DNA of 64,000 nucleotides, taken from the IMG/VR virus record IMGVR_UViG_3300042154_002686, positions 1 to 64,000 of that record; one strand, given 5' to 3'. The position numbers were made by a program, and so were the translations under genes. How positions within the stretch are numbered: the first letter of the stretch is position 1; each line of letters opens with the position of its first letter. Of this stretch, positions 1 to 64,000 are shown piece after piece. Origin of the DNA: a virus. Below the pieces are notes generated by a model that was given only the letters and a program-made list of their open reading frames with translations, ran no database searches and was not told where the DNA came from.

Positions 1-240
1 CCCCTTGGCCTTTCGTAGAAGTTCAGCAAACTCCCAAGCCCGAAGGTCTTGTCTTTCGTGGCGTTCATCAAGGTCGATGATAGTCAAATCAATGGCCTTG
101 GTCAGCCGCTCGACCTCGGCCTTGAGTTGTTCCTTCTGGGTATCAAGAATCATGTAGTCCTCGTAAGCCACAAGCATGCCTTTAACATCAGTCTTGGCAA
201 CACCGTCTCCAATTGGGCTATATCGTTGTACTTCGCTCAC
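1..240 (-). CDS. hypothetical protein, runs off window edge
   Basis: GTG at 240 overlapping stop of the 237-443 ORF (GTGA coupling); open frame MSEVQRYSPIGDG... to position 1. Confidence 0.55.
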   Translation of the reverse strand, partial: MSEVQRYSPIGDGVAKTDVKGMLVAYEDYMILDTQKEQLKAEVERLTKAIDLTIIDLDERHERQDLRAWEFAELLRKAKG

Positions 241-443
241 TGCTTGTATCCCTCGCACATTTCAGACAGGCGGAAGGAAGCCTCATGGCAAGCCATGCGA
301 GCCTCTTCGTCCTTGAATGTGGCATGCTTGTTAATCATAGAAAGGAAATTAATCACTTCAGCCTTTAACTTTTCATTCTTTTCCACCTGCTCAATAAGAA
401 GGCTTTCTTGAATGAAGGTAACTTCTAGTGGCTTTTCCCTCAC
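237..443 (-). CDS. hypothetical protein
   Basis: ORF track; 4-nt overlaps with both neighbours. Confidence 0.6.
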   Translation of the reverse strand: MREKPLEVTFIQESLLIEQVEKNEKLKAEVINFLSMINKHATFKDEEARMACHEASFRLSEMCEGYKQ

Positions 444-745
444 TTGCTGTTCCTCAAGTCTGAATCAAAACCACGGGCTTTAGACCAATTGGTAAGTTCT
501 TCCTTATAATTTTTTGCACAAGCAAATTTTGCCGTCTTTGCGGCAAGTTTATCTCCAGCAATGCGAAGTGCAACAAGTTCTTTTGTCAATTGGGCCACCT
601 GCTCTTGGTGATTGGACTTAACCACCGTAAGGTGGTCTTGGTACTCGTCAGCACGAAGCCAGTACCCATCAATTGCATTATCTGGAGCCTTTGTAATAAC
701 AAATTGTCCAGTAATGTTAAACTTTCTCGGAAGAGGATAGTCCAT
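440..745 (-). CDS. hypothetical protein
   Basis: ORF track; tightly packed minus-strand operon. Confidence 0.65.
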   Translation of the reverse strand: MDYPLPRKFNITGQFVITKAPDNAIDGYWLRADEYQDHLTVVKSNHQEQVAQLTKELVALRIAGDKLAAKTAKFACAKNYKEELTNWSKARGFDSDLRNSK

Positions 746-746
746 T

Positions 747-1037
747 TTACTTTTTCTTTTTCTTTGCAGTTAGTTCCATGTTTTCTTTATGGAGTTTTTC
801 GTTGTTATTAGACAACTCACGGCAAAGTTCTCCCAGACGAATAACTTCCTTATTAAGGAATTCAAGGTGCTGGGCACGATATCCGTATCCTCCATTCTTC
901 ATCATTTCAACAATTGTGGCTTCCTTGTCGGCAATCGTCTTTTCACGCTCTTCAAGGACTCCGCACAACTTTGCATAAGCAAGTTGCATGTCACTTTTAG
1001 ACGGTGAGTTAAAAAAGTCTGTAATTTGTTTAATCAT
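747..1037 (-). CDS. hypothetical coiled-coil protein
   Basis: ORF track; tight packing. Confidence 0.65.
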   Translation of the reverse strand: MIKQITDFFNSPSKSDMQLAYAKLCGVLEEREKTIADKEATIVEMMKNGGYGYRAQHLEFLNKEVIRLGELCRELSNNNEKLHKENMELTAKKKKK

Positions 1038-1255
1038 TTTTGTGGTTTTGGTTGGTGGTTGTTTTTAATCAGCCATTGCTCTCGGTCAAAAGAGTCATCG
1101 CATACATCCATCATAGCATAAAACTGCTTGGAGTCAAGCGAAACCGAATACTTTATTCCGTCCTTAGTCTGAGTCATTTGATAACTCTTTGACTGAAAGC
1201 AATACCCCCACTTGGGGGGCTTGTCTGATATTTTCTTAGCCGTGGCCTTAGCCAT
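1034..1255 (-). CDS. hypothetical protein
   Basis: ORF track; stop/start overlaps. Confidence 0.65.
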   Translation of the reverse strand: MAKATAKKISDKPPKWGYCFQSKSYQMTQTKDGIKYSVSLDSKQFYAMMDVCDDSFDREQWLIKNNHQPKPQK

Positions 1256-1461
1256 TAAGCGTTGCCAAGGATATATCCAGCGACAGCGGCATCGAGCGTC
1301 TTCTTGCCACCGTTGTGTTCCTTACAGGCAAGGAGAACCTTGCTTTCGACATAGCGGTCTAACGCCATGGCAAAGTCTGCGGAGATACGCTTTCCGTGGC
1401 TCTTTGCGAACTTACGGATGGTGGAGGTCTTAACATATGTGGTTTTAGTGGATGAGGCCAT
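1255..1461 (-). CDS. histone-fold protein (bacterial/phage histone type)
   Basis: 68 aa; YVKTSTIRKFAKSHGKRISADFAMALDRYVESKVLLACKEHNGGKKTLDA follows the prokaryotic histone-fold pattern (helix 1, RIS-D loop, long helix 2, G-KKT-hydrophobic loop). Confidence 0.65.
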   Translation of the reverse strand: MASSTKTTYVKTSTIRKFAKSHGKRISADFAMALDRYVESKVLLACKEHNGGKKTLDAAVAGYILGNA

Positions 1462-1488
1462 TTGGTTTTGTTGGTTTGGGGTTAAAAA

Positions 1489-1755
1489 TTAGATATATCG
1501 GTCGGATTTCATAAATTCATCGACCCACGCATTGGCTTCTTGGCTTTCTTCCCAAGTGTATGTGGGGAGCATCAAGAACGAAGCGTACCACTTGTCAATA
1601 TCAACTTGACTTGGAGTTTGACGCTTTTGGTATCCGTCAATAATCTTGCTTCCTCGCAGAATTAGAGTTTGGATTTTGTGCCTCATGTGGAGGCACTTTT
1701 CTTCGAGTTTGGCGTTTTCAGCCTTTAGTGATTCAATTGTTTCTTGGTCGTTCAT
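1489..1755 (-). CDS. hypothetical protein
   Basis: start moved to ATG 1755, downstream of TTGACA-16-CATTAT promoter. Confidence 0.6.
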   Translation of the reverse strand: MNDQETIESLKAENAKLEEKCLHMRHKIQTLILRGSKIIDGYQKRQTPSQVDIDKWYASFLMLPTYTWEESQEANAWVDEFMKSDRYI

Positions 1756-1806
1756 GGTGTAACGACACATAATGCAAATTTTTGCAGTCTTGTCAAGCGA
1801 AAACAA

Positions 1807-2151
1807 TCAGTCCCCGCAGTAGTCATCACGGGGGTCGTCGTAATCGTCATTCCTGTCCGAGATATCAACGCTCTCCATCTCCTTGTATACCAAGTCGGAT
1901 ATGGCATCCTCAAGACGCAGGTTGAGGGCAATGTCAGCCACCTCCTCTGTCGTGCCGTCTTCGTGGCACAGGGAGGCCGTAATGCTCCATCCCGTGGGTG
2001 TGGCGTAGTCGTGTCCAGAGTCAAAGCCCTTAGCCCCCCAGTATTCGTATGCCCCAATGCCGTCATTATCCAACTCGTATTCGACAGTAACGCCAATAGA
2101 GTAGAATTTTCCCTCGTATTCAAACGAGTCGATTTCAAAGTCGTGAGTCAT
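1807..2151 (-). CDS. acidic hypothetical protein
   Basis: ORF track; own promoter TTGCTT-16-TACACT upstream. Confidence 0.7.
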   Translation of the reverse strand: MTHDFEIDSFEYEGKFYSIGVTVEYELDNDGIGAYEYWGAKGFDSGHDYATPTGWSITASLCHEDGTTEEVADIALNLRLEDAISDLVYKEMESVDISDRNDDYDDPRDDYCGD

Positions 2152-2237
2152 GGTTTTGATTGATGAAAGCCAGTGTATGCTGTTTTTCTAAAAAAGCAAG
2201 CACCAATCTTCACTTTCTCAAGGGGTTGCGAATTTGC

Positions 2238-2266
2238 TTGACACGAACAAGGAAGGTCTGTATAAT
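2238..2266 (+). promoter_or_regulatory. consensus sigma70 promoter, antisense to the minus-strand genes
   Basis: TTGACA(2238)-17 nt-TATAAT(2261). Confidence 0.55.
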
Positions 2267-2312
2267 TGATTCTTAATCACTTTACAAGCACTGCCGTAAG
2301 GCATGTGCGACC

Positions 2313-2435
2313 TTATCTAAGCACATCATCATCAATATCATAATCCTCGTCAAACCAGTACTCTTGGCTATCTTCATCATAGTCATCTGAAGACGACCAC
2401 CCAGAATCATTGTCCTCTTCATCATCTGGGTCCAT
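2313..2435 (-). CDS. 40-aa hyperacidic peptide
   Basis: MDPDDEEDNDSGWSSSDDYDEDSQEYWFDEDYDIDDDVLR; ATG overlaps stop of upstream ORF. Confidence 0.55.
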   Translation of the reverse strand: MDPDDEEDNDSGWSSSDDYDEDSQEYWFDEDYDIDDDVLR

Positions 2436-2701
2436 TATAGAGAGAGGTTATTGGCTTTCATAAATGCCTTACAGGCATTTATATGTTTACACTGATAAGG
2501 CTTCATCCATAAGAAATAGTCCTTCTGCCTGTACTCCCAGTCCTCACATGAGCACTCGTACCTGCCATCGTTCTCAAGCAGGTCTACAAGGTGAACTACA
2601 TCCTCACGGGACTCGCTCCACACAAGAAACCTGTGTGTGCAGTCATAAAACTCTACCTCAAGGCTCTTGTGTGACGATGATTGGGGCTTTCTTTCCAGCA
2701 T
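2435..2701 (-). CDS. SWIM zinc-finger protein (start uncertain)
   Basis: YECSCEDW...CKHI = CxC...CxH SWIM motif. Confidence 0.65.
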   Translation of the reverse strand: MLERKPQSSSHKSLEVEFYDCTHRFLVWSESREDVVHLVDLLENDGRYECSCEDWEYRQKDYFLWMKPYQCKHINACKAFMKANNLSL

Positions 2702-2924
2702 ATGCTATGCCTCGGACTGTATTGTATTCGTAGAATTCAAGGGCTTCATCATAGTCCATTCCGTCATTTTCTTGGAGAGACATGAGAATCTTAGATTCAG
2801 AGTAAACAATAAGTCCTTCACTTGAGAGGCCAATGATGGCCTCGTCAAAGGTTGATGCTGGTTCAAGTCTTAATGCCTTTGGGTCAGCGTTTTCAAGGAG
2901 TTCTTTAATTCTTTCTTTGCTCAT
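2658..2924 (-). CDS. conserved-looking phage hypothetical protein
   Basis: FDEAIIG...VYSESKI...DGMDYDEALEFYEYN pattern. Confidence 0.7.
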   Translation of the reverse strand: MSKERIKELLENADPKALRLEPASTFDEAIIGLSSEGLIVYSESKILMSLQENDGMDYDEALEFYEYNTVRGIAYAGKKAPIIVTQEP

Positions 2925-2930
2925 TATGGT

Positions 2931-3248
2931 TCAAATTTCAACTTTTCTGTAGCCTTCACGCCAGAGCGTCTTGGATATCAAATTAGATATACGCTCAATT
3001 CCTTCTTCGGTAATCTCTGGCTGTGCTTCGTGCAGTATTTCGTGAACAAGCGTGTCAATCATTTCGCTAGGTTCCTGGCGAGGGTCAATCTTGATACAGC
3101 CTTTATCCCAAGTTCCAAACGGAGTCTTAGATGTTCCGCACTTGCGGAGTTTCGGCCTCGATGACCCAAGTTTCGTATAAACGACCTTGGGCAGTTCGTC
3201 ATCCTTCATCTTGGATAACTTCTTCATACGGAAGGTCTGGGTCAACAT
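2931..3248 (-). CDS. small HExxH zinc-metallopeptidase-like protein
   Basis: DTLVHEILHEAQPEITEE motif. Confidence 0.6.
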   Translation of the reverse strand: MLTQTFRMKKLSKMKDDELPKVVYTKLGSSRPKLRKCGTSKTPFGTWDKGCIKIDPRQEPSEMIDTLVHEILHEAQPEITEEGIERISNLISKTLWREGYRKVEI

Positions 3249-3441
3249 GCCAATAAGAAAGCATCTTGCATTTTAAACAAATGCTTGATGCCCTCCACAT
3301 TTTGCACACCGAGCCAGTATAAAGGTCTGTTCTTTTTGCTATGTTTACTGTCGCAAACGCCCAAGACTTATCCCCACAATACTCACACTCTGAATCTGGC
3401 TGAATATTCATAGTTATATTGTATTTGGGGAAGTCGCTCAC
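3199..3441 (-). CDS. hypothetical Cys-rich protein
   Basis: CEYC...CLKC; coupled to upstream ORF. Confidence 0.55.
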   Translation of the reverse strand: MSDFPKYNITMNIQPDSECEYCGDKSWAFATVNIAKRTDLYTGSVCKMWRASSICLKCKMLSYWHVDPDLPYEEVIQDEG

Positions 3442-3824
3442 TGTCTGGCTGAATGTCTACTCGGCACATAATTAAGTGCCTTAAGGTGCTTATCTCTCAT
3501 AACCCTTGATGTTTCAGCGTCCTTTGCCAACGGCTTGACTATGGTCTTTCCAGCAATCGTGACCTTTAAATAGAAGATACCACGGGGGTCTGGCTTAATC
3601 ATATGATGGTTCTCCCTGTTGACGACAACATTTGGGTCGGTTGGAGTCGGGGCGATTTCAATACGCTTCCCATTTGCGTCAAACTCATACTCTGTACCTG
3701 CACGGAGGAGTTGCTGAAGACGCTCTGCGGTAAAGCCGAGGTAGTTGCCTCTGAACTTTTGTTCATCAGTAACTGGGCGTTCTTTGCCGCCAACGAATGG
3801 ATTTAATTGTTCTTGGTTATTCAT
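3438..3824 (-). CDS. hypothetical protein, possible arm-type DNA-binding domain
   Basis: NHH...GIFYLKVTIAGKTIVKPL...AETSRVMRD resembles beta-sheet DNA-binding (integrase arm/AP2-like) folds. Confidence 0.5.
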   Translation of the reverse strand: MNNQEQLNPFVGGKERPVTDEQKFRGNYLGFTAERLQQLLRAGTEYEFDANGKRIEIAPTPTDPNVVVNRENHHMIKPDPRGIFYLKVTIAGKTIVKPLAKDAETSRVMRDKHLKALNYVPSRHSARQ

Positions 3825-4041
3825 TTGGATATTTTTGGGAAATTTTTTGTTTAAGTTCTTCGCAGTGCTTGAAGACTAACTCGTCACGGTCTGCAATCTG
3901 CTGTTCAAGGAATACAATTCTCTTGTAAAGCACATCAACAAGGTCTCTGTTTTCCAGTGCCATTTCGATGACTTCTGGTCTGCAAGCCAGCAATACTGCG
4001 GCGGCTTCAATTGAGCATGAGGTATTTTTGATTAACGACAT
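3817..4041 (-). CDS. hypothetical protein
   Basis: ORF track; overlap with neighbour. Confidence 0.55.
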   Translation of the reverse strand: MSLIKNTSCSIEAAAVLLACRPEVIEMALENRDLVDVLYKRIVFLEQQIADRDELVFKHCEELKQKISQKYPNE

Positions 4042-4063
4042 TGTAAATGTTTTTTAAAAATTG

Positions 4064-4780
4064 TCAAGCCGATTCTTCATCAGACTTCTTTTTCTTCTTT
4101 TTCTTGGGCTTCTCAACGGTCTCAACAAGGCCAATCTCGTTTTTCTGCTGGGATTCCATTTCGGAAAACCACTTAAGCGAGTCCTCATTCTGCTTTTTGT
4201 TGTTTTCAATCACTTCCTTGCCGTCAACAAAATCCCAAAGAGTGGGGATGCGTGTTCTTCCAGACTCGGCAGGGAACCAAGCCTCAGAGTAAGCCCAGTT
4301 TTCAACATCCTTTGCCTCAAACATGTCCGACTTCATTAGAAGTTGGATTTCGTCAAATGTAGCACCAATGTCCGTTGCCAACTTATCCATTGGGATTTTA
4401 TGGGTTTCGACTAATTCACGGACATACTCGCTCATTCGGAACGCAAGGTGCGTACCCTTGGCTCGATTAATACGAACGGTAATAATCATGGCCTCAACAT
4501 CAGTAATGTCAAGGATGGCACAAGGAACCTTGCCGTGGTACTTTGAACGAAGGCTGGGGGAAAGGCGACTGAGCGTCCAGCGATGGAAGCCGTCAATGAT
4601 TACATTGTTCTTGTTTACAAGGATTGGCTGAATCCATCCAGTCAGAAGGATAGAACGCTCAATGAGGTTCATTTCTGCATTCATAACCCTGTTTGGGTTA
4701 TAGTGATTGGCTACGAGTTTGTCGCAGTCAATCCACTGGATATTCTCGACAGGCTCGAGTGTGCGTGGTGTGTTGGTCAT
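4064..4780 (-). CDS. ParB/Srx-fold protein, IbrB-like
   Basis: ANHYNPN...GWIQPILV...IIDGFHRW...TVRINRAKGTH; ATGA coupling to upstream gene at 4777-4780. Confidence 0.85.
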   Translation of the reverse strand: MTNTPRTLEPVENIQWIDCDKLVANHYNPNRVMNAEMNLIERSILLTGWIQPILVNKNNVIIDGFHRWTLSRLSPSLRSKYHGKVPCAILDITDVEAMIITVRINRAKGTHLAFRMSEYVRELVETHKIPMDKLATDIGATFDEIQLLMKSDMFEAKDVENWAYSEAWFPAESGRTRIPTLWDFVDGKEVIENNKKQNEDSLKWFSEMESQQKNEIGLVETVEKPKKKKKKKSDEESA

Positions 4781-5865
4781 AGAAGTTTTGTCCATTCCTT
4801 TTGGCTCTTGCGGTAAGGGAGAAGAAGTTTCCATATCTGTCCTCTTACGAAATATTTAAGCACATAGTCAAACGGATAATTATTCATGTCCTTGTTTCTT
4901 TCAGACTCGCTCAATTTTCCAATCTGCGTGAGTCTATGGAGGGCCAAGTCTCTGGACTTGCCCTCTTCGTAGTGCTCCACGATGTACTTGTGTATGCCAG
5001 CCCAATCCTTGCCGTATTTGGCTTGAACGCCAGCATCATTGCGAGACTCGGAGTATCTGTCGTGCGTTGCTTGGTCTGGGAAAATCTTAAGCAGTTGGTC
5101 GTAGAACTGTGGGTCAATCTGACGAAGTTTCTTGAGGTGACGAATCTTCTCTGGATGAAGGAATGGAGATGTTCTCAAGTCCATCTTTGCATAGAGTTGC
5201 CAGTCGTAGACCTTGCTGTACGGAAGTTTGTTGTCGTAAAGATACTTTAGAACATCTCGCTCTTCCCAGTCGTACATGGGCTTGCAGAGCGTTGCACTTT
5301 TAACGCCATTTGATTTGTTGATGTAGTTTTCAACAAGTTTATTAACTGAACCACGCCAGCGGAAACGGGACTCTGAGGCACGGATGCCGTTCATCTGGGC
5401 TACCTTGCCCGTGAACCACTGGCACTGATAACGCTCAATCTCGTCCGCCCACCATTCAAGGTTCCAAATGTCCTGTGTTGGACGAATGGCATATTCTGGT
5501 ATTGGACGCATCGTCTCACGGTTCTTGAAGTCCCACTGGCGATATTCAATGGGTTTGTCAAAGACATAGCGGAGAGAGGGTTCTGGTATAAGAAGGTGAT
5601 GCATACGCACCCAAGGGAAAGACGCATAGTGGCGGACAAAATCCACCGTATTACCAAGAGTAAACTCGTCATGTCTGAATACACAATTAACGAAGTTAAG
5701 ACCTCGCTCTTGTGCAACTTCCCAAGCAAGATGAGCGAGAACCTGTGAGTCCTTTCCTCCAGAAAATAGAACAATCGGAGTATCGTGCGTATCATAGATG
5801 TGGTGTATCCTTTCCTTTGCGGCAGTAAGGACATTTATCCCCATTGGGGATTTATATCGACTCAT
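4777..5865 (-). CDS. PAPS-reductase-like PP-loop protein, IbrA-like
   Basis: FSGGKDS PP-loop; GIRASESRFR; KPMYDWEERDV. Confidence 0.85.
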   Translation of the reverse strand: MSRYKSPMGINVLTAAKERIHHIYDTHDTPIVLFSGGKDSQVLAHLAWEVAQERGLNFVNCVFRHDEFTLGNTVDFVRHYASFPWVRMHHLLIPEPSLRYVFDKPIEYRQWDFKNRETMRPIPEYAIRPTQDIWNLEWWADEIERYQCQWFTGKVAQMNGIRASESRFRWRGSVNKLVENYINKSNGVKSATLCKPMYDWEERDVLKYLYDNKLPYSKVYDWQLYAKMDLRTSPFLHPEKIRHLKKLRQIDPQFYDQLLKIFPDQATHDRYSESRNDAGVQAKYGKDWAGIHKYIVEHYEEGKSRDLALHRLTQIGKLSESERNKDMNNYPFDYVLKYFVRGQIWKLLLPYRKSQKEWTKLL

Positions 5866-6173
5866 TTAATTTGAGAGATTGCGACTATTAGTTTATTGGC
5901 AAGAGTCCTTAATGTGGAAACATTGTAATTGACATACTCATCGTCTAACTGAAATGACAGTTCGCCAGCAATGTTTTGTGCGGTCTGTACCTTGTCCTTA
6001 CGAGCCTTATGCCTGTCTACGATATCAACTGCTTGCTCGTATGCAATGGAAACAATTGGAGAGGGGTAATCTTTGCCTTCTTTTTCAAGTTTGCTAATTC
6101 TTGCCTTTGCTCTTGCAACTTGGTGTCTGAGCAGTGTTTCCCCTTCTGACTTTGGGGTATAGTTATGCGGCAT
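5862..6173 (-). CDS. hypothetical protein
   Basis: ORF track; coupled. Confidence 0.65.
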   Translation of the reverse strand: MPHNYTPKSEGETLLRHQVARAKARISKLEKEGKDYPSPIVSIAYEQAVDIVDRHKARKDKVQTAQNIAGELSFQLDDEYVNYNVSTLRTLANKLIVAISQIK

Positions 6174-6402
6174 CTTCGGTCTTGTTTAGAACTTCGTCTT
6201 GGAGAAAGCGGTCAATACGCTCTCCGATAGTTCTGACCTTTGGGTACTTCTTTCTGCACAGTTTTATAAAGGCATAGAATCTCTTTAACTCTTCTTCCTC
6301 TTGGAATACGATATTGTATGCAACAACAGGTTTACCAATCCACCCGTGCTCTCCGCCAGTGGCAAAAGCATCGTTGTTCATAGTTGTTTCTTGATTATCC
6401 AT
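6163..6402 (-). CDS. hypothetical protein
   Basis: ORF track; coupled. Confidence 0.65.
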   Translation of the reverse strand: MDNQETTMNNDAFATGGEHGWIGKPVVAYNIVFQEEEELKRFYAFIKLCRKKYPKVRTIGERIDRFLQDEVLNKTEDAA

Positions 6403-6808
6403 ATTTTGATGTTTTTATTGGGTTTGGACCATTATCTGTCTCTCGAAGGAGAGGCAGGTCAAATTTGTTAGCATAATGCTGTATGTCGTATCTGCTGATG
6501 TTGCATCCAGCCAACGGAGCATACTTTAGCGAAACTTCCGTTGCTGTCAAGTCTAATTCAAGACCTTCGGAGTAAGCCTTGATAATCCACTCCTGTCTAT
6601 CAGAGTTGATAGAGAAGTCTCGCCCGTTTGGGTTCTTTAATCCACGGGAACGCATATAAGCACGAAGTGCCGCTTCGGTTATGTTATACTTGACTGCGGT
6701 GTAGACAAGGCTTGACCCTTTGTTGTCAACAAGATGCTGATAAGCATCCTTGACAAGTTGCCTTCTTTTTTCCAAACTAAACCGCTGTTTAGTTTTTGAC
6801 TTGAACAT
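6395..6808 (-). CDS. HTH DNA-binding protein (possibly tandem HTH)
   Basis: SLVYTAVKYNITEAALRAYMR HTH-like; second similar unit in C-terminal half. Confidence 0.55.
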   Translation of the reverse strand: MFKSKTKQRFSLEKRRQLVKDAYQHLVDNKGSSLVYTAVKYNITEAALRAYMRSRGLKNPNGRDFSINSDRQEWIIKAYSEGLELDLTATEVSLKYAPLAGCNISRYDIQHYANKFDLPLLRETDNGPNPIKTSKYG

Positions 6809-6812
6809 CGTT

Positions 6813-7031
6813 TTACTTGAACCTGTCGTTCTTCAAGGCTTCAACCTTTTCTTCTGGAGTCATCTTGGCAAACTGTTGCCACATCTTTGTAAGTCTAATC
6901 GTGTAAAGCGTTGTTGAAAACACTTGATAAAGGGTGTAAGCCCCCATAAGGAAGCAAGCCAAAAACATGATTCCGCCACAGTAGATTAAAATCTTGGCTA
7001 CGAATGTAAAGACAAATGTCAGTTCTTCCAT
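6813..7031 (-). CDS. small membrane protein
   Basis: hydrophobic N-terminal stretch. Confidence 0.6.
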   Translation of the reverse strand: MEELTFVFTFVAKILIYCGGIMFLACFLMGAYTLYQVFSTTLYTIRLTKMWQQFAKMTPEEKVEALKNDRFK

Positions 7032-7032
7032 T

Positions 7033-7227
7033 TTAAGACTTTATCTGAGAGGCAAGGGTTTTGTTCTTCCTGTAAGCCTCCCAGCGTTTAAGAACAGCCG
7101 CACGGCAAACCGCTGAAGGTCTACGCTTGGAGTCGCCCCGTCCAGCCATTCCGCCAATGCGACCAAGTATCTTGGCGGCTTCACGGATTGCTTGCGACTT
7201 TTCTGTATCGTGCTGTTCTTTGTTCAT
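7033..7227 (-). CDS. small basic protein (LGRxGG type)
   Basis: AAKILGRIGGMAGRGDSKRR...RAAVLKRW. Confidence 0.65.
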   Translation of the reverse strand: MNKEQHDTEKSQAIREAAKILGRIGGMAGRGDSKRRPSAVCRAAVLKRWEAYRKNKTLASQIKS

Positions 7228-7289
7228 GTTATGCAAGTGTTTGGGTTTGTCAACCTTCACAACCAGTATGGTATGGTTGTATCTGGAAG

Positions 7290-7640
7290 TCAAGGAGAAT
7301 CTTCCACAATGTCCCCATTCTCATCGATTCGATAATACTTCTTTTTGCGATTTTTCTTACCAAAGCGAGCCTCCTCCTCTTCTTTGACAATTTTTTCTCC
7401 GTCTTTAATCCAACCGTTAATAATGTAAATGATAACAAAGATGGCACAGGCTGGCCCAAAGATTGGGCCTCCCGCCACCATTATGAGGGAAAGGGGAATG
7501 GCGTAAAGGCAGTAGAGAACCCAGCCAAAACTTTCTCCGTATCCCTTGGGAAGGTTTGACTCCTGTTCTTTAAGTTGAACGAGTGCGTCACGCTGACGGA
7601 GGTATTCTTCGATACGCTTTGCTTCTTCGGGGGTGTTCAT
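7290..7640 (-). CDS. two-TM membrane protein
   Basis: two hydrophobic helices; leaderless start after TTGACA-17-TATGGT. Confidence 0.65.
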   Translation of the reverse strand: MNTPEEAKRIEEYLRQRDALVQLKEQESNLPKGYGESFGWVLYCLYAIPLSLIMVAGGPIFGPACAIFVIIYIINGWIKDGEKIVKEEEEARFGKKNRKKKYYRIDENGDIVEDSP

Positions 7641-7756
7641 AGACCAGCACCATAGTGGCAAGTGCTTGCGCTGTCAAGCACCTTTCTTCAGACCCAAGTT
7701 TGGGGTACTAAAAATATACGCTTGACAACCCAAGCGATTGACACATACCCAATGGT

Positions 7757-8077
7757 ATGAGTAATAAAGAAGTCATTAGAAAGGCATTTGACCAAGTGTG
7801 CAACGCTATGGCCGAATTAGACCACGCAAAAGTGCAACTGGCTGACCTGCATTACAGAGCAGAGAAGGTTGAAGATACGGCCATGGTGCTCAATAAGGTG
7901 TCCGAGACGGCAGAGCCGTCAAGTGATAGCCATGAGTTCGTCTTTATACAGCACGAAAGAGCCAAGAATGACTTAAGGGAGGCTTTAGCATCCAATACCA
8001 AGGACTCAATAGCCCAAAGCCTTGGACAGGCTTATAACGCCACAAGCGATGCCTTTACTGTCATAAAGCAAATCTAA
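7757..8077 (+). CDS. hypothetical helical protein
   Basis: only credible plus-strand gene left of 42.8 kb; TTGACA(7722)-16-CATACC promoter; hairpin CGCCTTGG..CCAAGGCG after stop. Confidence 0.7.
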   Translation: MSNKEVIRKAFDQVCNAMAELDHAKVQLADLHYRAEKVEDTAMVLNKVSETAEPSSDSHEFVFIQHERAKNDLREALASNTKDSIAQSLGQAYNATSDAFTVIKQI

Positions 8078-8167
8078 AGAAAACCGCCTTGGAAGACCCA
8101 AGGCGTAAAAGACCCACCACAGGTCTTATTGTCGATAATACACAAAACCAACAAACTTTGGGGGGTG

Positions 8168-8545
8168 TCAACTCTTCCGCCTCTTAACCTTAGTTGACTT
8201 AAGTTTATTTCTATTGTAAAGTCTGATACATGTGGCCGCAAACACTATGCTTCCAAAGGCAGACACCGATATTCCGACTAACTGAAAGTTGTTAATTATA
8301 CCTCTGACCGCCTCAACGCTGACCGTTTCCGTCTCTGTCTGAATTCCAGCATCCGTAACAATGGCAACCGCACTATTTACATCTCTAAGTGCGTTAAAAC
8401 CAGCAACAACATAAGAGGTAGCCATCACCCCCGCAAGCCCAAAAGCCAGCAGGAAAAGCGATTGGGTTGCGATTATTGTCTCACTTACGCTTCCGTTGCT
8501 TTCTGCTATTTTTGCTTTCTTTTTCATCGGTAAGTCCTTTGGCAA
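8168..8545 (-). CDS. two-TM membrane protein (lysis cluster?)
   Basis: two hydrophobic segments, basic C-terminus. Confidence 0.6.
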   Translation of the reverse strand: MPKDLPMKKKAKIAESNGSVSETIIATQSLFLLAFGLAGVMATSYVVAGFNALRDVNSAVAIVTDAGIQTETETVSVEAVRGIINNFQLVGISVSAFGSIVFAATCIRLYNRNKLKSTKVKRRKS

Positions 8546-8846
8546 ATCGTTTTCTGATGTTTTCCATTATCTCTGGTGCTCCAGCACCAGCGGTAGACAT
8601 TATAATTGACTTGTGAAGCCCACTAATGCTAGTTCCATATAATGCAAAGTACACAATTACTCCAACAATAGCACCCGCTATGACCTTTCTGAGATAGTAG
8701 ATAACGGGGTGACTTTCATCTGTAAGCAACATTCTGGCAAGCATGCCAGCACCACCCAACAAGGACACGACCCACCCGCCACGCTTGAACTCTTCAGCGG
8801 CAAGGGCAAAATCTGGGTCAGTCGGAGGTGGGGGGGGAGGTGTCAT
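8481..8846 (-). CDS. putative holin
   Basis: about 3 TM segments, basic C-terminal tail, located at end of late operon. Confidence 0.55.
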   Translation of the reverse strand: MTPPPPPPTDPDFALAAEEFKRGGWVVSLLGGAGMLARMLLTDESHPVIYYLRKVIAGAIVGVIVYFALYGTSISGLHKSIIMSTAGAGAPEIMENIRKRFAKGLTDEKESKNSRKQRKRK

Positions 8847-9666
8847 CTACACTTTTGGTGCAGTTGTCCACCTTGTTTCTCTTATTTGAAATAATAAATG
8901 AAATTATCCCAGATAAAACTATAATTCCAAGAGAGCCCCCAATTGCGTATTTAAACCAAGTCTCGTCAGCAATAAACGGAATCATTGCGGCTACAGTGCC
9001 AAAGCCAACAAGAACCATTCCAAGTTGCTTCAACTTACCAATCGGGGCAAAGATTGAAAGAAGGAGGCCAAGGGCAATAGCCGCACCGCCAGCCAGCAGT
9101 ATCCTTTCGTTATTATGATGCAATCGCTCTTGCTCCATCTCCTGCTTTCTAGCAATACGCTCCTGCTCAAGTTCCTGTTTTCTGGACTTTATCTCTAATT
9201 CCTTTTCCGCAATCTTAGACTCATACTCAGCCTGTTTCTTGGCCTTTTCTTGCTCGTATTTCGAGTTGGCTTCATTGATGGCCTTTCGTAAGGCTTCTGA
9301 GGTCGCAACCTCTTTGATGTAGTTTTCCTGTGAGTATTCGGATGCCCGTTTCTTAGCATAAGCAAAGTCCTCGGGGGAGGGTTGGCCGACCATAGCCTTG
9401 GCAACTCCAAGTTCACCCTTTATGACAGTCTTCTCGTTGCTGTCTGGGAGGCTCTCAGCCGTCTCACTTGCCACCCCCACAGCCGCCGCCACCCTGCTAA
9501 TACGCTTGTCCGTAAGGTGGTCTAACTTGTTCTCAGCACCAGACAACTCTTGGTTTGTTGCTGGCTGTGGAAGGGGGACTGCCGTGCTCGTCTTACAGCC
9601 AACAACGGCTGAAAGGGAAAAAAGCATGCAAGAAACTAAAAATGCAAGCCTTGTCTCAACGCACAT
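8818..9666 (-). CDS. lipoprotein with coiled coil and C-terminal TMs (spanin-like)
   Basis: lipobox-like AVVG-C, long E/K/Q coiled coil, 3 C-terminal hydrophobic helices. Confidence 0.55.
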   Translation of the reverse strand: MCVETRLAFLVSCMLFSLSAVVGCKTSTAVPLPQPATNQELSGAENKLDHLTDKRISRVAAAVGVASETAESLPDSNEKTVIKGELGVAKAMVGQPSPEDFAYAKKRASEYSQENYIKEVATSEALRKAINEANSKYEQEKAKKQAEYESKIAEKELEIKSRKQELEQERIARKQEMEQERLHHNNERILLAGGAAIALGLLLSIFAPIGKLKQLGMVLVGFGTVAAMIPFIADETWFKYAIGGSLGIIVLSGIISFIISNKRNKVDNCTKSVDDTSPPTSD

Positions 9667-9670
9667 AAGA

Positions 9671-9910
9671 TTAAGACTGGCTAACAGGGGCTGGAGGAGT
9701 CCAGTTAAGGCCGAGTCTTGAAATTTCAGCCATAAGTTCCGCTTGCGTAGCCTTTGTGATTAGCGTCAACTTTGAGGACGCACTTCCACCATGAGTGAAT
9801 TCCCTCAAGACGAAGACTTTCTTGCTTTCTGGCTCATAGAGGGCATTCCATCCCTTTGGGATGGAAAACTTGGGAAGAGTTTCGCTGGCAGGGAGGGGTG
9901 TATCGCTCAT
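9671..9910 (-). CDS. small protein downstream of fibre gene (possible chaperone)
   Basis: ORF track; position. Confidence 0.55.
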   Translation of the reverse strand: MSDTPLPASETLPKFSIPKGWNALYEPESKKVFVLREFTHGGSASSKLTLITKATQAELMAEISRLGLNWTPPAPVSQS

Positions 9911-9962
9911 AAATTAAGGTCTATATTCATTGAAATTTGTCAATTTAAAAGAATCGAAGGTT

Positions 9963-12900
9963 TTAGATTTGGTAGTAGCCTTGATTTCCATCGTACACGA
10001 TAGAATAGTAGATTGTCTGCTGTCCAGCCGAATCCCAATAAGAGCCACCGTAAATCACATCTCCAGCGTTTGCACTAGTGTTGCTACCAGTTGCCCATGT
10101 TCCACCACTTCCATCTGCGAATGTAGTCCCATATTCTGTGTAGTATGCAAATGAACCACTTGTAAGTATGTTGTTAAAATTATCATAAGCCTCCCAATTT
10201 AAGAATGTCTGAGAGGAGATAGCATAATCTATCACCCATCCATTTGGATACCAGCAACCATTGCTATTTGGATAATCACTTGTTATTGTACCTCCATTGC
10301 CGTCAGCAGTCACCACTTGGTGCACGAAGTAACCAATCCACATTGTTCCCACAAAGTCAGCGGCTTCAGATTGAACGCATCCAGAAGAATACACGAAGCC
10401 AGAAGGTGCGTGAGCCAAGTCTCCGTGTAATACCCATTCGTTTGTCCCGATTTTAACAAGAGTCGCAACTCCACCGTATCCGCTTATGCTACGCATTGAG
10501 TCTCTTGAGATTATGGTACATCCAGACTCGATGAACATCACAAGTGATGGCCCGCCTTGCACAAACTTTATCTCTGTTCCGTTTTCCACATTATAAGTAT
10601 TGTCTGAATACAGCAGAACTTGCGTATATGAAGAGGCGTATAAACGAACAAATGTATTCCATCCAATATTTTGGGTTACAGGGTAAGACTCATTTGCTAC
10701 TGAAACAATTGCGGGAACGGTGGCACTTCTTACAAATGATGTGGTTGCAACGGTGCTGTTGTTTGTCTTAATTGCCGCAGTGTTTGATGAAATCAAACCA
10801 TTTACAGTCAATGAATATGTAGAAGAAAAAGAAGTCGAAGAAACTCCAATCCCGACTTTTCCCTCGTTGTCAATTACGAATGCATTTGCGTCTGGAAGGG
10901 AGTCCTCTACAACCAGAGAGTGTGCGTTCAACTGTGTTGAACGATTTGTAACACGAAGGGCTGTTGTTGTTGCCGTTTCTAATGTTTGAATTGATTGAGG
11001 CTGGGTAAATACATTTCCGTTCTGAAGAGAGGCAAGAACCTTCCAAGCACCAGTTCCATCACGAAAGTTAAGATTAGCACCACCCGTAGTAATCCACATG
11101 TCTCCAGCGATTGTTGAAGATGTGTTCGTTCCACCGACTCCAACATTAAGCCCAGACGCTCCTCCAACAGAAGTAAAATTAACTTTCCCAGAAAAGGTAG
11201 CACCAGACAGTTCAGCAAGTCCAAGGCTTGCCGCAGACTTGTTTTTCCAAAGGTTTGTGGACTGCTCATAAGACACAAGGTCTTTATTCAACTTCCCATT
11301 AATTGCTACATCGTGAAGTTCGTTTAACTCAAATCCGTTGGATACATTTACTTCAATTTTCCCGTTATTATTGTTTGCTCTCGTAACAACCCCAACATAA
11401 ACTAAATGGTTTGGTGCAGATGGCTTGACATTGGTAATGCCGCCAGCAACGGTTGGCGAAAGATACAGTTGGTCTCCGTCATTAAACAAACCAGTATCCA
11501 CATCTAGAACCTCTCCAATGATGACCACAACACCAGTTCCGTTTACTGAAATATCCGACTCGGTGATGCCAAATGTTCTATATGAGGTAGATTCTGCGTT
11601 TGCTTGTGCAAGTGCAATTGTTGCATTGTTTCCATTTGCCCCATCGACATAAACAACAGAACGCTTTGGTATTAATGCGGCTGTTGAGTTCCTTACGGTT
11701 TTTGTTACCTTCTGGGTGGAAGGGCTTGTGGTGGATGACGCAACAGCGTTGTCAACATAAGCAGTGGTGGCTATCGTAGTTGAGTTGTCTGCTGGGGAAG
11801 GAGTCGGGGCTGTCGGTACTCCGCTAAGGGCTGGCGATGCAAGCGTTGCATACGGAGCAAGTGCCGAAGATGTGATGTACCCCTGCGATGTGACCCAAGA
11901 CTGCGTTGCGTACCCAGAAAGGTCTGGGAGACTTGTCCATGCAAGCATGTAGTTATCATCGCTTAGTTTGGTAAGAACTTGCCCCGTGAGTCCTCCGTCT
12001 GGCACAGTTCCCCATCCGTTGATTGTCACATACCCTTGGCTACCAACCCAAGACTCGGTCGCATATCCAGTAAGGTCTGTTTCTGGAACAACGCTCCAAT
12101 TTCCGTCCATTCGTCCGTATAGCAAGCCGTCTTGAGGGGCATCCGCAAGACCGCCTCCACTTCCATCTGGAAACTGAATTGGGCTATATGTAGCGTTATC
12201 AATTAAGTCATTTATTATTCTTATTTCGCCTTGGTAAAGGGTTTGCTTTATGAGTCCAGAAGTCAACTCAACCTCAAGCGTGGCCGTTACGCTTGTCGCA
12301 CCATTAAGAAGGTCTTCAATTTCAAGGGTATTCATGTTTACCAAGCCAGTCATTGTGCTAAAGCCAGTGAAGCCAATCGCACTTACTAAAAGCGACTCAT
12401 ATGAGCCATTGACTCTTGAAATATCCCAAGAAAGGTTTTCATTTTTTACCACTGAATACCGTGTAGAGGTAAGCGTTGCCGAAGAAGATATGCCACAGGC
12501 TATCAGTGCGTCCAACAATTCAGACGCTGACGCATCCCACTTTATTGCGGCTGTTGTCTTAGTTCCGTTTGAAATCGTAAAACTTCCATACTTTAATTCA
12601 TCGCTTATTTTTATTCTGAATATAGATGTTGTTATTTCAGAGATTGAAATGGTTGGCGTTGCGGCATGGGTGAATGTGCTAGAGTATGCAACTGGTGTTG
12701 TTTTTAACTTTACATTTTGAACCTCGTTGAGCAATGCTGTTCCTGTCGTTATTCTGGTTACAGTTGCATTTGAGTTCGGGTAAAGGCCAGTCGTATTAAT
12801 TACGCAGTCAGACTTTGCACCAACCGTATTAAATACGACCCTGTATGTGGTTGAGTTTACGAAGTAAACGATAACACCACCATCAGCAATAACTGATGGA

Positions 12901-13217
12901 AGTGAGTTTATTAAAAGATTTACTGACTGAATTGACGAAGGTATTGGTATCTGAACAATGTCAGATTCGTACTGAAATGTAAAACTTCCACTTGTTGGAA
13001 ATCTGTCTATTCTGCCAATTGCAAACTTTATACTTGAGTTTGATTGGAATGGTATCTCGACCGCCTCTCCACCGCTGGAATCAACAATGTGTATGTCTAC
13101 ATAAACATCATCACCCTGTGTGAGCACCATCTGCGGTGCTTGTGTGAATGTGTTAAAACCGCTAAAAACGGTGTTGTTTCGTGGATTAATCCACAGCGAT
13201 AAGTTGCTTGTGCTCAT
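9963..13217 (-). CDS. tail fibre/receptor-binding protein
   Basis: DAPQDGLLYGR, GYATESWV, ASPALSGVPTAPT, NSTTIATTAYV fibre motifs; FELNELHDV domain. Confidence 0.8.
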   Translation of the reverse strand: MSTSNLSLWINPRNNTVFSGFNTFTQAPQMVLTQGDDVYVDIHIVDSSGGEAVEIPFQSNSSIKFAIGRIDRFPTSGSFTFQYESDIVQIPIPSSIQSVNLLINSLPSVIADGGVIVYFVNSTTYRVVFNTVGAKSDCVINTTGLYPNSNATVTRITTGTALLNEVQNVKLKTTPVAYSSTFTHAATPTISISEITTSIFRIKISDELKYGSFTISNGTKTTAAIKWDASASELLDALIACGISSSATLTSTRYSVVKNENLSWDISRVNGSYESLLVSAIGFTGFSTMTGLVNMNTLEIEDLLNGATSVTATLEVELTSGLIKQTLYQGEIRIINDLIDNATYSPIQFPDGSGGGLADAPQDGLLYGRMDGNWSVVPETDLTGYATESWVGSQGYVTINGWGTVPDGGLTGQVLTKLSDDNYMLAWTSLPDLSGYATQSWVTSQGYITSSALAPYATLASPALSGVPTAPTPSPADNSTTIATTAYVDNAVASSTTSPSTQKVTKTVRNSTAALIPKRSVVYVDGANGNNATIALAQANAESTSYRTFGITESDISVNGTGVVVIIGEVLDVDTGLFNDGDQLYLSPTVAGGITNVKPSAPNHLVYVGVVTRANNNNGKIEVNVSNGFELNELHDVAINGKLNKDLVSYEQSTNLWKNKSAASLGLAELSGATFSGKVNFTSVGGASGLNVGVGGTNTSSTIAGDMWITTGGANLNFRDGTGAWKVLASLQNGNVFTQPQSIQTLETATTTALRVTNRSTQLNAHSLVVEDSLPDANAFVIDNEGKVGIGVSSTSFSSTYSLTVNGLISSNTAAIKTNNSTVATTSFVRSATVPAIVSVANESYPVTQNIGWNTFVRLYASSYTQVLLYSDNTYNVENGTEIKFVQGGPSLVMFIESGCTIISRDSMRSISGYGGVATLVKIGTNEWVLHGDLAHAPSGFVYSSGCVQSEAADFVGTMWIGYFVHQVVTADGNGGTITSDYPNSNGCWYPNGWVIDYAISSQTFLNWEAYDNFNNILTSGSFAYYTEYGTTFADGSGGTWATGSNTSANAGDVIYGGSYWDSAGQQTIYYSIVYDGNQGYYQI

Positions 13218-13218
13218 A

Positions 13219-15216
13219 TTAAACTACTTGTTGTGCTGGGATTCGGAATTTGGGACCACCTTCGCCAAATTGTATTAAAATCCATTGAGTAAATATGTAG
13301 TTTGGATTGGGTTGTGGACCGTAGTCCTCAAGGATTACCGCATCAGCAAGAAGGAACTCATTTCCAGTCTGCGGATTTGTGAACTTTAATGTAGAAATCT
13401 CTTCTGCTGATATCTTTCTTGTCGCAACAATATCTCTGCAATTAATCAATCCTTGACCAAATAAATCTTGAGCAGACACTACCTGTAATGTTCCAAAGAC
13501 ATTAAGCATCGCATCTGGGTAGTTGTTTCCACCAATTTGTCCACCAACCTGTATTTCTGTCTTTGCGACAAGGTCTCCAGCCTCGACAGACGAAGAAACA
13601 TTCAGCGTATTTGTTGTTATGTTTCCGAATGAAACAAGACCATCTACGGCAATGTTTGTAAAGGCATTGTGCGTATGGTTAATTGGGGAATAAAGATTAA
13701 CTGCATCCGCTGAGTTTAACTTTAATGAAAGAAGTTGTGGAAGTCCAACTATAGACTGAAAGTCGTGCGTATGGGATATGTTTGATTTTCCGTCAAGAGA
13801 ATTCTGGAGTAACGCTATGTCAGATATGTTGTGAGAGTGAAGTATCCCAGAATAGTTTGAAAGGTTTGCGGCAAGTTGAGATATGGACACAACTGGATTT
13901 GTGCCACTTAGAGTCACATTTGCGTTTATTGATTCAAGTTGTGAAGTCGTAAGAGACTGAACCTCTATATTGGATATTCTTCCTTCAAGTTGAATGTCTT
14001 TTGACTGAAGTGACGCTATGGAAGAGTCATCAATAGCACCGATATTTGTTCTTGCTTGAAGTTTCTCGACTGGAGTAAGCGACTGACTTGTGTCATATCT
14101 AACTACAGAGTCCGCTGGGATGAAGTTTCCGTACTGGTTTAAGGAGTAAGAATCAGTATCTATTAAGTCATTTAATATGGTACAATCTCCTTGATAAAGG
14201 GTTTTGTGTGTCCCGTTAGACTCAAGTTCAATCTCAATGGTAGCGGAGGCGGATGGCTGTCCAGAAAGCAACTCCTCAACCTGCATGGTATTCATGTTTA
14301 AAATGCCATACTTTGAATTATATGATATTATTGAATCACTATTTGCACTGAAATTATTGACGGTGTAGTTGTAAGTAGAAACATCCCAAGAATAGTCAGA
14401 ATTCTTGGACACAGTCCAAGAAGTAGAAAATTGAGCATTTAATGCTGTTTGGAAGTCTGCCGATGATGCCTCAACCGAAATTGGAGATGTTGTATATGGA
14501 GTTGACCCCACATTAAAGGAAACGACAAAAGAACCACCCTTGGGTCTTGTGTTTAATTCAACTCTCCATATTTTAGTGTCTCCATCAAATGACGCATCTC
14601 TTATTTGGGAATAAAAAGCCTCGCATGGGTCTTGTGGCTCAAACGAAACAATGTTAGCCACTGGTGCTTGTTTTGCGTGTATCTGTATAGTTTGATTAAC
14701 CGTAGCAGAACCAGCCGTTATTACGCTTATGGCAACGGATGATGTTGGGTACAGGGTGTTCCTGCTTACAACAATCGGGAAAGGGACAACACACTTGACA
14801 TTCCATGTAATTCTGTATATCGTGCTGTTCTTTATGACGACTACGCCACCCAAGGTTGCTATTGAAGGAAGTGCGTTAAGTGCAACTTGCACTTGGGAAG
14901 CGGTTGCGTTGTACGGCAGTATGCCAGTTGTCTCGGTGTTGTAAGATAACTCAAAGTCGCCAGAGGTTGGAGCAGTATCAATCTTGCCAATTGCAAGGGT
15001 CATCCCACCTGCCGCTGGCATCTGATACTCCATAATCTGGTCGTCACTTTCTTGCTTTAACACATGAACTTCTACCCCCACAACATCCCCCTGCTTAAGG
15101 TTTAAACTTGCACTGGAGGAAACTGCATTAAAAGACGACATTAGTCTATTTAGTGTGGTGTTTACCCAAAGTACAATATTGGGCACTTTTGACTGTGTTG
15201 GAGAGCCGCTTGGCAT
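13219..15216 (-). CDS. tail fibre protein, paralogue of 9963-13217
   Basis: shared N-terminal ~350 aa; QSLTPVEKLQARTNIGA and HTH-type fibre repeats (HSHNISDI, HTHDFQSI). Confidence 0.8.
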   Translation of the reverse strand: MPSGSPTQSKVPNIVLWVNTTLNRLMSSFNAVSSSASLNLKQGDVVGVEVHVLKQESDDQIMEYQMPAAGGMTLAIGKIDTAPTSGDFELSYNTETTGILPYNATASQVQVALNALPSIATLGGVVVIKNSTIYRITWNVKCVVPFPIVVSRNTLYPTSSVAISVITAGSATVNQTIQIHAKQAPVANIVSFEPQDPCEAFYSQIRDASFDGDTKIWRVELNTRPKGGSFVVSFNVGSTPYTTSPISVEASSADFQTALNAQFSTSWTVSKNSDYSWDVSTYNYTVNNFSANSDSIISYNSKYGILNMNTMQVEELLSGQPSASATIEIELESNGTHKTLYQGDCTILNDLIDTDSYSLNQYGNFIPADSVVRYDTSQSLTPVEKLQARTNIGAIDDSSIASLQSKDIQLEGRISNIEVQSLTTSQLESINANVTLSGTNPVVSISQLAANLSNYSGILHSHNISDIALLQNSLDGKSNISHTHDFQSIVGLPQLLSLKLNSADAVNLYSPINHTHNAFTNIAVDGLVSFGNITTNTLNVSSSVEAGDLVAKTEIQVGGQIGGNNYPDAMLNVFGTLQVVSAQDLFGQGLINCRDIVATRKISAEEISTLKFTNPQTGNEFLLADAVILEDYGPQPNPNYIFTQWILIQFGEGGPKFRIPAQQVV

Positions 15217-15251
15217 TTAATTATTGGGTTGTGTCAACAAAAGTTAAAATT

Positions 15252-16751
15252 TTAAGAAATAGACCATCCAACTATACCGACAGAACTTTCCCCACCGCTT
15301 ATCTGCAAATAAGGACGCATTTCAATAGATGTATCTGGGTAGTCATCATCTACCACCCTTATGTACTCGGATGGACATGGGTTGAAAATATCGTCTGACA
15401 CGCAGTCTGGGTCATAGTCTGGATTTTCAACCATCTTATATTGCTTTGATTTAAATCTGTCAGTAAAGTCTGCACTTGCTGTTCTTGTTAGTTCGTTGTA
15501 TTCGTATGTTTGTTGGAAGTAAGAATAAACAGGGTCGGCACACTCAATTATTGGCTGTCCCGACTGAGTGTATCCAGAAACCCAGCAAATAGTTTTTGAC
15601 ACTAGAAAATAAAATGTTATTTTAATAGAGTCAACACATATATTTTTTGGTCTTACATAAATCTCCAATTTTGTGTCGGAATACGCATACTCTTGTCCAT
15701 TCACTGGGTTTACAGAAAGTCGGGCTCCATAATTATAAACCCATATTGGTGTAATTTCAGAAACTGACCTTGGTCCCGAGTACCCAGTAAGAAGATAAAT
15801 AGGGTTTGCAACCACAAGATTTCTTGAGTATTCTGGCATTATTAATTCAAAGTTCTCGCTTGACTCGTTTGGGTAATATTCTAATGAAACCCCATTTTTT
15901 AACTTTGAAAAAGACACTGAGTCCAACTCATAAGAAAAACGATTTGACCAATATGGTATAGTTCTTTTTGGCGTAAAGAACCTTGTTTCCCTTTTATCGG
16001 TAACATAGTCACCCCAGAACTTATCTCTTATTTCGCTTTGGTGCTTTGCATGGTCAAACCATTCAAAAACTTGATACTTTGCACCGTCTGGGCCAACATA
16101 CTTATATTCTCCCATCTCATATATGTCGTGGTACGGATGGGCCTCCATGACTGAGTTAGCCAGTTGCTGTTCTGGCCTTCTGTCAAGATTTGAAGGGAAT
16201 TGAAGTATTTGGTTGTTTGCTCTTTGGTTGAAAAACCTGTCATTGTTTATAGTTGACTCTTCAAAGTTACCATCTTGGTCGGGAAGGTAAATTGGCATGC
16301 CATAGAACTCTATTCCTTCCATGAAGTTTACATATGGATGAACCTCGGTAAATGACATGGCTCCAAACTTCTTTCTATAAAAGAATGGCGTAACTGGCTC
16401 CTTCCCGTCCTCATAGTTGAGCATCCATGTCCTTATTCCATCCAAGTCCACCTCATCAGTGGGGGGCAAACTGCCCCCCCTGTATCGCCTTGTGGCTACA
16501 TATTGGACTCTATTGTAATTAACAACGGAGCCAATTTTGTACTGCATTCCAGCCTTCCAGTCGTAAACTATATCTTCTAAATAATCCCAAGTATCGTCAT
16601 TGTCTGGAGGTTTTATACTGCCAACATAATCCTCGTTTGCTTGGAAGACCCGCTCAATGCCGTCAGAGGACTTATAAGCAACCTTGCTATTAATGGTATA
16701 CCTTCCAGCCTTTGCGTCCTTCTCAGACCAGTCTGGGTAGTTGTATTGCAT
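15252..16751 (-). CDS. tail-associated protein with two CBM5/12-like modules
   Basis: W...YTINSKVAY...FQA and WKAGMQYKIGSVVNYNRVQYVA motifs. Confidence 0.65.
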   Translation of the reverse strand: MQYNYPDWSEKDAKAGRYTINSKVAYKSSDGIERVFQANEDYVGSIKPPDNDDTWDYLEDIVYDWKAGMQYKIGSVVNYNRVQYVATRRYRGGSLPPTDEVDLDGIRTWMLNYEDGKEPVTPFFYRKKFGAMSFTEVHPYVNFMEGIEFYGMPIYLPDQDGNFEESTINNDRFFNQRANNQILQFPSNLDRRPEQQLANSVMEAHPYHDIYEMGEYKYVGPDGAKYQVFEWFDHAKHQSEIRDKFWGDYVTDKRETRFFTPKRTIPYWSNRFSYELDSVSFSKLKNGVSLEYYPNESSENFELIMPEYSRNLVVANPIYLLTGYSGPRSVSEITPIWVYNYGARLSVNPVNGQEYAYSDTKLEIYVRPKNICVDSIKITFYFLVSKTICWVSGYTQSGQPIIECADPVYSYFQQTYEYNELTRTASADFTDRFKSKQYKMVENPDYDPDCVSDDIFNPCPSEYIRVVDDDYPDTSIEMRPYLQISGGESSVGIVGWSIS

Positions 16752-16756
16752 CTATG

Positions 16757-17374
16757 TTAGTTACTCCAAGACCAACTGTAAACATCAGTACCAACCTTCA
16801 TCCTGTTGACGACAAGATTAACATCGGACAATTGAGTAACTTGTGCCCTTCTTTGACCTTCATTGTCCTTTATTAATGCGATTACAGCAAGAGGGTAAAA
16901 ACTGGTGTCGCTTGTGTCGTTTGTTTGAAGTTCGGTTCTATATTCAATTTCAGACTCATTTGGAAACACCTTGCCAGATTGATAGGTAACCTTAATTCCA
17001 ACATATCCGAGGTCTGCTGTTATTGCAACCCGAGGCGGTCTTCCCTCTCCGAGTGTTTGGTCTAAAAACTTGCTTTCAAGTTTTGGTATTGTTCTATTAA
17101 CCATACCAACTGAAACATTAGCAAAAACAGTACCGTTATCCTCGTAAACAGTAACAACAAAAAATCTTAATTTTCTTCCAAGGGCAGGACGCTGTAAGCC
17201 AATAGTCCACCCCCTGTTGGTGTTGTGTATTTCGTATCCAACGCCACGCCTTGGAGTGCCAGCCTCTATGGCACGAAGTATCTTTTCAAGATACCCTGCG
17301 TTAAAGTTTTGGTCTGGTTTATAATCTGGGGTCTGACTGCTTGAGACAAACCCTCCCGAGTCTCCGATTGGCAT
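16757..17374 (-). CDS. tail tip protein (hypothetical)
   Basis: position after tape measure. Confidence 0.6.
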   Translation of the reverse strand: MPIGDSGGFVSSSQTPDYKPDQNFNAGYLEKILRAIEAGTPRRGVGYEIHNTNRGWTIGLQRPALGRKLRFFVVTVYEDNGTVFANVSVGMVNRTIPKLESKFLDQTLGEGRPPRVAITADLGYVGIKVTYQSGKVFPNESEIEYRTELQTNDTSDTSFYPLAVIALIKDNEGQRRAQVTQLSDVNLVVNRMKVGTDVYSWSWSN

Positions 17375-17376
17375 TT

Positions 17377-18192
17377 TTAGTTGCTTTCTTTATACATGTA
17401 CTTGTTGTGGGGCTTTCCAAGGACAGAAAGTGTGAATTCCATTTCAACCTTGAAAATCTTTGCATATTCAGTGACATTGCAAGAAACAAGCAACCAAGAA
17501 AGGTTATATTTAGCCACATTTAACACTGCCGCCCACTTAGGGCAATATGGGGGTACTTTGAACTGCGTACCAAGTCCGCTATACTGATATCTCAAAAACT
17601 TATCTGCGTTGTTTGTGTAAAAATTAACCGAGCAACTTCCTGCTGGTGCAACAAACTGTTCAACCGCAGGAACCTCTGGATGATTTGGTCCAAAACTCAC
17701 AAAATAACCCTGCTCATCTAATCTAATCTTCATTCTGTCCCCTGCGGCTTGACCAACCCACCTGTCAAACTCTGGGTGGAATCTGACGCTCTGCTCTCCA
17801 ACGCTTCCGCTAAGATTCCATTCTGGGTCAGTCATGCTTTGGCCGTTATCTATGCCGACATATTTAGCGGTGGTAGTGGCTATCCCGTTCTTCCCAAACA
17901 CAGTAGAAACATCCCAACACCAAAGATTTGGGTTGTTTGGGTGCTGGTCCTGTCTTGCTACAGGGGGCGTTCTAGCCTTCATGTCATTTGAGTGTCTCCA
18001 CTTAAAAACGCCCACGCCTTCGATAAGGTTTCTTCCGTTGTTAGAATAAGAATAATCTGGTTGTTCAATTAGACCAAACCTTTCCGCATCTTGAAAGCCG
18101 TAAGTTATTGGATTGTTATAAATGCCATTGCTTATTGTATCCTTTAAGGTTTCTGGCGGGGTCTGTCTGTTTGATGGTTGTGGTGTTGGCAT
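17377..18192 (-). CDS. distal tail/tip protein (hypothetical)
   Basis: position; start moved to ATG 18192 just after the TMP stop. Confidence 0.6.
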   Translation of the reverse strand: MPTPQPSNRQTPPETLKDTISNGIYNNPITYGFQDAERFGLIEQPDYSYSNNGRNLIEGVGVFKWRHSNDMKARTPPVARQDQHPNNPNLWCWDVSTVFGKNGIATTTAKYVGIDNGQSMTDPEWNLSGSVGEQSVRFHPEFDRWVGQAAGDRMKIRLDEQGYFVSFGPNHPEVPAVEQFVAPAGSCSVNFYTNNADKFLRYQYSGLGTQFKVPPYCPKWAAVLNVAKYNLSWLLVSCNVTEYAKIFKVEMEFTLSVLGKPHNKYMYKESN

Positions 18193-18197
18193 GTTAT

Positions 18198-20456
18198 TTA
18201 TTGTATAGATTTTCCGACAAGTTTTGTCCCATCGCTTCCCATTCCCCAACCTTGAGAGCCCTTCATGTATTGAGGAACAACATCGAACGAGCCAGTACCC
18301 TTGACTTCTTCGTATATCTTCTTGAGATAGTCACGGCTTTCCTTGGCGACCTCAAGGGGGTTGTTTACCATGGCGATACCGCCACCCATGCCCTTCTTGG
18401 CGGCATCGGATGAGACATAGTTAAATTGCATAGCCATGAGGCTATCCATTTCCTTGGCTGACTCGAACATCAAGTCTTGGATGGAGTTCTTGAGGGCAAT
18501 GGCCGCAGGGCCAGTGCCACCCAAGTATTCCTTTTCACGCATTGGGTCTTTTGCAAGGTCTGCGAGTTTCGCCTGTTCTCTCTTGAGTTTATCAACAGAG
18601 TTTCTGAATACGACATTCTGCTGGTCAATCGCACTGACACCACGCATCTTCATTCCGAACAGGTCTCTGCCCTGCTGGGATTCAATTGCCTTATTGGTTC
18701 TGTTGATTGCCGCAAGTCGCTCTTCGTTTGCACCCTGTTTAATGAGGTTGTCGAGTTCCCTCTTCTTTGCCTGTAAGTTTATTTCAGCATCCCTTTGTGC
18801 GTTTATGAGTGCAAGTTTCTTTTGTCTGCTTTCAGCATCGCCCTTATCGATGAACTCCGCAAGGTCTTTCTGAGCATTTGTAAGTTCTTTTTCTGCAATC
18901 AAAACACCACTCTTCCATCTATCCCAAGCATCAATGCTTGCTGTAAATTCCCTTACGCCCTGTTCTCTTAACTTCTTTTGTTGTCCAAGGTCAATTTCTG
19001 TTTGTGCAAGAGTCTTTAAGGTTGGTTCTGGCTTCTTTTTGTCAGACTTTTCCTTAAACTTATTATCTTCAAAGACTGCGTCTGGATAGTATTCTTTTAT
19101 GTATAGCAATCTTTTCTTGTGTTCTTCGTCAATTCTCTGTATCTCTGCTTCCATGCTACGCTGTGTAGTCAAAGCCCTTTGCACTGCTTTGTCCGCTCTG
19201 AAAATGTCTCTTTCTTTGGCCCCCTCTGCTATCAATCTTTTCCTATTTTCAAATGCCTCTCCAACTTCTCTAGCGGCACTAGCCCTGTTTGCAATAATAT
19301 TGGCTTTTATCTTCTGGTCTTCAGCCTCATCATCATTAGCCGTATCTAGCCTGTTTTTCTTCCAGCCAGCATTTATTGCAACTTGCTTTCCGTTTTCATA
19401 CATGGTGTTAAGTCCACCACGAACCCCATCAGCCGCCTTAGCCATAGCCATGGCACTGTCAGCCATTGCCTTGTCTGTTTTTGTCTTGTATTCCTTGTCG
19501 GCATACGCTTCTTTCTCCTCAGTTTCTTTATCTAATGCCGCTTGGTCTCTTGTAAAGTCCTCAGAAGTGTAGCCACTTCCGGGGGTAATCGCTTTTACTG
19601 CGTTCTTTGCTGTGACTGCCATCCATGTTGCTGAATAACCGATTTGTCTAAACACTCTTTGTCCAATTGTTCCAATTCTTTCAAGAACAAAACCAAGTCC
19701 GTGAAACACGACAAGGACCGTTGAAACAATGAACTCAACAAGTCCAGCAAGAATACCCATGATGGGCGTTAATGCATTGCCAAGCGTCTTTAATCTTTCT
19801 CCAATTCTGTCCCAAGACTTGGATATGTTTTCGTTGTTCTTTGTGGCCTCATCATTGTATGCATGAGACTCATCTTTCATCTTTTGAATTTCTTCAGCAG
19901 ACTTCTTTACGATAACACTTACGGACTGCCATTCACCTTTGTATATGGCTTTTAAGGCAATATCTCTGTCTGTCTCGTTTGACATTGCTCTAATTGCATC
20001 AACGATTCTCCAGAATCCGTCTCCAGTTCTTGCAGATAAATCTATTAATTGACCTTGCTCTATCCCGAGTTTTTTCATCATCCATGTTGCTTCACCCCCA
20101 GGATTTATAACGCCTTCCAAGAAAGAATCTCTTAATGTATTAAGTGCAGAAGAGAGTCCGTTTATGCCAAGGCCGCTCTGAAGTGCAACATATCTCAACT
20201 CTCCAAGTTGAGCAATTGGAATGTTGAATTTTGTTGAAGTTGTTACGATTTCACGAGATTCCTTAATCAACTCTTGTGCCGACTTAACTACAGCATCAAT
20301 TCCCTTCTTTGCCAATGTGAAAAGGTTAAAGTTTTGAATAAATCCTTTCTTGAAATTATCAGTAACGGATTTAAATGCACCGCCAAGAGTTCCCAATGAT
20401 GTTGCCGCACCATTGTCTCTTAAACTCAGAAATCCCGTCCATCCTCCCCTTGCCAT
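18198..20456 (-). CDS. tail tape measure protein
   Basis: 752 aa, helical, central hydrophobic segment, follows tube and chaperone genes. Confidence 0.8.
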   Translation of the reverse strand: MARGGWTGFLSLRDNGAATSLGTLGGAFKSVTDNFKKGFIQNFNLFTLAKKGIDAVVKSAQELIKESREIVTTSTKFNIPIAQLGELRYVALQSGLGINGLSSALNTLRDSFLEGVINPGGEATWMMKKLGIEQGQLIDLSARTGDGFWRIVDAIRAMSNETDRDIALKAIYKGEWQSVSVIVKKSAEEIQKMKDESHAYNDEATKNNENISKSWDRIGERLKTLGNALTPIMGILAGLVEFIVSTVLVVFHGLGFVLERIGTIGQRVFRQIGYSATWMAVTAKNAVKAITPGSGYTSEDFTRDQAALDKETEEKEAYADKEYKTKTDKAMADSAMAMAKAADGVRGGLNTMYENGKQVAINAGWKKNRLDTANDDEAEDQKIKANIIANRASAAREVGEAFENRKRLIAEGAKERDIFRADKAVQRALTTQRSMEAEIQRIDEEHKKRLLYIKEYYPDAVFEDNKFKEKSDKKKPEPTLKTLAQTEIDLGQQKKLREQGVREFTASIDAWDRWKSGVLIAEKELTNAQKDLAEFIDKGDAESRQKKLALINAQRDAEINLQAKKRELDNLIKQGANEERLAAINRTNKAIESQQGRDLFGMKMRGVSAIDQQNVVFRNSVDKLKREQAKLADLAKDPMREKEYLGGTGPAAIALKNSIQDLMFESAKEMDSLMAMQFNYVSSDAAKKGMGGGIAMVNNPLEVAKESRDYLKKIYEEVKGTGSFDVVPQYMKGSQGWGMGSDGTKLVGKSIQ

Positions 20457-21073
20457 TATTTCATACCCCCCGATTCTCTTGCAATTCTTTCAATCTCTTC
20501 AATACGCTTCTTGTCTTCTTCCGTATTGTCCTCTTCCTCGGTTGTAATTATCTTAATGTCGGTTCCTTCTTGTGCGGAGTATGCAATTGAATACCATATT
20601 GCCCTGCAATATGGCATGTTCCATGCCTCCTCCTCTGAAAAGTTAAACTTTGTCATAAGGAGCACAACCAGTGAAAGGCTTGGGGGTATTCCCCCTCCAG
20701 TTGTTTTGCTTGTTTGGTTAATGTCACCGTCTTGCTTTACCCACACCTTGGGTATTGACATTGACTCTGACATATAAAGTTTAAATCCTTCAAATGCTTC
20801 CTGTAAAGCATCTATGCTTATATAAAGATAGTTAAACTTTATCTTTTCATAAAAAGATGGCTCATCAACTGCTTCCTGCCAAGTTTTTGTTGAACAGATT
20901 CTTATGGCACAAACTAAGTCATCCAAGTGTGGGGCTTGTGTTCCTCCTCCAAGAAGTGGTGACTTGATAGCCTCAAGCACAAGCATGTGGCGACAGCAAA
21001 ATGCGTCAAGCCACACACCTGCAACTCGGTGTTTCTTTGGGGTAAGAAACGCTGTTAAGTATCTATTGTCCAC
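20456..21073 (-). CDS. tail assembly chaperone
   Basis: between tube and TMP; EEAWNMPYCRAIW motif. Confidence 0.6.
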   Translation of the reverse strand: MDNRYLTAFLTPKKHRVAGVWLDAFCCRHMLVLEAIKSPLLGGGTQAPHLDDLVCAIRICSTKTWQEAVDEPSFYEKIKFNYLYISIDALQEAFEGFKLYMSESMSIPKVWVKQDGDINQTSKTTGGGIPPSLSLVVLLMTKFNFSEEEAWNMPYCRAIWYSIAYSAQEGTDIKIITTEEEDNTEEDKKRIEEIERIARESGGMK

Positions 21074-21096
21074 GGCATTTTTTAGCCGTTATTCAA

Positions 21097-21531
21097 TTAA
21101 GAATTCGGGGCAATTGCCGCAATACCCTCGTATGCTGTGGCTTTTATGTCTAACTTAACAAAATCCTTTGAGCCAGCGGACATTGAAATGTCCGTGATGA
21201 CGGCCTTGTCTCCGTTGCAAACAAGAATGTCTCCAACCTTATTGGAGAAGTTTGGAGAAGTGCTACTGGGAGCCTTGATTCTTCCGCTAAGTGAAATGTC
21301 GGCACGGGCATCCGACATACGAACGCCAACAACAATTCCGTTTTGGTCAACAATTTCTTCAGTTGAGGCAAACTTAATACTTCTTGAGTAAGAATCAACA
21401 AGGATTCCTGTAACATTCAAGAGAGTGTCCTTTAAGTCTTCAATGCCATACTTGAGGATTGTTCCGTGCGTAACAACGCTCGGGTTAATCGCATCAATGC
21501 GTGGAGGGTTTGTTGTGAAATTGTCTGGCAT
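21097..21531 (-). CDS. major tail tube protein
   Basis: 144 aa beta-rich; position in tail module. Confidence 0.6.
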   Translation of the reverse strand: MPDNFTTNPPRIDAINPSVVTHGTILKYGIEDLKDTLLNVTGILVDSYSRSIKFASTEEIVDQNGIVVGVRMSDARADISLSGRIKAPSSTSPNFSNKVGDILVCNGDKAVITDISMSAGSKDFVKLDIKATAYEGIAAIAPNS

Positions 21532-21540
21532 GGTCGTCTA

Positions 21541-21663
21541 TTACTTCTTGAATGAATCAACGGCCTTGGTTACTGCGGCAACCTTGGACGAGTTGGCGTT
21601 CTTGATGCCAGCAACGAAGCCAGCAATACCTCCGACGATAAATGAAATAAGTGCGAGGACCAT
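21541..21663 (-). CDS. 40-aa single-TM peptide
   Basis: MVLALISFIVGGIAGFVAGIKNANSSKVAAVTKAVDSFKK, preceded by the late motif. Confidence 0.55.
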   Translation of the reverse strand: MVLALISFIVGGIAGFVAGIKNANSSKVAAVTKAVDSFKK

Positions 21664-21690
21664 ATGCGTTGGTTGGCTGTCAACTTTAAG

Positions 21691-22122
21691 TTAAGTGGTA
21701 AACGGGCTATAGTGACAGGTTACCCTGTATGATATAACCGTTCCCGTTTTTCTATCTGCTATCTCTTCTGATGTATCTCTGTATGCAGTTCCGTAAAGAT
21801 ACAAATACTCAATTGTAGACTTTGTTCTTGTAATCTTTTCATTCATTTTTCTCAAGCACTTGTCTACAATGTCTCTGTGCTGGTTTACATTCACCTCGTC
21901 AAGATTAGTTAATATAACCAAGTCCAAATCTACATCAAAGTTGACCATATTGTCTGGATGGTCTATTGCTAGTGCCACATTGTTGGCACTTAGTATAACG
22001 CAGGGAAGGATTCTCTCCTCATGTCTCGATGCCTCAAACAGGTTTACGGCAATCGGCCAGCCAGTAAACTCTTCTGCAAGTCTTGTCTTGAAGTTCCATT
22101 CTACCGCTCTTTTAACGCTCAT
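21691..22122 (-). CDS. tail terminator/completion protein
   Basis: size, position and ILPCVIL motif. Confidence 0.55.
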   Translation of the reverse strand: MSVKRAVEWNFKTRLAEEFTGWPIAVNLFEASRHEERILPCVILSANNVALAIDHPDNMVNFDVDLDLVILTNLDEVNVNQHRDIVDKCLRKMNEKITRTKSTIEYLYLYGTAYRDTSEEIADRKTGTVISYRVTCHYSPFTT

Positions 22123-22137
22123 ATCGTTGTAATTATG

Positions 22138-22968
22138 TCAATTTGGGGTATATCCAGTGTTTTTCATTGTCTGGTCCCAGAGCAAAGGAAACTCGGTGTC
22201 CAAAAATGCATACCTTAAATTAAGAGCCGCCTTTACTGCCTGTGAGTTCATGTGCCCACCAATGTTGGCATATTCGTTATAATATGTATATGTTATCTCG
22301 CCTTCATTTTCAGTAATATACGCTGTTCCGACTCCGCTGTTTTGCAACCAGATATCACTCCATATCTTAGCAGTTCCAGCCCTTGGCTTGTTTCCAAGTA
22401 TCTTTGCGGCCTTAAGCCAGCCACCAGCCATCAGTCCAACTCTTGAGAATATTGACTTATTCTTTTTTACTGTATTTATTGAATTCCACTTTCTAATATA
22501 GATTGGCTTCTTTCCTCTGCCTTTGCGTGATTTCCACTTGTAGAGCAATTCAAGGTCAGCAGTGTCAGCAACCTCGACTGGAGCAAGGCCGTCTGGTTGA
22601 ATATTGTGTGGCGACCCTCTGAATAAAGCCTCAAGCCTGACCCAGTCTTTTTGATTATATAATTGATTTATGTGCGGACTGAATCCCTTGAATTTATACG
22701 CATCAGCAGATGCGTAGTCCTTGTCGAATAGCCAGTTAGCCAGTGTTCTTGCTCTAATTGACTTAAATGCACTATTTACGGTTTTCGTTTGGTCTTTAAT
22801 TGCCTTGTCATACGAACTGGCCGCATTGGGATATGAAGCCCCAATAAGGTCATGGCACATGCTAACAGAGTGCTCCCTTAAGAAAATATGACCAAGTCTT
22901 CTAAACTCCCTTATGGTTTCAACAGGGACTGGGTAGAAAGCCTCTACTCTGACCGTTGATTGTGCCAT
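22138..22968 (-). CDS. neck/tail completion protein
   Basis: RVGLMAGGWLKAA motif; position. Confidence 0.55.
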   Translation of the reverse strand: MAQSTVRVEAFYPVPVETIREFRRLGHIFLREHSVSMCHDLIGASYPNAASSYDKAIKDQTKTVNSAFKSIRARTLANWLFDKDYASADAYKFKGFSPHINQLYNQKDWVRLEALFRGSPHNIQPDGLAPVEVADTADLELLYKWKSRKGRGKKPIYIRKWNSINTVKKNKSIFSRVGLMAGGWLKAAKILGNKPRAGTAKIWSDIWLQNSGVGTAYITENEGEITYTYYNEYANIGGHMNSQAVKAALNLRYAFLDTEFPLLWDQTMKNTGYTPN

Positions 22969-23288
22969 TACTGGTTAGAGGCGATGACATACACATCAAT
23001 CCAAGGGCTTGGAGGGCGTATGGTGGTCTGTTTGATTGTATACTTGGCTCCGTATATGGTCATAACCTCCCCGTTGACTGGAGGCGTTACAGCGTATGTA
23101 GAGCCAGCCACCGCCAGCAGTCTAACCCTGTATCCAGATGTGTAGACGAAACCGCCATCCTCAAGGTTCTGCTCAATGGGGTTTCTATCCACCAGTGCAA
23201 CTACATTTATGCCTCTGAATGTGATTGACCTTCCAAATTCACTTAAGAACTGGCTACCGTCTGCTGATATCTCATCCCATAAGGACAT
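22968..23288 (-). CDS. head-tail joining (head closure) protein
   Basis: FLSEFGRSITFRG...GEVMTIYGAKYTI, gpFII-like; start set at ATG 23288 after a hairpin. Confidence 0.65.
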   Translation of the reverse strand: MSLWDEISADGSQFLSEFGRSITFRGINVVALVDRNPIEQNLEDGGFVYTSGYRVRLLAVAGSTYAVTPPVNGEVMTIYGAKYTIKQTTIRPPSPWIDVYVIASNQ

Positions 23289-23337
23289 AAAAAAGGGTGG
23301 CGTTTCCGCCACCCCTTGTTTAGTGTCTACCTGCTAA

Positions 23338-25341
23338 TTAGATGCTCCTGTTATACCAGACAACACCGCCCATACCATCGTGCTTTCCGTATATTTCCTT
23401 CGATTCCCATCTTCGGAGACTCGTAGTATCTGTTGTTCTTTCTCTGTACACGCTGAAGAATCCTCCTGCGTTGTTCGGGATTGGCTTACCGTCATACGAC
23501 CAATATGCAATGGTTCCAGACTTGAACGAAACCTTATTGGGAGGAGAAGAGTAACATGTGGAAGCATTATTGTCTTCATCGTCATCCTCTGGGCATGGGT
23601 CAGTTGCGTTTACCTTTGGCCCATTAGAAATCTTTCTGTTTTTCCATCTTTGTCCCGTGGTTATCCCCTTTGTCGTAGCGGCAGTCACGGAGGCTCCAAT
23701 TTTCCATCCTGCGGCAACGCCATCAAGAGGGATTTGAACATGTCTATATCCGCTTCCGTTAATGCCATTCCCGTCAGAAGATGTGCAAACTGAGCCAACA
23801 AATCTTCCTGCATTAGTCGTGCGGTATTCTCCCTTTGGGGGATTATTGCACTCAGTTTCTGGGAATTCTGGCTCTTCGTAGTTCGTGTCGCCAGACCTTG
23901 AGCCATCCCACTCAGACTCTTGACCCTCTGGGTCTTCTCCAGTTGAGCCAGAGTTTGTAGACTCTACTCTGATTGTAAATCCACCAGTTGAGTTAGCAGT
24001 CATAATCAGCAAGGCATCTTCGCTTCCTTCTAAATACTTAGAACCCATGAAATCTCCGTCTTGATACTTGAATTCAGTTCTTGGGGGAGTGAATGCAGTA
24101 CCGCAATATCCATCATGGATTTCGTCTTGAACGGTCACTGTAGCGGCATACATGTACTCCCCCCACTGTGGGTCTGTTCCAATTGTCATTTGGTCGTCCG
24201 TTTCTACCGTGTTAATGATTATTCCAGCCTTCGTGCAACCAGTTACTGGGTCAATATCTGGGTCTTCTGGTTCTGGGTTTTGGTCCTTTGCCTCTCTGTA
24301 AATGTCTCCTTGGAGGTCTGGTCCAGCAGTTTTGTACCAATATTGTTCATCCTCGTACACAACGGTTCCAAGTGGAAGATACTCATTTCTTGTTCTTTCC
24401 TCTTCCGAGCATTCACCGTCTGCAACTATTTCAACATATTCATCTCCAACCGTAACCTCCATGCTTGCTAAGTGACTTCCGTAGCCACTAAGAGCCTTCT
24501 TGATTGGACTCGTGGATACTTGACTATAAAAATAGCCATCTGGGTCGCAGTTTGTGTTGGGATTGAAAGGTCTGCTTGTATACCAGCCTTCACCGTCTGA
24601 AAGATATTCCGTTTCGCCCTTAACTAAAATAGAAACTCCTGCATTAACCCAAAGGGTGAATTCGGTTTGAGTTGGTGGATTAAACTGCGTACCGTCATAA
24701 GTCTTTCTGACAGTCTTAAGGCCAAGCGTAACAGTGTCTCCTTCAATTACAGTTGTAATTGGCTCTGGAGGCATGTCCTCGTACTCGTCCTTGTCGGGCC
24801 ACAGTTTTGTAATAACTGGAGTTTGGAACAATCCAGCACCATCGTGCTTGATGATGATTCTTTTGTTTGAAAAAGTTATGTCAGCCGCAACAGTGTTTAT
24901 CTGATTGTATTCCCATCCAATAAACTTTCTAACCTTATTGAATGAAGTGTCGTAAACTTCATACAACTTTTCTCCAATTACAAAATATCCAGTTTGAACA
25001 GTTTCAATTACTTTAAATGCTGACTCAACCGTAAACTGCGTTGCCTTTAGAACTTCTTCCTTGACGGTCGTTGGCGTTCCTGTTGCCCCAGCGATAGTTG
25101 GGGTTTGAACTGGCTGTGCGATTAATTGCTTTTCGACATTTTGGACAAGCGGCTGTTCGTTGTTACCAGCAAACTTTGTTGGGATTGGACGCTCAAAGTA
25201 GTACGCACGAAAGCCATCTTCAAGTGCTTTCTTGTAGTACTTTTCGGCAAGGGCTTTTTCATAAAAAGCCTTTGTCATATTAACAGTTTGTCCGCCTTCC
25301 GTGACGGTAATGATTACGATAGAATAGTCTGGATAAGGCAC
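23338..25341 (-). CDS. putative virion surface protein with acidic Cys/Gly repeats
   Basis: N-terminal domain shared with neighbours; ADGEC/HDGYCG/SDGEG repeats; GTG start 25341. Confidence 0.65.
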   Translation of the reverse strand: MPYPDYSIVIITVTEGGQTVNMTKAFYEKALAEKYYKKALEDGFRAYYFERPIPTKFAGNNEQPLVQNVEKQLIAQPVQTPTIAGATGTPTTVKEEVLKATQFTVESAFKVIETVQTGYFVIGEKLYEVYDTSFNKVRKFIGWEYNQINTVAADITFSNKRIIIKHDGAGLFQTPVITKLWPDKDEYEDMPPEPITTVIEGDTVTLGLKTVRKTYDGTQFNPPTQTEFTLWVNAGVSILVKGETEYLSDGEGWYTSRPFNPNTNCDPDGYFYSQVSTSPIKKALSGYGSHLASMEVTVGDEYVEIVADGECSEEERTRNEYLPLGTVVYEDEQYWYKTAGPDLQGDIYREAKDQNPEPEDPDIDPVTGCTKAGIIINTVETDDQMTIGTDPQWGEYMYAATVTVQDEIHDGYCGTAFTPPRTEFKYQDGDFMGSKYLEGSEDALLIMTANSTGGFTIRVESTNSGSTGEDPEGQESEWDGSRSGDTNYEEPEFPETECNNPPKGEYRTTNAGRFVGSVCTSSDGNGINGSGYRHVQIPLDGVAAGWKIGASVTAATTKGITTGQRWKNRKISNGPKVNATDPCPEDDDEDNNASTCYSSPPNKVSFKSGTIAYWSYDGKPIPNNAGGFFSVYRERTTDTTSLRRWESKEIYGKHDGMGGVVWYNRSI

Positions 25342-25361
25342 ACTATGGCCCTCTGTCAACT

Positions 25362-25670
25362 TTATTCTAAATCCGCAATACCTTCAGAAACCCTTGAAGG
25401 CTTCTTTATGGCCTTAGCGGCCTTAACATCCTGCTCGTCAACCACGGGTGCATTACCGCCCCCTGTGGATTCTGTTAATTGCTTTCTTGACTCTTCAGAC
25501 CTGCAACGCTTGTCCGCCCGTGGCGACATAAACAGGTAAGCCTCAATCCCGTCCGCTCTGGCCTTAACAAATGCATCGATTCCCCTTTGTGCGTTTAACT
25601 TGTCGTAAACCGTTGAGGACGGAGTTCCGTCCTTTTTGATGGTGATTAAGATGGAAAATTTTCTCTTCAT
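25362..25670 (-). CDS. small head-accessory protein (shared domain family)
   Basis: FSILITI...ARADGIEAYLFMSP. Confidence 0.65.
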   Translation of the reverse strand: MKRKFSILITIKKDGTPSSTVYDKLNAQRGIDAFVKARADGIEAYLFMSPRADKRCRSEESRKQLTESTGGGNAPVVDEQDVKAAKAIKKPSRVSEGIADLE

Positions 25671-25708
25671 ATGTTTTATGATGTGGGTGATTTTGTGTAT
25701 GTCAAGCG

Positions 25709-25915
25709 TTAAGTTGCTGGGTATGGCTGTGTACTATTCGTAGTGTGTTTTGTTGGATTTGGCTTTTCGTAAAGAAAAACACGCTTTCCAGCATTCAACC
25801 CAGACATGTATGCACGATTTGCTTCCAGAGTCGATTGGTAAATCTTAGTTTCAGCCGTAGTAACTCCATTTACTGTTGTCTCAACAATAACGATTGAATA
25901 AAAGGGATAAGCCAT
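25709..25915 (-). CDS. small head-accessory protein (shared domain family)
   Basis: YSIVIVE...GLNAGKRVFLYEKP. Confidence 0.65.
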   Translation of the reverse strand: MAYPFYSIVIVETTVNGVTTAETKIYQSTLEANRAYMSGLNAGKRVFLYEKPNPTKHTTNSTQPYPAT

Positions 25916-25944
25916 TTAGCCTTGAAGATTGTCAACTAAAACAA

Positions 25945-25972
25945 AAAACCCCCATTTCTGGGGGTCTTGTTT
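25945..25972 (-). terminator. intrinsic terminator after major capsid gene
   Basis: ACCCCCA-TTTC-TGGGGGT hairpin with A-tract on plus strand. Confidence 0.7.
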
Positions 25973-25989
25973 TGCTAATCTTCTTAAGA

Positions 25990-26925
25990 TTAAGAAGCGA
26001 TAATCTTGGCGAGCGTTCCGACAGAACCCTTCTGAACTCCGTACAGGATGCTCATTGAGAGTTTCTGCTTGCCCGAATCACCGTCATACCATTCACGGAC
26101 TTGGACGGTGAGGCCAGACTTTTCGTCTGTGGCCGAGGCGACATTGCCGTACCAGTTGGTGGGCAGAGCGGGCTGGCGAGTAGCGATGATGATGGACTCT
26201 GATGTGCAAGCGATGCCCTTCATGTTGGCAACAGCACCAGAGGGGAAGGCCGCATACTGATTGACTTCAAAGCCGTGGATGCGAGGCAGAAGATTTTCAG
26301 TAAGAGGAGCGTTAGTACCCGAAGCATACTGCTGTTGGATAGCAGGGTCAGTAGCCAGAGAGGAGTAGAGCGAAGGCTTGACGATAAGGATTCGTCCCTG
26401 TTGAGGAACATATCGGTTCGTGAAGGCTTCCGAGATGCGAGCAACGGCATCGGCATCGAATGCAAGAGCATCGCCATCGTAGACATAACCACGGTTACCA
26501 ACAGGACCAGCGGTCAGTTCTGGGTAGTTGGTTTCATTGACGAGGGCAAAGATATCGTCAAGGACGGCCTTGGAGACGGCCCAAGCGGCAGGACGGATGA
26601 AGGTTCTGCGGAGAACTTCATAACCACCGAGAGCGACTTCGCCATCAGAGAAGCCCATCACGAAACCCTTATGCTTGTTCAGCGTGATTTGGCGGGCTTC
26701 GGATGTAACATCGCTAACAGCATAGCCGTCAGCACCAATGTCGGTAATCGACTCCACACGGGAGGCGATACGGGTCGTGACGGTTTCGCCACGGGTAGCG
26801 ATTTCGCCACCAAAGTTCGTAGTGAACTTCGAGATTAAAGGGAATTCGGCAAGAAGCGTTGTAAGCGAGTCTTGGGCGATGAGATTGAGGTTAATACCCC
26901 CGATTGAGTTGTCTCCAAATGGCAT
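25990..26925 (-). CDS. major capsid protein (HK97 fold)
   Basis: 311 aa; RGETVTTRI, ITLNKHK, LLPRIHGFEV, SILYGV motifs; follows scaffold. Confidence 0.85.
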   Translation of the reverse strand: MPFGDNSIGGINLNLIAQDSLTTLLAEFPLISKFTTNFGGEIATRGETVTTRIASRVESITDIGADGYAVSDVTSEARQITLNKHKGFVMGFSDGEVALGGYEVLRRTFIRPAAWAVSKAVLDDIFALVNETNYPELTAGPVGNRGYVYDGDALAFDADAVARISEAFTNRYVPQQGRILIVKPSLYSSLATDPAIQQQYASGTNAPLTENLLPRIHGFEVNQYAAFPSGAVANMKGIACTSESIIIATRQPALPTNWYGNVASATDEKSGLTVQVREWYDGDSGKQKLSMSILYGVQKGSVGTLAKIIAS

Positions 26926-26978
26926 AATTTATTGTTATATATTAAGGTTCCTTTTTGGAGGCTGTCAACCGTATCAAA

Positions 26979-27008
26979 CAAAAGAGCCCCTTTCGGGGCT
27001 CTGTTTTT
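26979..27008 (-). terminator. intrinsic terminator
   Basis: AGAGCCCC-TTTC-GGGGCTCT hairpin. Confidence 0.7.
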
Positions 27009-27011
27009 GGC

Positions 27012-28028
27012 TTATTTACCGCCTTGGTTTTTTCTGCGTTCCTTAATCTGTCGCATAACCTCTGCCGCCCTGTCCTGTGTTTCCTTCTTCTTTCTGTCCG
27101 CTTCCTGTCTCTGTTGGGCGATTTCTCTATCAATTCTTTCGCCCTGTTGGCGTAACTTTTCCCGAGCGGACTCTAACTGTCTTTCTGCCGCATCCTCTTC
27201 CCTTTTGTTTCGCTTTGGAGCCTTTGGAGCCTTTTCTCTCTTTTCAACACGCTTCTTTGTACGCTGTGCGGTTGAGTCGTTTGTGCTTCTGCGAGCCTTG
27301 GGCGTAGCCTTCTTTGGAGTCGTCTTCTTCTTGGCAACAGGAGCCTTGCGTCTAGCCTTGGGCTTATTAGCCTTCTTTGCTCTCAACTTTGCGGCATTAT
27401 CTCTTGCCGTCTGTCTGGCCTTTTTAAGTTTCTTATTGGTAGCCGCAGTCTTCTTCTTGGATTCCGCTCTACGCTTTGCGTAAGCCGCTTGCTTCTTGCT
27501 GACTAAAGGCTTGCCTTGCAAGACCTTCTGCTTGTTGCGATTGGCAACCCGAGCACCTCTGGCAGTGCCATCCGAAGGGGTGTTGAAGGAAGCAGGAATG
27601 ACAACACGCTTGCCACCCTTACGAGCACCACCACTGGAGACTTCGTCATCATTGTATCTGCGAACCGTTCCTCCCTTAAGTTTTTGGCCTTCTTGGTAAG
27701 GACCATAGTCAGAAAACTGCTGAACCCCAGGTTTCATCGTGCCTCTGCGTGTTCCGAGAAGTTCGTCTCTATTGTCTTCAGTAACCTTTGTTCTGGTGAT
27801 TGAGCCGTCTTCGTTCTGAACGGCAATGATATCTCCGTTCTTAACATACTCTTCGGCTTCTCCGTATCCAATTTCGCCAGTTTCCTTACCTGCCGTGCCG
27901 AAGTTCGACTCACCAGTGTAAAGCATTCCAGCCTTGCCTTGGCGACGAAGTTCTGCGTTATACGCACGGGCTTTGCCCGCAGGGGTTAGCGAGCCGTCAG
28001 CCGCTTTATAGAATGTTCTTCCTGCCAT
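27012..28028 (-). CDS. basic protein with histone-H1-like K/R/A-rich C-terminal half
   Basis: KKTTPKKATPKARR-type low-complexity region. Confidence 0.7.
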   Translation of the reverse strand: MAGRTFYKAADGSLTPAGKARAYNAELRRQGKAGMLYTGESNFGTAGKETGEIGYGEAEEYVKNGDIIAVQNEDGSITRTKVTEDNRDELLGTRRGTMKPGVQQFSDYGPYQEGQKLKGGTVRRYNDDEVSSGGARKGGKRVVIPASFNTPSDGTARGARVANRNKQKVLQGKPLVSKKQAAYAKRRAESKKKTAATNKKLKKARQTARDNAAKLRAKKANKPKARRKAPVAKKKTTPKKATPKARRSTNDSTAQRTKKRVEKREKAPKAPKRNKREEDAAERQLESAREKLRQQGERIDREIAQQRQEADRKKKETQDRAAEVMRQIKERRKNQGGK

Positions 28029-28096
28029 GTTTTTGTTGTATTATAGTTGGGTTGTGCCATGAATATGCATGGCTCATCCCGCTTGTCAAGCGGTAA

Positions 28097-29281
28097 TTAA
28101 GACCGCTTGGAACGGAGGACAGAAGAGGCGTGACGCTCGATGATTTGCTTGTTGTCGAGGTAGAACTTACGCTGTTCAACACCCTTGAGGGTTTCAAACT
28201 TCTTGTAAATGTCAGAGTCGGTTTCAGCGACAGGAGCCGTATCAACGGAGATTGCAACAGCCTCTGTCCCGTGGTTGGACACGATTTGAGCGGCCTTCTC
28301 TTCAACGGTCTTGGCAGACTTTTCGATGGTATTGACCTTGCTCATCAGCATTTCAAACTTTTCTTCAAGAGCCTTATACTTGGTGACCGCTTCTTCCTTG
28401 GCTCTGACCTCCATAGCCATGGTGGCTCTGGTGGAGTTGAGTTCTTCTTCGAGGGCGGCTGGCTTGGTGGCTGTCAAGGAAGCAAACTTTTTAGCAATCG
28501 CTTCAATCTTGGCATCAATGCTGTCGTCAACGACTTCAGCAACTGCGGCAGAAACTGACGCAGGAGTCTCGGCAGAGGCGACTGGTTCAACTTCTGCTTC
28601 CGAGGCTTGTGTTTCTGGGGTTGTTTCTTCGGCATTCTTTGGCTTTCCAAGTGGGTTTTCCTTGTGACGCTTTTGGTTGGGCTTGGCGAGGACGGTTTGG
28701 TTCTTGTTGATACCACCGAGGTCGTTGGCGGCATCTGGGCCGTCAACAGGCAACTTCTGCTCTGGAGGCATCTTCTTTGCCTTGGGCTCCTTTTCTTCGC
28801 CTTCATTCTCTTCTTCGTCTTCGTCATCGCAATCCTTCTTAGCCATCAACTTCTTTTCGTCCTTCATTTCTTCTTCGTCTTCCTTGAGATGCTCCTTCTT
28901 GTCCTTCTTGACCTGCTTCTTCTTCTTTTCTTCGTCATCTTCCATTTCTTCTTCCTGCTTCTTGATAGAGGCGGGTTCGGACTTTTCGTGCTTGGATTCG
29001 TCTTCGTCAACGCCTTCGGTCTTGGGGGCGAACATCTTGGAGTACTGGGCTTCCATGGCTTCAACCTTAGCACCAGTTGCCTTGTGGTAGTCCTTGATGT
29101 TGTTGTCCATCTCAAGAACCTTCTTCATGGCATCAGAGAGGCTCTCTTCCATCTTTCTCATACGCTCGGTATAAGTGTTGTTTTCTCCAGCAAATGTAGC
29201 GAACTTTTCGTCAAACGCCTTGGCTTGAGATTCCTGCGATTCGAGGAGTTGCTTGAGGAGATTATCAATGGATTTGCTCAT
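28097..29281 (-). CDS. capsid scaffolding protein
   Basis: coiled-coil and highly charged; between protease and MCP. Confidence 0.7.
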   Translation of the reverse strand: MSKSIDNLLKQLLESQESQAKAFDEKFATFAGENNTYTERMRKMEESLSDAMKKVLEMDNNIKDYHKATGAKVEAMEAQYSKMFAPKTEGVDEDESKHEKSEPASIKKQEEEMEDDEEKKKKQVKKDKKEHLKEDEEEMKDEKKLMAKKDCDDEDEEENEGEEKEPKAKKMPPEQKLPVDGPDAANDLGGINKNQTVLAKPNQKRHKENPLGKPKNAEETTPETQASEAEVEPVASAETPASVSAAVAEVVDDSIDAKIEAIAKKFASLTATKPAALEEELNSTRATMAMEVRAKEEAVTKYKALEEKFEMLMSKVNTIEKSAKTVEEKAAQIVSNHGTEAVAISVDTAPVAETDSDIYKKFETLKGVEQRKFYLDNKQIIERHASSVLRSKRS

Positions 29282-29343
29282 GTTTTAGTAGTGTGCTTAT
29301 TGTTGAGTTATTGTCAACCGAAAAGGGCTCGGTTGCGTATAAA

Positions 29344-30318
29344 TTAGAGGCCGTTTCTTGCCATCAATTTAGATGTGACTTGGGAGTGAGCCATGTTCCT
29401 GTTCGCCTTAATCATGTCCTTGGCTTGCTTCCACTCATCAACGAGGGAGGTAGCCATGCCAATCCGAACGGCTTCGTCCCCGTAGAACGACTGGCCTTGG
29501 AGGTTCTCTTCTTCCACGAAGGCACGAACTGACTTAACATCTCTGATAAAGCGTCTGTGCAGTTCAATCACCTCGTCTTGAAGACGCTGGAACTGGAGTG
29601 CGGTAAGGGGGAGGTGTTCAACGCCAGCGGCCTTGTAGTCGCCAGACTTAATGACAGTAATCTTAACCCCATCCTTCTCGTACTTATCGCTTAAATCCTT
29701 GAGGGTAAGGTAGATGCCAACGGCTCCAATGCTTGAGGAAGGGGTGACCATAAGGCGGTCGCACTGAGAAGCCAGCCAGTATGCGGCTGAACCGCAATCG
29801 CCCTCGCAATAAGCAGTCGTAGCCTTGGGATAGTTTCTAATCTTCTTGGCAATTTCTTCAAGGCCAGTTGTCGAGCCACCGCCAGAATCAAACTTAAATA
29901 CAACATCCTTCACATCTTCACGCTTTTCCCAAGCGTCAAGTGTGCAAGCAATGTCGCAAAGGTCGGTGCATCCAAGCATACGCTCAACCTTAGTCAAGCC
30001 CTTGCCGATTACGCCCTTCACATCAATGTATCCGATGTTATCATCAACCTTTGGCTCAAGGAGTTCTTGGAAGAAGTTCTCCAACTCTCCGCTTGAAGGG
30101 GAGTCATCGTCATCTCCCCAAGGAGAGCCAGCCCTTGACTTGCGACCACGCTTTTCGGTCTTATTGATATATTTGTCGGTCCATGCCGACATGTGGTAAG
30201 CAATATCTGGATTAGATAAGATTATATTTGCATTATCCAAGAAGGCTTGAGCCTTCAGTGGGTCGATGAGCATTGGTCGCCCAGCGGAGATTGCGTAACA
30301 TAAGTCGTTTCTAATCAT
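29344..30318 (-). CDS. prohead protease, peptidase S49 family
   Basis: FDSGGG, CGSAAYWLASQCD, SIGAVG, SGDYKAAG; start set at ATG 30318. Confidence 0.9.
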   Translation of the reverse strand: MIRNDLCYAISAGRPMLIDPLKAQAFLDNANIILSNPDIAYHMSAWTDKYINKTEKRGRKSRAGSPWGDDDDSPSSGELENFFQELLEPKVDDNIGYIDVKGVIGKGLTKVERMLGCTDLCDIACTLDAWEKREDVKDVVFKFDSGGGSTTGLEEIAKKIRNYPKATTAYCEGDCGSAAYWLASQCDRLMVTPSSSIGAVGIYLTLKDLSDKYEKDGVKITVIKSGDYKAAGVEHLPLTALQFQRLQDEVIELHRRFIRDVKSVRAFVEEENLQGQSFYGDEAVRIGMATSLVDEWKQAKDMIKANRNMAHSQVTSKLMARNGL

Positions 30319-30325
30319 AAGTTTA

Positions 30326-32017
30326 TTATCCGTTGTAAGAATTGTCAATCGGCTTTGAGCGGCCTTGGTTCTGCTTCGGCAAAGCCTCAACAGGATTCTC
30401 ATTCCTTTCAATTGGAGAGACACCCTTTGAAACATCTGGGGGTGCTGTTTCTGGCTCAAGTTCGCCAACGGTATCCTTAATGTCCTCGTAAGCAAGACCC
30501 TCCTCAACAAGAGGATTTCTTGTGCTCTGTTCTGGGAGCGGATTGCCATCCTCGTCAACTTGAGGCTGGTTCTTGTTTCCGTTCATGCCCTCCATTCCTC
30601 CCTGCGGAGAGAATCTGAAGAGGTCATCACGATTGAGGCCAGTGTCCTTAGCCAACTTCTCAAGGAACAGGAAGTTCTTGGCTCTCTTACGCATGGTCTT
30701 TTCGTATTGATAACCTCTGGCCGCAAAGTCATCCTCAATGGTCGTTCTTCCCATTTCAAGGTCGGCTCGGTCAGAGACTGCGTCTCTTCCAGCATCAACA
30801 GTGACTGAGCGTGGGGTCATCCACTCAACCTTCCACCAGTTTCGGGCAGAGGGAAGGTCTCCACGGTTAATCTTAGTTCCGAGCCAATACTGGAAGTAAG
30901 GATTGAGGAACCGTTTGATAATTATATGCTGTCTATGCGTGAAATATCGTCCAGCCTTGGCAACGACAAGGCGGACAGATGCACCACCAGCCTTGGTTGG
31001 GTCAGCCAAGAACTCGAATGGTAGTGAGCCGAGGCATGAGTCTCTGCGAAGGTGCTCAATGAATCCAGTAAAGGCAGTCGTTGGGCGAGCAGATTGATGA
31101 GAGACAAGTTCCTCGTTTGGCTGAAGGACGGCAGTGACCCCACCAAGGATACGATTCATTTCAAGCGTATTAGTTGGCGTATTGCTCGTATTTGGAACTC
31201 CAAGACCAATGTCTCCATTGTCTGGACCAAGGTCGTTTGTCTTTAAAATACGGCTGATTCTGGCATTGTCCTTGGCGGCAACCTTCTCCATGGACAGCAG
31301 GTCCATTTCATCACGCAAATTGGTAATAGCATGCTGATGAGGGGGGTAGGCTCTTGAAGCAGATGCGTGTGTCGGATTGTAGACATGCATCATGGCGGAC
31401 GCTGGAACTGGGGTAAACTCCCCATTCGACTGCTTAACATAGTAAACAGTTGGAACGCCAAACTTATTATACTTAATTCCGTCATTTATAGACGGGTCAG
31501 AGACAAGGTTAAAAGGTGTCTCAACTCTATGAGTCTCAACGATTTGGAACTTTGGAATTCCGTTTCTTTTTGCTTTAATTAAGAAGATTTCACCATCTCT
31601 ATCAAGTGCTTCGCAGATGATATAGAGGGATTCGAGCATCGAAAACCTTCCCGTTACCTCTGGGCTGTCGCATTCTTGGTCCCATTCGGCCTCAACAAGC
31701 GATTGCCAATCGAAATCGCCACCGTTACATTGCATCATTATTCCATCTCCGATGGAATAAATTGCAGTATCCGAGATAATTTGACGGAATAAACCGTTAT
31801 TTTTCTCAAGCCAGCGGGAAAGGCGAACCATTTCCCTTCTAACTGAGTCGGTTAATTCTAATCTAAAATCGGTCGGTGCGGGAGCATCGACTCGAGTTCT
31901 ATGAACAGACTGACGGGCGGATTCCCACGCACCCATGTACGCCTTTGGGCGTAGAGCGTTTGAGATAGCCAGTCTGGCTCTGTCAAAGAAACTTATTGGT
32001 TTTGGTGTATTGCTCAT
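30326..32017 (-). CDS. portal protein, lambda family
   Basis: RLSRWLEKNNG, ALDRDGEIF, VTVDAGRD motifs. Confidence 0.9.
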   Translation of the reverse strand: MSNTPKPISFFDRARLAISNALRPKAYMGAWESARQSVHRTRVDAPAPTDFRLELTDSVRREMVRLSRWLEKNNGLFRQIISDTAIYSIGDGIMMQCNGGDFDWQSLVEAEWDQECDSPEVTGRFSMLESLYIICEALDRDGEIFLIKAKRNGIPKFQIVETHRVETPFNLVSDPSINDGIKYNKFGVPTVYYVKQSNGEFTPVPASAMMHVYNPTHASASRAYPPHQHAITNLRDEMDLLSMEKVAAKDNARISRILKTNDLGPDNGDIGLGVPNTSNTPTNTLEMNRILGGVTAVLQPNEELVSHQSARPTTAFTGFIEHLRRDSCLGSLPFEFLADPTKAGGASVRLVVAKAGRYFTHRQHIIIKRFLNPYFQYWLGTKINRGDLPSARNWWKVEWMTPRSVTVDAGRDAVSDRADLEMGRTTIEDDFAARGYQYEKTMRKRAKNFLFLEKLAKDTGLNRDDLFRFSPQGGMEGMNGNKNQPQVDEDGNPLPEQSTRNPLVEEGLAYEDIKDTVGELEPETAPPDVSKGVSPIERNENPVEALPKQNQGRSKPIDNSYNG

Positions 32018-32265
32018 CTATCGACTTGTCTGTTGTAATTGGTTCTGAGTCCTCGGACTCGTCCATCTAGACTTCTAAGGGCATATTTTGCCTCATTTAG
32101 CATGTCTTGTGGTGGCATTGCGAACTGCTTACTTGCATTGGTGACTCCGTCACCATAAGACATAATTGTCTTACCTTCAAGGATTAATGCAACAGCCTTA
32201 TCCCTCAATTGCTCGATTGTAGCACGGGGTAAACCGACAAAGATTCCGATTGCTGGTTGGGCCAT
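32014..32265 (-). CDS. gpW-like head-tail adaptor
   Basis: small protein immediately upstream of lambda-type portal. Confidence 0.65.
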   Translation of the reverse strand: MAQPAIGIFVGLPRATIEQLRDKAVALILEGKTIMSYGDGVTNASKQFAMPPQDMLNEAKYALRSLDGRVRGLRTNYNRQVDR

Positions 32266-32292
32266 AATGTTTGCCCAATGTCAACAATAATC

Positions 32293-32457
32293 TTAGTTTT
32301 TGTCGCTTTTCTTCTTCAAGACCTCTCCGTAAACTTTTTCAAGTTTATTTCTAATTTCCTGTCTTTTCTTCTCGGAAACCTCAAACGGAGCGTTATTGGG
32401 GAGTCCGTCTACGGTGACTGACTTTTCCCTTTTTTGTGGCTTTTTGTTTTGACTCAT
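32293..32457 (-). CDS. 54-aa basic hypothetical protein
   Basis: MSQNKKPQKREKSVTVDGLP...; fills the gap. Confidence 0.45.
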   Translation of the reverse strand: MSQNKKPQKREKSVTVDGLPNNAPFEVSEKKRQEIRNKLEKVYGEVLKKKSDKN

Positions 32458-32464
32458 AATCGTA

Positions 32465-33376
32465 TTATACAGGTGGAAGTGGTTTTGTCAAGGCTCTTTT
32501 GTCAAGAAGGTCTTCAAATCCTTTTCTTGGCGTAAATGTATAAGAAAGTCCCTTTTTCTGAGCCCAAGAAGATACAATTCTAAAATGCTCTATTGAGTGA
32601 GCCCGTCCGAAAGTGCCATTTCTAAACGACCCTCTTATCGCAGAGTATTTGTTCATAAGTTCTGATGATACTGCATGGAACTCGGTTTGCAGTTGCTTAA
32701 TCTCTTTTAATGAAATCTTAACACGCTTATCTCGCTTGAGCGTATAAGTACCCTCCCGTCCAGTTGCTGTTATCTCTTTTAAAGCCTCTCGTCTAAACGA
32801 AAGAATATCTCCTGCATACCGTTTGTTTTCCATCATTTGATATATGCTCAAGCCCCCACCAAGCCTTGTATATGGATTTGTCGGGTGATTATGCAGGAAT
32901 GTACCATTGGCTTCCATGCCCTCAACTGACCACGCTCCAACGGAATTTACAGTTCCAATGTTGTAGCCAATAAATCTATCATTCTTGTCAAATATAGCAC
33001 AGTATTCAACTTCTTTTGAGTGAAACTCTTCAAGCAATTTTTCACGATTCCACTTGCTTGACTTGTTGTGCAAGTCGCTTATCTTAAGTCCATCCTTTTC
33101 GTCTAAATAAGCCCTCACTGCCATTACCATTGCGAAATCCCATGTGTCTGCTTTGCCCTTCTTAAGCATCTCAGCAAGTTGCTCTGGGGTGTATGTTTTC
33201 TTTAAATGCTCAATTATGGCCTGTCTACGCTGTGCGTTTGAGAATAGACCGTTTCTATCGTAGCCATCAATGCTTTTCATTATGATAGACGCTTCCGATG
33301 CCAAACGCTGTAGTTGCAGTTCAGTTGGCTCAAGGACTCTTCGTCCGTTTTCTATCTTGTATGTTCTTCCGCCCAT
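32465..33376 (-). CDS. JAB/MPN-like domain protein
   Basis: VEYCAIFD...GTFLHNHP...GLS...DI motif. Confidence 0.55.
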   Translation of the reverse strand: MGGRTYKIENGRRVLEPTELQLQRLASEASIIMKSIDGYDRNGLFSNAQRRQAIIEHLKKTYTPEQLAEMLKKGKADTWDFAMVMAVRAYLDEKDGLKISDLHNKSSKWNREKLLEEFHSKEVEYCAIFDKNDRFIGYNIGTVNSVGAWSVEGMEANGTFLHNHPTNPYTRLGGGLSIYQMMENKRYAGDILSFRREALKEITATGREGTYTLKRDKRVKISLKEIKQLQTEFHAVSSELMNKYSAIRGSFRNGTFGRAHSIEHFRIVSSWAQKKGLSYTFTPRKGFEDLLDKRALTKPLPPV

Positions 33377-33393
33377 TGTTTTTAAAAGTTAAT

Positions 33394-33589
33394 AGATGCC
33401 GTTAAGACTTATGACCCACCGCTGGGTTTGAGCATTTCTGTTTCAAGAATCTTCGGCCATCTAAAGTGAAATGATGGTTGGTGGATTTAATCGAGGATAA
33501 TACGGGGAATCATCAGAACAACCCACCAACATTTCTGCTGGGAAACCTCTTGTGCCGTTGCCGTACACAATCACCACCAAACCATCACA
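33394..33589 (-). ncRNA. putative structured RNA / long 5' leader
   Basis: promoter TTGCAT-16-CATCAT (33596-33623); GUGAUGGUUUGGUGG pairs with CCACCAACCAUCAU; second domain AGAUGGCCG/CGGCAUCU. Confidence 0.5.
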
Positions 33590-33633
33590 TAACCAATGAT
33601 GCACCTTTCAAGTCCGAATGCAAGCGGAAACTT

Positions 33634-35511
33634 TTAGTTGCTGTCTGGGTTCATGGTCTCCTCGACCTTATCCTGCTTACCCTCCTCTGGAGGGGTAAGC
33701 GTTTCAGATTGTGTAGTGAGTTCCTTTGGTACGCTCAGAAGGCCGAACGCCGCCGCTGGGACAAGTTGCATGACCTCGCAGTCCCACAAGTGATTATGTC
33801 TGTTGCCAATACGCTTCCACTCTGGCTTTCCGCTAGAGTTCATCACACGGGCCTCAGACTCCATCTGCTCGATGTAATCCTGTCCGCAGTCTGACGGGCA
33901 GGTGTGACGGCCAGTCTTGCGTAGACGGCTAAGTTGGTCCTTGAGGGCCAAATTAGAGAAGTGGTGCACTCGCACAACCCCAGTTCCTGCATTGACAAGG
34001 CGAGCAGGTGCGTATGTCTTGTTAATGGTTCTCATCCCGCCAGCGGTCTGAACCTTCCACGGAAACTCGCCTCGCTGGTCACCACGAAGGGCGGTAAAAC
34101 CAAAGATGCCACAGTTTCTGATAACATCGTCAAATTGGTCACCACAGTCAACATAGACCAGAGCCTTGTGCACTCCATTTGCCTTTGCGTAATCATCCAC
34201 ATCATTCCAAGTAGACTGGAACTTCCAACGCTTCATTCGGCTAGTCCCACCCTCGGCCCAAGAACGGATTAAGCAGTAGAATCCAGTTCTTTGCACATCG
34301 ACAGTCATAAACCTTGTGGGAATCTGGTCTTTTATTTCCTTGTCAGTATTGACCTTCTTTGTGGCTGGGTTAATTAACGCCTCAAGTTCCCATTCGTCTC
34401 CCTGCTTGTAGTCTCCAATAGACTGGAGGGTGTCAAACGCATCTGGGGCATCTGACCAGAACTCCGCCAACTGCTTCTGCTTAAAAATACGCATTGGGCC
34501 CGAGTCGCCATTTAAATCTAAAATTAGTTTTGCACGAATGAAGGACTCAGCCGCACCACCCCATGAGCGAGCCGCAAGGCAATTCCATGTGTAGCCAGCA
34601 TTATACTCAGCCGCAGTTGGATTGGTCACCGCATAATACCCCTGCTGGTTCATCTCGTCTCGGTTAGCCCTGCTATCTCTGAATTGGTGCTTACACCCCG
34701 CACATTCGTAAGTGGTGTCGGTTCTGATTTTGTTAAAATCATACTCCCCCTCAAACACCATGGCATCCACGGGTAGGCGTATCTGCTCCCACTTCCACTC
34801 CTGCCCATGGTTGCATCGGGGGCACTTAAACGACCACACACGCTTATCGGTCGTATTCCAGACCTCCTCGGTCTCATCTCCTTGGTGGCCTCCCTGTGAC
34901 ATGAAAATACGCTTTCCAAGCCACCCGAATGAGGTAACACGGGCCGTACACTCGGCCAAGTGGCCTTTTGGGTAGAGCCAAGTCTCGTCAGCCACCAGCC
35001 ATCTTATGGAGCGTCTCTGGAGGTTCTTTTCATTGAACGCCCCCAGACACCAAAGCGTCATGTCGTTGGTCTGGACGGTATTGGATTTAGCCTTCTCCTC
35101 CCCCTTGTTTAACTTGCCCATGACCTGCGGGACATTCTCCCACAGCACCCGAAGACGGGTCTTCATCCAGTCAGCCGCATTTGCATCCGTATCGTTAAGA
35201 TAAAGTGTCGGGGCTGGCTGTCTGGCTAAAATATAGCAACTCAACATCTCAGCCGCAAGCGACTTGCCAGACTGAATCGGGGCAATAATCTGAGTTAGTC
35301 TTTTCTCTGGGTCGGCAAACGAACGGAGTGGCTCTGCGAGCCACGGAGTCTCCTTGACTCGAAAGCCAGCGGGCATCGGGGAGAACGGAATAGACCGAAT
35401 GTTGTTCTCAAGCCACGACACGATATCGCCACCCTCGTCTGGCTTGAACACCCGCCTCATGCGAGCCTCAAGCGAGTCGATAAGTTTAATCTTTGGCTCT
35501 GTGTCTATCAT
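33634..35511 (-). CDS. terL: terminase large subunit, GpA type
   Basis: APIQSGKS Walker A, WLVADE Walker B, MTVDVQ nuclease Asp, NHLWDCE. Confidence 0.92.
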   Translation of the reverse strand: MIDTEPKIKLIDSLEARMRRVFKPDEGGDIVSWLENNIRSIPFSPMPAGFRVKETPWLAEPLRSFADPEKRLTQIIAPIQSGKSLAAEMLSCYILARQPAPTLYLNDTDANAADWMKTRLRVLWENVPQVMGKLNKGEEKAKSNTVQTNDMTLWCLGAFNEKNLQRRSIRWLVADETWLYPKGHLAECTARVTSFGWLGKRIFMSQGGHQGDETEEVWNTTDKRVWSFKCPRCNHGQEWKWEQIRLPVDAMVFEGEYDFNKIRTDTTYECAGCKHQFRDSRANRDEMNQQGYYAVTNPTAAEYNAGYTWNCLAARSWGGAAESFIRAKLILDLNGDSGPMRIFKQKQLAEFWSDAPDAFDTLQSIGDYKQGDEWELEALINPATKKVNTDKEIKDQIPTRFMTVDVQRTGFYCLIRSWAEGGTSRMKRWKFQSTWNDVDDYAKANGVHKALVYVDCGDQFDDVIRNCGIFGFTALRGDQRGEFPWKVQTAGGMRTINKTYAPARLVNAGTGVVRVHHFSNLALKDQLSRLRKTGRHTCPSDCGQDYIEQMESEARVMNSSGKPEWKRIGNRHNHLWDCEVMQLVPAAAFGLLSVPKELTTQSETLTPPEEGKQDKVEETMNPDSN

Positions 35512-35723
35512 AGAAAACGAATGGTCTCAACCGTCTCAATAAAACGCACCCCTTCATCAATCCCGTCAAGGATTACGAAAGATTTATATTCCTGCTCAAC
35601 CTTGGTTGTATCTTGCAAGAGCACAATGCGGTCTTTATCCACCCAAGTTTCAATTACCATATTCTCTGGTCTTCCAGAGTCCTCTTTGGGAAGGAACATA
35701 TTTAACTTTATAAAATTACTCAT
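35508..35723 (-). CDS. hypothetical protein between terS and terL
   Basis: MSNFIKLN... start overlapping the terS end. Confidence 0.55.
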   Translation of the reverse strand: MSNFIKLNMFLPKEDSGRPENMVIETWVDKDRIVLLQDTTKVEQEYKSFVILDGIDEGVRFIETVETIRFL

Positions 35724-36471
35724 TGGGCTCCTCCTTAATCTCGTCAAGATTCTCAACCACTTCCGCATCCCCATCGCCCAGTGCAACTGCCGCACTACGC
35801 TCCGACTCGGGTATCTCTGGCATCTCAACATCTGGCAATGGCTTAACCGCAATGTCGCTTAATTCAACCTTCGGATTGTACTCCGAAATCTTGCGGAACA
35901 CATCGTCTCGAAACTCTCTAAACGCCTTCAATGCCTTCGGGGGATTGTCGGGATTAGCCTGTGGTGCAACCGTCAGTTCGGCTCGCTCAATCAACGCCCG
36001 CAACTCGCCCAAAATCTTCCCAAACCGTTGCCCAGCCTCGTCAGCATCCACCAACCGCCCTTGCTCCTGCAACCGTATATGACGCTCCCTCTCCAGTCGG
36101 AGCAGGGTGGCTATCGCTCGGTCATAGTTTCCGTAAAGTTTACTTTGGCTCGGGTCACCACTTGCCACCGCTTGCTCAAAGGTGCTTCTCGTCATCTCAA
36201 CCAACGCCATCTGCTGGTTGATTCTCGTGTCCATCTCGCTGTCCCCTGTCGAGTTACTAACACTCGCAAGTATCTCGTCCAGTCGAGCCAAGTTCAACGG
36301 CTGAACGGGAACTGAAATGTGACCAGCAACCTCGTTGTCCGTCTTACGCTTCTCCCTCCATGCCTTAGCCGCTTCAACGCTATCAACTGGCATCCCTTGT
36401 TGAGCCAATTGCGTAACCCGAACCCGTGAAATTCCCAACTCCTTACCCAAATCTTCGTGAGTTAATGACAT
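35716..36471 (-). CDS. terS: terminase small subunit (Nu1-like)
   Basis: N-terminal wHTH (DLGKELGISRVRVTQLAQQGMP), GRLVDADE. Confidence 0.8.
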   Translation of the reverse strand: MSLTHEDLGKELGISRVRVTQLAQQGMPVDSVEAAKAWREKRKTDNEVAGHISVPVQPLNLARLDEILASVSNSTGDSEMDTRINQQMALVEMTRSTFEQAVASGDPSQSKLYGNYDRAIATLLRLERERHIRLQEQGRLVDADEAGQRFGKILGELRALIERAELTVAPQANPDNPPKALKAFREFRDDVFRKISEYNPKVELSDIAVKPLPDVEMPEIPESERSAAVALGDGDAEVVENLDEIKEEPNE

Positions 36472-36530
36472 AATGTTGCGTTATATGTGATTTTACCGCA
36501 GTATTACCGAGTTTTGGCTGAACGCCCCTT

Positions 36531-36590
36531 CTATTAACCCAGCGGGGGCGGGGGTGGAATAATAGATTCCTTTGACGGGGGGTGGGGTGG
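36531..36590. other. candidate cos/packaging initiation site
   Basis: GC-rich core flanked by CTATTA/TAATAG dyad about 60-100 bp upstream of terS, in a non-coding gap. Confidence 0.4.
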
Positions 36591-36841
36591 GTGGCATGGC
36601 ATTAATCCACACTGAGTATGATGTGTGAGGCACGGTGTTTGTGTAATGGAATTGGGCTTGTGGGCGTGTTGTGTGTTCGTCTGACACGATGATTGCATCT
36701 GCGTGTACAATGCCCCCTTGGGGCATTTGTGATGGCATTACGCCATCAATGACATGTATAGTGTCAATGTAAGTTACTGTGTGCATTATGTAATAGAATG
36801 TAATAGCAAAGTCAAGCGAGCAGAGGGGGGGGCGGGGGGGG

Positions 36842-37441
36842 TCACTTGCGAGGCCGACCACGGGGGCGGGGGGGGAGGGGGGGCTCTTCATCTGCCTCAT
36901 CATTTGTATCTCTGTTTGCGTTTACTTTCTTCCACGCTTTAGCATATGCTTTGCATGCCTCCTCTGACCTCATGTACTGTGATGGTGTGAGGTTAAACAG
37001 TTGCTGTATACGCTTGACCTTCTTGGACACGAACTGTCTACTACATCCCTTGATGCGTGATAGTTCTGTCTCTGTGGGTGGGTCGCCCATGCCAAATGCT
37101 ATGAGGATACAGCGGGCTTGGAATAGCACCTCTGGGGACTCGGATAACTGCATCGCCATAACGACCCTTCTGACGATGGTCTCCACATCGTCTTGGTCAA
37201 ACATGCGTTTCGGGGCGGGAGGGGGTTCGTCAAAAGCGTTGTCTTCCGTGAAGCCAAAAGCGGTGTGATTTGGCTGAACCTCAAAAATGTAGTTAGAATC
37301 CAGAGTGCCTTGGGGGTTCATCGGCTCTGGAAGGCCGATTTTTTGCTCTTTTGAGAGCGTATTGTACCACTTGCTGTAAACATCATCGCCATTTTCACCA
37401 CTTGAAGATTTTGCGTTTTGCGAAAAATCGTTTTCCGACAT
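36842..37441 (-). CDS. regulator with sigma-region-4-like HTH and C-terminal AT-hook
   Basis: PTETELSRIKGCSRQFVSKKVKRIQ; PRPRGRPRK. Confidence 0.6.
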   Translation of the reverse strand: MSENDFSQNAKSSSGENGDDVYSKWYNTLSKEQKIGLPEPMNPQGTLDSNYIFEVQPNHTAFGFTEDNAFDEPPPAPKRMFDQDDVETIVRRVVMAMQLSESPEVLFQARCILIAFGMGDPPTETELSRIKGCSRQFVSKKVKRIQQLFNLTPSQYMRSEEACKAYAKAWKKVNANRDTNDEADEEPPLPPRPRGRPRK

Positions 37442-37665
37442 AGCATTGTCCTTCAAATGCTTGGGGTGAAATTGTCGTTGTTTCATTTTTATGGGCTTGA
37501 CATGCTTGGTACGCAAGCATATATATAGATATATAATACGGAAGTCAAGCAAGAATGAAGCCTTTCGGCTTCCTTTCTCTTTGAGTTTCAAATCTTTGCA
37601 AATCTTTTGAAATATTATCAAAAGTTGTGTTCATTTCTGTTTGCTTGGTCTAGGATTGAAATGGA

Positions 37666-39696
37666 TTAGCGTCTATACTTCACCCCGACCCAGCATTGAG
37701 AGCGATTGTCCCATATGATGATGGGATTGGACGAGGACAGTCGGATAAGGTGAGCGACCACATCCACAGCCGTAGCCATACCAACCCTCATCCTCTCCAT
37801 CGTTAGAGCCACCAGAGGGCTCTGGATGGGGTCTGCGAGGTGTTGGGTGGGCTCTATGTCCACCATCTTGTTGAGGTCAGCCAAAGAGAAGTTAGCCATG
37901 GTGTTCTCGTCATTGAGTTCCCACAGGATACGACCCTCGGCATGTCTAAGATTGAGCATGACGGTGGACTTCCCGTCCTTGTCCTTAAGGCCAGCCCGCT
38001 TGCCACGCTTGGTCAGCACCAGTTCAAAGAATGGCTTCATCTTGTCGGTTCTCCGAAGCACGGCAACCTCTCGACTCCAGTTTACTAACTCAGAACTTCC
38101 CAGACCGCTGTATGCGAGGTCAGAGATGGAGGCCGCTGATGCGTCCTCCTTTGCTTTTGGTTTGCCAGTGTGGTGAAGCCAAATCCAGACGACCTTGGTT
38201 TCAAGGAGGACGGGCTGAATCCAGTTGCGGAGGAACTGAGACGCATACGCTTGGTTAGACACATCCCCACCTGCGAAGGAGAGGAGAGGGTCTGCGAAGA
38301 AGAAGTCTGCATTGTTATGGACGATGAGTTTGCGGGCTTGCTTCACAAACGCTTCCCCAACCTTGACGGACTCACGATAGAACTTTATATTTGAACGAAG
38401 TAGAGTCTTCTCTTCATCACTCAAGTCCATGGAGCCGACAATGCCCTTGAAGGCTTCGGCCAAGTCTCCCGTATCGTTCTCCGCTTGCATCACGATGCAC
38501 TTGAACGGACGGGTGACCTCAATGGAGAAGAAGGGACGACCGATTGCCAGCATGATTGCCATTTGCATCAAGAAGGACGACTTGCCGATACCCGACTGAC
38601 CGATGATGGACAGAGAGCCCCCTTGACATAGCCAACGGTTTCCCAATACGGTAGTGGGGTCGTTCTCCGTATTGTAGTTCTCCAAGTCATCTACGGTGAT
38701 TTCGTCTGGGACTTCACTGGACTCAAGATAAGAGACCCAGTTGTCCCAAGAGTCAGCCCCGACATTGAGAGCCACAATCCTCTGCTCCTTCTCGCCACGA
38801 TACACGCCACCGAGACGAGACCAGCGAGAGGGGTTCTTGGTCATCTCGTCTGGTTCGTAGTCGGAGAGGTAGTCGAACACCGCCTGTCTGCGGAGTCGCC
38901 ATTCATTTGAGTCCTTGGCATCGACACGCACCCAAGCATGCAGGGACTTGCCTCCCGAGTCGATGATTGCACCGATGGGGAGGTTGGACTGTTTGAAGAT
39001 TGCGAACTGCTCCTCCTTTGGGCGAGTGTCGAACTCGACAAGGACATAGCGATGGATTGAGACAGAGTCGTCTCGACCAGAGTAGTCACCCTCAAGGATT
39101 GGGTTGATGCGGATGTACGCACCTTGTGGCTTGTTCTTATAAAGTTCGTTGTCGGACGGAGACGAGCCGAAGTAACGGTCAAGCCACCATTGGACGGTTT
39201 GGAATGTTCCCTTGGAGGCGGGGAACCAGCGACCATCTTCATCCTGCCCTGCCTCGTTAGTAATGCAGACAATCTCCTCTGGCTTGAAGCAGTTGAGGAG
39301 CAGTTGCTCTGTCGTGAAGGACTCCGTCTCGGGGACATGACGAGCGTTAGCCAGATTGACCTTGAACTTGCCAGATTGAGTAACGGTCTGGCTCGGGAGC
39401 ATCCTGCGAGGCTCAAGGTTTGCATTGTCATCCAGCATCCAGCCACGGGGCTTGGAGTGGGGGGTGTTGTATGCGTCCTTAATCTTATGCTTCAACTCAC
39501 GGTCACTCCAAGGAGGGGTGCACTTGAGATTGTAAGCAGACATAAGAGCAGTCGTCTCAACCTCTGCCAGATTAAAGCCGTGTGCTAACGCAACGGCTAA
39601 AGCAAAGGTTTGAGAGTGACCGCCCGAACCAGCGATTGCTGGTGGCATGGCGGAAGCATATCGACTTGCCCGCTCATAAGGAGATAGTGGTGGCAT
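37666..39696 (-). CDS. primase-helicase (primase plus AAA_25/RepA-type helicase)
   Basis: LVEFD, DSGGKSLHAW primase motifs; GQSGIGKS Walker A; LHHTGK. Confidence 0.88.
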   Translation of the reverse strand: MPPLSPYERASRYASAMPPAIAGSGGHSQTFALAVALAHGFNLAEVETTALMSAYNLKCTPPWSDRELKHKIKDAYNTPHSKPRGWMLDDNANLEPRRMLPSQTVTQSGKFKVNLANARHVPETESFTTEQLLLNCFKPEEIVCITNEAGQDEDGRWFPASKGTFQTVQWWLDRYFGSSPSDNELYKNKPQGAYIRINPILEGDYSGRDDSVSIHRYVLVEFDTRPKEEQFAIFKQSNLPIGAIIDSGGKSLHAWVRVDAKDSNEWRLRRQAVFDYLSDYEPDEMTKNPSRWSRLGGVYRGEKEQRIVALNVGADSWDNWVSYLESSEVPDEITVDDLENYNTENDPTTVLGNRWLCQGGSLSIIGQSGIGKSSFLMQMAIMLAIGRPFFSIEVTRPFKCIVMQAENDTGDLAEAFKGIVGSMDLSDEEKTLLRSNIKFYRESVKVGEAFVKQARKLIVHNNADFFFADPLLSFAGGDVSNQAYASQFLRNWIQPVLLETKVVWIWLHHTGKPKAKEDASAASISDLAYSGLGSSELVNWSREVAVLRRTDKMKPFFELVLTKRGKRAGLKDKDGKSTVMLNLRHAEGRILWELNDENTMANFSLADLNKMVDIEPTQHLADPIQSPLVALTMERMRVGMATAVDVVAHLIRLSSSNPIIIWDNRSQCWVGVKYRR

Positions 39697-39752
39697 TTTT
39701 GTGGTGTCCGCACATAATGCCCAACCACTTCCTTAAGTCAAGACAGAAACAC

Positions 39753-40229
39753 TTACAGGAACAAGTCTCTGCTGTCTTCCTTCGCCTTAGCCTCACGCTG
39801 ACGCTTCATCTTGCAAGCGAATAGCGAAGAGTCAGAAACCGCATCATTAAACAGTTTCCGAGACCACCGCCAAGCAGACTTTGTAAACGCAGGGGGAAGG
39901 TTGTATCTCAGCCCCCAAAGACTAATGCTGTCAGACTTTTCTTTATAGAATAAGGCATCATCAATAGACTGCTTATCAACCCACTTGTAGACTCCGACCC
40001 AAACATTAACTTCATTCAGTTCAATGTTCTTAAATACAATAACGACCTTTACCGTGTCTTCGGTAAAGTCGGTTGTAATTCTGGCTTCATACATTTCGCC
40101 AGACTCTTCATCTTGACCTCTAAGAACCTTAAGTCCTTCTTCATCAAGGTGAAACAAATCCCAGCCATGCGGATTGCGTTCCTGTTCAACGGGGTCACGC
40201 TCAGAGTGATGTTCAAAAGGGTCGGTCAT
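39753..40229 (-). CDS. hypothetical protein
   Basis: start moved to MTDPF (40229), overlapping upstream gene end. Confidence 0.55.
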   Translation of the reverse strand: MTDPFEHHSERDPVEQERNPHGWDLFHLDEEGLKVLRGQDEESGEMYEARITTDFTEDTVKVVIVFKNIELNEVNVWVGVYKWVDKQSIDDALFYKEKSDSISLWGLRYNLPPAFTKSAWRWSRKLFNDAVSDSSLFACKMKRQREAKAKEDSRDLFL

Positions 40230-40584
40230 CTTCAGACGACTCCTTTCTTGCTTGGAATGTCTTCTTTTGTGGATAAGAAGGAGAGCCGCCCTCTGCGTTC
40301 TTCTTGGCTTTCCATTCTTGGTAGTCGGCCTCCTTAATGGCTTCAGCGGTAATGCTGTCATCCGCACCATTGTAAACAAGTTGGTCTGGGGAAACCCAGA
40401 TTTTCTCGCCTGTTTCGTGCTCTCCGTTGTATTCAACGGTTATGGCCTTGATGCCAAACTTGGTTTGGATGCCAGCCTTGATGACCAGAACCGTCTTTCC
40501 CGTAAACTTACCGCTTTTAACGGTGCAGATGTTCGAGAAAGCGAGGTCGTGGAGGGACTCGTTTTCGTTTTCGTATTCGCTCAT
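40213..40584 (-). CDS. hypothetical protein (SH3/KOW-like, acidic tail)
   Basis: VKSGKFTGKTVLVI; own promoter. Confidence 0.6.
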   Translation of the reverse strand: MSEYENENESLHDLAFSNICTVKSGKFTGKTVLVIKAGIQTKFGIKAITVEYNGEHETGEKIWVSPDQLVYNGADDSITAEAIKEADYQEWKAKKNAEGGSPSYPQKKTFQARKESSEDDRPF

Positions 40585-40654
40585 ATTATTGGTTGTGCAG
40601 GGTCATGTATGCAGGTTTCCCCGCCCTTTGCAAGAAGAAAGAAGCAATTGACAG

Positions 40655-42478
40655 TTATGACCCAATGTAGTACCCGCCATTGCCGTCAGCCACATAGAGT
40701 GTGACTATGGTCGTGCCAGTCGCATCGTCATAATATTCATTCATAACGATAACTCGGCCAGACTCGAAATATGTTTGGTTCAATACGCTGTCATAGACCC
40801 CGCAACTTCCGTCTGCGTATTCAACATACTCTTCGTCACCATGCCAATATAAGTTTCCGAGTTCTGAAATAAAAATCTGCATCTCTCTAAACCCACTGTT
40901 GCCTGTCGGCAGTCCACTTTCTGGACACGGCTCGCTATAACTCCAGTAGCACCCGTCATATGTCCAGCCAGTCTCTCCGCTGTGAAGCGTGGAGTCTTCG
41001 CAATCGCCACCGCAGTTTCCATTTCCCTCTGAATAGTATCCGCAACTTCCGTCATGGTAGTAATTATTGCACTCGTCATCGTATGCAAACTGTCCAGACG
41101 GGGGGCAACCGCCCCCAGTGTACTCCCCTTGATAGAATGAGCCAACTCCATCTGAGTAGTAGTTGTAATCGTTGCAGTTGCCGACTAACTGCCCAGATGA
41201 GTAATAATTGTTTCCGCTTTCAGAATAACTTCCGCAATTTCCGTCAGCGTAAACATTGTATGTGCTCTGTCCGACTATCCAACTGCCAGAGCATGGATTG
41301 CTTACATATATATCAGAACTGCTTGACTCATACGATGTTCCTGCTGAGTCACAGGCGGGTATTTCAACGGTGTAGTAACTTCCAGCACCGTCAGAGTAAT
41401 AGTTGTAGTTTTCGTTAGAACCGTATGATGTTCCTTCTGGGGTATAATTCCACTCAGACCATTCACCGAATGTTTCATTGGCAAACTTTTCTCTTGTTCT
41501 TGTTCGGCTAACAACTTCTGTCCATCCAAGATTTAACTTTGTCTCTTCGCCTTCGTATCCAATAAGTTTTGCAACTGGGTACACATACCCAATTCCGTCT
41601 GAATAGAAATTAAACATCTCGTCATCCGTAACAAATGTATCAACTGGAATATATTCTGTCCCTGTTGTCTCTTCTGTTGTTCCGCAGTTGCCGTCAGCAA
41701 CAACATTGAATGTTCTTGTTCCAATCTGATATTCTTGTCCAGAGATTGTCACCATGATTGGTGAACTGTTTGCTTGGTCTAGGATTGTTCCAGAAGGGTC
41801 GCAGGTTTCGTCTGGAACATGGTCTTCGTAGTATCCGCCCTCTCCGTCAGAGTAATAGTTGTAGTTGCCCTGTGAGCCGAGCAGTTCTCCCGATGGCACG
41901 AAGGTAAGAGCCGTGTTTGGCTGTGTAGTGCCACAGTCTCCATCAGCAACGATATTATATGTTGCGTTACCAACGATGTAGTAGACTCCGTTGATGTGGA
42001 TGCCGAAGTCTGCGTTGAGACCAGTTTGCAGTATTGTGCCAAGAAGCGGGCACGGACCAAACCCGATGTTCTGTACTGTCGTAAAGGTCATCCCCTTGCT
42101 TCCTCCGCTGGTCAAGCCAGTGCTTGAGATGGGGGGTGCGGGTGGTGGTAGTATAACATTGTCAGTCCACTGGGCTGGGTGAGAGGCTGGCGTGTAGCCA
42201 GCCGCACCGATGAAGTTGATGAGTTGATAGACTTTCCCTTGGAACCGAACCTTTGCTCCAGTTCCATATGTCGTTCCATTGTCGTATTCTGGGACGGCCT
42301 CACTGCCGTCTCTCAATGACCAACTCTTCCTTGCTGACGGATACAGGAAAGCCACCCCGTCTGTCACGATTGCCTTATAAGCATCTCTGGCTTCAGCCAT
42401 GGTAATGAACTGCTTTGCATAGCCACTCCCGTCCGCATTGACTACGATAATGAGAGTATGGTCTGGCCTGTAAGACAT
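40655..42478 (-). CDS. putative virion surface protein: shared N-domain, CBM5/12-like module, ADGxCG/YYSDG repeats
   Basis: YDNGTTYGTGAKVRFQGKVY...W; repeated VADGNCG and YNYYSDG. Confidence 0.75.
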   Translation of the reverse strand: MSYRPDHTLIIVVNADGSGYAKQFITMAEARDAYKAIVTDGVAFLYPSARKSWSLRDGSEAVPEYDNGTTYGTGAKVRFQGKVYQLINFIGAAGYTPASHPAQWTDNVILPPPAPPISSTGLTSGGSKGMTFTTVQNIGFGPCPLLGTILQTGLNADFGIHINGVYYIVGNATYNIVADGDCGTTQPNTALTFVPSGELLGSQGNYNYYSDGEGGYYEDHVPDETCDPSGTILDQANSSPIMVTISGQEYQIGTRTFNVVADGNCGTTEETTGTEYIPVDTFVTDDEMFNFYSDGIGYVYPVAKLIGYEGEETKLNLGWTEVVSRTRTREKFANETFGEWSEWNYTPEGTSYGSNENYNYYSDGAGSYYTVEIPACDSAGTSYESSSSDIYVSNPCSGSWIVGQSTYNVYADGNCGSYSESGNNYYSSGQLVGNCNDYNYYSDGVGSFYQGEYTGGGCPPSGQFAYDDECNNYYHDGSCGYYSEGNGNCGGDCEDSTLHSGETGWTYDGCYWSYSEPCPESGLPTGNSGFREMQIFISELGNLYWHGDEEYVEYADGSCGVYDSVLNQTYFESGRVIVMNEYYDDATGTTIVTLYVADGNGGYYIGS

Positions 42479-42678
42479 TATAATGTGACTTCTACTGGTG
42501 ACGGATTGTCTACTGACGACTTTCTCTTGGTTGGAATAAAGTACATGTATGCGTCCTTGCCATCCGCAAGGGCTTGTCTGTATTCAAGGACACATTCCGT
42601 TGAGTCCTCAAACTGCTTCACCTTTATGGTGTCGTCAAGGTTTACTATAATTAAAGTAGAATACTTTTTGATGTACAT
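42478..42678 (-). CDS. small protein of the shared-domain family
   Basis: YSTLIIVN...ALADGKDAYMYFIP. Confidence 0.65.
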   Translation of the reverse strand: MYIKKYSTLIIVNLDDTIKVKQFEDSTECVLEYRQALADGKDAYMYFIPTKRKSSVDNPSPVEVTL

Positions 42679-42873
42679 GGACAAGGTGGCTATCGCCACC
42701 TTTGTTGAGTGTCTACCGTCATTGTTTCTTTCTCAAACGCTTCCGTTCTTATGAAATAAGTAAAAATATTATTGATGTATTTGTTTTTAGAGTCTTCGGG
42801 TAGGTGCGAAGCACGGTCGATTTCGGAAAATAGTGCTCGCATCGGATACCCCCTGCCGTAGTGTCATGGAGCA

Positions 42874-43032
42874 ATGCGATACAACATCCGAAAGGGCGAA
42901 GGTTACATCCACTACATCATCGACACCCGCACCGACCGCAGGGTCAAGTTGGTCTATGGCTGGGAGATGGCTCTGAAGGTCTGCCGAGAATACAACCTCT
43001 TCTGGGCTGAGTTCAAGAAGACCAACTCGTAA
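42874..43032 (+). CDS. cassette ORF, 52 aa
   Basis: MRYNIRKGEGYIHY...; promoter and terminator flanks. Confidence 0.65.
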   Translation: MRYNIRKGEGYIHYIIDTRTDRRVKLVYGWEMALKVCREYNLFWAEFKKTNS

Positions 43033-43166
43033 GAACTAACGAGCCCCCACGGGGGCTCTTTTTTTTGACCTGCGAGGTAGGCCGTTGAGGGCATCAAATT
43101 GATATTGCACATGACCCCTCTCGCCCTCACTCTCATCTTATCAGCAACCCGCCACCCCTCCCGCAC

Positions 43167-43301
43167 ATGACCATCCTCGCCCTCGCCCTCGCCCTCGCTT
43201 ACGCCCTCGCCCTCGGCTGGCTTCTCCGTAAGATGAAGACCACCCCTGCCCTCCGCTCCGACCGCTCCGACCGAGTGACCATCTTCGGAGACAACCGCTA
43301 A
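43167..43301 (+). CDS. 44-aa single-TM peptide
   Basis: MTILALALALAYALALGWLLRK... Confidence 0.55.
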   Translation: MTILALALALAYALALGWLLRKMKTTPALRSDRSDRVTIFGDNR

Positions 43302-43335
43302 CCCCTCTCACCCACCCACCCACCCACCCACGCAC

Positions 43336-43530
43336 ATGACCCACGCCACCGCCACCGCCACCGTTAAGACCGACTGGGACTCCCTCCCCCTCGGTGAAGA
43401 CCTCTCCCACCTGTGCGGAGGTCGTAACAAGCACAAGACCGCCACCGAGGTGACCGACCTCGCCCCCTCGGGCGATGGCTGGAACATCCCCACCGCCTCG
43501 GCCATCCTCTCCGACCCCACCCTCGGCTAA
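43336..43530 (+). CDS. cassette ORF, paralogue of 47568-47768
   Basis: KTDWDSLPLGEDLSHLCGGRNKH. Confidence 0.7.
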   Translation: MTHATATATVKTDWDSLPLGEDLSHLCGGRNKHKTATEVTDLAPSGDGWNIPTASAILSDPTLG

Positions 43531-43573
43531 CCACCGAGGCAACCCCTCCAACCCCTCCAACCCTCCCACGCAC

Positions 43574-43792
43574 ATGACCACCGCCACCGCCCTCCCCGCC
43601 CTCCCGCCCGTCCTCCGCATCTCCCGCCCGACTCCTCTGACCACCGTCTGGTCTTATCTGGCCTCTGTCTCGGACGGAGACCGCATCGTCTTCCCCTGCG
43701 GTCTGCGGGTGACGGTCTCCGTCCGCAACCGCATGACCCTCGCCCTCATCATGGCGAAGCGAGGTCTCCGAGGCACGAAGCGAAACAGGTGA
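43574..43792 (+). CDS. cassette ORF
   Basis: MTTATALPALPP...; same CACGCACATG start context as 43336. Confidence 0.6.
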   Translation: MTTATALPALPPVLRISRPTPLTTVWSYLASVSDGDRIVFPCGLRVTVSVRNRMTLALIMAKRGLRGTKRNR

Positions 43793-43821
43793 ACGCCTGT
43801 TCACGGTGAACGAAAGTTCAC
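43789..43821. promoter_or_regulatory. tandem GTGAAC-N4-GTTCAC palindromes
   Basis: two 16-bp dyads; also at 45356, 46089, 49408. Confidence 0.7.
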
Positions 43822-43904
43822 TCTGCGGTAGGTGCGGCGGTGCGTAAATTTCGCCACCGAATTGTATCGCACAATGCGACCACATCGCCATGTTCATAGA
43901 TGCC

Positions 43905-44045
43905 ATGAAGAAGCCCCCCCAGCCCAAGAAGCCCAAGACCGCCAAGACCACCAAGCCCCTCACGGGCAAGGAACTCGCCAAGGAGGTGAACAAGTATCAA
44001 GGACTCGCCCGAGTCTCTCGGATGCTCGGCAACCTCTGGTCGTAA
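43905..44045 (+). CDS. basic cassette peptide, 46 aa
   Basis: MKKPPQPKKPKTAKTTKPLTGKELAKEVNK... Confidence 0.6.
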   Translation: MKKPPQPKKPKTAKTTKPLTGKELAKEVNKYQGLARVSRMLGNLWS

Positions 44046-44178
44046 GAACTACGGAGCCCCTGCGGGGGCTCCCTTTTTCGCAATGCGGTAGGTCGGTTAA
44101 TTGACCGAAATCAGTCGAATTATTTTCTGGTATCAGACCGTCAAATCGCTACATTCATCTTCGCACCCAATAAACGCC

Positions 44179-44415
44179 ATGTCTCATAAACTCAATGTCC
44201 TCACCCTCGCCCGCACGAACGCCCTCGCCCGCATCCGCAATGTTGGCGACAACATCGCTGATGCCAAGGAGAACCTTCGCCTCTCCGTCCTCAACCACGG
44301 AACTGGAAGCAAGGCGTGGAACTTCTGGAAGTCCGAACTCGCTCGCCATGACAGCGAGTGGACTGAAGTCTGCAACGAACTGCGGGAAATCGACTGGGAA
44401 CTCGGAAACAAGTAA
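44179..44415 (+). CDS. cassette ORF
   Basis: cassette architecture. Confidence 0.7.
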   Translation: MSHKLNVLTLARTNALARIRNVGDNIADAKENLRLSVLNHGTGSKAWNFWKSELARHDSEWTEVCNELREIDWELGNK

Positions 44416-44534
44416 GACGAAACGGGGAGCGAGTGCTCCCCTTTTTTGTGCCCCGAGGGTAGGCCGACCAGTGCGTAGATTTCGACAAAGATTTTGGTTT
44501 ACTCGGACGATGGTTCAACTACTGTGATGGTCTC

Positions 44535-44702
44535 ATGCAACCCGCTCCCCTGCCCGACCTCACTTACCTCTACATGCTCTCCGTTGAACTTGGAGACATT
44601 GCCCAATACTGCGACCGTGGTTCGCCCGAAGACCTCGCTTATCAGAAGGCGAAGCAAGACTACCTCGATGCGGTCTTCATGGGCGAAGACGAAGAGGGCT
44701 AA
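44535..44702 (+). CDS. acidic cassette ORF, 55 aa
   Basis: MQPAPLPDLTYLYML...GEDEEG; leaderless start. Confidence 0.65.
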   Translation: MQPAPLPDLTYLYMLSVELGDIAQYCDRGSPEDLAYQKAKQDYLDAVFMGEDEEG

Positions 44703-44847
44703 AGCCCCCGCCCGAAAGGAGTGAGAGACCCCAAGCGGGTCTCTCTTTTTCGCTCTGCGGATAGGCCGACCAATTGACCGAAATCAGTCGCACTTTGTTC
44801 TGGTATCCTGTCGGGTTTGTGCTACTGTGTCCTTGTTCCCAATACCC

Positions 44848-45048
44848 ATGATTACTAATGACCATACCGCCATCTGCTCCCGATACGCCCACCTCGGTGA
44901 CGCAGTCTGCTTTCGTCTCACCGCCATCGCCCGCACGATGCTCGTCATGCAGGGGCGACTTGCTCGCCTCGATAAGCGAGCGGGGGCTATGGCCGAACTT
45001 GCCCGATGCCGAGCCATGTGGTTCGAACTGACGGGGGAGAGGGTTTAA
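44848..45048 (+). CDS. cassette ORF
   Basis: cassette architecture. Confidence 0.6.
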   Translation: MITNDHTAICSRYAHLGDAVCFRLTAIARTMLVMQGRLARLDKRAGAMAELARCRAMWFELTGERV

Positions 45049-45173
45049 GACTCTCGCCCAGTTAGAACAGAAACGGAACCCATCGGGTTCCTTTTTTGTT
45101 CCCTGCGGGTAGGTCGCTACAACCGCCATTTTGCTCTCGACTTGGCCGATGCTTCTGCCACTCTGTTGGTCTT

Positions 45174-45359
45174 ATGACCTCCTCCTCCTCCCGCTCGCTG
45201 GCCCTCGCCCTCGCCTCGCACGAGGCCCACCTGCTCGACCTCGCCCTTCGCAGGGCCGAGTGCGTAGCCATGGGCCTCAATCCCGAGGACTATGTCCCCG
45301 CTGACCCCGTCTTTGACGAGGAGGACTATCGTCCCATCGTGCGGAAACGCTACGGGTGA
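45174..45359 (+). CDS. cassette ORF
   Basis: cassette architecture. Confidence 0.65.
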   Translation: MTSSSSRSLALALASHEAHLLDLALRRAECVAMGLNPEDYVPADPVFDEEDYRPIVRKRYG

Positions 45360-45389
45360 ACGCCCGTTCACTGGTGAACATTTGTTCAC
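45356..45389. promoter_or_regulatory. tandem GTGAAC-N4-GTTCAC palindromes
   Basis: seen directly. Confidence 0.7.
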
Positions 45390-45473
45390 TTCGTGGGTAG
45401 GCTGGCTCCTGCGTAAAATTGGGCAACGATTTGTATCGACCCAAGCCAAGGAATGACCACATTCATCTGTGCC

Positions 45474-45671
45474 ATGAAGAACGCATCCCTCCTCCCCCGC
45501 AACGCTCACCTCGCCATCAAGGAAGCCATCCTCGATGCTAAGGAAGCAAGGAACGAACTCAACCGCCTCGGCTCCCGCTACCACGGAATGTCCGAGAAGG
45601 TCGAAGAGCCCATCAAGAGCCTCGAAACCCTCATCGCCCGCCTCGAAGCGGTTCTCCCCAAGGCCGAGTGA
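45474..45671 (+). CDS. cassette ORF
   Basis: cassette architecture. Confidence 0.7.
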   Translation: MKNASLLPRNAHLAIKEAILDAKEARNELNRLGSRYHGMSEKVEEPIKSLETLIARLEAVLPKAE

Positions 45672-45803
45672 GGCCGAGGGTAAGAACCAGCGAGACCCCG
45701 AGTGGGGTCTCTTTTTTGGTCTGCGGGTAGGTCAGTTTGTGCATAGATTTAGACAAATAATTTCATCGACTATGAGCATCGGATAGCCACATTCACCTCT
45801 GCC

Positions 45804-46079
45804 ATGACGCACTCCTCCTCCCCCGCCTCGCCCGTGTTCCTCGTCACCGTTCAGTCCGTAGAATACTACGGTGAACGCTACTACAAGTTCAAGGGCGGGT
45901 TCAATGTCCTCGTCTCCACGGACAAGGACGCTACGGCCTTCGGCCTCGTCCTCGAATACCTTGTGGCGAACAAACTCGCCTCGGGCTACTACCCGAAGCA
46001 TGCCGAGCGGTTCGAGACCGAGGCAGATGCCCTCGCCACCCTCGACCCCGAATGGGAGACGGTCAGAGTCCGCCTCTGA
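45804..46079 (+). CDS. cassette ORF
   Basis: VEYYGERYYKFKGG; cassette architecture. Confidence 0.75.
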   Translation: MTHSSSPASPVFLVTVQSVEYYGERYYKFKGGFNVLVSTDKDATAFGLVLEYLVANKLASGYYPKHAERFETEADALATLDPEWETVRVRL

Positions 46080-46088
46080 GCGGAACAG

Positions 46089-46122
46089 GTGAACGGGTGT
46101 TCAGTAATGAACACTTGTTCAC
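46089..46122. promoter_or_regulatory. tandem TGAAC-N4-GTTCA palindromes
   Basis: seen directly. Confidence 0.7.
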
Positions 46123-46219
46123 TTCGTGGGTAGGCCGACTGGTGCTTAGATTTCGCCACCGAATTATCTCGATTTTTTTAAAACGACCCCCATAGTAATG
46201 GATGCATCAAGCAACCCAC

Positions 46220-46363
46220 ATGAACGACCTCCATAACAAAATCACCAAACTCGAAAACCGCCTCGCCAAGCGATGCCACCTCATCGGCCCTCGCTTCCGT
46301 GCCGCCCTCGAAAAGCGTCTCGAAGCAATGTATCAGCAGTTCAACGCCCGCCTCGCCAAGTAA
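46220..46363 (+). CDS. basic cassette peptide, 47 aa
   Basis: MNDLHNKITKLENRLAKR... Confidence 0.6.
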   Translation: MNDLHNKITKLENRLAKRCHLIGPRFRAALEKRLEAMYQQFNARLAK

Positions 46364-46486
46364 GGCGAAAGGACTAACCGCCCCCTCACGGGGGCTTTTT
46401 GTTCTCTTCGAGGGTAGGCCGATTAATTGACCGTTCGCTCATTAAAAACGAGTTGCGTCAGCACCCCCACCGTTTACCTTCATCTC

Positions 46487-46768
46487 ATGGCAATCACGCC
46501 CCACGGAGGTAAAACGAGCGACTCCTCCCGCTCTCCCACGGAAGTCTACCAGATGCTCGTCAGCATCTCGCAAGCCATCCGAGACGGTCGGAACGGCCTC
46601 GACCCCTTCGGCCACAAGTTGGCCGACCTCATGTCCGACCTCTTGGACGAAGTCCGAGACGAGGTCGAAGCGGCACGGAAGGAGGAACTAATCCTCCGAG
46701 CCAAGCGAGCGGCTCAAAACCTCTCCGACGACCTTCGGGCTCACGCTGTCGAAGAACACAGAGAGTAA
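46487..46768 (+). CDS. cassette ORF
   Basis: cassette architecture. Confidence 0.7.
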   Translation: MAITPHGGKTSDSSRSPTEVYQMLVSISQAIRDGRNGLDPFGHKLADLMSDLLDEVRDEVEAARKEELILRAKRAAQNLSDDLRAHAVEEHRE

Positions 46769-46888
46769 GAAGAACGGAGACCCTTCGGGGTCTCCTTTTT
46801 TTATTTCGTGGGTAGGCCGCCCCGTGCGTAGATTTCGACAAAGAATTTTGTTTACTTCGGTCACGAATTGACCACATTCATCTTTGCC

Positions 46889-47113
46889 ATGACGCACTCC
46901 CCCGCACTCGATGCCCTCCTCGAAACCAACCCCGCACTCTGGTTCGCTTACCAGAACCACGCCAACTACAAGGCCAAGGCCAAAGCCCACGAAGAAAAGA
47001 AGGAGTGGGCCAAGGCCACTTACTACCACGAACGCTCCATTAGCACTATCGGCTTCATCCACTCCATGGGCTACTCTGCCAAGAACATCGGCCAGCCCCG
47101 AGCAATCAAGTAA
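46889..47113 (+). CDS. cassette ORF
   Basis: cassette architecture. Confidence 0.7.
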   Translation: MTHSPALDALLETNPALWFAYQNHANYKAKAKAHEEKKEWAKATYYHERSISTIGFIHSMGYSAKNIGQPRAIK

Positions 47114-47242
47114 GACGAGACGGGAGAGGCGAAAGCCTCTCTCTTTTTGTCTGCGGGTAGGTCTGATACTGCATAAAATCAAGCAACGAATTTTCTGGTA
47201 TTCTACCGTGGATGCCGTAGTGTCATGGTCTCCCACCCAGCC

Positions 47243-47437
47243 ATGAACAAGACCAACCCAGAAGCCCGCCTCCGCCACATCGAAACCGTCCGTGCCCTGC
47301 GTCTCGCCCACGCCCGACACATGGCGAACTTCGACCGATACGCTCGCCTTGAAATGTTTGAGGCCGCACAGTATTGGCTCGGTCGGGCCAGCGAGGCCCA
47401 CAAGCAACTCCTCGACCTTGGAGAGATTGCCATCTAA
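47243..47437 (+). CDS. cassette ORF
   Basis: cassette architecture. Confidence 0.65.
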   Translation: MNKTNPEARLRHIETVRALRLAHARHMANFDRYARLEMFEAAQYWLGRASEAHKQLLDLGEIAI

Positions 47438-47567
47438 TCGATGGTCAGACCCAACGAGAGCCTTCGGGCTCTCTTTTTTTCTCTACGAGGGTAGGTCTGC
47501 TGGTGCGTAAATTTCGCCAGCGATTGTCGTTTACTTTTGGCACGGGATGACCACATTCATCTTTGCC

Positions 47568-47768
47568 ATGACGCACTCCTCCTCCCCCGCAACGACCGCC
47601 ACCAAGACCGACTGGGACAACCTCCCCCTCGGTGAAAACCTGTCCCACCTCTGCGGAGGTCGGAACAAGCACCCCCGCCTCGCCTCCGAGGTCGAGACCC
47701 AGACGAAGGACGACACGGTTCGCCCCTTCACTGCGAGCGAACTCCTCGGGGATGTTAGCATCGGCTAA
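47568..47768 (+). CDS. cassette ORF, paralogue of 43336-43530
   Basis: KTDWDNLPLGENLSHLCGGRNKH. Confidence 0.7.
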   Translation: MTHSSSPATTATKTDWDNLPLGENLSHLCGGRNKHPRLASEVETQTKDDTVRPFTASELLGDVSIG

Positions 47769-47900
47769 CCCCCGATGTTAGTTCTCAAACAAGAGCCTTC
47801 GGGCTCTTTTTTTGTCCCTGCGGATAGGTCTGTCTGTGGGTAAAATTCGACAAAGATTTTTGTTGTATCGGACGAGGAAAGCCCCCAGACTGTCGGAGTA

Positions 47901-48113
47901 ATGAAACTCCTCGCAACCGACATGACCCACAACGACATTCAAATTGCCAAGAACGCAACGATGGATGCCTTCGACACCCTCGAAGCCATCAAGTGCAAGT
48001 ATCCCGCCCTCGGGGAAGAGTGGGACAGCATCATCGCTGTCCAGCGTTTGCTGGTGAACCACACAATTGCTCTCTCCAATCTTGAAAACGCTCGAAACGG
48101 TTTGAAGCAGTAA
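47901..48113 (+). CDS. cassette ORF
   Basis: cassette architecture. Confidence 0.7.
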   Translation: MKLLATDMTHNDIQIAKNATMDAFDTLEAIKCKYPALGEEWDSIIAVQRLLVNHTIALSNLENARNGLKQ

Positions 48114-48245
48114 GAACAAGCGAGCCCCAAGTGGGGCTCTCTTTTTGTCTGCGAGGGTAGGTCCGAGACTGCGTAAAAATCGCCAGCGATTGTTATCGAT
48201 TTTTTTGAAAAACAGTCCATGGTTGTAGTCGCACCAACGCAACCC

Positions 48246-48455
48246 ATGATTAATCCCAATGCCGAGTTACTCCTCCACCTGTTCGCCAGCCAGAGCCTTC
48301 CCCTGCTCCAATGGACTGCTCGCAAGCGACAGAACTCCCTCTACATGCTGACCGTAAGGCAGGACATTACGGTAGACCAGCATATGAACTACATGGACAA
48401 TCTTGACGAAGTTGTAGCCTTCGTTCACGAATACGACCCGCCCTCGGTCAAGTGA
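48246..48455 (+). CDS. cassette ORF
   Basis: cassette architecture. Confidence 0.65.
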   Translation: MINPNAELLLHLFASQSLPLLQWTARKRQNSLYMLTVRQDITVDQHMNYMDNLDEVVAFVHEYDPPSVK

Positions 48456-48597
48456 GGGAAAGGTCTAATCGCCCCCTCACGGGGGCTTTTTATTTAGACC
48501 CCGAGGTAGGTCTGGCAATTGACCGAACGCTCATAAAATGGTGCTCGCTTTTTATGCGTTGGTGGTTCACAGTGTTGGAGTAATCAATAACCCTCCC

Positions 48598-48735
48598 ATG
48601 CATAACATCATCTCGTTCACCTCCGAAGAGTCCCTCGCCAAGTTCCTCTCGAACTTTGACATTACCACGAACCGCTTCACGGTCGAACAGACCTCGAAGA
48701 ACGGTTTCCTCCTCACCTTCTACCCGAGCATCTAA
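48598..48735 (+). CDS. cassette ORF, 45 aa
   Basis: cassette architecture. Confidence 0.6.
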   Translation: MHNIISFTSEESLAKFLSNFDITTNRFTVEQTSKNGFLLTFYPSI

Positions 48736-48909
48736 CCCACCCGAAAGGGCTCACCTCTACGGGGGTGGGCTCTTTTATTTTCTACGAGGGTAGGTGCGGA
48801 GGTGCGTGAAATTCGGCACACTTTTTTCTGGTATTTCGAGGTCTGTGTGCTACTGTGATGTCGCACTCAGCAACACCCACCCACACCCCCACCCACCACC
48901 ACCACCACC

Positions 48910-49161
48910 ATGTTCGTCTACACCGAAGAATACGCCCGCCAGCAGTCCGAAGCCCGCTCCGAGGCCATCCGTGCCCGTGCGGAATACGAGAAGACCGTCA
49001 CCCGCCAGAACGCCATGGCCGAGGCGTGGGATGCGGTCGAGAAGGCCGAGGACGACTGCCGCAAGGCCAAGGGCACGGTCGCCCGCAAGGAGGCCAAGAA
49101 GGCTCTGGCTTACGCTGACTGGGTCTGGAAGACCATGAACGACCCCAAGTTCAAGGTGTAA
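48910..49161 (+). CDS. cassette ORF (helical)
   Basis: cassette architecture. Confidence 0.7.
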   Translation: MFVYTEEYARQQSEARSEAIRARAEYEKTVTRQNAMAEAWDAVEKAEDDCRKAKGTVARKEAKKALAYADWVWKTMNDPKFKV

Positions 49162-49266
49162 TCCCAAACGAGCCCCTCACGGGGCTTTTTTGTGCCCTCT
49201 GCGGGTAGGTCTGGCGAGCCGCCATTTTGTTGTTGCTTTGCGGGCTGGTTGTGTCACTCTCTTCTT

Positions 49267-49400
49267 ATCGCTCCTGCGATATCAGTCTAATCGGTCTTCC
49301 CAGCAGTTAGTAGCCACTAACTCTAAGGCGGACACTGCTGGGATACGCCTCCCGATAGACTAACATAAGACCACCCCTTCGGGGGTGGCAGTTTGTTTTT
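49267..49400 (+). ncRNA. structured non-coding RNA cassette
   Basis: GTAGG motif, TTGCTT-16-CACTCT promoter and terminator but no ATG; nested stems and a possible pseudoknot. Confidence 0.7.
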
Positions 49401-49407
49401 GTGACTA

Positions 49408-49440
49408 GTGAACATTTGTTCACCATGAACATTTGTTCAC
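49408..49440. promoter_or_regulatory. tandem TGAACATTTGTTCAC palindromes
   Basis: seen directly. Confidence 0.7.
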
Positions 49441-49520
49441 CCTGCGGGTAGGCAACTTATACGACCGAACGCTCATAAGATAAAACTCGCACAAGCCCCC
49501 CGCCATGCTACTCTGATGAC

Positions 49521-49769
49521 ATGGAAATTACTCCACGCCAGCAGGGGCACGAAGCCGCCCGCTTTAACGAAGAAAACGAGCCGTATTTCGGCCCGCAGGA
49601 TGACGGGTGCTACGGCACTGTCCCGACCGACCGCCCTGCCCGCCGCCCAAGGGTGGCAAAGCGGCCCCAGACCTTCGTGGAGGACACCACGCACCCGAGG
49701 GGCACGAAGGCGTGGTATCTCCTCAATAAGGGCTGGCATGCCGCCCAGCACCGCCCATACTGGGACTAA
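49521..49769 (+). CDS. cassette ORF
   Basis: cassette architecture. Confidence 0.65.
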   Translation: MEITPRQQGHEAARFNEENEPYFGPQDDGCYGTVPTDRPARRPRVAKRPQTFVEDTTHPRGTKAWYLLNKGWHAAQHRPYWD

Positions 49770-49897
49770 GGGCGAAAGCCCTCCCGAGCCCCAAGGGGGG
49801 CTCTTTTTTTTACTACGAGGGTAGGTCGCACGAAGGGTCGAAAAAGAAAATTATGGTGTTGCATGAACCGATTTTTTAACCACATTCATAGTCGATT

Positions 49898-50092
49898 ATG
49901 AAACTCGTATTCCTCATTCAGCAACCGACCGAAGAAGGCGAACCCCTCTTCTGGTCTAACCTCGATGGCTGGGTCTCCAAGGACTGTGCCGACCGCTTCT
50001 CTGGCGAAGAGCAGTTGACCACCCCCTTGCCCGCTGGTGGCATCTGGGACTATACCACGGTCTGGTCTACTATCGACTTCCCCCAGTCGTAA
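49898..50092 (+). CDS. cassette ORF
   Basis: LFWSNLDGWV...LPAGGIW phage-type motif. Confidence 0.75.
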   Translation: MKLVFLIQQPTEEGEPLFWSNLDGWVSKDCADRFSGEEQLTTPLPAGGIWDYTTVWSTIDFPQS

Positions 50093-50216
50093 TCAGTCGG
50101 AAGCCCCTTCGGGGGCTTCTTTTTTGTCTACGAGGGTAGGTCTCTGATTGCGTAAATTTTGGCACAGAATGTTCTCGATTTTTGCCAAAGACCTGCGAGT
50201 ATGTATGCCTTCACCC

Positions 50217-50513
50217 ATGAGCAACCCAACCAAATACCCGAAGTTCCGACTCCTCCTCTCCAACTCCGACCTGTCCCCTCGGGCGGTCGCCCGCAAGGTC
50301 TGTGACCAGATGGCGAACCGCCTCGCTGGGGTCGGACTGGACGACCTGCCCGACACGGCTGGTCTCTGCAACGAGGTGGACGAGATGGAAAGCACCGTTG
50401 CCAACTGGGGCACGGAACGCAACCCCTCGGACGAGCAAATCAAAGCCCTCTACGATTGGGCGAAGGAGGCGGTCACGAACCTCCTCTATGAGGAAGGCTT
50501 CGAAGTGGAGTAA
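50217..50513 (+). CDS. acidic cassette ORF
   Basis: cassette architecture. Confidence 0.7.
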   Translation: MSNPTKYPKFRLLLSNSDLSPRAVARKVCDQMANRLAGVGLDDLPDTAGLCNEVDEMESTVANWGTERNPSDEQIKALYDWAKEAVTNLLYEEGFEVE

Positions 50514-50631
50514 CCCCAAACCAGCCCCTTCGGGGGCTTTTTTGTGCCCATCGAGGGTAGGTCGGACACTGCGTAAAAATCGGCAAAGATTTTTCTGGTT
50601 TTGGGGCAAAAGTGTGTTAGTGTGTTGGAGT

Positions 50632-50805
50632 ATGAAATACATCATCCTCAAGAACAGCAAAGAGTCGGCCCACTTCAACACGCTCGCCCCGTGGGCCGTC
50701 TACGACAACGACAACGGCCAGTTGGTCGCCAAGTTCACGACCCTCGCCAAGGCCAAGGCCATGGTGAACCAGTGGGCCGTCTACCTCGGGGGCGTGATTG
50801 GCTAA
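50632..50805 (+). CDS. cassette ORF
   Basis: leaderless; WAVYDNDNGQLVAKFTTLAKAKA. Confidence 0.7.
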   Translation: MKYIILKNSKESAHFNTLAPWAVYDNDNGQLVAKFTTLAKAKAMVNQWAVYLGGVIG

Positions 50806-50968
50806 CCGCCAGTCAGTCCTTCTCAAAGACCCTCACGGGTCTTTTTTTGTCACCACGGGGATAGGTCCGACGGTGCGTAAAATTGGGCAACGATTTTTCT
50901 GGTTTCTGGGACAAGGTGTGTTAGTGTCATGGAGTCGAAAGACACCCAACCCAAACACCCACACACAC

Positions 50969-51202
50969 ATGACCACGCAATCGTTCAACCACATGGAAGT
51001 CTTCACCTGTCGCATGGCTCTCCGCCTCGCCTCCGAGAGCAAGGGCAAGATGCACCTCACGAACCCCGTGCTGGTTCGCAGGACTGCCACCCGCCTCCTC
51101 ACGGCCATCGGGGTGCAGGGCATCACGAACCGCACCCGCTGGGAGACCCTGCACCAGACCTTCGAGGCGACCTTCGGGGTTCAGATTGACGAGCAGAAGT
51201 AA
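50969..51202 (+). CDS. cassette ORF
   Basis: GTCGAAAGAC leader; cassette architecture. Confidence 0.7.
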   Translation: MTTQSFNHMEVFTCRMALRLASESKGKMHLTNPVLVRRTATRLLTAIGVQGITNRTRWETLHQTFEATFGVQIDEQK

Positions 51203-51324
51203 GAAGAACGGAGCCCCTGCGGGGGCTCTTTTTTTTGACCCACGGGTTAGGTCAGTTAATTGACCGAACCGCCATAAAAATAGACCTCGACAAACGGCAT
51301 GGATTGCCCCATCTTGTTTGAACG

Positions 51325-51522
51325 ATGAACACGCAATACATCAGCAACTACGACCTCTACCTCATGGCCTTCAATGCGGAGCAGGAGGCGAAGCAGGAAC
51401 TCGAAAATGCGGAATACGCCTTGAGGGTCTACACCGAGAAGGTTCGCCTCGCCAAGCAGGAGGTCAATGAGGCTCGGGCTGAACGATGGAAGGCGGAAGC
51501 GAGGTTCGTTGCCCACGGATAA
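51325..51522 (+). CDS. cassette ORF (coiled coil)
   Basis: cassette architecture. Confidence 0.7.
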   Translation: MNTQYISNYDLYLMAFNAEQEAKQELENAEYALRVYTEKVRLAKQEVNEARAERWKAEARFVAHG

Positions 51523-51649
51523 GTGGGTAACCACCAACGAGAGCCTTCGGGCTCTCTTTTTTTGCCCACGGGGGTAGGACTCTCAATTGACCGAACGCTC
51601 GTAAAATAGACCTTGTATTTCGGTCGAACCATGGTAGAGTGATTGAGTA

Positions 51650-51859
51650 ATGAATACCACCGACCTCCAGACCATGAACAAGAAGGAACTCGAAACCCTC
51701 ATCGGAACGCTCACCACGCTCCAGCAAGCCCTCGTCTACCAAGGCGAGAAGTGGACGGCAGTCCACTATACCAAACTCATCATTGCCGAGCAACTCGGAT
51801 GGGTCAAGGTCGATGCCAAGAACATCGATGGCTGGAAGACGAGCGAGTGGTTCAAGTGA
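51650..51859 (+). CDS. cassette ORF
   Basis: cassette architecture. Confidence 0.7.
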   Translation: MNTTDLQTMNKKELETLIGTLTTLQQALVYQGEKWTAVHYTKLIIAEQLGWVKVDAKNIDGWKTSEWFK

Positions 51860-52001
51860 GCCACGAAAGCCACGGTCTCGTAATACGGAACGCCCCCCGA
51901 TGGGGGCTTTCTTTTTGTCTACGAGGGTAGGCATGTTAATTGACCGAACTTTCATAAAGAATGTTATTGAAAATTTTAAAAATTGGTCTACATTAGCGTC
52001 T

Positions 52002-52136
52002 ATGAAATCCAAGCCCTCCCTCATTCAGATTATGGCTTCCGTCCGCAAGGTCGGGGGTCGCCCTTCGGTCGCCCTCGCCTCTAAAAAGTCGAAGGCTCGC
52101 AATGACCGAACCTCTTGGAAGCGAGACCAAGAGTAA
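52002..52136 (+). CDS. basic 44-aa peptide, paralogue of 61394-61534
   Basis: IMASVRKVGGRPS...KKSKARNDRTSWK. Confidence 0.7.
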   Translation: MKSKPSLIQIMASVRKVGGRPSVALASKKSKARNDRTSWKRDQE

Positions 52137-52281
52137 TCCCAATCGGGAGGCTACGGCCTCCCTTTTTTGTGCCCCGTGGGGGTAGGCCGTTGGGTGCGTA
52201 AAAATCGGCAGTCTTTTTTCTGGTATTTGGTCGGGGATGTGGTAGTGTCATGGAGTCGAAAGACACCAAACACCAAAACAT

Positions 52282-52515
52282 ATGCACCCCGCCCCCCAAG
52301 ACTGCAACCCGCCCGAACTGTTCCTCTACTCCGCCACTCGGACTTACCTCCGCTTGGAAGCGAATACGGACGGTCGAATGAAGATGAGCAAAGCGGCTCG
52401 TCCGAACGCCCTGCTCCTGCTCGAAGTTCACGCTGGCGTGAAACTCGGGAAGCGAGTCAGCCCGAAGGAACTCTACGAAAAGTTCAACGAAGCCTTCGGC
52501 AAATACCTTCCGTAA
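52282..52515 (+). CDS. cassette ORF
   Basis: cassette architecture. Confidence 0.7.
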   Translation: MHPAPQDCNPPELFLYSATRTYLRLEANTDGRMKMSKAARPNALLLLEVHAGVKLGKRVSPKELYEKFNEAFGKYLP

Positions 52516-52665
52516 GGAAGGGGCGAAGGGAGACCCCACGGGGTCTCTTTTTTTGCCCACGGGTAGGCATGTTATATGACCGAACGCTCGTAAAGATTTT
52601 TCTGGTATTCTGGGAGAACTGTGGTAGTGTAGTGGAGTCGAAAGACACCAAACCCAAAAAAACAA

Positions 52666-52848
52666 ATGAGCCCGTCCACCCAAGCAATCGTCAATCAGTT
52701 CAACGCCCTTGCGGAAAAGCACCCCGAAGAGGCAAGAATGGTTCGCTTCCGCAACCACCTCCTTGCCCCCCGAATGGATGCCTCCGATGGGGTCATCAAA
52801 GGCTTCTGGCTGATGATGGTCACCGAACTCCGACAGGCGGTCAAGTAA
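52666..52848 (+). CDS. cassette ORF
   Basis: cassette architecture. Confidence 0.7.
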   Translation: MSPSTQAIVNQFNALAEKHPEEARMVRFRNHLLAPRMDASDGVIKGFWLMMVTELRQAVK

Positions 52849-52961
52849 ACCAGACAGGGCTCACCTCTACGGGGGTGGGCTCTTTTATTTGATGCGGGGG
52901 TAGGTATGTGAAGGGCTCAAATAGTGCTTTACTTTGGACGAAGAACTGTCATCTTACTTCT

Positions 52962-53252
52962 ATGGCAACCACCACTACCCCCATCTGGGACAAACTCATC
53001 GCAACTGCGGATTACAAGCGAGTCCGTGAAAAGACCCACGGCCTCGTCCATGAGGTCTTTATGACCGCCCACGGTTGGGCTGAAGCCCGTGGTGCTACTC
53101 ATACCCTTTACTGTGGCGAGGGCAACGGTCGGGGCATCCGACCCGCCAAACTTGGCAAAACCTTCATGTGGGTCGGGGTGGACGAGACCCCCACGGTGGA
53201 CGGCACGGACTCCCGCATCGTTTGGGAGAAGTGGGATATCAAGCACCTCTAA
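52962..53252 (+). CDS. cassette ORF
   Basis: cassette architecture. Confidence 0.75.
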   Translation: MATTTTPIWDKLIATADYKRVREKTHGLVHEVFMTAHGWAEARGATHTLYCGEGNGRGIRPAKLGKTFMWVGVDETPTVDGTDSRIVWEKWDIKHL

Positions 53253-53345
53253 CGAGGGCTTGCCCCACGGGTAGGTCTGTGGGTGGCTAAAATTAGACAA
53301 AGAATTTTCTTGTAAAAACCCCAAAACTACCCATGATGATAGTCG

Positions 53346-53543
53346 ATGATTACAAAACGCATCACGATTAAAAACCGAGCCACCACGGCTTTCAAGGCCA
53401 ACGGCATTATGGACAATCTCTTCGACACCCTTACGGGTATTGAGGGGATGACTAATAAGGAGAGGGCTGACCTGCTTCGGCAGGTCGCCACCCTTGCCGA
53501 AAATTGGGCGAACGAGGTCGAAGAGATGCCCGAAGACAAGTAA
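53346..53543 (+). CDS. cassette ORF
   Basis: cassette architecture. Confidence 0.7.
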   Translation: MITKRITIKNRATTAFKANGIMDNLFDTLTGIEGMTNKERADLLRQVATLAENWANEVEEMPEDK

Positions 53544-53668
53544 ACCGCAAGGGCTCACAGGGAAACCTGTGGGCTCTTTTATTTAGTGCAGGGGTAGGTT
53601 TCCTTGTGGGTAAATTTCGGCACAGATTGTTATTGTGTTTTGGGAGAAATGCCTCATTGTTGTCCTTG

Positions 53669-53944
53669 ATGAATAACTACTACCACCTCCGCAACCTGTC
53701 GGTCGTCTACCACAACCAGATGCTCGTCCCTCGCACGAACGCCAAGACCGAGGCTACTCGCCTCGCCCTCCTGTCGGCCATCGATGAGGAAATGAACGCT
53801 CTCTTCGACAACCAGACGACCCCCAACATGCAGACCAAGGCCGCAGTCATCCGTGCCTCCACCAAGGTTAAGGTTGCCACCCGCCACTTCTTCGAAGCGA
53901 AGGATGCGGACGACACCCACGAACCGACCTTCAAAGTCATCTAA
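53669..53944 (+). CDS. cassette ORF
   Basis: cassette architecture. Confidence 0.7.
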   Translation: MNNYYHLRNLSVVYHNQMLVPRTNAKTEATRLALLSAIDEEMNALFDNQTTPNMQTKAAVIRASTKVKVATRHFFEAKDADDTHEPTFKVI

Positions 53945-54071
53945 TCAGAAAGGGGTGTCCAGAAATGGGCATCCCTTCTTTGTGCCCTGCGGGGGTAGGT
54001 CTCTCAATTGACCGAAAATAGTCGATTAATTTTCTTGTAAATTGAGCCATGCCATGCACAATGACTCTCGT

Positions 54072-54212
54072 ATGATTACTAAAAGCATTGTCGAAACATT
54101 CACCGAAGTCCTCGCCATGACGATGGGCTTTGCGGCTCTCGCCCTCCTCTGCGTGGACGCAACCCAAGAATACCAGAGGCGTAAGCGGTTGAAGGGACGC
54201 AAGGGGCTTTAA
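54072..54212 (+). CDS. 46-aa membrane peptide
   Basis: MITKSIVETFTEVLAMTMGFAALALLCVDATQEYQRRKRLKGRKGL. Confidence 0.55.
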   Translation: MITKSIVETFTEVLAMTMGFAALALLCVDATQEYQRRKRLKGRKGL

Positions 54213-54337
54213 GCCCTTTGACCCCGAGGGTAGGCCCGTTGGTGCGTAAAATTAGACAAAGATTTTGCTGGTATTTGCCAGAGATTAGTGTAGAGTAGTG
54301 GAGTCGAAAGACACCAAACACCAACCCACCCAAACAC

Positions 54338-54592
54338 ATGAGCATCATCCAGATTGACGGCTTCGAGCAACTCCAAATCTTCGCCTGTTCCCAAGCATTG
54401 GACATGGCGAGCAAGCACAAGTTGTTCGTCACCCGCCCCGAAAACATCCGTGGCACAGCCCTCCATTGGCTTGCCAAGTGTGGCAACCCCCAGAAGCCCC
54501 GTGCTTCTTGGAAGACCCTCGCCAAGGAGTTTGAGTTTACCTTCGGGGAACTCATCCAGATGAAGAAGGAACGCAAGGAAGCGACCGAGTAA
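54338..54592 (+). CDS. cassette ORF
   Basis: cassette architecture. Confidence 0.7.
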   Translation: MSIIQIDGFEQLQIFACSQALDMASKHKLFVTRPENIRGTALHWLAKCGNPQKPRASWKTLAKEFEFTFGELIQMKKERKEATE

Positions 54593-54717
54593 TCGGTCAG
54601 CCCTCCACCCGAAAGGGTGTGGGGCTTTTTTGTGCCCCGAGGGTAGGCAGGTTATGATGCCAATCATTCATAAAATGTTCTTGTATTTTTAGAAAAACAG
54701 TCTACTATGTATGGACG

Positions 54718-54963
54718 ATGAACCCAAACACTACTAATCACGAAGACCTCGAACTCCTCCGCTCGGCTATCCTCCACCAAGCCGACAATTGGGCATGGGC
54801 TACCCGCCAATACAATGCGGTCAAGGCTGGCAAGGCGGGGCATGGCGGTGGCTATCCTCTGGAAGATTGGGAACGCACCCTCCGAGCCGCAGAGGTCGGC
54901 CTTGCCGAGGCTGTTGACGCATACGCCAAGGCTTTCAACAAATACGAAGGCCGAGCGGTCTAA
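54718..54963 (+). CDS. cassette ORF
   Basis: cassette architecture. Confidence 0.7.
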   Translation: MNPNTTNHEDLELLRSAILHQADNWAWATRQYNAVKAGKAGHGGGYPLEDWERTLRAAEVGLAEAVDAYAKAFNKYEGRAV

Positions 54964-55111
54964 ATCTGGTAATCGCCTCCACCCTGTCGGGTGGGGGCTT
55001 TTGCTTGCTACGGGGGTAGGCTTCTTAATTGACCGAACGCTCCATTAAATAATTCATTTTGGTCTGGTATTCTGACCAGAATAGTCTACTGTGTTGGTCT
55101 TCCCACCGCCC

Positions 55112-55489
55112 ATGAATAACATCCTCAACGCCCTCGCCGCCCTCGCCCAAGCCCGCACCGTCATCCGCACGGCATACGAGCCCAAGGCTATCCACTTCGC
55201 CCATGAGGAGTCCTGCCTCCGCAATGTGGTCAAGGCTCACGAAAGCCACATCTCCGCCTGTGCCAAGGCCAAGGCTGATGCTGGCTACGAGGTCGGCAAG
55301 TCCAGCAAATACACCGTCAAGCGTAAGGGTGAGGCTTACGAGAAAGCCATGGCTGACCTTGATGACGCTCGGGGGGCTTTCTTCAAGTTCAAGCAGGATG
55401 AGGCGTTTGCCCTTCATTGGCTCGCCCCCAAGCCCGCCCTCTCTGGCGACAGCACCCGCAACCCCGCTTGGTATTGGGCGGGTCGCTGA
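55112..55489 (+). CDS. cassette ORF
   Basis: cassette architecture. Confidence 0.7.
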   Translation: MNNILNALAALAQARTVIRTAYEPKAIHFAHEESCLRNVVKAHESHISACAKAKADAGYEVGKSSKYTVKRKGEAYEKAMADLDDARGAFFKFKQDEAFALHWLAPKPALSGDSTRNPAWYWAGR

Positions 55490-55513
55490 TGCGACCCCTC
55501 AACCCTTACCTCT

Positions 55514-55624
55514 ATGACCATCGACAACGCTGAAATTGAGTTCCTGTTGAGCCTTGTGGCTCTCATGGCAAAGGGCTTCCTCGCCCTGCTCGTCTTCATT
55601 TTCATCATCCTTATGCGGAAGTAA
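55514..55624 (+). CDS. 36-aa single-TM peptide
   Basis: MTIDNAEIEFLLSLVALMAKGFLALLVFIFIILMRK. Confidence 0.5.
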   Translation: MTIDNAEIEFLLSLVALMAKGFLALLVFIFIILMRK

Positions 55625-55749
55625 TAACACCGCTTAAAGTCTCTAACCAAACAGAGACAATGCACGGTAGGCTTGTTAATTGACCGAAGATAGTCGTAAG
55701 TATGTATCGAATTTTGGAAAAAACCTGTCAGTCTGTATGTCCTTCACCC

Positions 55750-55974
55750 ATGAACAACCAAATCAAAGAGTTCCGAACATTCAAGGTCACCAACATCCGC
55801 TGGGACGGAGACGGAGACGACACCAGCCACCTGCCGACCGCCAAAATCGTCAAGGTCGGTTCTAATGCCGAAATCACGATGGACGAGATTGAGGAGTTCG
55901 TTTGCAACATGCTGTCGAACGAAGAGGGTTGGCTTGTGACCAGTTTCCAGATTGAGGAGCGTTTCCAGAAGTAA
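55750..55974 (+). CDS. cassette ORF
   Basis: VTNIRWD...LPT...LSNEEGWLVTSF phage-type motif. Confidence 0.75.
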   Translation: MNNQIKEFRTFKVTNIRWDGDGDDTSHLPTAKIVKVGSNAEITMDEIEEFVCNMLSNEEGWLVTSFQIEERFQK

Positions 55975-56100
55975 TGACAAACGCCCCCTTCGGGGGGCTT
56001 CTTTGTTTAGAACGGGGGTAGGTATTGAAGACTACCAAATTAAGAAAATAGTAATCGACTTTTTAAAATAACATGTCACTCTGTATGCCTTCCCACTAAT

Positions 56101-56379
56101 ATGTTCCCACGCAATACTGACCCCACCCGTTCCGACCTCATCGACTTCATTCAGACCATTCCATGCCTCGCAGGTGAGGAGGGTCTAAACGACAGTATTG
56201 AGTTCGCTATCCATGCCTTCGCCACGGAAAACTACAACGGACAGTTCTCCAACCTGTATGCCGTCATCTGTGCCTCCCCTGTCCGTTCCTTCGACACCAT
56301 CGACAGGGACTGGCTGGAAGCGAACGACCATACGGCTTGCTACATCTACGATAGCATCAATTCCGAGTTCGCTTGTTAG
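56101..56379 (+). CDS. cassette ORF
   Basis: cassette architecture. Confidence 0.75.
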   Translation: MFPRNTDPTRSDLIDFIQTIPCLAGEEGLNDSIEFAIHAFATENYNGQFSNLYAVICASPVRSFDTIDRDWLEANDHTACYIYDSINSEFAC

Positions 56380-56496
56380 TCCACGCTGGGGGGATGCTTA
56401 ACGCATCCCTTTGGTGCGGGGGTAGGCTCGGTAATTGACCGAACTTTCATAAAGATTTTGCTCGGCAAGCGACCATCTTTCTGCATGATACTAAAC

Positions 56497-57027
56497 ATGG
56501 AAATCACTCCAATGGGGTTCACCTCCGACAGCGTCTCCCCCGCTGTCCTCACCGCCAACGCCACCGCCTTCGTGGAGGCTTGCAAGTCCCGCAAGGGTCA
56601 GTTCATCAAGTTGGACTACAAGTCCAACCCCGCCCCCAAGTCGGAGTTCAAGGGCACGACCCTCGAAAAGGTGACCGCTGGCATCTTCCGCACGGGGGTG
56701 GACTTCTCCAACCTCACCGCTGTTAAGGAGGCGATTGAGAATAAGGAGCGTGGCGAGGTTCAGTCCCTCCCCAAGGGTCAGACTTGGGCGGTGTTCCCCT
56801 TCGTCATCAAGACGGACAAGGGCGGGGAGTTGCTCCGCATCACGGTTGCCAAGGGTCAGTATCCCTCGGTGGTCTACAAGGTCGATGGGGTCGAAGTCTC
56901 GAAGGAAAACTTTGAGTCTTACCTGCCCAAGTCCAAGCAGTCCGACCCGAACCGTGAACCCCTGCTGGTCTTTACCATCAAGTCCGAAAACCTTATCAGC
57001 GTGGCGGGCACGGAACTCACCGAATAA
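56497..57027 (+). CDS. cassette ORF, 176 aa
   Basis: leaderless start 71 nt after motif. Confidence 0.8.
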   Translation: MEITPMGFTSDSVSPAVLTANATAFVEACKSRKGQFIKLDYKSNPAPKSEFKGTTLEKVTAGIFRTGVDFSNLTAVKEAIENKERGEVQSLPKGQTWAVFPFVIKTDKGGELLRITVAKGQYPSVVYKVDGVEVSKENFESYLPKSKQSDPNREPLLVFTIKSENLISVAGTELTE

Positions 57028-57218
57028 GGGGTGAGGCAGGGGGGAGGTGGGACTCCCCCCTGTTAGTGCCTCCCAAAACCCAAGACCCCCCACGGGGTCA
57101 AAGGGCGGGGTAGGTTCTGTATGAGATGGAAATAAATGAAAATTGTGTTGAACTGTGAACCCCAATCTGCATTATCAGTTGAGTCGAAAGACACCAACAA
57201 ACCAAAAAACACCAAAAC

Positions 57219-57380
57219 ATGACCGACCCCCACGACTACGAATACGACTACGAAAGCGATGACGACCGCATGGACAGGGAGGATGCCCAATCCGAAGCCG
57301 AAGGCTCGGGCTACTACCGAGATATGCCCGTCCGCAACGAGGATGGCGAAATCATCGACTCCTCTGGCTGGGGAGTGTAA
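57219..57380 (+). CDS. 53-aa hyperacidic peptide
   Basis: MTDPHDYEYDYESDDDRMDREDAQSEAEGSGYYRDMPVRNEDGEIIDSSGWGV. Confidence 0.65.
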   Translation: MTDPHDYEYDYESDDDRMDREDAQSEAEGSGYYRDMPVRNEDGEIIDSSGWGV

Positions 57381-57527
57381 AGTAATCGCCTCACCCGAAA
57401 GGGTGGGGCTTCTTTGTGTCCAATGGGGGTAGGTATGTAATGCCGTCAAACAATCATAAATAGTTCTTGTATTTTGAGGCATCTGTGCTATTGTTACAGT
57501 CCATCACCAACCCAACAAAACACCAAA

Positions 57528-57773
57528 ATGAGCAATATGTCTTACTGTCGGTTCAGCAACACGGCCTCGGATATGCAGGACTGCGTGGACGAGTGGAACG
57601 AAGGAGTGTCGAGCAAGGATGAAGCCATCGCCCGCAAGGAGATGGTCGAACTTGCCGAGCGTATCCTTGAACTCTATCAGCAGGATAGAGGCATGGTCAA
57701 CAACCTCGAACTCAATGCCGAAGGCAGGGAGATGGAGGGCGATGACGAGGACGAGACCGAGGAGGAGGGTTAA
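57528..57773 (+). CDS. acidic phage protein (MSNMSYCRF type)
   Basis: MSNMSYCRFSNTASDMQDC. Confidence 0.75.
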   Translation: MSNMSYCRFSNTASDMQDCVDEWNEGVSSKDEAIARKEMVELAERILELYQQDRGMVNNLELNAEGREMEGDDEDETEEEG

Positions 57774-57904
57774 GCCCTCCTTTCCAAGACAGCCCACGGG
57801 CTGTTCCTTGGCGGGGGGTAGGCTTCTTAATTGACCGAACTTTCGTAAAGATTTGGGTTGTAGATGACCTCAATCCATGCATTATTGTAAGTCTAATCCC
57901 TCCC

Positions 57905-58738
57905 ATGACCACCACCACCGCCCCCAAGTCCACGGTTGCCGATGTTATCGCTGACCGCTTCATCAAGTCCCTCGAAAACGGAGTCGCCCCTTGGCAAAAG
58001 CCGTGGGCGAGCGTCCGCCCCCAGAACGGTGTCAGCCGTAAGCCTTACAAGGGCGTAAACGCCTTCATGCTGGCCTTCTTCGGGGGTGATGACTACTTCC
58101 TCACTTACAAGCAAGCCAAAGCCCTTGGCGGGCAGGTGGAAGAGGGTGCAAAGGGTATCCCCGTGACCTTCTGGAAGCGTATGGAGAAGAAGGACAAAAG
58201 CGGGGACTATCTGGTTTGCCGATACTACACGGTTTTCCCCGTGTCCAAGTGCGGACTCCCCGACTTCAAACGGGCGAACAAGGTCATTACCTTCTCCCCC
58301 GTAGAACTTGCCGAGGTCGTTCTTGCGAAGAACACGACCCCCGTCAGCCACGGCGGAGCCTCGGCTTACTACACGCCCTCCAAGCATGCAATCCAGATGC
58401 CCAATAAGGAGTCCTTCAAGTCGGTTGCTAACTATTACGCAACCCTCTTCCATGAGATTGGGCACTCCCTCGGGGAGCACTCCTCGGACTCCTTCGGGGG
58501 TGAGGTCTACGCAAAGGAGGAACTTGTGGCCGAACTTTTCGCCTCGATTGCCCTCCAACATTGCGGACTCCTCGAAAGCGTAAACTTCGACAATTCGACC
58601 GCTTACCTCGGGTCTTGGCTGAAAGCCCTTAATGATGATAAGACTCTCATCCAGAAAGCCAGCACGGAAGCCTTCAAGCGGTGGGAGAAACTGATGGGCA
58701 AGGTCGAAGAGGAGGTCGAGGAGGAGGTCGAGGCATAA
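57905..58738 (+). CDS. ardC: ArdC-like antirestriction protein (ssDNA-binding N-domain plus zincin-like domain)
   Basis: LENGVAPWQKPW, YKGVN, TYKQAKALGGQV, YYTVF, AYYTPS, TLFHEIGH, YAKEELVAE. Confidence 0.9.
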   Translation: MTTTTAPKSTVADVIADRFIKSLENGVAPWQKPWASVRPQNGVSRKPYKGVNAFMLAFFGGDDYFLTYKQAKALGGQVEEGAKGIPVTFWKRMEKKDKSGDYLVCRYYTVFPVSKCGLPDFKRANKVITFSPVELAEVVLAKNTTPVSHGGASAYYTPSKHAIQMPNKESFKSVANYYATLFHEIGHSLGEHSSDSFGGEVYAKEELVAELFASIALQHCGLLESVNFDNSTAYLGSWLKALNDDKTLIQKASTEAFKRWEKLMGKVEEEVEEEVEA

Positions 58739-58892
58739 GACCTCGGGGGTGGGGGCTGTTAGCCCTCACCCTTTTTTGTGTCCTCCCAAAAGGGCAAGGC
58801 ACGGAGTAGGTTCCTTAATTGACCGAACAATCGTATGGGGGGTCAAAGATTGTTCTCGCCTTTTGGGTGAAAGTGGTCATGCTGTATGTCCG

Positions 58893-59183
58893 ATGAATAA
58901 CACCACACCCACACACACGCTCCGCTTCACCTCTAACATGGTCTTCTGCAAGACCGAGTTTATGGCATCAGAGGAGTCCGTCACCCACGCCCTTAACATC
59001 CTGCAAGGCGAGCCAGACCTTGAACTCATGGTCGAGGTCAAGGAGACCCCCATGTCCGCAGGTCAAGAGTTCCCTTGCCTCTATCGGGTCAGCCCCACCA
59101 AGCCCGACCCCGAAGGGGATGCCTTTTGGTTTCTGACCGCAACCCTCTCAAACGGGCAGGAAGTTTATCTCCTGCAACGGTAA
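58893..59183 (+). CDS. cassette ORF
   Basis: cassette architecture. Confidence 0.7.
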   Translation: MNNTTPTHTLRFTSNMVFCKTEFMASEESVTHALNILQGEPDLELMVEVKETPMSAGQEFPCLYRVSPTKPDPEGDAFWFLTATLSNGQEVYLLQR

Positions 59184-59224
59184 AATAAACTTGCAATCCA
59201 TCCAACTCTAATCATACTCTCCTT

Positions 59225-59431
59225 ATGAATAACCTCAATACCTGTTCGTGCGGTAGCGGCAAGCCTTCCTTCTGGATTAATGACGGGCACGGCATCCCGC
59301 TGTGCAAGGTCTGCCCGACCTGCAAGGCGACCAAGTTGAAGGGGTATCGGTCGGACATTATGACGGCTTACTCGGCAGACGAGCCGATTGACGGGGACGG
59401 CTTTGCCGACTACGGAAACGAGGGCTGGTAG
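59225..59431 (+). CDS. small zinc-binding protein
   Basis: CSCGSGK...LCKVCPTC; TTGCAA-16-CATACT leaderless promoter. Confidence 0.75.
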   Translation: MNNLNTCSCGSGKPSFWINDGHGIPLCKVCPTCKATKLKGYRSDIMTAYSADEPIDGDGFADYGNEGW

Positions 59432-59558
59432 CCCTTCTTTTTGGGAGCCCCGAGGGGGGCTCTCTTTGCGGGGGTAGGCTCTTAATGACGGCAATTTGTC
59501 GTAAATGAGACTTGTAAATGACCCCGACCTGTGCATCATGTATTGTCTATCACCTCCC

Positions 59559-59771
59559 ATGAAAGACCCAAAAATCCACGCCATCGTCTCCGACCTCTAC
59601 TACCTCTGGCTCGACCAGATTGATGTTCGGAATACCTCCAAGTATGGAACTGCCAAATACGCCAAGGCGGAAGCCAAGGCTGACGAGTATGAGAACAAGG
59701 CTTCCATGATGGTCTTTGGAGACCACCTCCATACCATGACCGAGTGCTTCTACGGCAGGGAGGAAGAATAA
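59559..59771 (+). CDS. cassette ORF
   Basis: cassette architecture. Confidence 0.7.
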   Translation: MKDPKIHAIVSDLYYLWLDQIDVRNTSKYGTAKYAKAEAKADEYENKASMMVFGDHLHTMTECFYGREEE

Positions 59772-59819
59772 TCCAAAATAACACTTGCAATTTATCCAAA
59801 CCCATACATACTACTAAAC

Positions 59820-60179
59820 ATGATGAAAATCAAAGAAACCCCCACCCACTTCTCCGAAACCACCGTTAAGGACGGCAAGGTTTATTTTGACGGCCATGTT
59901 GCCGTCCTGTTTTCCGTTGGCTTTGGTGCTGGCTGGTCTACTTGGAACAGGGATGTGGACTGCCTGTTTACCCCCGCTATTGTCGAGCAGGTCATGCAGG
60001 GCGAAGTCACGCAGGAGTTTGCCAAGTCGTGCTACTCCGATGCCCCTTACTTCTATGCTGGGGGCAATGACGGCCTGTCCATCGCATGGGTCAAGGTCGG
60101 GACGAAGTTCCGCATCACGGAATACGATGGTGCGGAGGGTATCGAGACTCTCGACCAGACCGATTGGAAGACGGCTTGA
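59820..60179 (+). CDS. conserved-looking phage hypothetical protein
   Basis: VAVLFSVGFGAGWSTWN...FRITEYDGAE. Confidence 0.8.
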   Translation: MMKIKETPTHFSETTVKDGKVYFDGHVAVLFSVGFGAGWSTWNRDVDCLFTPAIVEQVMQGEVTQEFAKSCYSDAPYFYAGGNDGLSIAWVKVGTKFRITEYDGAEGIETLDQTDWKTA

Positions 60180-60304
60180 TAGTCGTGCCAGAGTCCAGCC
60201 TTACGGCTGGGCTCCATGCCGTGGGGGTAGGTTTCTTGCGGGCATAAAATAGTTCTTGTATTTTGAGCCATTCCATGCACAATGTCTTTCTCATCACCCA
60301 ACAC

Positions 60305-60625
60305 ATGAACAACAACACCACCCCCCTGTCCGCTTTCTTGGCGGAACACACCACCCACCTCCCCTCGGAAGTCCTTGTCCTCTGGATGGACAACCTTAAC
60401 GAGACCGTCCCGACCCGCAAGTTGCTCGACCAAGCGGAAGACGCTTACATTGGCGAGTTCCGAGACTTCACCCGCCTTGCCGAGCATCTGGTAGACGAGT
60501 CGGGCATGCTCTCTAACATCCCCTCCGAAATCGCCAACTATTTCGATTATGAGAAGTATGGCAACGACCTCCGACTTGGCGGGGATGTCTGGGAGTCGGA
60601 TGGGCACTTCTTCCGCAACATCTAA
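60305..60625 (+). CDS. ardA: ArdA-like antirestriction (DNA-mimic) protein
   Basis: EDAYIGEF...AEHLVDESGML.NIPSEIANYFDYEKYGNDL...GHFF. Confidence 0.85.
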   Translation: MNNNTTPLSAFLAEHTTHLPSEVLVLWMDNLNETVPTRKLLDQAEDAYIGEFRDFTRLAEHLVDESGMLSNIPSEIANYFDYEKYGNDLRLGGDVWESDGHFFRNI

Positions 60626-60638
60626 TCCAACACCAACC

Positions 60639-60806
60639 ATGAAAAAACCCAAAATCAAAAACACCGTGGACACGGAACAAGTCCTCGCTTGGCTCGGGGA
60701 CGACGACACCCTTGAACAGGCTATCGAAATCATTGCCGACATTGCAAACGGGGACTACAAGCCCAACTTGCTCCGACAGGAAATCACCGATTATAACCAA
60801 GAATAA
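60639..60806 (+). CDS. hypothetical protein
   Basis: MKKPKIKNTVDTEQVLAWLG... Confidence 0.65.
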   Translation: MKKPKIKNTVDTEQVLAWLGDDDTLEQAIEIIADIANGDYKPNLLRQEITDYNQE

Positions 60807-61060
60807 TGGAAACTATGAACGACATTGAAAAGCAAATTGTGGCATTAAACTCTGATTATCTCACCTGCCCCGAGACCCTGCCTCGGGCGTGGTCGGAGAT
60901 GACTCCGAGCGAGCAAGCCATGACCATCTGGTTCGTTAAGGGGCGTTCCTTCTTCTATGTGGATAAGATTGCCCGCCATGTGGTCGCCTGTGCCATCGAG
61001 AAGAACGGTGGGACGATTACCGAAGAAGAGGCGACTCGGCTCTGGGGGCTGTTTCACTGA
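60806..61060 (+). CDS. hypothetical protein
   Basis: TAATG coupling. Confidence 0.65.
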   Translation: METMNDIEKQIVALNSDYLTCPETLPRAWSEMTPSEQAMTIWFVKGRSFFYVDKIARHVVACAIEKNGGTITEEEATRLWGLFH

Positions 61061-61179
61061 CACCCCTCATTTTTCCGACCCCCCGTCAACGGGGGCAAGG
61101 CGGGGTAGGCTTCTAATTGAGCGAAACATTTCATTAGATTTTTCTTGAACTTTGGTTCAAACTATGAATAATGATTTGA

Positions 61180-61353
61180 ATGAACCACCCCATCCGATAT
61201 AACATCAATGACTACATCTACGCAGAAGCGGAAGTTATCCGTGCCCACCGCTACGGAAACCTTGCCGAGCAAATCAAGGCAACGGAACACAAGCAGAAAG
61301 TCCTCAAAGCCATGGAAGAACAGCGAAAGGAAGACGAAGAAAACCGAAAATAA
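61180..61353 (+). CDS. cassette ORF, 57 aa
   Basis: MNHPIRYNINDYIYAEAEV...; ATG 71 nt after motif. Confidence 0.6.
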   Translation: MNHPIRYNINDYIYAEAEVIRAHRYGNLAEQIKATEHKQKVLKAMEEQRKEDEENRK

Positions 61354-61393
61354 ATCTCGACAAAAGAGAAAAACCATGCACAATGACTCTCGT

Positions 61394-61534
61394 ATGAAAA
61401 CCAAATCCATCAAGTTCATCGACATTATGACCAGCGTCCGCAAGGTCGGGGGTCGGGCTTCCTCTGTCTTCATCGGCAAGAAAGCCAAGGTTCGTGCCAA
61501 CCGCCACGCTTGGAAGAAGGAGGAACTCGTCTAA
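61394..61534 (+). CDS. basic 46-aa peptide, paralogue of 52002-52136
   Basis: IMTSVRKVGGRAS...KKAKVRANRHAWK. Confidence 0.7.
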   Translation: MKTKSIKFIDIMTSVRKVGGRASSVFIGKKAKVRANRHAWKKEELV

Positions 61535-61788
61535 TGCGAACCAACTCAAAAGTCACGAAGGAGGAACTCCGCATGGCCTCCGAGGAGACTCGCTACATCC
61601 TCAAAAAGCCTCCGCTTGAATACGCCAACACCGATGCTGGGTTTGGTGCGGCTACGAGGGACTTTGAATTCCTCATGGACTACGCCCTTGGGACTGACGA
61701 GGGAGAGGTCATCAACAACGCCTTGGATTGGAAACGCTGGGAACTCCAAGCGTATTACAAGAAACTCCACGGATGGGACATTGTTTAA
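61534..61788 (+). CDS. hypothetical protein
   Basis: TAATG coupling. Confidence 0.65.
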   Translation: MRTNSKVTKEELRMASEETRYILKKPPLEYANTDAGFGAATRDFEFLMDYALGTDEGEVINNALDWKRWELQAYYKKLHGWDIV

Positions 61789-61790
61789 TT

Positions 61791-61985
61791 ATGAGCAATC
61801 AGACATTCCGAGTTAAGAACATCGAGACGGGAGAAATCCATGTCTGGGATGCCAAGCGGGTTCTTGCGGAAATCAACCGAGACCGCTATGACGAGTGGAT
61901 GAACTATGACGAGGATGACGACATTCGTGGGGCTTGGAACATCTGGGTCGAGGATGGAGAACCTTGGCGGATGTTGGACGAGTAA
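61791..61985 (+). CDS. hypothetical protein
   Basis: VLAEINRDRYDEWMNYDE motif. Confidence 0.7.
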   Translation: MSNQTFRVKNIETGEIHVWDAKRVLAEINRDRYDEWMNYDEDDDIRGAWNIWVEDGEPWRMLDE

Positions 61986-62102
61986 GTAGTCGAGCCCCTT
62001 CGGGGGCTCTTCTTTTGTCTTGCCGTGGTAGGCTTTTAATGACGGCAGATTGTCGTAAAATTGTGTTGTATTAACGCCAGAAGTGTGAACAATGTCTCTC
62101 GT

Positions 62103-62324
62103 ATGAACAACCTCATCCATCCCTCCCTCCGTTCCCTTCACGCCCTCCGAGATGTTGAAGGGGATGCCATTGACCCTCACTTCTCTTGGAGTCCCTGCGA
62201 GTGCTGTGGAGACCGCCTTGGCGGTAATCGCTACGACTGTGAAGCCCTTGCCGTTGAGAACGGGGTTCTGGTTCAACTCGACAACTGCTCGGCTTGCCCC
62301 GACTGCATTGTGAAGTTTCAGTAA
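62103..62324 (+). CDS. Cys-rich cassette ORF
   Basis: FSWSPCECCGDRLGGNRY...CPDC. Confidence 0.75.
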   Translation: MNNLIHPSLRSLHALRDVEGDAIDPHFSWSPCECCGDRLGGNRYDCEALAVENGVLVQLDNCSACPDCIVKFQ

Positions 62325-62380
62325 AATAAACTTGCATTAATAAAAAAACCTGCCATACTGCATCTCACATCACCAATACT

Positions 62381-62686
62381 ATGAACCTCGGCATCGAATA
62401 CAAAATCAAATACTTCACCAACTACGAAACAAAGGAGGAGAAGGAGATTGTTATCACCATGGACAAGGTAGACAACCTCTACATTGGCAAGGGCAATTCC
62501 TGCCGTTGCGGATGCGGGGGCGACTATTTTGAAATTGATGAAAACGAGCGAGCCATCGAGAAATCCCTGCGACAAATGTCCAGCGGTGAATACGAGGTTC
62601 GCTCCATTGAGGACTACATCTTCGAAATCACCACCAGCGTAAATGGTGACTACGAGCGTGTGAAAACGCTCTACCTCAAAAAATAA
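62381..62686 (+). CDS. hypothetical protein
   Basis: YIGKGNSCRCGCGGDY; own promoter TTGCAT-16-CATACT. Confidence 0.75.
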   Translation: MNLGIEYKIKYFTNYETKEEKEIVITMDKVDNLYIGKGNSCRCGCGGDYFEIDENERAIEKSLRQMSSGEYEVRSIEDYIFEITTSVNGDYERVKTLYLKK

Positions 62687-62725
62687 ACCTTGCAAAAACA
62701 GAAAAACCTGTTATCTTGTATCTCT

Positions 62726-63022
62726 ATGAATAACCCCGAACAGTTCCAGAAAGTTAAGAATGAAGTCACGGACGAAATCGTAAAGCGATACGGACACCCT
62801 GTGTCCTTTTGGGAGAAGTTCCAAATCAAGAACATTGTCGGCAAGGTCATGGCGGAGGCGGACAAGAATGGGGAGGCTTGCCTCATCTACCAAGCCGTAG
62901 CAGAAATGGCGGAAAAGATGCACGAAGAATGCGTGGTGGAGTTTGAAGACGAATTGGAGTGCAAGCAGAGGTCTGGCCGTGTTCTTGGCATTTGTTGCCA
63001 TGCGAACGCACTTTGTGGCTAA
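62726..63022 (+). CDS. hypothetical protein
   Basis: TTGCAA-16-TATCTT leaderless promoter. Confidence 0.65.
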   Translation: MNNPEQFQKVKNEVTDEIVKRYGHPVSFWEKFQIKNIVGKVMAEADKNGEACLIYQAVAEMAEKMHEECVVEFEDELECKQRSGRVLGICCHANALCG

Positions 63023-63146
63023 CCGTAGCACCCTGTTAAAACACCCCTCTGGGGGTGTGTTTAGCACGGGGGTAGGCTTTTAATTGCACGAAGATTGTCG
63101 TAAAATGTTGTTGCCTTTGACCCCAAAGTGTGAATGATGTATGTCT

Positions 63147-63473
63147 ATGACCACCCATACTACTCCTCGATACTACCTCACCCCCTGCATCGGCTCGACC
63201 GAGCAAAAGAGTGACGGCATCCGCTACATCATGGCAGAGCCGTCTTACATCCGCTCGCTTGTGCGTGAAGCAGTTAAGAGTGGCAATACCGACACCTTCT
63301 CCGAAGAGGTTATCATCCACTCGAAGGATGGCGGTGACAACTCCCCGCAGGACTCCGAAGTCTATGTTGCCCGATTTGACACCCATGCTTCTTGGGGTCT
63401 CCGTCTTGACATTGACATTGACGAGTCTTCTACGCAGACCCTCTGGCTCGAATTCGTTCGAGACGCTAACTAA
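63147..63473 (+). CDS. cassette ORF
   Basis: ATG 71 nt after motif. Confidence 0.7.
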   Translation: MTTHTTPRYYLTPCIGSTEQKSDGIRYIMAEPSYIRSLVREAVKSGNTDTFSEEVIIHSKDGGDNSPQDSEVYVARFDTHASWGLRLDIDIDESSTQTLWLEFVRDAN

Positions 63474-63475
63474 TC

Positions 63476-63649
63476 ATGGAAGACCAAGATAAGCACCGCA
63501 TGGCAGAGGTTCGAGACCTTGTGCTTTATGTTATCCGAGCAAAGGACAAGTTGGATGGGCAGGGTGAACCTGCCCGTTCCGAGAACCTTGCCAGAATTCG
63601 AGAAGCCCAGATGCGACTTGAAGTCATAAAGGCAGAGATGGGGTTATGA
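63476..63649 (+). CDS. hypothetical protein, 57 aa
   Basis: MEDQDKHRMAEVRDLVLYVIRAK... Confidence 0.55.
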   Translation: MEDQDKHRMAEVRDLVLYVIRAKDKLDGQGEPARSENLARIREAQMRLEVIKAEMGL

Positions 63650-63697
63650 CCCCATTTTTGCCACCCCCCCTCACAGGCAAACAACTGGGGTAGGCTT

Positions 63698-63898
63698 TTA
63701 AATAGTTCGGAAGAAGGGGGGCATGCTTTGTAGAAAGAACTTTGCCGCTTCAACCATGTCCTCGTCTGTCCACTTCTTTTCGAGTTCAGCCACCCCAGAC
63801 TCTTTCAAAAGGTTTCTATATTTCTCGCAAGCCATCTTGTGACTGTCGGTTCCGACCGATGAGACCAGTTCAACTGACAGGAGTCTGTATTTATCCAT
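63698..63898 (-). CDS. hypothetical protein, inverted relative to the array
   Basis: own promoter TTGACA-16-CATACT on the minus strand. Confidence 0.6.
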   Translation of the reverse strand: MDKYRLLSVELVSSVGTDSHKMACEKYRNLLKESGVAELEKKWTDEDMVEAAKFFLQSMPPFFRTI

Positions 63899-64000
63899 GA
63901 CGATTAGTATGTATTAAGTTGGGGCATTGTCAATACGCAATTAGATAAATTTAGATTTGACTTTGGCTGTAAATATGTTATCATGTATGGATGCTACTAC

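Follow-up and report, generated by a model that had tools for sequence, protein, structure and literature searches.

A shuffled array of 52 small cassettes with PeSL-type modules and a lineage-specific heptamer in an uncultured lake phage

The window analysed here (64,000 nt; positions 1 to 64,000 of IMG/VR record IMGVR_UViG_3300042154_002686) carries, from 42.8 kb to its end, small units that follow each other on one strand and are headed by the same short motif, which raises the question of what kind of region this is and what the motif does. A sequence-only reading had counted about 49 such units, one every ~250-500 bp. A search for [GA][GAT]TAGG confirmed this count, with 49 sites on the window's + strand and 52 genome-wide (42,799 to 67,222); within the array, the minus strand has none. 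Therefore, the array extends 3.2 kb past the window end, and its 52 small cassettes make up 30% of the 80,561-bp genome of an uncultured lake phage. The heptamer GGGTAGG accounts for 40 of the 52 genome copies; in the window it occurs 40 times, always on the + strand, compared to 5.1 ± 2.1 occurrences (largest 11) in dinucleotide-preserving shuffles, and 38 of these 40 fall within 42.8-63.7 kb. The spacing, determined with the 51 sites of a stricter heptamer pattern, was 235-421 bp in 38 of 50 intervals with a median of 371 bp, in line with the earlier estimate. The G+C content rises from ~44% in the left half of the window over 0.46-0.52 (26-42 kb) to 55% from 42 kb onwards.

The genome belongs to a tailed lake-water phage that looks virulent and has a lambda-type portal, a gpA-type terminase and an S49 protease; T4 core families were not found among its ORFs. 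A search of the 142 ORFs of the 80.6-kb record revealed neither integrase/recombinase families nor, with Pfam and PHROGs, an RNA polymerase, a full-length sigma factor or a NusG-like family. Genes encoding a RecE-like exonuclease, a RecT-like protein, an SSB and a RuvC-like resolvase are located at 75-78.8 kb, and HNH endonucleases are encoded as well. At 79180-79933 of the genome are the genes for two small proteins in tandem, each with a pair of HTH domains (their fold matches to bipartite HTH domains were not significant, E >= 0.085); no link between them and the heptamer was found. Several large proteins of the virion module are without a family. The primase/helicase gene, a backbone gene that was used to find relatives, is transcribed away from the array. 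The features are compiled in Table 1.

Table 1 Features of the cassette array and its surroundings. Positions are those of the window unless stated otherwise.
Feature	Position	Strand	Details
Primase/helicase	37666..39696	-	PHROG 2597, E 2.5e-53
Cassette array	42798..64000, on to ~67,228 of the genome	+	heptamer sites; DUF932 cargo to 68,267
Heptamer first bases 1-10	42799, 43076, 43827, 44087, 44458, 44760, 45108, 45396, 45726, 46129	+	[GA][GAT]TAGG
Heptamer first bases 11-20	46413, 46811, 47156, 47490, 47823, 48156, 48505, 48789, 49204, 49447	+	[GA][GAT]TAGG
Heptamer first bases 21-30	49820, 50135, 50556, 50860, 51246, 51573, 51926, 52181, 52562, 52899	+	[GA][GAT]TAGG
Heptamer first bases 31-40	53270, 53593, 53994, 54229, 54642, 55015, 55666, 56017, 56421, 57109	+	[GA][GAT]TAGG
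Heptamer first bases 41-49	57428, 57817, 58805, 59473, 60226, 61104, 62027, 63071, 63689	+	[GA][GAT]TAGG
First array module	42798..42873	+	heptamer and TCGCAT-16-TAGTGT; ATG 42874; no upstream terminator
Tandem TGAAC-N4-GTTCA palindromes in place of the terminator hairpin	43790..43820; also 45357-45388, 46090-46121, 49409-49439	+	
Typical class A module	50523..50631	+	hairpin 50523-50538 and T-run; heptamer 50555-50561
Class A module, A box	50570-50591	+	TGCGTAAAAATCGGCAAAGATT
Class A module, promoter-like element	50596-50601 and 50618-50623	+	TGGTTT (-35-like), TAGTGT (-10-like); ATG 50632
Typical class B module	51892..52001	+	hairpin 51892-51907; heptamer 51925-51931
Class B module, B box	51938-51948	+	AATTGACCGAA
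Class B module, promoter-like element	51967-51994	+	TTGAAA-16-TACATT; ATG 52002
Variant joint, two cassettes (679 bp) absent	46868..47548	+	run X2; flanks 100% identical
Variant joint, one cassette absent	47830..48170	+	X3 and X5, two runs from different studies
Module frame without ATG ORF, candidate small structured RNA	49204..49447	+	predicted fold
Displaced-orthologue cargo	52282..52515	+	G001 23062-23295; 84% amino-acid identity; dN/dS 0.18
180-aa ORFan	56485..57027	+	two G001 homologues: 31807 (68% identity), 38126 (55%)
ArdC-like anti-restriction protein, 277 aa	57905..58738	+	Pfam ArdcN E 2.6e-26, MPTase-PolyVal E 4.8e-28
ArdA-like protein, 116 aa	60275..60625	+	Pfam ArdA E 3e-14, C-terminal part of the model only
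Cassettes, window to G001 (kb), first five			47.2 to 21.2, 49.9 to 28.5, 50.2 to 38.9, 51.0 to 31.3, 52.3 to 23.1
Cassettes, window to G001 (kb), last five			52.7 to 23.9, 53.0 to 29.7, 53.7 to 28.0, 56.1 to 24.7, 56.5 to 31.8

A hairpin with a T-run was found immediately 5' of 38 of the 52 heptamers but at only 7% of random array positions, and terminator-like sites amounted to 80 per 20 kb compared to 24 ± 5 in shuffles, which supports the terminator that had been proposed ahead of the motif. The heptamer follows 8-12 nt past the T-run, its centre ~72 nt 5' of the predicted start site. The palindrome TGAAC-N4-GTTCA was matched 10 times (2.6 expected), and eight of the matches form four tandem pairs immediately 5' of heptamers. 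Downstream of the heptamer, the promoter-like pattern T[TCG]G-N16-TAnnnT was found in 17 of the 52 modules (shuffles 7%), its -10 end always at +66 to +69 from the heptamer. Of the -35/16 bp/-10 promoter claimed earlier, the 16-nt spacer, which is without exception, and the fixed position were thus recovered, the strict pattern in this minority of modules only. A generic scan for E. coli consensus promoters gave a weak enrichment (17 vs 8.9). That the hexamers are non-canonical and that the strict pattern fits so few modules speaks against promoters of the sigma-70-like type as proposed below. The ATG lies at +57 to +110 from the heptamer and the stop codon 42-55 nt ahead of the next one; many cassette starts are nearly leaderless, and a Shine-Dalgarno sequence is absent from the array modules. 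By content, 38 units have a single ORF, in agreement with the usually single ORF per unit noted before, one has none (49204-49447) and ~11, toward the right, are multi-gene.

The modules fall into class A (18 modules) and class B (15 modules, plus six related to it), and the heptamer is the sole element shared by every module class. Exact matches between modules have a median length of 9 nt, with at least 20 nt shared in 20 pairs, and in most pairs the heptamer and its flanking bases form the longest identical stretch. The first array module lacks a terminator ahead of its heptamer and is retained in this form in the relative L009 (primase 96% identical); therefore, the heptamer belongs to the promoter side of the module.

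The cargo is genuine coding sequence under purifying selection, as dN/dS ranged from 0.12 to 0.48 in 12 orthologous pairs. A Pfam search assigned families to only three of the 67 cargo ORFs, ArdC, an ArdA-like protein and DUF932, and left 64 without one, among them the 180-aa ORFan. The two Ard-like ORFs recognised by the sequence-only reading were thereby corroborated. ArdC is predicted to consist of an N-terminal ssDNA-binding and a C-terminal zincin-like metallopeptidase domain, both above the Pfam cut-offs, and the ArdA-like protein has an orthologue in G001 with 79% identity. Since annotations of the anti-restriction type or of plasmid leading regions are limited to these three ORFs, the suggested role of the array as an anti-defence platform is supported in part; 3 of 67 is a small number for such a role. 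The unit without an ORF had been taken for an RNA-only cassette: 49262-49400 has a predicted fold (-55.8 kcal/mol, z -5.6, terminator hairpin counted in), but neither an Rfam match nor a copy in relatives was found, and it stays a candidate.

The relative G001 has a terL that is 86% identical. G000 and G001 share a collinear backbone with 70-92% amino-acid identity, but ~28 shared cassettes are found in scrambled order, the opposite of the invariant order that would have spoken against exchangeable units. In orthologous cassettes, identity has fallen from 80-100% to ~50% by 20-40 nt outside the ORF, and homology stops between the -35 region and the leader, away from the heptamer. The cargo at 52282..52515 illustrates this: its G001 orthologue has a different position in the array with an upstream module that is unrelated past ~20 nt, and a 45% homologue in L041 adjoins a homologue of 45804-46079. 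The motif also differs by lineage, with GGGTAGG in the window phage and L009, TGCTAGG/TGTTAGG in G001 and GCATAGGT in a third lineage (L058). In G001 it occurs in both orientations; in B-type modules its reverse complement is found at the same place, with the other module elements in unchanged direction. In relatives whose primase is 72-77% identical, the array locus holds no more than a small operon-like region.

Joints between lake-metagenome contigs and the window point to the same sites. Modules cover 32% of the region but hold 29 of the 44 joint ends (p 5.5e-6), and both ends are in modules in 11 of 22 joints, although some joints may reflect related phages, or an assembler that bridged repeats near its word length. 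With the mosaic boundaries of the orthologous cassettes, this bears out the expectation that gains and losses break at the shared module. In 5 of the 22 joints both ends are at most ~25 nt from a heptamer and the intervening letters hold a heptamer; many other ends are found at different module positions, close to +50 and, at the ATG, around +81 to +88. The joint 46868..47548 falls in a 32-nt stretch common to the modules 46811 and 47490, a length near the assembler word length. The ends of the joint 47830..48170 are 7 and 14 nt past heptamers, and X3 and X5 share the same six intervening letters.

A degree of standardisation that the sequence-only reading did not recognise has a precedent in the promoter-early stem-loops (PeSLs) of the T4-like phages RB49/phi1, PST/T4 and nt-1/KVP40 (Arbiol 2010 PMC2839356; Comeau 2014 PMC4122927). 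A PeSL is a terminator stem-loop just 5' of an A/T-rich tract and an early promoter; it flanks small ORFans and mediates modular shuffling (PMC2839356, PMC4122927). In PeSL phages, circular cassette DNA (mini-circles) arises when adjacent elements recombine. Like the array modules, PeSLs are composites of a stem-loop terminator, an A/T-rich tract and a sigma-70-like promoter (predicted here) that end at the start codon, are clustered in hyperplastic regions of small ORFans, have a consensus that varies by phage lineage, and are associated with insertion, deletion, replacement and displacement of ORFs between relatives, with crossovers inside the element. Architecture and shuffling match, and therefore novelty had been overstated. 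Differences remain: PeSL phages are T4-like myoviruses, which the present phage is not by its portal, terminase and genome size; the array is one unbroken block of 52 elements, whereas the densest PeSL region quoted has eight in ~5 kb; its modules, unlike PeSLs, have no Shine-Dalgarno sequence and many nearly leaderless starts; and the extra invariant heptamer between terminator and promoter is not described in PMC2839356 or PMC4122927. Since PeSLs are a class by architecture and not a homologous family, the non-T4 phage limits a statement of "same lineage" but not of "same kind".

Short repeated motifs are also known from mycobacteriophages. The stoperators of cluster A phages, bound by gp71 in L5 (McGinnis et al. 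2022, PMC9283540), are, like the heptamer in the window phage, short and asymmetric, present in >20 copies in short intergenic spaces, oriented with transcription and different between related phages; they are, however, 13-mers spread genome-wide in temperate phages where a known immunity repressor binds the site as a monomer and blocks elongation, whereas the heptamer has 7 nt and is confined to one region of a phage in which neither an integrase nor a repressor was identified, and the orientation of the G001 motif is not fixed. The start-associated sequences GGGATAGGAGCCC of cluster K phages (Pope et al. 2011, PMC3203893) are likewise asymmetric, in one orientation, in the non-structural half of the genome and associated with unrelated genes, and their first eight bases resemble the GGATAGG variant of the array; but they are located 3-7 bp before the start codon together with a ribosome-binding site and not 57-110 nt before the ATG, ahead of a promoter-like element.

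The layout had also been likened to an integron without attC sites and integrase. Integron arrays are indeed one-directional rows of small, unrelated, exchangeable genes, and IntI was absent from the 142 ORFs; but every defining feature fails, as there is no attC either and integron cassettes, which end in an attC imperfect palindrome, lack promoters and depend on a common Pc, whereas the units of the array are each equipped with a terminator and a promoter-like element. Identity with an integron was therefore rejected. Repeated strong host-polymerase promoters are found in the early promoters of T4, the host-takeover module of SPO1 and the pre-early region of T5, which, like the array, hold many small genes of unknown function including anti-host functions. 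These early regions are not known to have strictly one gene per promoter-terminator pair or to share an extra motif.

We propose, with a probability of roughly 0.6, that the array is a hyperplastic, presumably early region of 52 PeSL-type modules in which the heptamer is most likely a duplex protein site. In each module, an intrinsic terminator hairpin would be followed by an upstream tract rich in A/T and a sigma-70-like promoter used by the host RNA polymerase, with little or no leader; most modules would drive one small gene, a few of them of the anti-restriction or plasmid leading-region type (ArdC, ArdA-like, DUF932). Since each unit has its own module and mostly one small gene, it is probably transcribed and terminated separately. 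The repetition of the modules would let them recombine with each other, so that cassettes are deleted, duplicated, reordered and replaced, plausibly through the phage-encoded RecE-like exonuclease, RecT-like annealing protein, SSB and RuvC-like resolvase; the moving unit would be the ORF with ~20-40 nt of leader, and the upstream half of the module would stay with the genome. The ~9 identical bases shared by most module pairs are short for RecT-type annealing, and a different or site-directed mechanism is possible. That the heptamer is inverted in the corresponding position of G001 B-type modules argues for a site in duplex DNA and against an RNA or single-strand signal. All 52 copies of the window phage have one orientation, which a duplex-binding protein does not require.

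Three other functions of the heptamer were considered. Together with the A or B box it could be the true promoter, or an obligatory promoter element, of phage-specific transcription machinery, be it an RNA polymerase of the phage or its virion that escaped recognition, a sigma-like factor of the phage or an activator; in that case, the sigma-70-like hexamers would be secondary or belong to a ~70-nt 5' leader. This would suit its lineage specificity, its fixed distance to the ATG, its place at the head of the terminator-less first unit and the large virion-module proteins without a family, but it is rather unlikely: the families expected of such machinery were not found, a 70-nt leader does not explain an element with a constant 16-nt spacer whose -10 end is 7-9 nt before many ATGs, and the inversion of the motif alone in G001 B-type modules is hard to square with a directional promoter core. 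Ranked below it, and doubtful, is a recombination signal, whether as the place where a phage nuclease nicks or cleaves, as a crossover site or as a Chi-like hotspot, which would make the array an integrase-free form of cassette capture with the heptamer in an attC-like role. The five joints with a heptamer between their ends, the heptamer with its flanks as the longest stretch shared by most modules, the single strand of all copies, the HNH endonucleases and the full recombination set are in favour; against it, many joint ends and the boundary of orthologous cassettes lie elsewhere, aligners set ends beside whatever short word is conserved, the search for integrase and recombinase families was negative, and GGGTAGG is not over-represented (77 copies, compared to 170 of a control word) in the single MAG that contains a relative, although this link to a host is weak.

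Highly improbable is an action on the non-template strand or on read-through RNA, either as an ops-like loading or pause site for antitermination or as a hairpin CUAC-GAGG-GUAG, by which the array would be switched later in infection from one-gene to long read-through transcripts. All 52 motifs are on the coding (non-template) strand, and the ops element of RfaH has a GGTAG core in common with the heptamer. CYRC/GUAG pairing with the left flank is possible in ~18 copies, but this is only about one third; no NusG/RfaH-like protein was found, G001 has the reverse-complement motif, and since the heptamer is upstream of its own promoter only polymerases reading through would meet it.

In sum, layout and shuffling of the array are already known from PeSLs; new are the phage lineage, the scale of the array and the lineage-specific, TAGG-core heptamer of putative role. 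If the heptamer is, as we consider most likely, a dsDNA site for a sequence-specific phage or host protein, this protein would act on every unit of the array, be it as activator, repressor, roadblock or insulator.

The 64 kb studied here are the first part of one single virus record of 80,561 bp. Genes for the virion, packaging and replication lie on the minus strand, and at 42.8 kb the coding strand switches to plus, where the array begins. The G+C content is ~55% in the array (42001-64000) but ~44% in the virion genes (1-26000), with a different origin or selection as candidate causes, and the array's coding strand is C-rich towards the left. The best matches of the large terminase among phage records were just 22-24% identical, and a blastn search with 8 kb of the array in 50,697 phage records gave no match and no cultured phage with this DNA. 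The DNA runs containing the stretch come from lake or freshwater metagenomes. Among the minus-strand genes, one for a ParB N-terminal domain protein overlaps one for a PAPS-reductase-domain protein, a pair that suggests a function in DNA modification or as nuclease. Beyond the window, a block of 11 tRNA genes adjoins the genes for SSB, a RecE-like exonuclease and a RecT-like annealing protein, followed on the plus strand by a RuvC-like resolvase and an SLT-domain transglycosylase, possibly a lysin.

Features of the virus genome (positions are those of the whole record; L001 is a piece of the record that includes the part beyond the window)
Feature	Position	Strand	Remarks
Virion, packaging and replication genes	1-42.7 kb	-	
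Tail fibre	within 1-42.7 kb	-	
ParB/PAPS-reductase gene pair	4064-5865	-	overlapping genes
Lambda-type portal	30326-32017	-	
gpA-type large terminase	33634-35511	-	
Primase/helicase	37666-39696	-	
Divergent protein, 158 aa	39753-40229		adjoins primase
Unit with three short ORFs	43076-43826		putative coding
Tandem TGAAC-N4-GTTCA palindromes	43790-43820, 45357-45388, 46090-46121, 49409-49439		in the window
ORF-free unit	49204-49447		
ArdC cargo	57905-58738		Pfam, both domains
ArdA-like cargo	60275-60625		Pfam
DUF932 cargo	67257-68267		Pfam
11-tRNA block	73.5-77.5 kb	-	L001 12507-16538
Two tandem paralogous two-HTH proteins, 134 and 118 aa	79180-79933	-	genes at 79180-79584 and 79577-79933; L001 18180-18933

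The array is real and very regular. All 40 copies of the heptamer GGGTAGG in the window are on the plus strand; shuffled sequences have 5.1 ± 2.1 copies. Counting one-base variants raises the number of sites to 49 in the window and 52 in the genome (42,799 to 67,222), with none on the minus strand of the array, which bears out the repeated one-strand cassettes described by the sequence-only reading; the array therefore runs 3.2 kb beyond the window and occupies 30% of the genome. Under a stricter pattern (51 sites), 38 of 50 intervals measured 235-421 bp. A stable hairpin with a T-run stands immediately 5' of 38 of the 52 heptamers but at only 7% of random array positions, and terminator-like sites reach three times the shuffled count. 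In an ungapped alignment, information is retained downstream of the heptamer at +14 to +24 and +30 to +40. Eighteen modules (class A) carry N8-TGCGTAAAWTTCGnCAAAGATT, 15 (class B, with 6 related ones) carry N6-AATTGACCGAACGCTCATAAAG, and 13 belong to neither class. A promoter-like element, T[TCG]G-N16-TAnnnT, was found in 17 modules, with a 16-nt spacer every time and the end of the -10 at +66 to +69 (7% in shuffles, 2.7% in random array 45-mers); the remaining modules have weaker hexamers at the same offset. Start codons are found from +57 to +110, most commonly at +69 to +78, and in many units the ATG follows the predicted -10 by 7-9 nt, so about half of the mRNAs are predicted to be leaderless or nearly so. 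A Shine-Dalgarno sequence was not found in any array unit. The stop codon lies 42-55 nt ahead of the next heptamer, and the 38 single-ORF units uphold the view that a cassette mostly holds one gene; about 11 units of two to five genes lie towards the right end.

One unit is free of ORFs. It has the full frame of heptamer, promoter-like element and terminator, so the RNA-only cassette claimed before stands as a unit, but its RNA is a structured candidate only: the ~105-nt insert folds well (z -5.6, terminator included in the fold), matches no Rfam family and has no counterpart in the relatives retrieved, and the Rfam search as a whole gave nothing below E 0.1. In four modules, two tandem perfect palindromes (G)TGAAC-N4-GTTCA(C) take the place of the terminator hairpin, and boxes like these are present in the relative G001 as well. 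The pattern is that of LexA-box half-sites in Gram-positive-type bacteria and Chloroflexota; a repressor of host or phage origin may use the boxes as operators, and they may be a clue to the host. Another unit holds three short Pro/Thr/Ala-rich ORFs, each preceded by a C-rich repeat of the CCCACCCACGCACATGACC type and by no full module. A C/A-rich leader, GAGTCGAAAGACACC(A/C)AAC..., precedes five unrelated cargo ORFs (50932, 52253, 52635, 54301 and 57181) and one ORF in G001 (31253), again without a Shine-Dalgarno sequence. Leaders are thereby seen to be shared parts as well, and this one may be a signal for translation.

For twelve cassettes that have an orthologue in one relative, dN/dS values of 0.12-0.48 show that they encode proteins. 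Paralogues within the array are few. Only three of 67 cargo ORFs matched Pfam, namely the ArdC and ArdA-like genes recognised before and a DUF932 gene; PHROGs contributed three families labelled anti-restriction and a few others without known function. The proposed anti-defence or host-takeover role of the cargo is plausible from these sequences, resting on the three Pfam-matching genes.

Relatives were sought via the terminase and the primase, and a 56-kb contig, G001, was found (86% and 92% identical, respectively). Its backbone has the same gene order at 70-92% amino-acid identity and it carries an array as well, but the ~28 cassettes common to both arrays (45-95% identical) are scrambled, and gene order is thus not invariant. 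Nucleotide identity between orthologous cassettes is 80-100% across the ORF and ~20-40 nt on each side and falls to ~50% beyond, and the upstream module halves are unrelated. On the short contig L041, homologues of 52282 and 45804 are adjacent, although they are 6.5 kb apart in the window. Where the primase is 72-77% identical, relatives carry DUF932 at a distance of 3 kb from it but show just a small operon-like region in which terminators are not dense, indicating that the array expanded within a clade of at least 85% primase identity. Exact class A and class B module patterns gave only chance matches in IMG/VR, in coding DNA of unrelated phages; relatives sharing the adjacent 607-aa CBM protein had no array beside that gene, and searches with a 180-aa cargo protein and with an HTH alignment found no relatives beyond G001. 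One 32-kb contig with a primase 72% identical (L068, RGCW01000008.1) is binned in a MAG of Candidatus Aquidulcis sp. (Chloroflexota, Limnocylindria), which weakly suggests Chloroflexota as host phylum and is the sole hint at that rank.

Contigs of four lake metagenomes were compared with 20 kb of the array, and 22 joints, at which a contig departs from the window order, were listed. Twenty-nine of the 44 joint ends lay inside modules, which take up 32% of the stretch when counted from -50 to +90 around the heptamer (p 5.5e-6), and 11 joints had both ends in modules; part of the contigs are from G001-like phages and repeats near the assembler's word length are prone to mis-joining, but homology still ends at modules. 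At 46868 to 47548 two cassettes were cleanly lost through a shared stretch of 32 nt, at 47830 to 48170 one cassette was lost in two runs of different studies, and a third joint leads backward by 3.7 kb, linking two modules at offsets +49 and +50. Together with the identity drop outside orthologous ORFs, these joints support the exchange of cassettes at the shared module. Genes for a RecE-like exonuclease, a RecT-like annealing protein, SSB and a RuvC-like resolvase lie at 75-78.8 kb, and identical stretches between modules have a median length of 9 nt, with at least 20 nt in 20 pairs and at least 30 nt in three. Annealing-type recombination between similar modules would be enough to account for many of the events, but not clearly for every one.

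A close counterpart is the promoter-early stem-loop (PeSL) of T4-like phages, in which a stem-loop terminator is followed directly by an A/T-rich tract and a sigma-70-like early promoter reaching to the start codon; PeSLs are grouped among ORFans in hyperplastic regions, with indels, replacements and displacements at the elements and crossovers mapped within them (Arbiol 2010, PMC2839356; Comeau 2014, PMC4122927). All architectural and evolutionary features open to test were found in the array and the phage lineage alone differs. The array is thus less unfamiliar than the sequence-only reading held, although the heptamer lies outside the PeSL description, and the likeness to an integron drawn there falls away, since the array has neither integrase nor attC and each unit has its own predicted promoter. 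For a repeated asymmetric word, the closest precedents are the stoperators of cluster A and the start-associated sequences of cluster K mycobacteriophages, but the heptamer fits neither in position or context. The reading that suits the array best is that of a PeSL-type early-gene region, greatly expanded in one lake-phage clade, plus a lineage-specific heptamer.

No other word of the module is as well conserved as the heptamer, and no other is shared by all classes. Its distance to the A or B box is fixed; it stands 8-12 nt past the T-run, and its centre is ~72 nt 5' of the predicted start. Since a heptamer is present in the first unit, where the terminator is missing, it belongs to the promoter side. 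Three lineage-specific versions are built on a TAGG core: cGnG-GGTAGG-Yc in this genome and the related contig L009, CCGnTT-GCTAGG-T or TTGTTAGGT in G001, and GCATAGGT in a third lineage (L058). In B-type modules of G001, CCTACG or CCTAGC stands in the place of GGTAGG; these are the reverse complements of CGTAGG and GCTAGG. For a word that can function at one position in both orientations, the simplest reading is that a protein binds it as duplex DNA. The same inversion weakens the view of the heptamer as a phage-specific promoter, for which, moreover, no polymerase is detectable in the genome and a host-type promoter-like element is already well placed. It also disagrees with an ops-like or RNA signal, which the strand bias in this genome would otherwise suit. 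Five joints bracket the heptamer, as expected of a recombination signal, but other joint ends and the orthologue boundaries fall elsewhere in the module. A hairpin CYRC-N4-GTAG in RNA or DNA was rejected, as the left flank can pair in only about one third and the motif is inverted in the relative, and spacings fit neither a sigma-54 -24/-12 pattern nor a -35 box for the A or B box. A Chi-like host signal was likewise discarded (GGGTAGG 77 compared with 170 for a control word in the Candidatus Aquidulcis MAG), a count that carries little weight because the host link of this MAG is weak.

As readers of such a duplex site, the two tandem two-HTH proteins are a lead only. They contain Sigma70_r4_2/HTH_23 and HTH_17 domains, are 49% identical to each other and 64% identical to a single copy in G001, and appear to be restricted to this phage group, with only 9 homologues found among 5.8 billion proteins. 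The model (pLDDT 73) has two three-helix bundles. A fold search with it gave nothing significant (best were the HTH pairs of the Mos1 and Tc3 transposases and the Pax paired domain, E >= 0.085), and a protein atlas search gave leads below 0.9 only. For the 158-aa protein beside the primase (36% identical to that of G001), no DNA-binding family was found. It is conceivable but improbable that the TAGG-core heptamer is the operator of a phage protein bound as a monomer via two HTH domains, with one paralogue each for box classes A and B, that one factor gates all 52 units as a stoperator-like global switch, that the word is the preferred crossover point too, and that the array is a self-regulating, integrase-free system capturing and shuffling anti-defence genes.

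If the array is indeed a PeSL-type region, such cassette shuffling would not be confined to T4-like phages but would be a general phage means to build and renew early host-directed gene sets, with this array as an extreme case of 52 units and 30% of a genome. With its three versions, the heptamer is a precise tool for tracking down the factor by which it is read, and the natural variants in lake metagenomes offer a means to measure cassette turnover in the wild. The ~65 small proteins under purifying selection, near ArdA, ArdC and DUF932, form a candidate list for new anti-defence or host-takeover functions.

Follow-up and report, generated by a model that had tools for sequence, protein, structure and literature searches.

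A conserved, strand-pure TAGG box in the spacers of about 50 co-oriented gene cassettes of an uncultured freshwater phage

Introduction

T4-type phages carry promoter-early stem-loops (PeSLs), which are composite modules of a terminator and an early promoter (PMC2839356, PMC4122927). Mycobacteriophages have stoperators, more than 20 asymmetric and oriented sites within short intergenic spaces, and in Cluster A phages (e.g., L5) they are 13-mers bound by the monomeric immunity repressor of these temperate phages (PMC9283540). These two systems are the nearest analogues of the locus described here.

We detected, in an uncultured freshwater phage (G000), about 50 expression cassettes of one gene each, which have a TAGG word at a fixed distance upstream of the predicted promoter. 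The window, i.e., the whole stretch of DNA analyzed, comprises 64,000 nt of a contig of 80.5 kb that is 83% complete. The phage encodes a lambda-type large terminase (gpA), a lambda-type portal, RecT and a PDDEXK exonuclease. A single word that is kept about 50 times and depleted elsewhere would point to a single DNA-reading factor acting over all cassettes.

Results and discussion

Array layout and distribution of the box

The structural, packaging and replication genes occupy the left arm (positions 1–42790, − strand), of which the + strand holds 8 TAGG and 1 CCTA. The cassette array (42793–64000, + strand) extends to approximately 67 kb of the contig, has a GC content of 53–57% versus 40–46% in the left arm, and consists of co-oriented cassettes, mostly with a single gene and a few with several. 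Their products are small proteins, among them an ArdA-family anti-restriction protein (60305–60625, + strand; PF07275, E = 2.7e-14) and an ArdC-like protein (57905–58738, + strand) with an ArdcN and a zincin metallopeptidase domain.

The + strand of the window holds 40 copies of the heptamer GGGTAGG and the − strand none, compared to 5.1 ± 2.1 copies (maximum 11) in shuffled sequences, and GTAGG occurs 51 and 0 times, respectively, in the whole contig. Including the variants GATAGG, GTTAGG (51246) and AGTAGG (58805), the cassettes within the window hold 49 copies of NNTAGG, and the count rises to 51 when the contig is followed up to 66 kb, all on the + strand. Each copy lies between a terminator and a predicted sigma70-like promoter. 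The 6-mers start at 42799, 43076, 43827, 44087, 44458, 44760, 45108, 45396, 45726, 46129, 46413, 46811, 47156, 47490, 47823, 48156, 48505, 48789, 49204, 49447, 49820, 50135, 50556, 50860, 51246, 51573, 51926, 52181, 52562, 52899, 53270, 53593, 53994, 54229, 54642, 55015, 55666, 56017, 56421, 57109, 57428, 57817, 58805, 59473, 60226, 61104, 62027, 63071 and 63689 (+ strand). The last of these boxes (63688–63694) is not followed by a recognisable promoter at the canonical distance, and two boxes past the end of the window, at 64551 and 67222, are similar; the copy at 64551 is kept in the relative G001 with another flank.

Anatomy of the modules

The modules of approximately 95 bp that separate the cassettes follow a common order, with an intrinsic terminator, 10–20 nt, the box, a variable 'second box', one to three A/T-rich UP-like units of 10–11 bp, −35-like and −10-like hexamers, and an ATG that is leaderless or preceded by a short leader. 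The DNA from the box to the −35-like hexamer has an A+T content of 65–70%. Terminators are strongly enriched (56 versus 14.5 ± 3.8). The promoters here deviate from the E. coli sigma70 consensus, and a strict scan for it gave no excess (7 versus 4.3); we therefore infer promoters and transcription start sites (TSSs) from positional conservation. Over 49 copies, the box carries approximately 2 bits at each of its six positions, and every other module position, including −35 and −10, less than 1 bit.

In the canonical leaderless-type module (50523–50634, + strand), a terminator hairpin (50523–50538) with a T-run precedes GGGTAGG (50555–50561) and A/T-rich boxes (approximately 50573–50595), followed by the −35-like TGGTTT (50596–50601), a 16-nt spacer and the −10-like TAGTGT (50618–50623), and the ATG (50632) lies 9 nt past the −10 box and 71 nt past the last G of the motif. 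The module at 47122–47245 (+ strand) has the same order, with a terminator at 47122–47143 plus T-run, GGGTAGG at 47155–47161, TGGTAT at 47196–47201, TAGTGT at 47218–47223 and a 20-nt leader before the ATG (47243). Tandem TGAAC-N4-GTTCA palindromes, with 10 matches versus 0.14 expected, stand where the terminator would otherwise be, immediately before the box, at 43790–43820, and the same arrangement is seen at 45357–45388, 46090–46121 and 49409–49439 (all + strand).

Spacing between box and promoter

The motif-to-ATG pairs listed in the preliminary description (71, 73, 58–61 and 83 nt) could all be verified. The fixed register that it reported is real, while its distance of 69–74 nt in most cassettes applies to fewer of them than stated: 25 of 48 lie at 68–74 nt, and the remaining ones at 77–116 nt because they carry leaders of 15–54 nt. 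The promoter gives a much sharper reference point: counted from the first base of NNTAGG, the −35-like hexamer starts at 38–41 nt in 43 of 51 copies, compared to 13% of random anchors (binomial p = 6e-30), which bears out the proposed clustering of distances. A 16-nt promoter spacer then places the start of the −10-like hexamer at position 62 ± 1.

All seven outliers lie at 29/30 or 50/51 nt, i.e., shifted by −10/11 or +10/11 nt (p = 4e-6), and thus one turn away, as had been claimed. In the short class, the box is one A/T unit nearer, as at 45107–45176 (+ strand; GGGTAGG 45107–45113, −35-like TCGACT 45137–45142 at offset 29, −10-like CACTCT 45159–45164, ATG 45174); further short-class boxes start at 43076, 49204, 52899 and 60226 (+ strand). 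In the long class it is one unit further away, as at 55014–55114 (+ strand; GGGTAGG 55014–55020, −35-like TGGTAT 55065–55070 at offset 50, −10-like TACTGT 55087–55092, ATG 55112) and in a second copy (+ strand) with AGTAGG at 58805–58810, a −35 box at 58856 and an ATG at 58893.

Class I activator sites include those of CRP at −61.5, −71.5 and −82.5 and Fis site I, at −71 of rrnB P1 beside an UP element. Assuming a TSS about 7 nt past the −10 box, the box would be centered at approximately −72 and in the outliers at approximately −61 and −82, and the A/T-rich UP-like boxes would occupy about −40 to −60. This geometry fits a host-supplied or virion-delivered class I activator that would bind on the same DNA face throughout and boost about 50 early promoters by contact with the alpha-CTD, in an architecture like that of rrnB P1 or of CRP class I promoters. 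Many linked −35 hexamers are also non-consensus (TGGTAT, TCGAnn). However, the site is short and asymmetric. The imperfect dyad proposed earlier is weak, since no more than 6 of the 51 copies can form a Watson–Crick stem of at least 4 bp (mean of 1.8 and maximum of 6 in shuffled sequences), and we rejected it as the binding unit in favor of an asymmetric core of 4–5 bp. Considering this, the motif-less promoters, the relatives and the depletion described below, we regard class I activation as rather unlikely.

Promoters without the box

Predicted promoters that lack an upstream terminator also lack the box, yet they look complete and have A/T-rich boxes upstream. The one at 59785–59812 (+ strand; TTGCAA, 16-nt spacer, CATACT) directly follows a stop codon, with neither a terminator nor TAGG, and similar ones have −35 boxes at 61357 (TCGACA), 62332 (TTGCAT), 62690 (TTGCAA) and 63957 (TTGACT), all on the + strand. 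The box is therefore not part of the core promoter, and the completeness of these promoters counts against class I activation; the box tracks cassette boundaries. The preliminary description had also contrasted weak −35 boxes at linked promoters with strong ones at motif-less promoters. A TTG is found in 20 of 49 linked and 5 of 6 motif-less promoters (Fisher p = 0.08), and this contrast disappears in the distal array (9 of 11 linked versus 5 of 6 motif-less). The argument that the motif compensates for a weak −35 is thus confounded, since the motif-less promoters sit in that distal part.

Depletion of TAGG outside the array

TAGG and CCTA are approximately ten-fold depleted in the rest of the genome on both strands, with 2 CCTA and about 12 non-box TAGG where some 140 of each are expected. 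Sense-strand CCTA occurs at 0.3 per kb in four genes, those of the putative major capsid protein, the large terminase subunit (TerL), the portal and the helicase, compared to 2.2–3.6 per kb in relatives that show no avoidance of this word. Such a depletion is expected if binding within transcribed DNA is costly, and it would fit a binding factor that harms expression better than an activator, which leaves the depletion on both strands of all genes unexplained.

The depletion may also have a cause unrelated to the box, e.g., a host restriction-like system. TAGG/CCTA would then be the word of a restriction-like or other cutting, nicking or modifying system, removed by the phage where possible, and the spacer copies would persist as protected, harmless or exploited sites, or as nick sites. 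Several observations are consistent with this. GATC, ACGT, AGCT and CGCG, which are restriction sites, have zero copies in the genome, and across ten relatives these four words, CCGG, GCGC, GGCC, GCWGC, CCWGG, TCAGG and TAGG are each avoided or not, independently of one another. A more distant relative, G011, is depleted in TAGG and has no array at the homologous locus, where a DUF932 gene abuts the helicase module. In this phage one strand holds 63 TAGG versus 2 CCTA, the left-half sequences near the box are CCTGC or TCTAC and not CCTAC, and the array encodes the ArdA-family and ArdC-like proteins. Sites in a single orientation escape enzymes that require head-to-head sites, as for T7 and EcoP15I (site CAGCAG), and site-specific nicks occur in T5 and phiKMV. 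On the other hand, fifty kept sites would amount to full sensitivity, which would make avoidance pointless unless the array sites are protected; the two orientations found in G001 and L087 defeat an escape by orientation, and one copy per spacer at a fixed register is left unexplained. To our knowledge, no restriction enzyme has TAGG as a 4-bp asymmetric site. We thus consider an enzyme site to be an improbable explanation of the box.

Conservation and turnover among relatives

The invariant core across genomes is only TAGG(T/C), extended to GGGTAGG in this phage. At least five other relatives with an array have the TAGG core at the corresponding position, with the flanked forms TTGCTAGG, GCATAGG, CGCTAGG and GTTAGG, and the flanks are specific to each genome and uniform inside it. 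G001 and L087, which are collinear relatives, carry the core in either orientation at 35–82 bp from the −35 box, and opposite sites are sometimes 10–40 bp apart. The distance changes there in steps of approximately 11.5 bp, with one extra A/T box per step, and not by a strict helical repeat. Both the orientations and the range of distances would argue against a mechanism that requires a precise geometry between protein and RNA polymerase.

Cassette order is scrambled between this phage and G001, and the homology of orthologous cassettes covers the ORF alone, ending at the start and stop codons. Together with the uniform flanks and the encoded RecT and exonuclease, this would be compatible with a functionless box that hitch-hikes in a module homogenised by concerted evolution through recombination, or that only provides a patch of homology by which cassettes are shuffled, as T4 PeSLs do. 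However, the box is the one part of the modules that has not diverged. At least six genomes share the same 4-bp core although nothing else in their modules can be aligned, and the word is retained here alone against a ten-fold genome-wide depletion. Since the modules turn over and the core survives, purifying selection on the core is indicated, and we see little chance that the box is functionless.

Scrambled order, the co-oriented array of single-ORF cassettes, inverted pairs in G001 and copies reading GTTAGG, which resemble the attC core (GTTRRRY), might also suggest that the box is where a site-specific recombinase crosses over to insert and excise cassettes, as in integrons. Homology ends at start and stop codons and not at the boxes, and every cassette comes with a promoter and a terminator of its own. 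The larger ORFs scanned in the 83% complete contig included no tyrosine or serine recombinase. We consider a crossover site highly improbable.

A common factor acting on the spacers

Based on the strand purity, locked position and conservation of the box, one common trans-acting factor would be the simplest reading, and this part of the earlier proposal, of a single protein that activates or later represses the promoters on one DNA face, is retained, with class I activation as the less likely mode. We give an even chance to the box being an operator for one trans-acting protein in standardised modules, with shut-off or insulation likelier than class I activation. The box would be the TAGG(T/C) core of a protein-binding site. 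One sequence-specific factor would read it in each cassette's non-transcribed spacer and thereby control the whole early array coordinately. This control would probably be negative, as early shut-off or inter-cassette insulation, similar to an operator or stoperator. The fixed spacing and the outliers at ±10–11 bp would result from homogenisation of modules within a genome and length changes by whole A/T units, which would happen to hold the box on one DNA face. Rigid spacing and a center at about −72 are found more typically with activators, e.g., CRP or Fis, than with repressors, and speak against negative control. The three candidate binders suggested previously (6395–6808, 36842–37441 and 3438–3824) have no Pfam or PHROG match, and a scan that added about 50 further small proteins gave no match to a DNA-binding family.

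Comparison with known systems

As in restriction avoidance (T7/EcoP15I), the word is approximately ten-fold depleted on both strands, its avoidance is mosaic among relatives, and the sites of this phage share a single orientation; unlike there, the avoided word is kept once per regulatory spacer and strongly conserved, and relatives keep both orientations. The box resembles class I sites in being centered at about −72, with variants one turn away, and in lying next to A/T-rich UP-like DNA, on the upstream side of it. It differs from them in having no dyad, in an orientation and distance that vary among relatives, and in the existence of box-free promoters.

With stoperators it shares asymmetric sites, more than 20 copies, short intergenic spaces and, in this phage, one orientation relative to transcription, and both would suggest one phage-wide factor. 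In contrast, the conserved core is 4–5 bp here, it keeps a fixed register upstream of promoters, neither a repressor nor an integrase was found, and both site orientations occur in relatives. The modules resemble PeSLs in that both combine a terminator with an early promoter and border small, variable ORFs within a hyperplastic region, and in that close relatives shuffle cassettes while core genes stay collinear. The modules described here differ in that an extra, near-invariant box of 4–7 bp lies between terminator and promoter, its core word is depleted from the rest of the genome, and, in a phage unrelated to T4, about 50 of them form one uninterrupted array.

Genome organization and host

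The sequence derives from an 80,561-bp IMG/VR phage contig, here G000, which is estimated to be 83% complete and of which the window covers positions 1-64000. Its left arm (1-42.7 kb, minus strand) carries structural, packaging and replication genes, encoding among others a lambda-type large terminase (gpA) and portal, an AAA_25 helicase, tail proteins, the small terminase subunit and a ParB_N/PAPS-reductase pair. It is followed on the plus strand by the cassette array (42.8 to ~67 kb), which comprises about 65 small ORFs, all co-directional, and at the right end of the contig by a DUF932 gene, RecT, a PDDEXK exonuclease and an SLT lysozyme. The array has a G+C content of 53-57%, about 10 points above that of the structural arm (40-46% over much of the arm). 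Besides, the ParB_N-domain protein overlaps the PAPS-reductase-like protein (4064-5865, minus strand), a pair that we take to resemble IbrB/IbrA.

A megablast search against isolated phages returned nothing, and the best relatives of the large terminase (TerL) among isolates share at most 24% identity. As to the host, a TerL scan of GTDB genomes gave no match, and the ESM Atlas neighbours of TerL and of an ArdC-like protein were viral or uninformative. Shine-Dalgarno (SD) sequences are absent from the genes and the leaders are A/C-rich, which only hints at an SD-poor host phylum. Exact-pattern scans of IMG/VR for modules of the G000 type yielded single chance matches or none. A relative, the 56-kb contig G001, is collinear with G000, has terminase and helicase 86-92% identical to those of G000 and shows the same cassette architecture.

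Position and strand of the box

The motif GGGTAGG occurs 40 times on the plus strand of the window and never on the minus strand, compared with 5.1 in shuffled sequences, and over the whole contig GTAGG is found on the plus and minus strands in a ratio of 51:0. Once the variants GATAGG, GTTAGG (51246) and AGTAGG (58805) are included, the array within the window holds 49 boxes, in agreement with the number of sites given in the preliminary description, and every distance from motif to ATG that it listed is correct. The clustering of these distances that it had reported holds in part: a class of 68-74 nt exists, but only 25 of the 48 cassettes belong to it, and the remaining ones fall outside because they carry leaders of 15-54 nt.

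In a box-anchored alignment GGTAGG reaches about 2 bits per position, a T-run ends about 8 nt upstream, A/T blocks are found at +20-24 and +33-38, and the columns holding -35-like and -10-like hexamers are conserved, but more weakly than the box. A -35-like T(T/G/C)Gnnn starts 38-41 nt from the box in 43 of 51 cases (13% with random anchors; p = 6e-30) and is followed, after a spacer of 16 nt, by a -10-like hexamer of the form (T/C)AnnnT. The ATG lies 6-12 nt past the -10 box in 27 of the 48 cassettes, which look leaderless. Scanning with the strict E. coli promoter consensus gave no excess, and the promoters were therefore inferred from position. An independent scan for terminators found a strong excess on the plus strand (56 versus 14.5 expected; mostly plus strand).

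All seven spacing outliers lie at 29/30 or 50/51 nt (p = 4e-6) and correspond to the loss or gain of one 10-11 bp A/T box. If the transcription start is placed about 7 nt past the -10-like hexamer, the box is centred near -72, and near -61 and -82 in the outliers. With a start so placed, G000 would have the geometry behind the earlier proposal of a CRP-like class I activator, with sites at about -61, -71 and -82; the model itself, however, is weakened by the orientation and distance of the box in relatives, by promoters that lack the motif and by the asymmetry of the site. Where an imperfect dyad had been described, we found an asymmetric core, with a Watson-Crick inverted partner of at least 4 bp in only 6 of 51 boxes; the dyad is marginal and does not amount to the symmetric site of a dimeric activator. 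Likewise, the supposedly poorer -35 boxes of promoters linked to the motif did not hold up, as the contrast is not significant and vanishes within the distal array.

The box differs among relatives. G001 has (T)TGCTAGG, CATAGG, GTTAGG and GATAGG, the metagenome contigs L087/L068, L070, L040 and L024 have GCATAGG, CGCTAGG, CGTTAGG and GGGTAGG, and TAGG(T/C) is the only part common to all array-bearing genomes compared. Inverted boxes (CCTAGCAAAC, CCTATGCA) also occur in G001 and L087, some of them as inverted pairs 10-40 bp apart; TAGG is present in 46 direct and 26 inverted copies over the whole G001 contig and in 12 and 6 in L087. The distance from the core to the -35 box clusters at 35.5, 46.5-49.5 and 58 in G001 and reaches 82 in L087, and the overall spread of 35-82 bp in these two contigs proceeds in steps of about 11.5 bp which match extra A/T boxes rather than a strict helical repeat of 10.5 bp. 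The distance from the terminator hairpin to the core is 10-20 nt in both phages, whichever way the core is oriented. Apparent 'helical phasing' in one genome should be read with caution, as it can come from homogenised modules changing length by 10-11 bp. Activation through the box is the main sub-alternative to the shared operator that we favour, and we regard it as unlikely.

More distant relatives (G002, G006 and G007) contain neither cassette arrays nor terminator clusters, and in G006, G007 and G011 the locus that corresponds to the array, between helicase module and DUF932 gene, does not hold one. The comparative evidence therefore rests on one clade.

Box-less promoters, second boxes and leaders

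Complete promoters without a box are found at 59785, 61357, 62332, 62690 and 63957, where A/T-rich upstream DNA and a good -35 box directly follow a stop codon with no terminator, and the boxes at 63689, 64551 (a copy conserved in G001) and 67222 have no canonical promoter. The box is thus no required part of a promoter; it marks the borders of cassettes, in spacers that are not transcribed. No terminator precedes the first box (42798), and just upstream of four other boxes the terminator is replaced by tandem TGAAC-N4-GTTCA palindrome pairs (43790-43820, 45357-45388, 46090-46121 and 49409-49439). This palindrome has 10 matches in the window versus 0.14 expected, and similar pairs occur in G001. 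We take the pairs to be similar to GAAC-N4-GTTC SOS (LexA) boxes; alternatively, they resemble operators of a dimeric repressor.

Two alternative 'second boxes', interleaved along the array, lie 6-32 nt past each box. One, TGCGTAAA(A/T)T..., is present in about 18, mostly proximal, cassettes; the other, TTAATTGACCGAAC, is present in about 17 if looser variants are included, with the exact form ATTGACCGAA in 12, and some of its copies also contain GAC-N8-GTCG. These two types may define promoter classes. The cassettes at 50931, 52252, 52634 and 54300 have a common 5' leader, GGAGTCGAAAGACACC, with a small GUC-GAAA-GAC hairpin, followed by an A/C-rich stretch and then the ATG. The cassette at 49204-49440 consists of a box, a short-class promoter and a terminator; it has no ATG-started ORF of at least 25 codons and no Rfam match.

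Content and shuffling of the cassettes

The array ORFs encode 44-277 aa. Two of them, both on the plus strand, encode an ArdA-family anti-restriction protein (60305-60625) and an ArdC-like protein with ArdcN and zincin metallopeptidase domains (57905-58738), and most other cassette proteins gave no family match; the array is probably an early anti-defence island. About 30 of the 65 cassette proteins of G000 have homologues in G001, in scrambled order (42.8-64 kb in G000 versus 19-46 kb in G001, L031-L033), and nucleotide homology between these cassettes breaks off at, or a few bases from, the start and stop codons. The ORFs therefore pass from one 'slot' to another, and homogenisation of the modules takes place within each genome.

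The 4-bp core alone survives module turnover in every genome, which argues for selection on the core itself and against the box as a recombination crossover. That the box is merely hitch-hiking fits these data poorly and is very unlikely. An integron-like recombination site fits poorly as well, and we consider it extremely improbable: homology breakpoints lie at ORF boundaries and not at the box, the cassettes have their own promoters and terminators, and no integrase was found among the ORFs scanned; an integron attC array would have promoterless cassettes bounded by attC inverted repeats, with IntI adjacent.

Avoidance of TAGG

Several short words are rare or absent in the contig, an extreme case of restriction-site avoidance. 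GATC, ACGT, AGCT, CGCG and GCWGC have no copy, CCGG and GCGC have one each, CCWGG, CGWCG and GGWCC are strongly depleted, and the asymmetric TCAGG and CCTGA occur 0 and 1 times. CCTA is present in 2 copies and TAGG in 63, where about 140 of each would be expected; the cassette boxes account for about 51 of the 63 TAGG copies. In four conserved genes sense-strand CCTA amounts to 0.3 per kb versus 2.2-3.6 per kb in non-avoiding relatives. TAGG/CCTA thus shows the pattern of restriction-site avoidance, with fewer copies on both strands than composition predicts or than non-avoiding relatives have. The residual left-arm copies of TAGG at 37651 and 41780 have a common 20-nt context, GTTTGCTTGGTCTAGGATTG, which on the minus strand reads like the inverted box form of G001 (CCTAG..CAAAC).

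In ten related contigs the avoided words come and go independently of one another, although GATC is close to or at zero throughout (no contig examined has more than 2 copies). A mosaic of this kind typically results when host restriction systems exert pressure. The genomes that avoid TAGG are G000, G001, G003, L067, L087 and the more distant G011; G002, G006, G007 and G009 do not avoid it. In G011 the DUF932 gene adjoins the helicase module, where G000 has the array, and TAGG avoidance can therefore exist without the array. A restriction-like or nicking activity reading TAGG would fit both the mosaic and G011 and is a serious rival explanation for the purge, but it leaves unexplained why 50 sites persist in a fixed register and why both orientations occur in relatives; we consider it quite unlikely. 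The genome-wide purge on both strands makes more sense for a factor whose binding within genes does harm, such as a repressor, silencer, roadblock or nuclease, than for an activator.

Candidate readers of TAGG

The proteins put forward in the preliminary description as possible binders (6395-6808, 36842-37621 and 3438-3824) showed no DNA-binding family in Pfam or PHROG scans, and neither did other small left-arm proteins, ten array proteins or the G000- and G001-specific genes. The sigma70_r4-like HTH protein at 35716-36471 is the small terminase subunit. The ParB_N protein (4064-4834) is unlikely as the TAGG reader, because non-avoiding relatives have it at 76-82% identity; the ParB_N/PAPS-reductase pair has 62-82% identity in relatives, avoiders and non-avoiders alike. 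None of the ORFs scanned matched a repressor or integrase family, in a contig that is 83% complete and in which most small proteins have no family match.

Reading at the RNA level was rejected, as stems including G-U pairs are no commoner than in shuffles, and the array has no Rfam matches. RNA cleavage would need two specificities, with UAGG and CCUA both avoided in the sense strands of both arms. A polar roadblock aiding intrinsic termination is also disfavoured: with the box 10-20 nt past the hairpin, the polymerase would stall ahead of transcribing the U-tract, and relatives do not conserve the orientation. We keep the idea only within insulation as a possible function. Comparison with the familiar motifs KOPS (GGGNAGGG), Chi, the REP 'GTAG' motif with RAYT transposases, NtcA and OxyR gave no candidate, as the flanks in relatives (GCTAGG, CATAGG) do not fit.

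Proposed role of the box

The simplest account, to which we give an even chance, is that the box is a binding site of one sequence-specific trans-acting factor that serves all cassettes. In the reading that we favour, the box would be a shared operator through which the factor shuts off or insulates the early, anti-restriction-rich array. If one factor indeed reads TAGG at about 50 promoters, the array would amount to a naturally occurring series of standardised 'expression slots' in which anti-restriction genes and other early genes are under one switch. It would also be a compact example of a phage coordinating a large, rapidly shuffled early-gene arsenal, and would offer modular promoters and terminators for an SD-less host.

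It is unusual that a 4-bp word is purged genome-wide and yet strictly kept once per spacer, and this combination raises the testable question of which protein or restriction-like system reads TAGG in lake bacteria and phages. A broader and rather doubtful proposal is that TAGG is the word of a dsDNA-reading activity, of phage or host, erased from transcribed DNA with one copy kept per early spacer, enabling the block to be switched on or off. Such a reader of TAGG could distinguish the early cassettes, and perhaps host DNA rich in TAGG, from the middle and late parts of the genome, which are free of the word. If true, self/non-self discrimination and temporal control would be achieved by word avoidance rather than base modification.

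Comparison with known systems

In architecture, the G000 modules come closest to the PeSLs of T4-type phages, in which terminator and promoter form a composite unit that mediates shuffling (PMC4122927, PMC2839356). In G000, too, a terminator stem-loop is followed by a promoter-like pair at a fixed offset between small variable ORFs, and gain, loss and shuffling between close relatives can be read from sequence comparison. In logic, the nearest counterpart is the stoperator system of Cluster A mycobacteriophages, where many oriented sites, asymmetric and intergenic, serve a single repressor (PMC9283540); the boxes of G000 are co-oriented and intergenic in 51 of 51 cases, whereas those of G001 and L087 have mixed orientation. 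The array belongs to neither family, as the phage is unrelated to both. Unlike PeSLs and stoperators, the box of G000 has a core of 4-5 bp, lies upstream of promoters and coincides with an otherwise avoided word.

Follow-up and report, generated by a model that had tools for sequence, protein, structure and literature searches.

The cassette at positions 49203-49400 of the phage genome studied here is best read as a stand-alone gene whose product would be a small structured non-coding RNA, about 125-134 nt long, a reading to which we give a probability of roughly 0.6 on the strength of sequence evidence. The preliminary description of this DNA had proposed a structured RNA rather than a protein, and the present analysis supports that proposal on several counts. 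The cassette is the sole one of ~47 that lacks an open reading frame (ORF), its payload has no canonical start codon and folds strongly, its flanking promoter and terminator conform to the array pattern, and a diverged relative from run X24 has two compensatory changes in one of the stems (P3) as well as indels that would break reading frames. All of the motifs and pairings listed in that description were recovered in place.

The window, that is, the whole stretch of DNA analyzed (64,000 nt), corresponds to the initial 64 kb of a phage record in IMG/VR that is 80.6 kb long and has an estimated completeness of 83%, and the sequencing runs containing it are lake-water metagenomes from several studies. 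Genes for tail, portal, terminase and primase occupy 1-42.5 kb on the minus strand, and from ~42.7 to ~63.5 kb the plus strand carries ~47 very short transcription units in a row. The G+C content differs sharply across the window (1-64000), being 53-57% in the accessory array versus 41-46% in the structural and replication module. Each array unit is composed of the preceding unit's intrinsic terminator, the heptamer GGGTAGG, a box belonging to one of a few types, a -35-like hexamer, a -10-like hexamer, a short leader and one small ORF. The -10-like hexamer has the form (T/C)ANNNT and is located 64-65 nt past the start of the heptamer in 29 of 46 units and 53-55 nt past it in ~7 others; a TTG-like hexamer lies 16-17 nt upstream of it, and a TG is often found just 5' of the -10 (window 42798-63070, plus strand). 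Terminators number ~50 across the array. The cargo includes an ArdC (PF08401 + PF18818) at 57905-58735 and a short ArdA (PF07275) at 60275-60622. The former is uninformative about the host, as its matches reach only 32-40% identity and are scattered across many phyla.

We consider the array hypervariable because the genes flanking the RNA cassette are absent from the related records searched and because the closest long relative (G019, L020:1-8000; primase 92% identical) has an analogous array with another upstream motif. In that relative the promoter-terminator array has AAAATAGTTCT-type boxes in common with the present one, a different upstream motif stands in the place of GGGTAGG, and the cargo is entirely different. 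Two further heptamers, in 63688-64000 and in G000:C1:64550-65900, are followed by no convincing plus-strand ORF, the longest being 52 and 31 aa, respectively.

The RNA cassette follows the array pattern throughout, with terminator, GGGTAGG, box, -35 and -10 hexamers in fixed register, payload and terminator. Its left border is the intrinsic terminator of the preceding cassette (49170-49195, plus strand; stem GAGCCCC/GGGGCTT followed by a T-run), which closes a unit with an 83-aa ORF at 48910-49161. The heptamer at 49203-49209 (plus strand), the first of the elements common to the ~47 cassettes, is not touched by any of the differences listed for the X24 relative. At 243 nt this is the shortest cassette in the array and the sole one without an ATG-initiated ORF of at least 25 aa; with any start codon admitted, its longest ORF has 19 aa and begins upstream of the -10. 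The earlier observation that the payload contains no ATG can be extended, since ATG, GTG and TTG are all absent in every frame from 49267-49384 (118 nt), a depletion seen in 0.9% of shuffles (P = 0.009). A terminator-to-terminator screen for other cassettes lacking an ORF was too loose, and even the 49203 cassette was not flagged by it.

The array promoters all escape a generic sigma-70 scan, and the promoter of the RNA cassette, which does not have the sigma-70 consensus, is therefore argued from the array pattern. It is located at 49233-49260 on the plus strand and consists of TTGCTT (49233-38), a 16-nt spacer and a TG-preceded CACTCT (49255-60). The CACTCT stands 53 nt past the heptamer start, a hexamer and a register identical to those of the protein-coding cassette 45107, and cassette 43075 also has CACTCT, one nucleotide further on. 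The segment 49203-49263 is 69% identical to the 45107 promoter without gaps (E 2.8e-4). This similarity ends at 49263, where the payload starts; for the payload itself the phage genome contains no paralogue. An alignment of ATC at 49267 with the ATG of cassette 45107, as a mutated start codon, was considered and rejected, as it needs a 3-nt shift and the similarity stops at 49263. Cassette 45107 itself (45107-45356, plus strand), which shares the promoter class of the RNA cassette, has its ATG only 9 nt past the -10 CACTCT, and its mRNA is probably leaderless.

Transcription would start at about A49267, 7 nt past the -10, which is also the first base of the 5'-terminal hairpin, and would end at about 49395-49400, from which the predicted length of ~125-134 nt follows. 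The intrinsic terminator (49371-88, plus strand) has the form CCACCCC-UUCG-GGGGUGG and is followed by CAGTTTGTTTTT; its 7-bp stem with six G-C pairs is closed by a C(UUCG)G tetraloop, has a pair probability of 1.0 and, together with the tail CAGUUUGUUUUU, would make up the 3' end of the RNA (49371-49400). A terminator scan calls this terminator, and the T-run is present on the plus strand only. Its proximal U-tract is weaker than those of its neighbours, as CAG precedes the Us. The position and design of the array suggest that expression may be early, as had been proposed.

Between these two borders, the payload is predicted to form two elements on the plus strand. The 5'-terminal hairpin P1 (AUCGC-UCCU-GCGAU, 49267-49280) is followed by a central 78-nt rod at 49284-49361 that contains P2, an asymmetric internal loop, P3 and an apical region. 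In P2, AGUCU(A)AUCGG at 49284-94 pairs with CCGAUAGACU at 49352-61 (6+4 bp, with A49290 bulged); the internal loop has UCU on one side and UACGCCUC opposite; P3 is a perfect 10-bp stem between 49298-307 and 49334-43; and the apical region spans 26 nt (49308-49333). The core (49265-49366, 102 nt) has a minimum free energy (MFE) of -39.4 kcal/mol versus -22.6 +/- 3.3 kcal/mol for 200 dinucleotide shuffles, none of which reached it (z -5.1), and z is -5.6 when the terminator is included. P1, P2, P3 and the terminator all pair with probabilities of 0.85-1.0.

The minus strand folds equally well (z -5.6) because all pairs are Watson-Crick, and the strand was therefore assigned from the promoter and from the terminator T-run that occurs on the plus strand only. 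The same property bears on the view that the nested inverted repeats work at the level of DNA, as a duplex or cruciform protein site, a recombination site or an origin. Stems of pure Watson-Crick pairs without G-U would be as good in DNA as in RNA, and two tandem TGAAC-N4-GTTCA dyads adjoin the element at 49409-49441 (period 17, 1.9 copies, 100% match). We nevertheless hold a DNA-level element to be very unlikely, since the structure lies exactly in the payload slot between array promoter and terminator, identical tandem dyads occur at three other cassettes that have no RNA element, the structure is present in single copy in the genome, and the cumulative GC skew makes no turn here. The dyads, which stand just 5' of the heptamer at 49446, resemble operators and are probably part of the next cassette rather than of the RNA. 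Tandem dyads of this kind are also found at ~43789, 45356 and 46089, so that four heptamers in total are directly preceded by them; they have the form of a Cheo-type LexA box, and at three of the sites they take the terminator's usual place.

The strongest comparative evidence comes from run X24, an RNA library made from a viral metagenome, in which a single Logan contig of 953 nt aligns to 49059-49772. It differs there at 88 letters (identity roughly 85%) and keeps the order of upstream gene end, RNA cassette and downstream gene. The relative is known through its listed differences, and 49337-49400, with the 3' strands of P2 and of the proposed pseudoknot, lies beyond the stretch covered by the substitutions listed. 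Among the differences listed, two pairs of P3 have changed on both sides, with 49307 T>C accompanying 49334 A>G (U-A to C-G) and 49305 A>T accompanying 49336 T>A (A-U to U-A). At a neutral divergence of ~14% we estimate the probability of two such paired changes by chance to be of the order of 0.002-0.01. Paired changes within an inverted repeat can also arise from template switching between its arms. Two or three other pairs of P3 (49298, 49302 and 49303 with their partners) are apparently lost in the relative. The list is free of differences across 49265-49296, which covers P1 and the 5' strand of P2, except for the deletion of the linker base 49282, and it is likewise free of them across 49308-49320 and 49325-49333 (AAGGCGGAC). 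In the promoter, the listed changes affect the spacer (49248-51) and flanks and include neither the -35 nor the -10 hexamer. Any reading frame would be disrupted by the indels listed, which are deletions of one base at 49282 and 49339 and of 3 nt at 49343. As the contig spans promoters and terminators, it is uninformative about a discrete transcript and may derive from DNA.

Near-identical copies of the locus are present in lake metagenomes from further studies (runs X2 and X4). Run X16, which is also labelled RNA, yields only short pieces elsewhere in the window and none on the RNA locus, and thus gives no evidence either way. The protein encoded downstream has one relative (P0002, 74% identity), found in Logan assemblies only.

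These data can be set against the possibility that the locus is a decayed or empty cassette, in which a protein gene was lost, the promoter-terminator shell was left behind and the hairpins are fortuitous or leftover. Such an outcome would suit a hypervariable array in which the RNA and its flanking genes are absent from related records, and it would agree with the short length of the cassette. The fold is also less exceptional when it is compared with the rest of the array: the core is only ~2.2 standard deviations more stable than its G+C content predicts in comparison with 100-nt windows in other payloads, and it ranks fifth among the cassettes, where the windows above it may contain an uncut terminator. 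An empty shell is nonetheless unlikely in view of the z of -5.1 against the element's own shuffles, the perfect 10-bp stem together with a 10-bp outer stem, and the depletion of start codons in all frames. It is further opposed by a relative at ~85% identity that retains blocks without listed change and has two compensatory pairs, and no residual similarity to any coding cassette can be detected.

A tiny peptide gene with a non-canonical start was weighed as well, and a CUG-initiated frame of 29 codons does exist (49274-49363). The deletion at 49282 in the X24 relative, however, breaks this frame, which then meets UAG at 49308, and no called protein at the RNA locus was found among 5.8 billion sequences, which were searched with the translation of an overlapping 57-aa frame. 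The preliminary description had raised a small ribozyme as one option, and a compact fold with a possible tertiary contact would be in keeping with a self-cleaving RNA. Even at E <= 10, on the other hand, the locus matches none of the self-cleaving families in Rfam (hammerhead, twister, twister-sister, pistol, hatchet, HDV-like, hairpin), and a self-cleaving ribozyme or a tiny peptide gene is in our judgement highly improbable.

The tertiary contact itself, a proposed pseudoknot between AGGCG (49326-30) and CGCCU (49346-50), did not gain support. The complementarity is exact, but matches of at least 5 nt between unpaired segments occur in 4-5% of shuffles. The 3' linker, UA, is 2 nt long and would have to cross the 10-bp P3, which by established pseudoknot geometry would leave the contact strained. 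For the two segments to form an ordinary helix, P3 has to be blocked, which costs 13.7 kcal/mol. In the X24 relative the 5' partner AGGCG is unchanged and the 3' partner lies beyond the stretch covered by the listed substitutions. The inner hairpin P4 (UAGU-AGCC-ACUA, 49308-19, plus strand) fared no better, as its pair probability in the ensemble is 0.0; its sequence is unchanged in X24, so nothing argues for a hairpin there.

The family had not been recognized at first sight, and this agrees with Rfam 15 (4227 models, including riboswitches, sRNAs, 6S, Y RNA and EAR), which gives no match at gathering scores in the whole window. At E <= 10 only two matches are found in 49100-49550, both on the terminator hairpin: PhotoRC-I with 13.8 bits (threshold 45) and whalefall-1 with 11.2 bits (threshold 37). 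ARAGORN calls no tRNA or tmRNA gene in the window, and the payload has no 7-nt loop on a 5-bp stem. Tandem repeats like those of ToxI are lacking, the operator pair at 49409-41 being the sole tandem repeat in 49150-49500.

Homologues were sought by sequence, by structure and by context. Neither GenBank phages nor PLSDB plasmids gave a BLAST match to the locus. The complete records of 25 related phages in IMG/VR were searched by BLAST and with a covariance model (R1) built from the RNA cassette's own sequence, and the one hit was at terminator level. The flanking proteins are absent from the five longest related records, and no locus with both of them was found in IMG/VR. Pattern searches led to the same result: the pairing pattern of P3 has nine matches in IMG/VR, all at chance level by R1; the P1-P2 block has none in IMG/VR and 13 in JGI metagenomes, none of which passes R1; and the apical block TAGTAGCCACTAA-N4-AAGGCGGAC has no match in IMG/VR or in one genome each of 185,579 species. 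The heptamer combined with box B occurs in only one other IMG/VR contig, which holds no homologue of the RNA. The RNA family has two known members so far, the locus itself and its X24 relative.

A position directly behind a promoter and directly in front of a terminator, in an array with ~50 terminators, would also suit a cis-acting leader, either a put-like processive antiterminator or a ligand- or protein-controlled attenuator of the next cassette (49446-49769). The weak proximal U-tract of the terminator and the retention in X24 of the order of RNA and downstream gene point the same way, and if the 5' arm of the terminator is blocked, its 3' arm can pair with GCCUCCC (~49346-54). This antiterminator conformer is, however, 12.7 kcal/mol less stable and destroys P2, with kinetic control conceivable. 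The next cassette, moreover, has its own heptamer, box, array-type -35 and -10 hexamers and two operators, and no riboswitch aptamer or EAR-type family matches the locus in Rfam. Taken together, this makes a cis-acting leader quite unlikely.

For a stand-alone small RNA, the course of events can be sketched as follows. Host RNA polymerase would start from TTGCTT-16-CACTCT at about A49267 and stop at the intrinsic terminator at about 49395-49400. The hairpin at the very 5' end would probably shield the transcript against decay that depends on the 5' end, and the rigid 78-nt rod of P2 and P3 would present the 26-nt apical region, which is largely invariant in one relative. A rigid rod with an invariant apical region would point to a protein or a complementary RNA as the partner that recognizes it, and we favour a role in trans that the RNA would exert through its conserved apical region (UAGUAGCCACUAA...AAGGCGGAC) and its C-rich internal loop.

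What it would act upon can be suggested in graded terms. Tentatively, the RNA could sequester a host RNA-binding factor as its mimic or decoy target. A more speculative suggestion is a base-pairing regulator with the 9-nt invariant AAGGCGGAC as its seed. Within the phage genome, k-mers complementary to the RNA occur at chance level, and with 47 phage translation-initiation regions the duplex energy (-37.3 versus -34.7 +/- 3.1 for a shuffled-RNA null) singles out no target. A host-directed role is plausible given the ArdA/ArdC neighbourhood, in which the two genes lie 8.5-11 kb from the RNA amid dozens of uncharacterized small proteins. The idea of a decoy against host defence, already put forward in the preliminary description, is drawn from the presence of ArdC and ArdA in the same array. 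That the RNA is anti-defence cargo, a structured decoy that would neutralize an RNA-binding or RNA-guided host immune protein, must be called doubtful, and it is just as questionable whether it would represent a class, carried in a swappable cassette, that is unrelated to CRISPR-repeat mimics, antitoxin mimics and phage tRNAs.

Several known phage RNAs invite comparison. A phage pseudo-ToxI is said to have been described by Blower et al. in 2012 as a mimic of the antitoxin RNA that acts against ToxIN abortive infection. ToxI is a tandem array of 36-nt units. The present RNA would resemble pseudo-ToxI as a phage RNA that serves as a decoy for a host defence protein, whereas it differs in having no internal tandem or direct repeat. 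The put RNA of phage HK022, reportedly characterized by King et al. in 1996, is a cis-acting processive antiterminator. It is formed by two similar stem-loops, one base apart. Compared by description, put and the present element are both structured RNAs without an ORF, are of similar size and lie just behind a phage early promoter and before terminators, but here a short 5' hairpin is followed by one long rod and the next cassette is served by a promoter of its own.

Small non-coding RNAs of lytic phages have been mapped as transcripts in Pseudomonas phages (PMC10914365) and by Grad-seq of PhiKZ (PMC8545117). Like the RNA proposed here, they are short stable products of early or accessory regions that run from promoter to terminator and have mostly unknown functions; they were seen as transcripts, in contrast to the present one, which is predicted from its sequence alone (PMC10914365; PMC8545117). 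RNA anti-CRISPRs (Racr; solitary repeat units) are small non-coding RNAs of phages that are defined by their likeness to CRISPR repeats and measure ~28-37 nt (Camara-Wilpert et al., 2023, PMC10651486). The locus shares with them that it is phage-encoded, solitary, placed directly behind a promoter with no adjoining cas genes, and clustered with anti-defence genes, here ArdC and ArdA, but its RNA is about four times as long as a repeat (PMC10651486). The part compared, the 26-nt apical block, is without a match in one genome each of 185,579 species, and the RNA, for which likeness to a CRISPR repeat would be the defining feature, is not classed as a Racr here. The predicted RNA is described as a new family with two members, belonging to a kind of element that is already known.

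There are good grounds for regarding the locus as a candidate phage small RNA. The uniform promoter-terminator frame of the array amounts to a natural expression vector, and a payload in that frame that has no ORF, is structured and is conserved therefore makes a clean candidate for a functional RNA. RNA cargo of phage accessory arrays has been overlooked because gene callers skip RNA and because mining is directed at protein counter-defences. Should the RNA indeed prove to act on the host as a decoy or regulator, the few RNA-based counter-measures known from phages would gain a further family, and a search of such arrays for RNA payloads would be justified.

Two observations on the wider array may be added. 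Other contigs of run X24 join positions 48495/50217 and 48537/50111, omitting ~1.6-1.7 kb, which suggests relatives in which the intervening cassettes are absent or replaced and fits with a shuffling of cassettes. A short leader element able to form a hairpin, GGAGTCGAAAGACACC with a CA-rich run after it, recurs in five cassettes whose cargo is unrelated; it lies in their 5' untranslated regions, at approximately 50920-50945, 52240-52265, 52622-52647, 54290-54315 and 57170-57195 on the plus strand.
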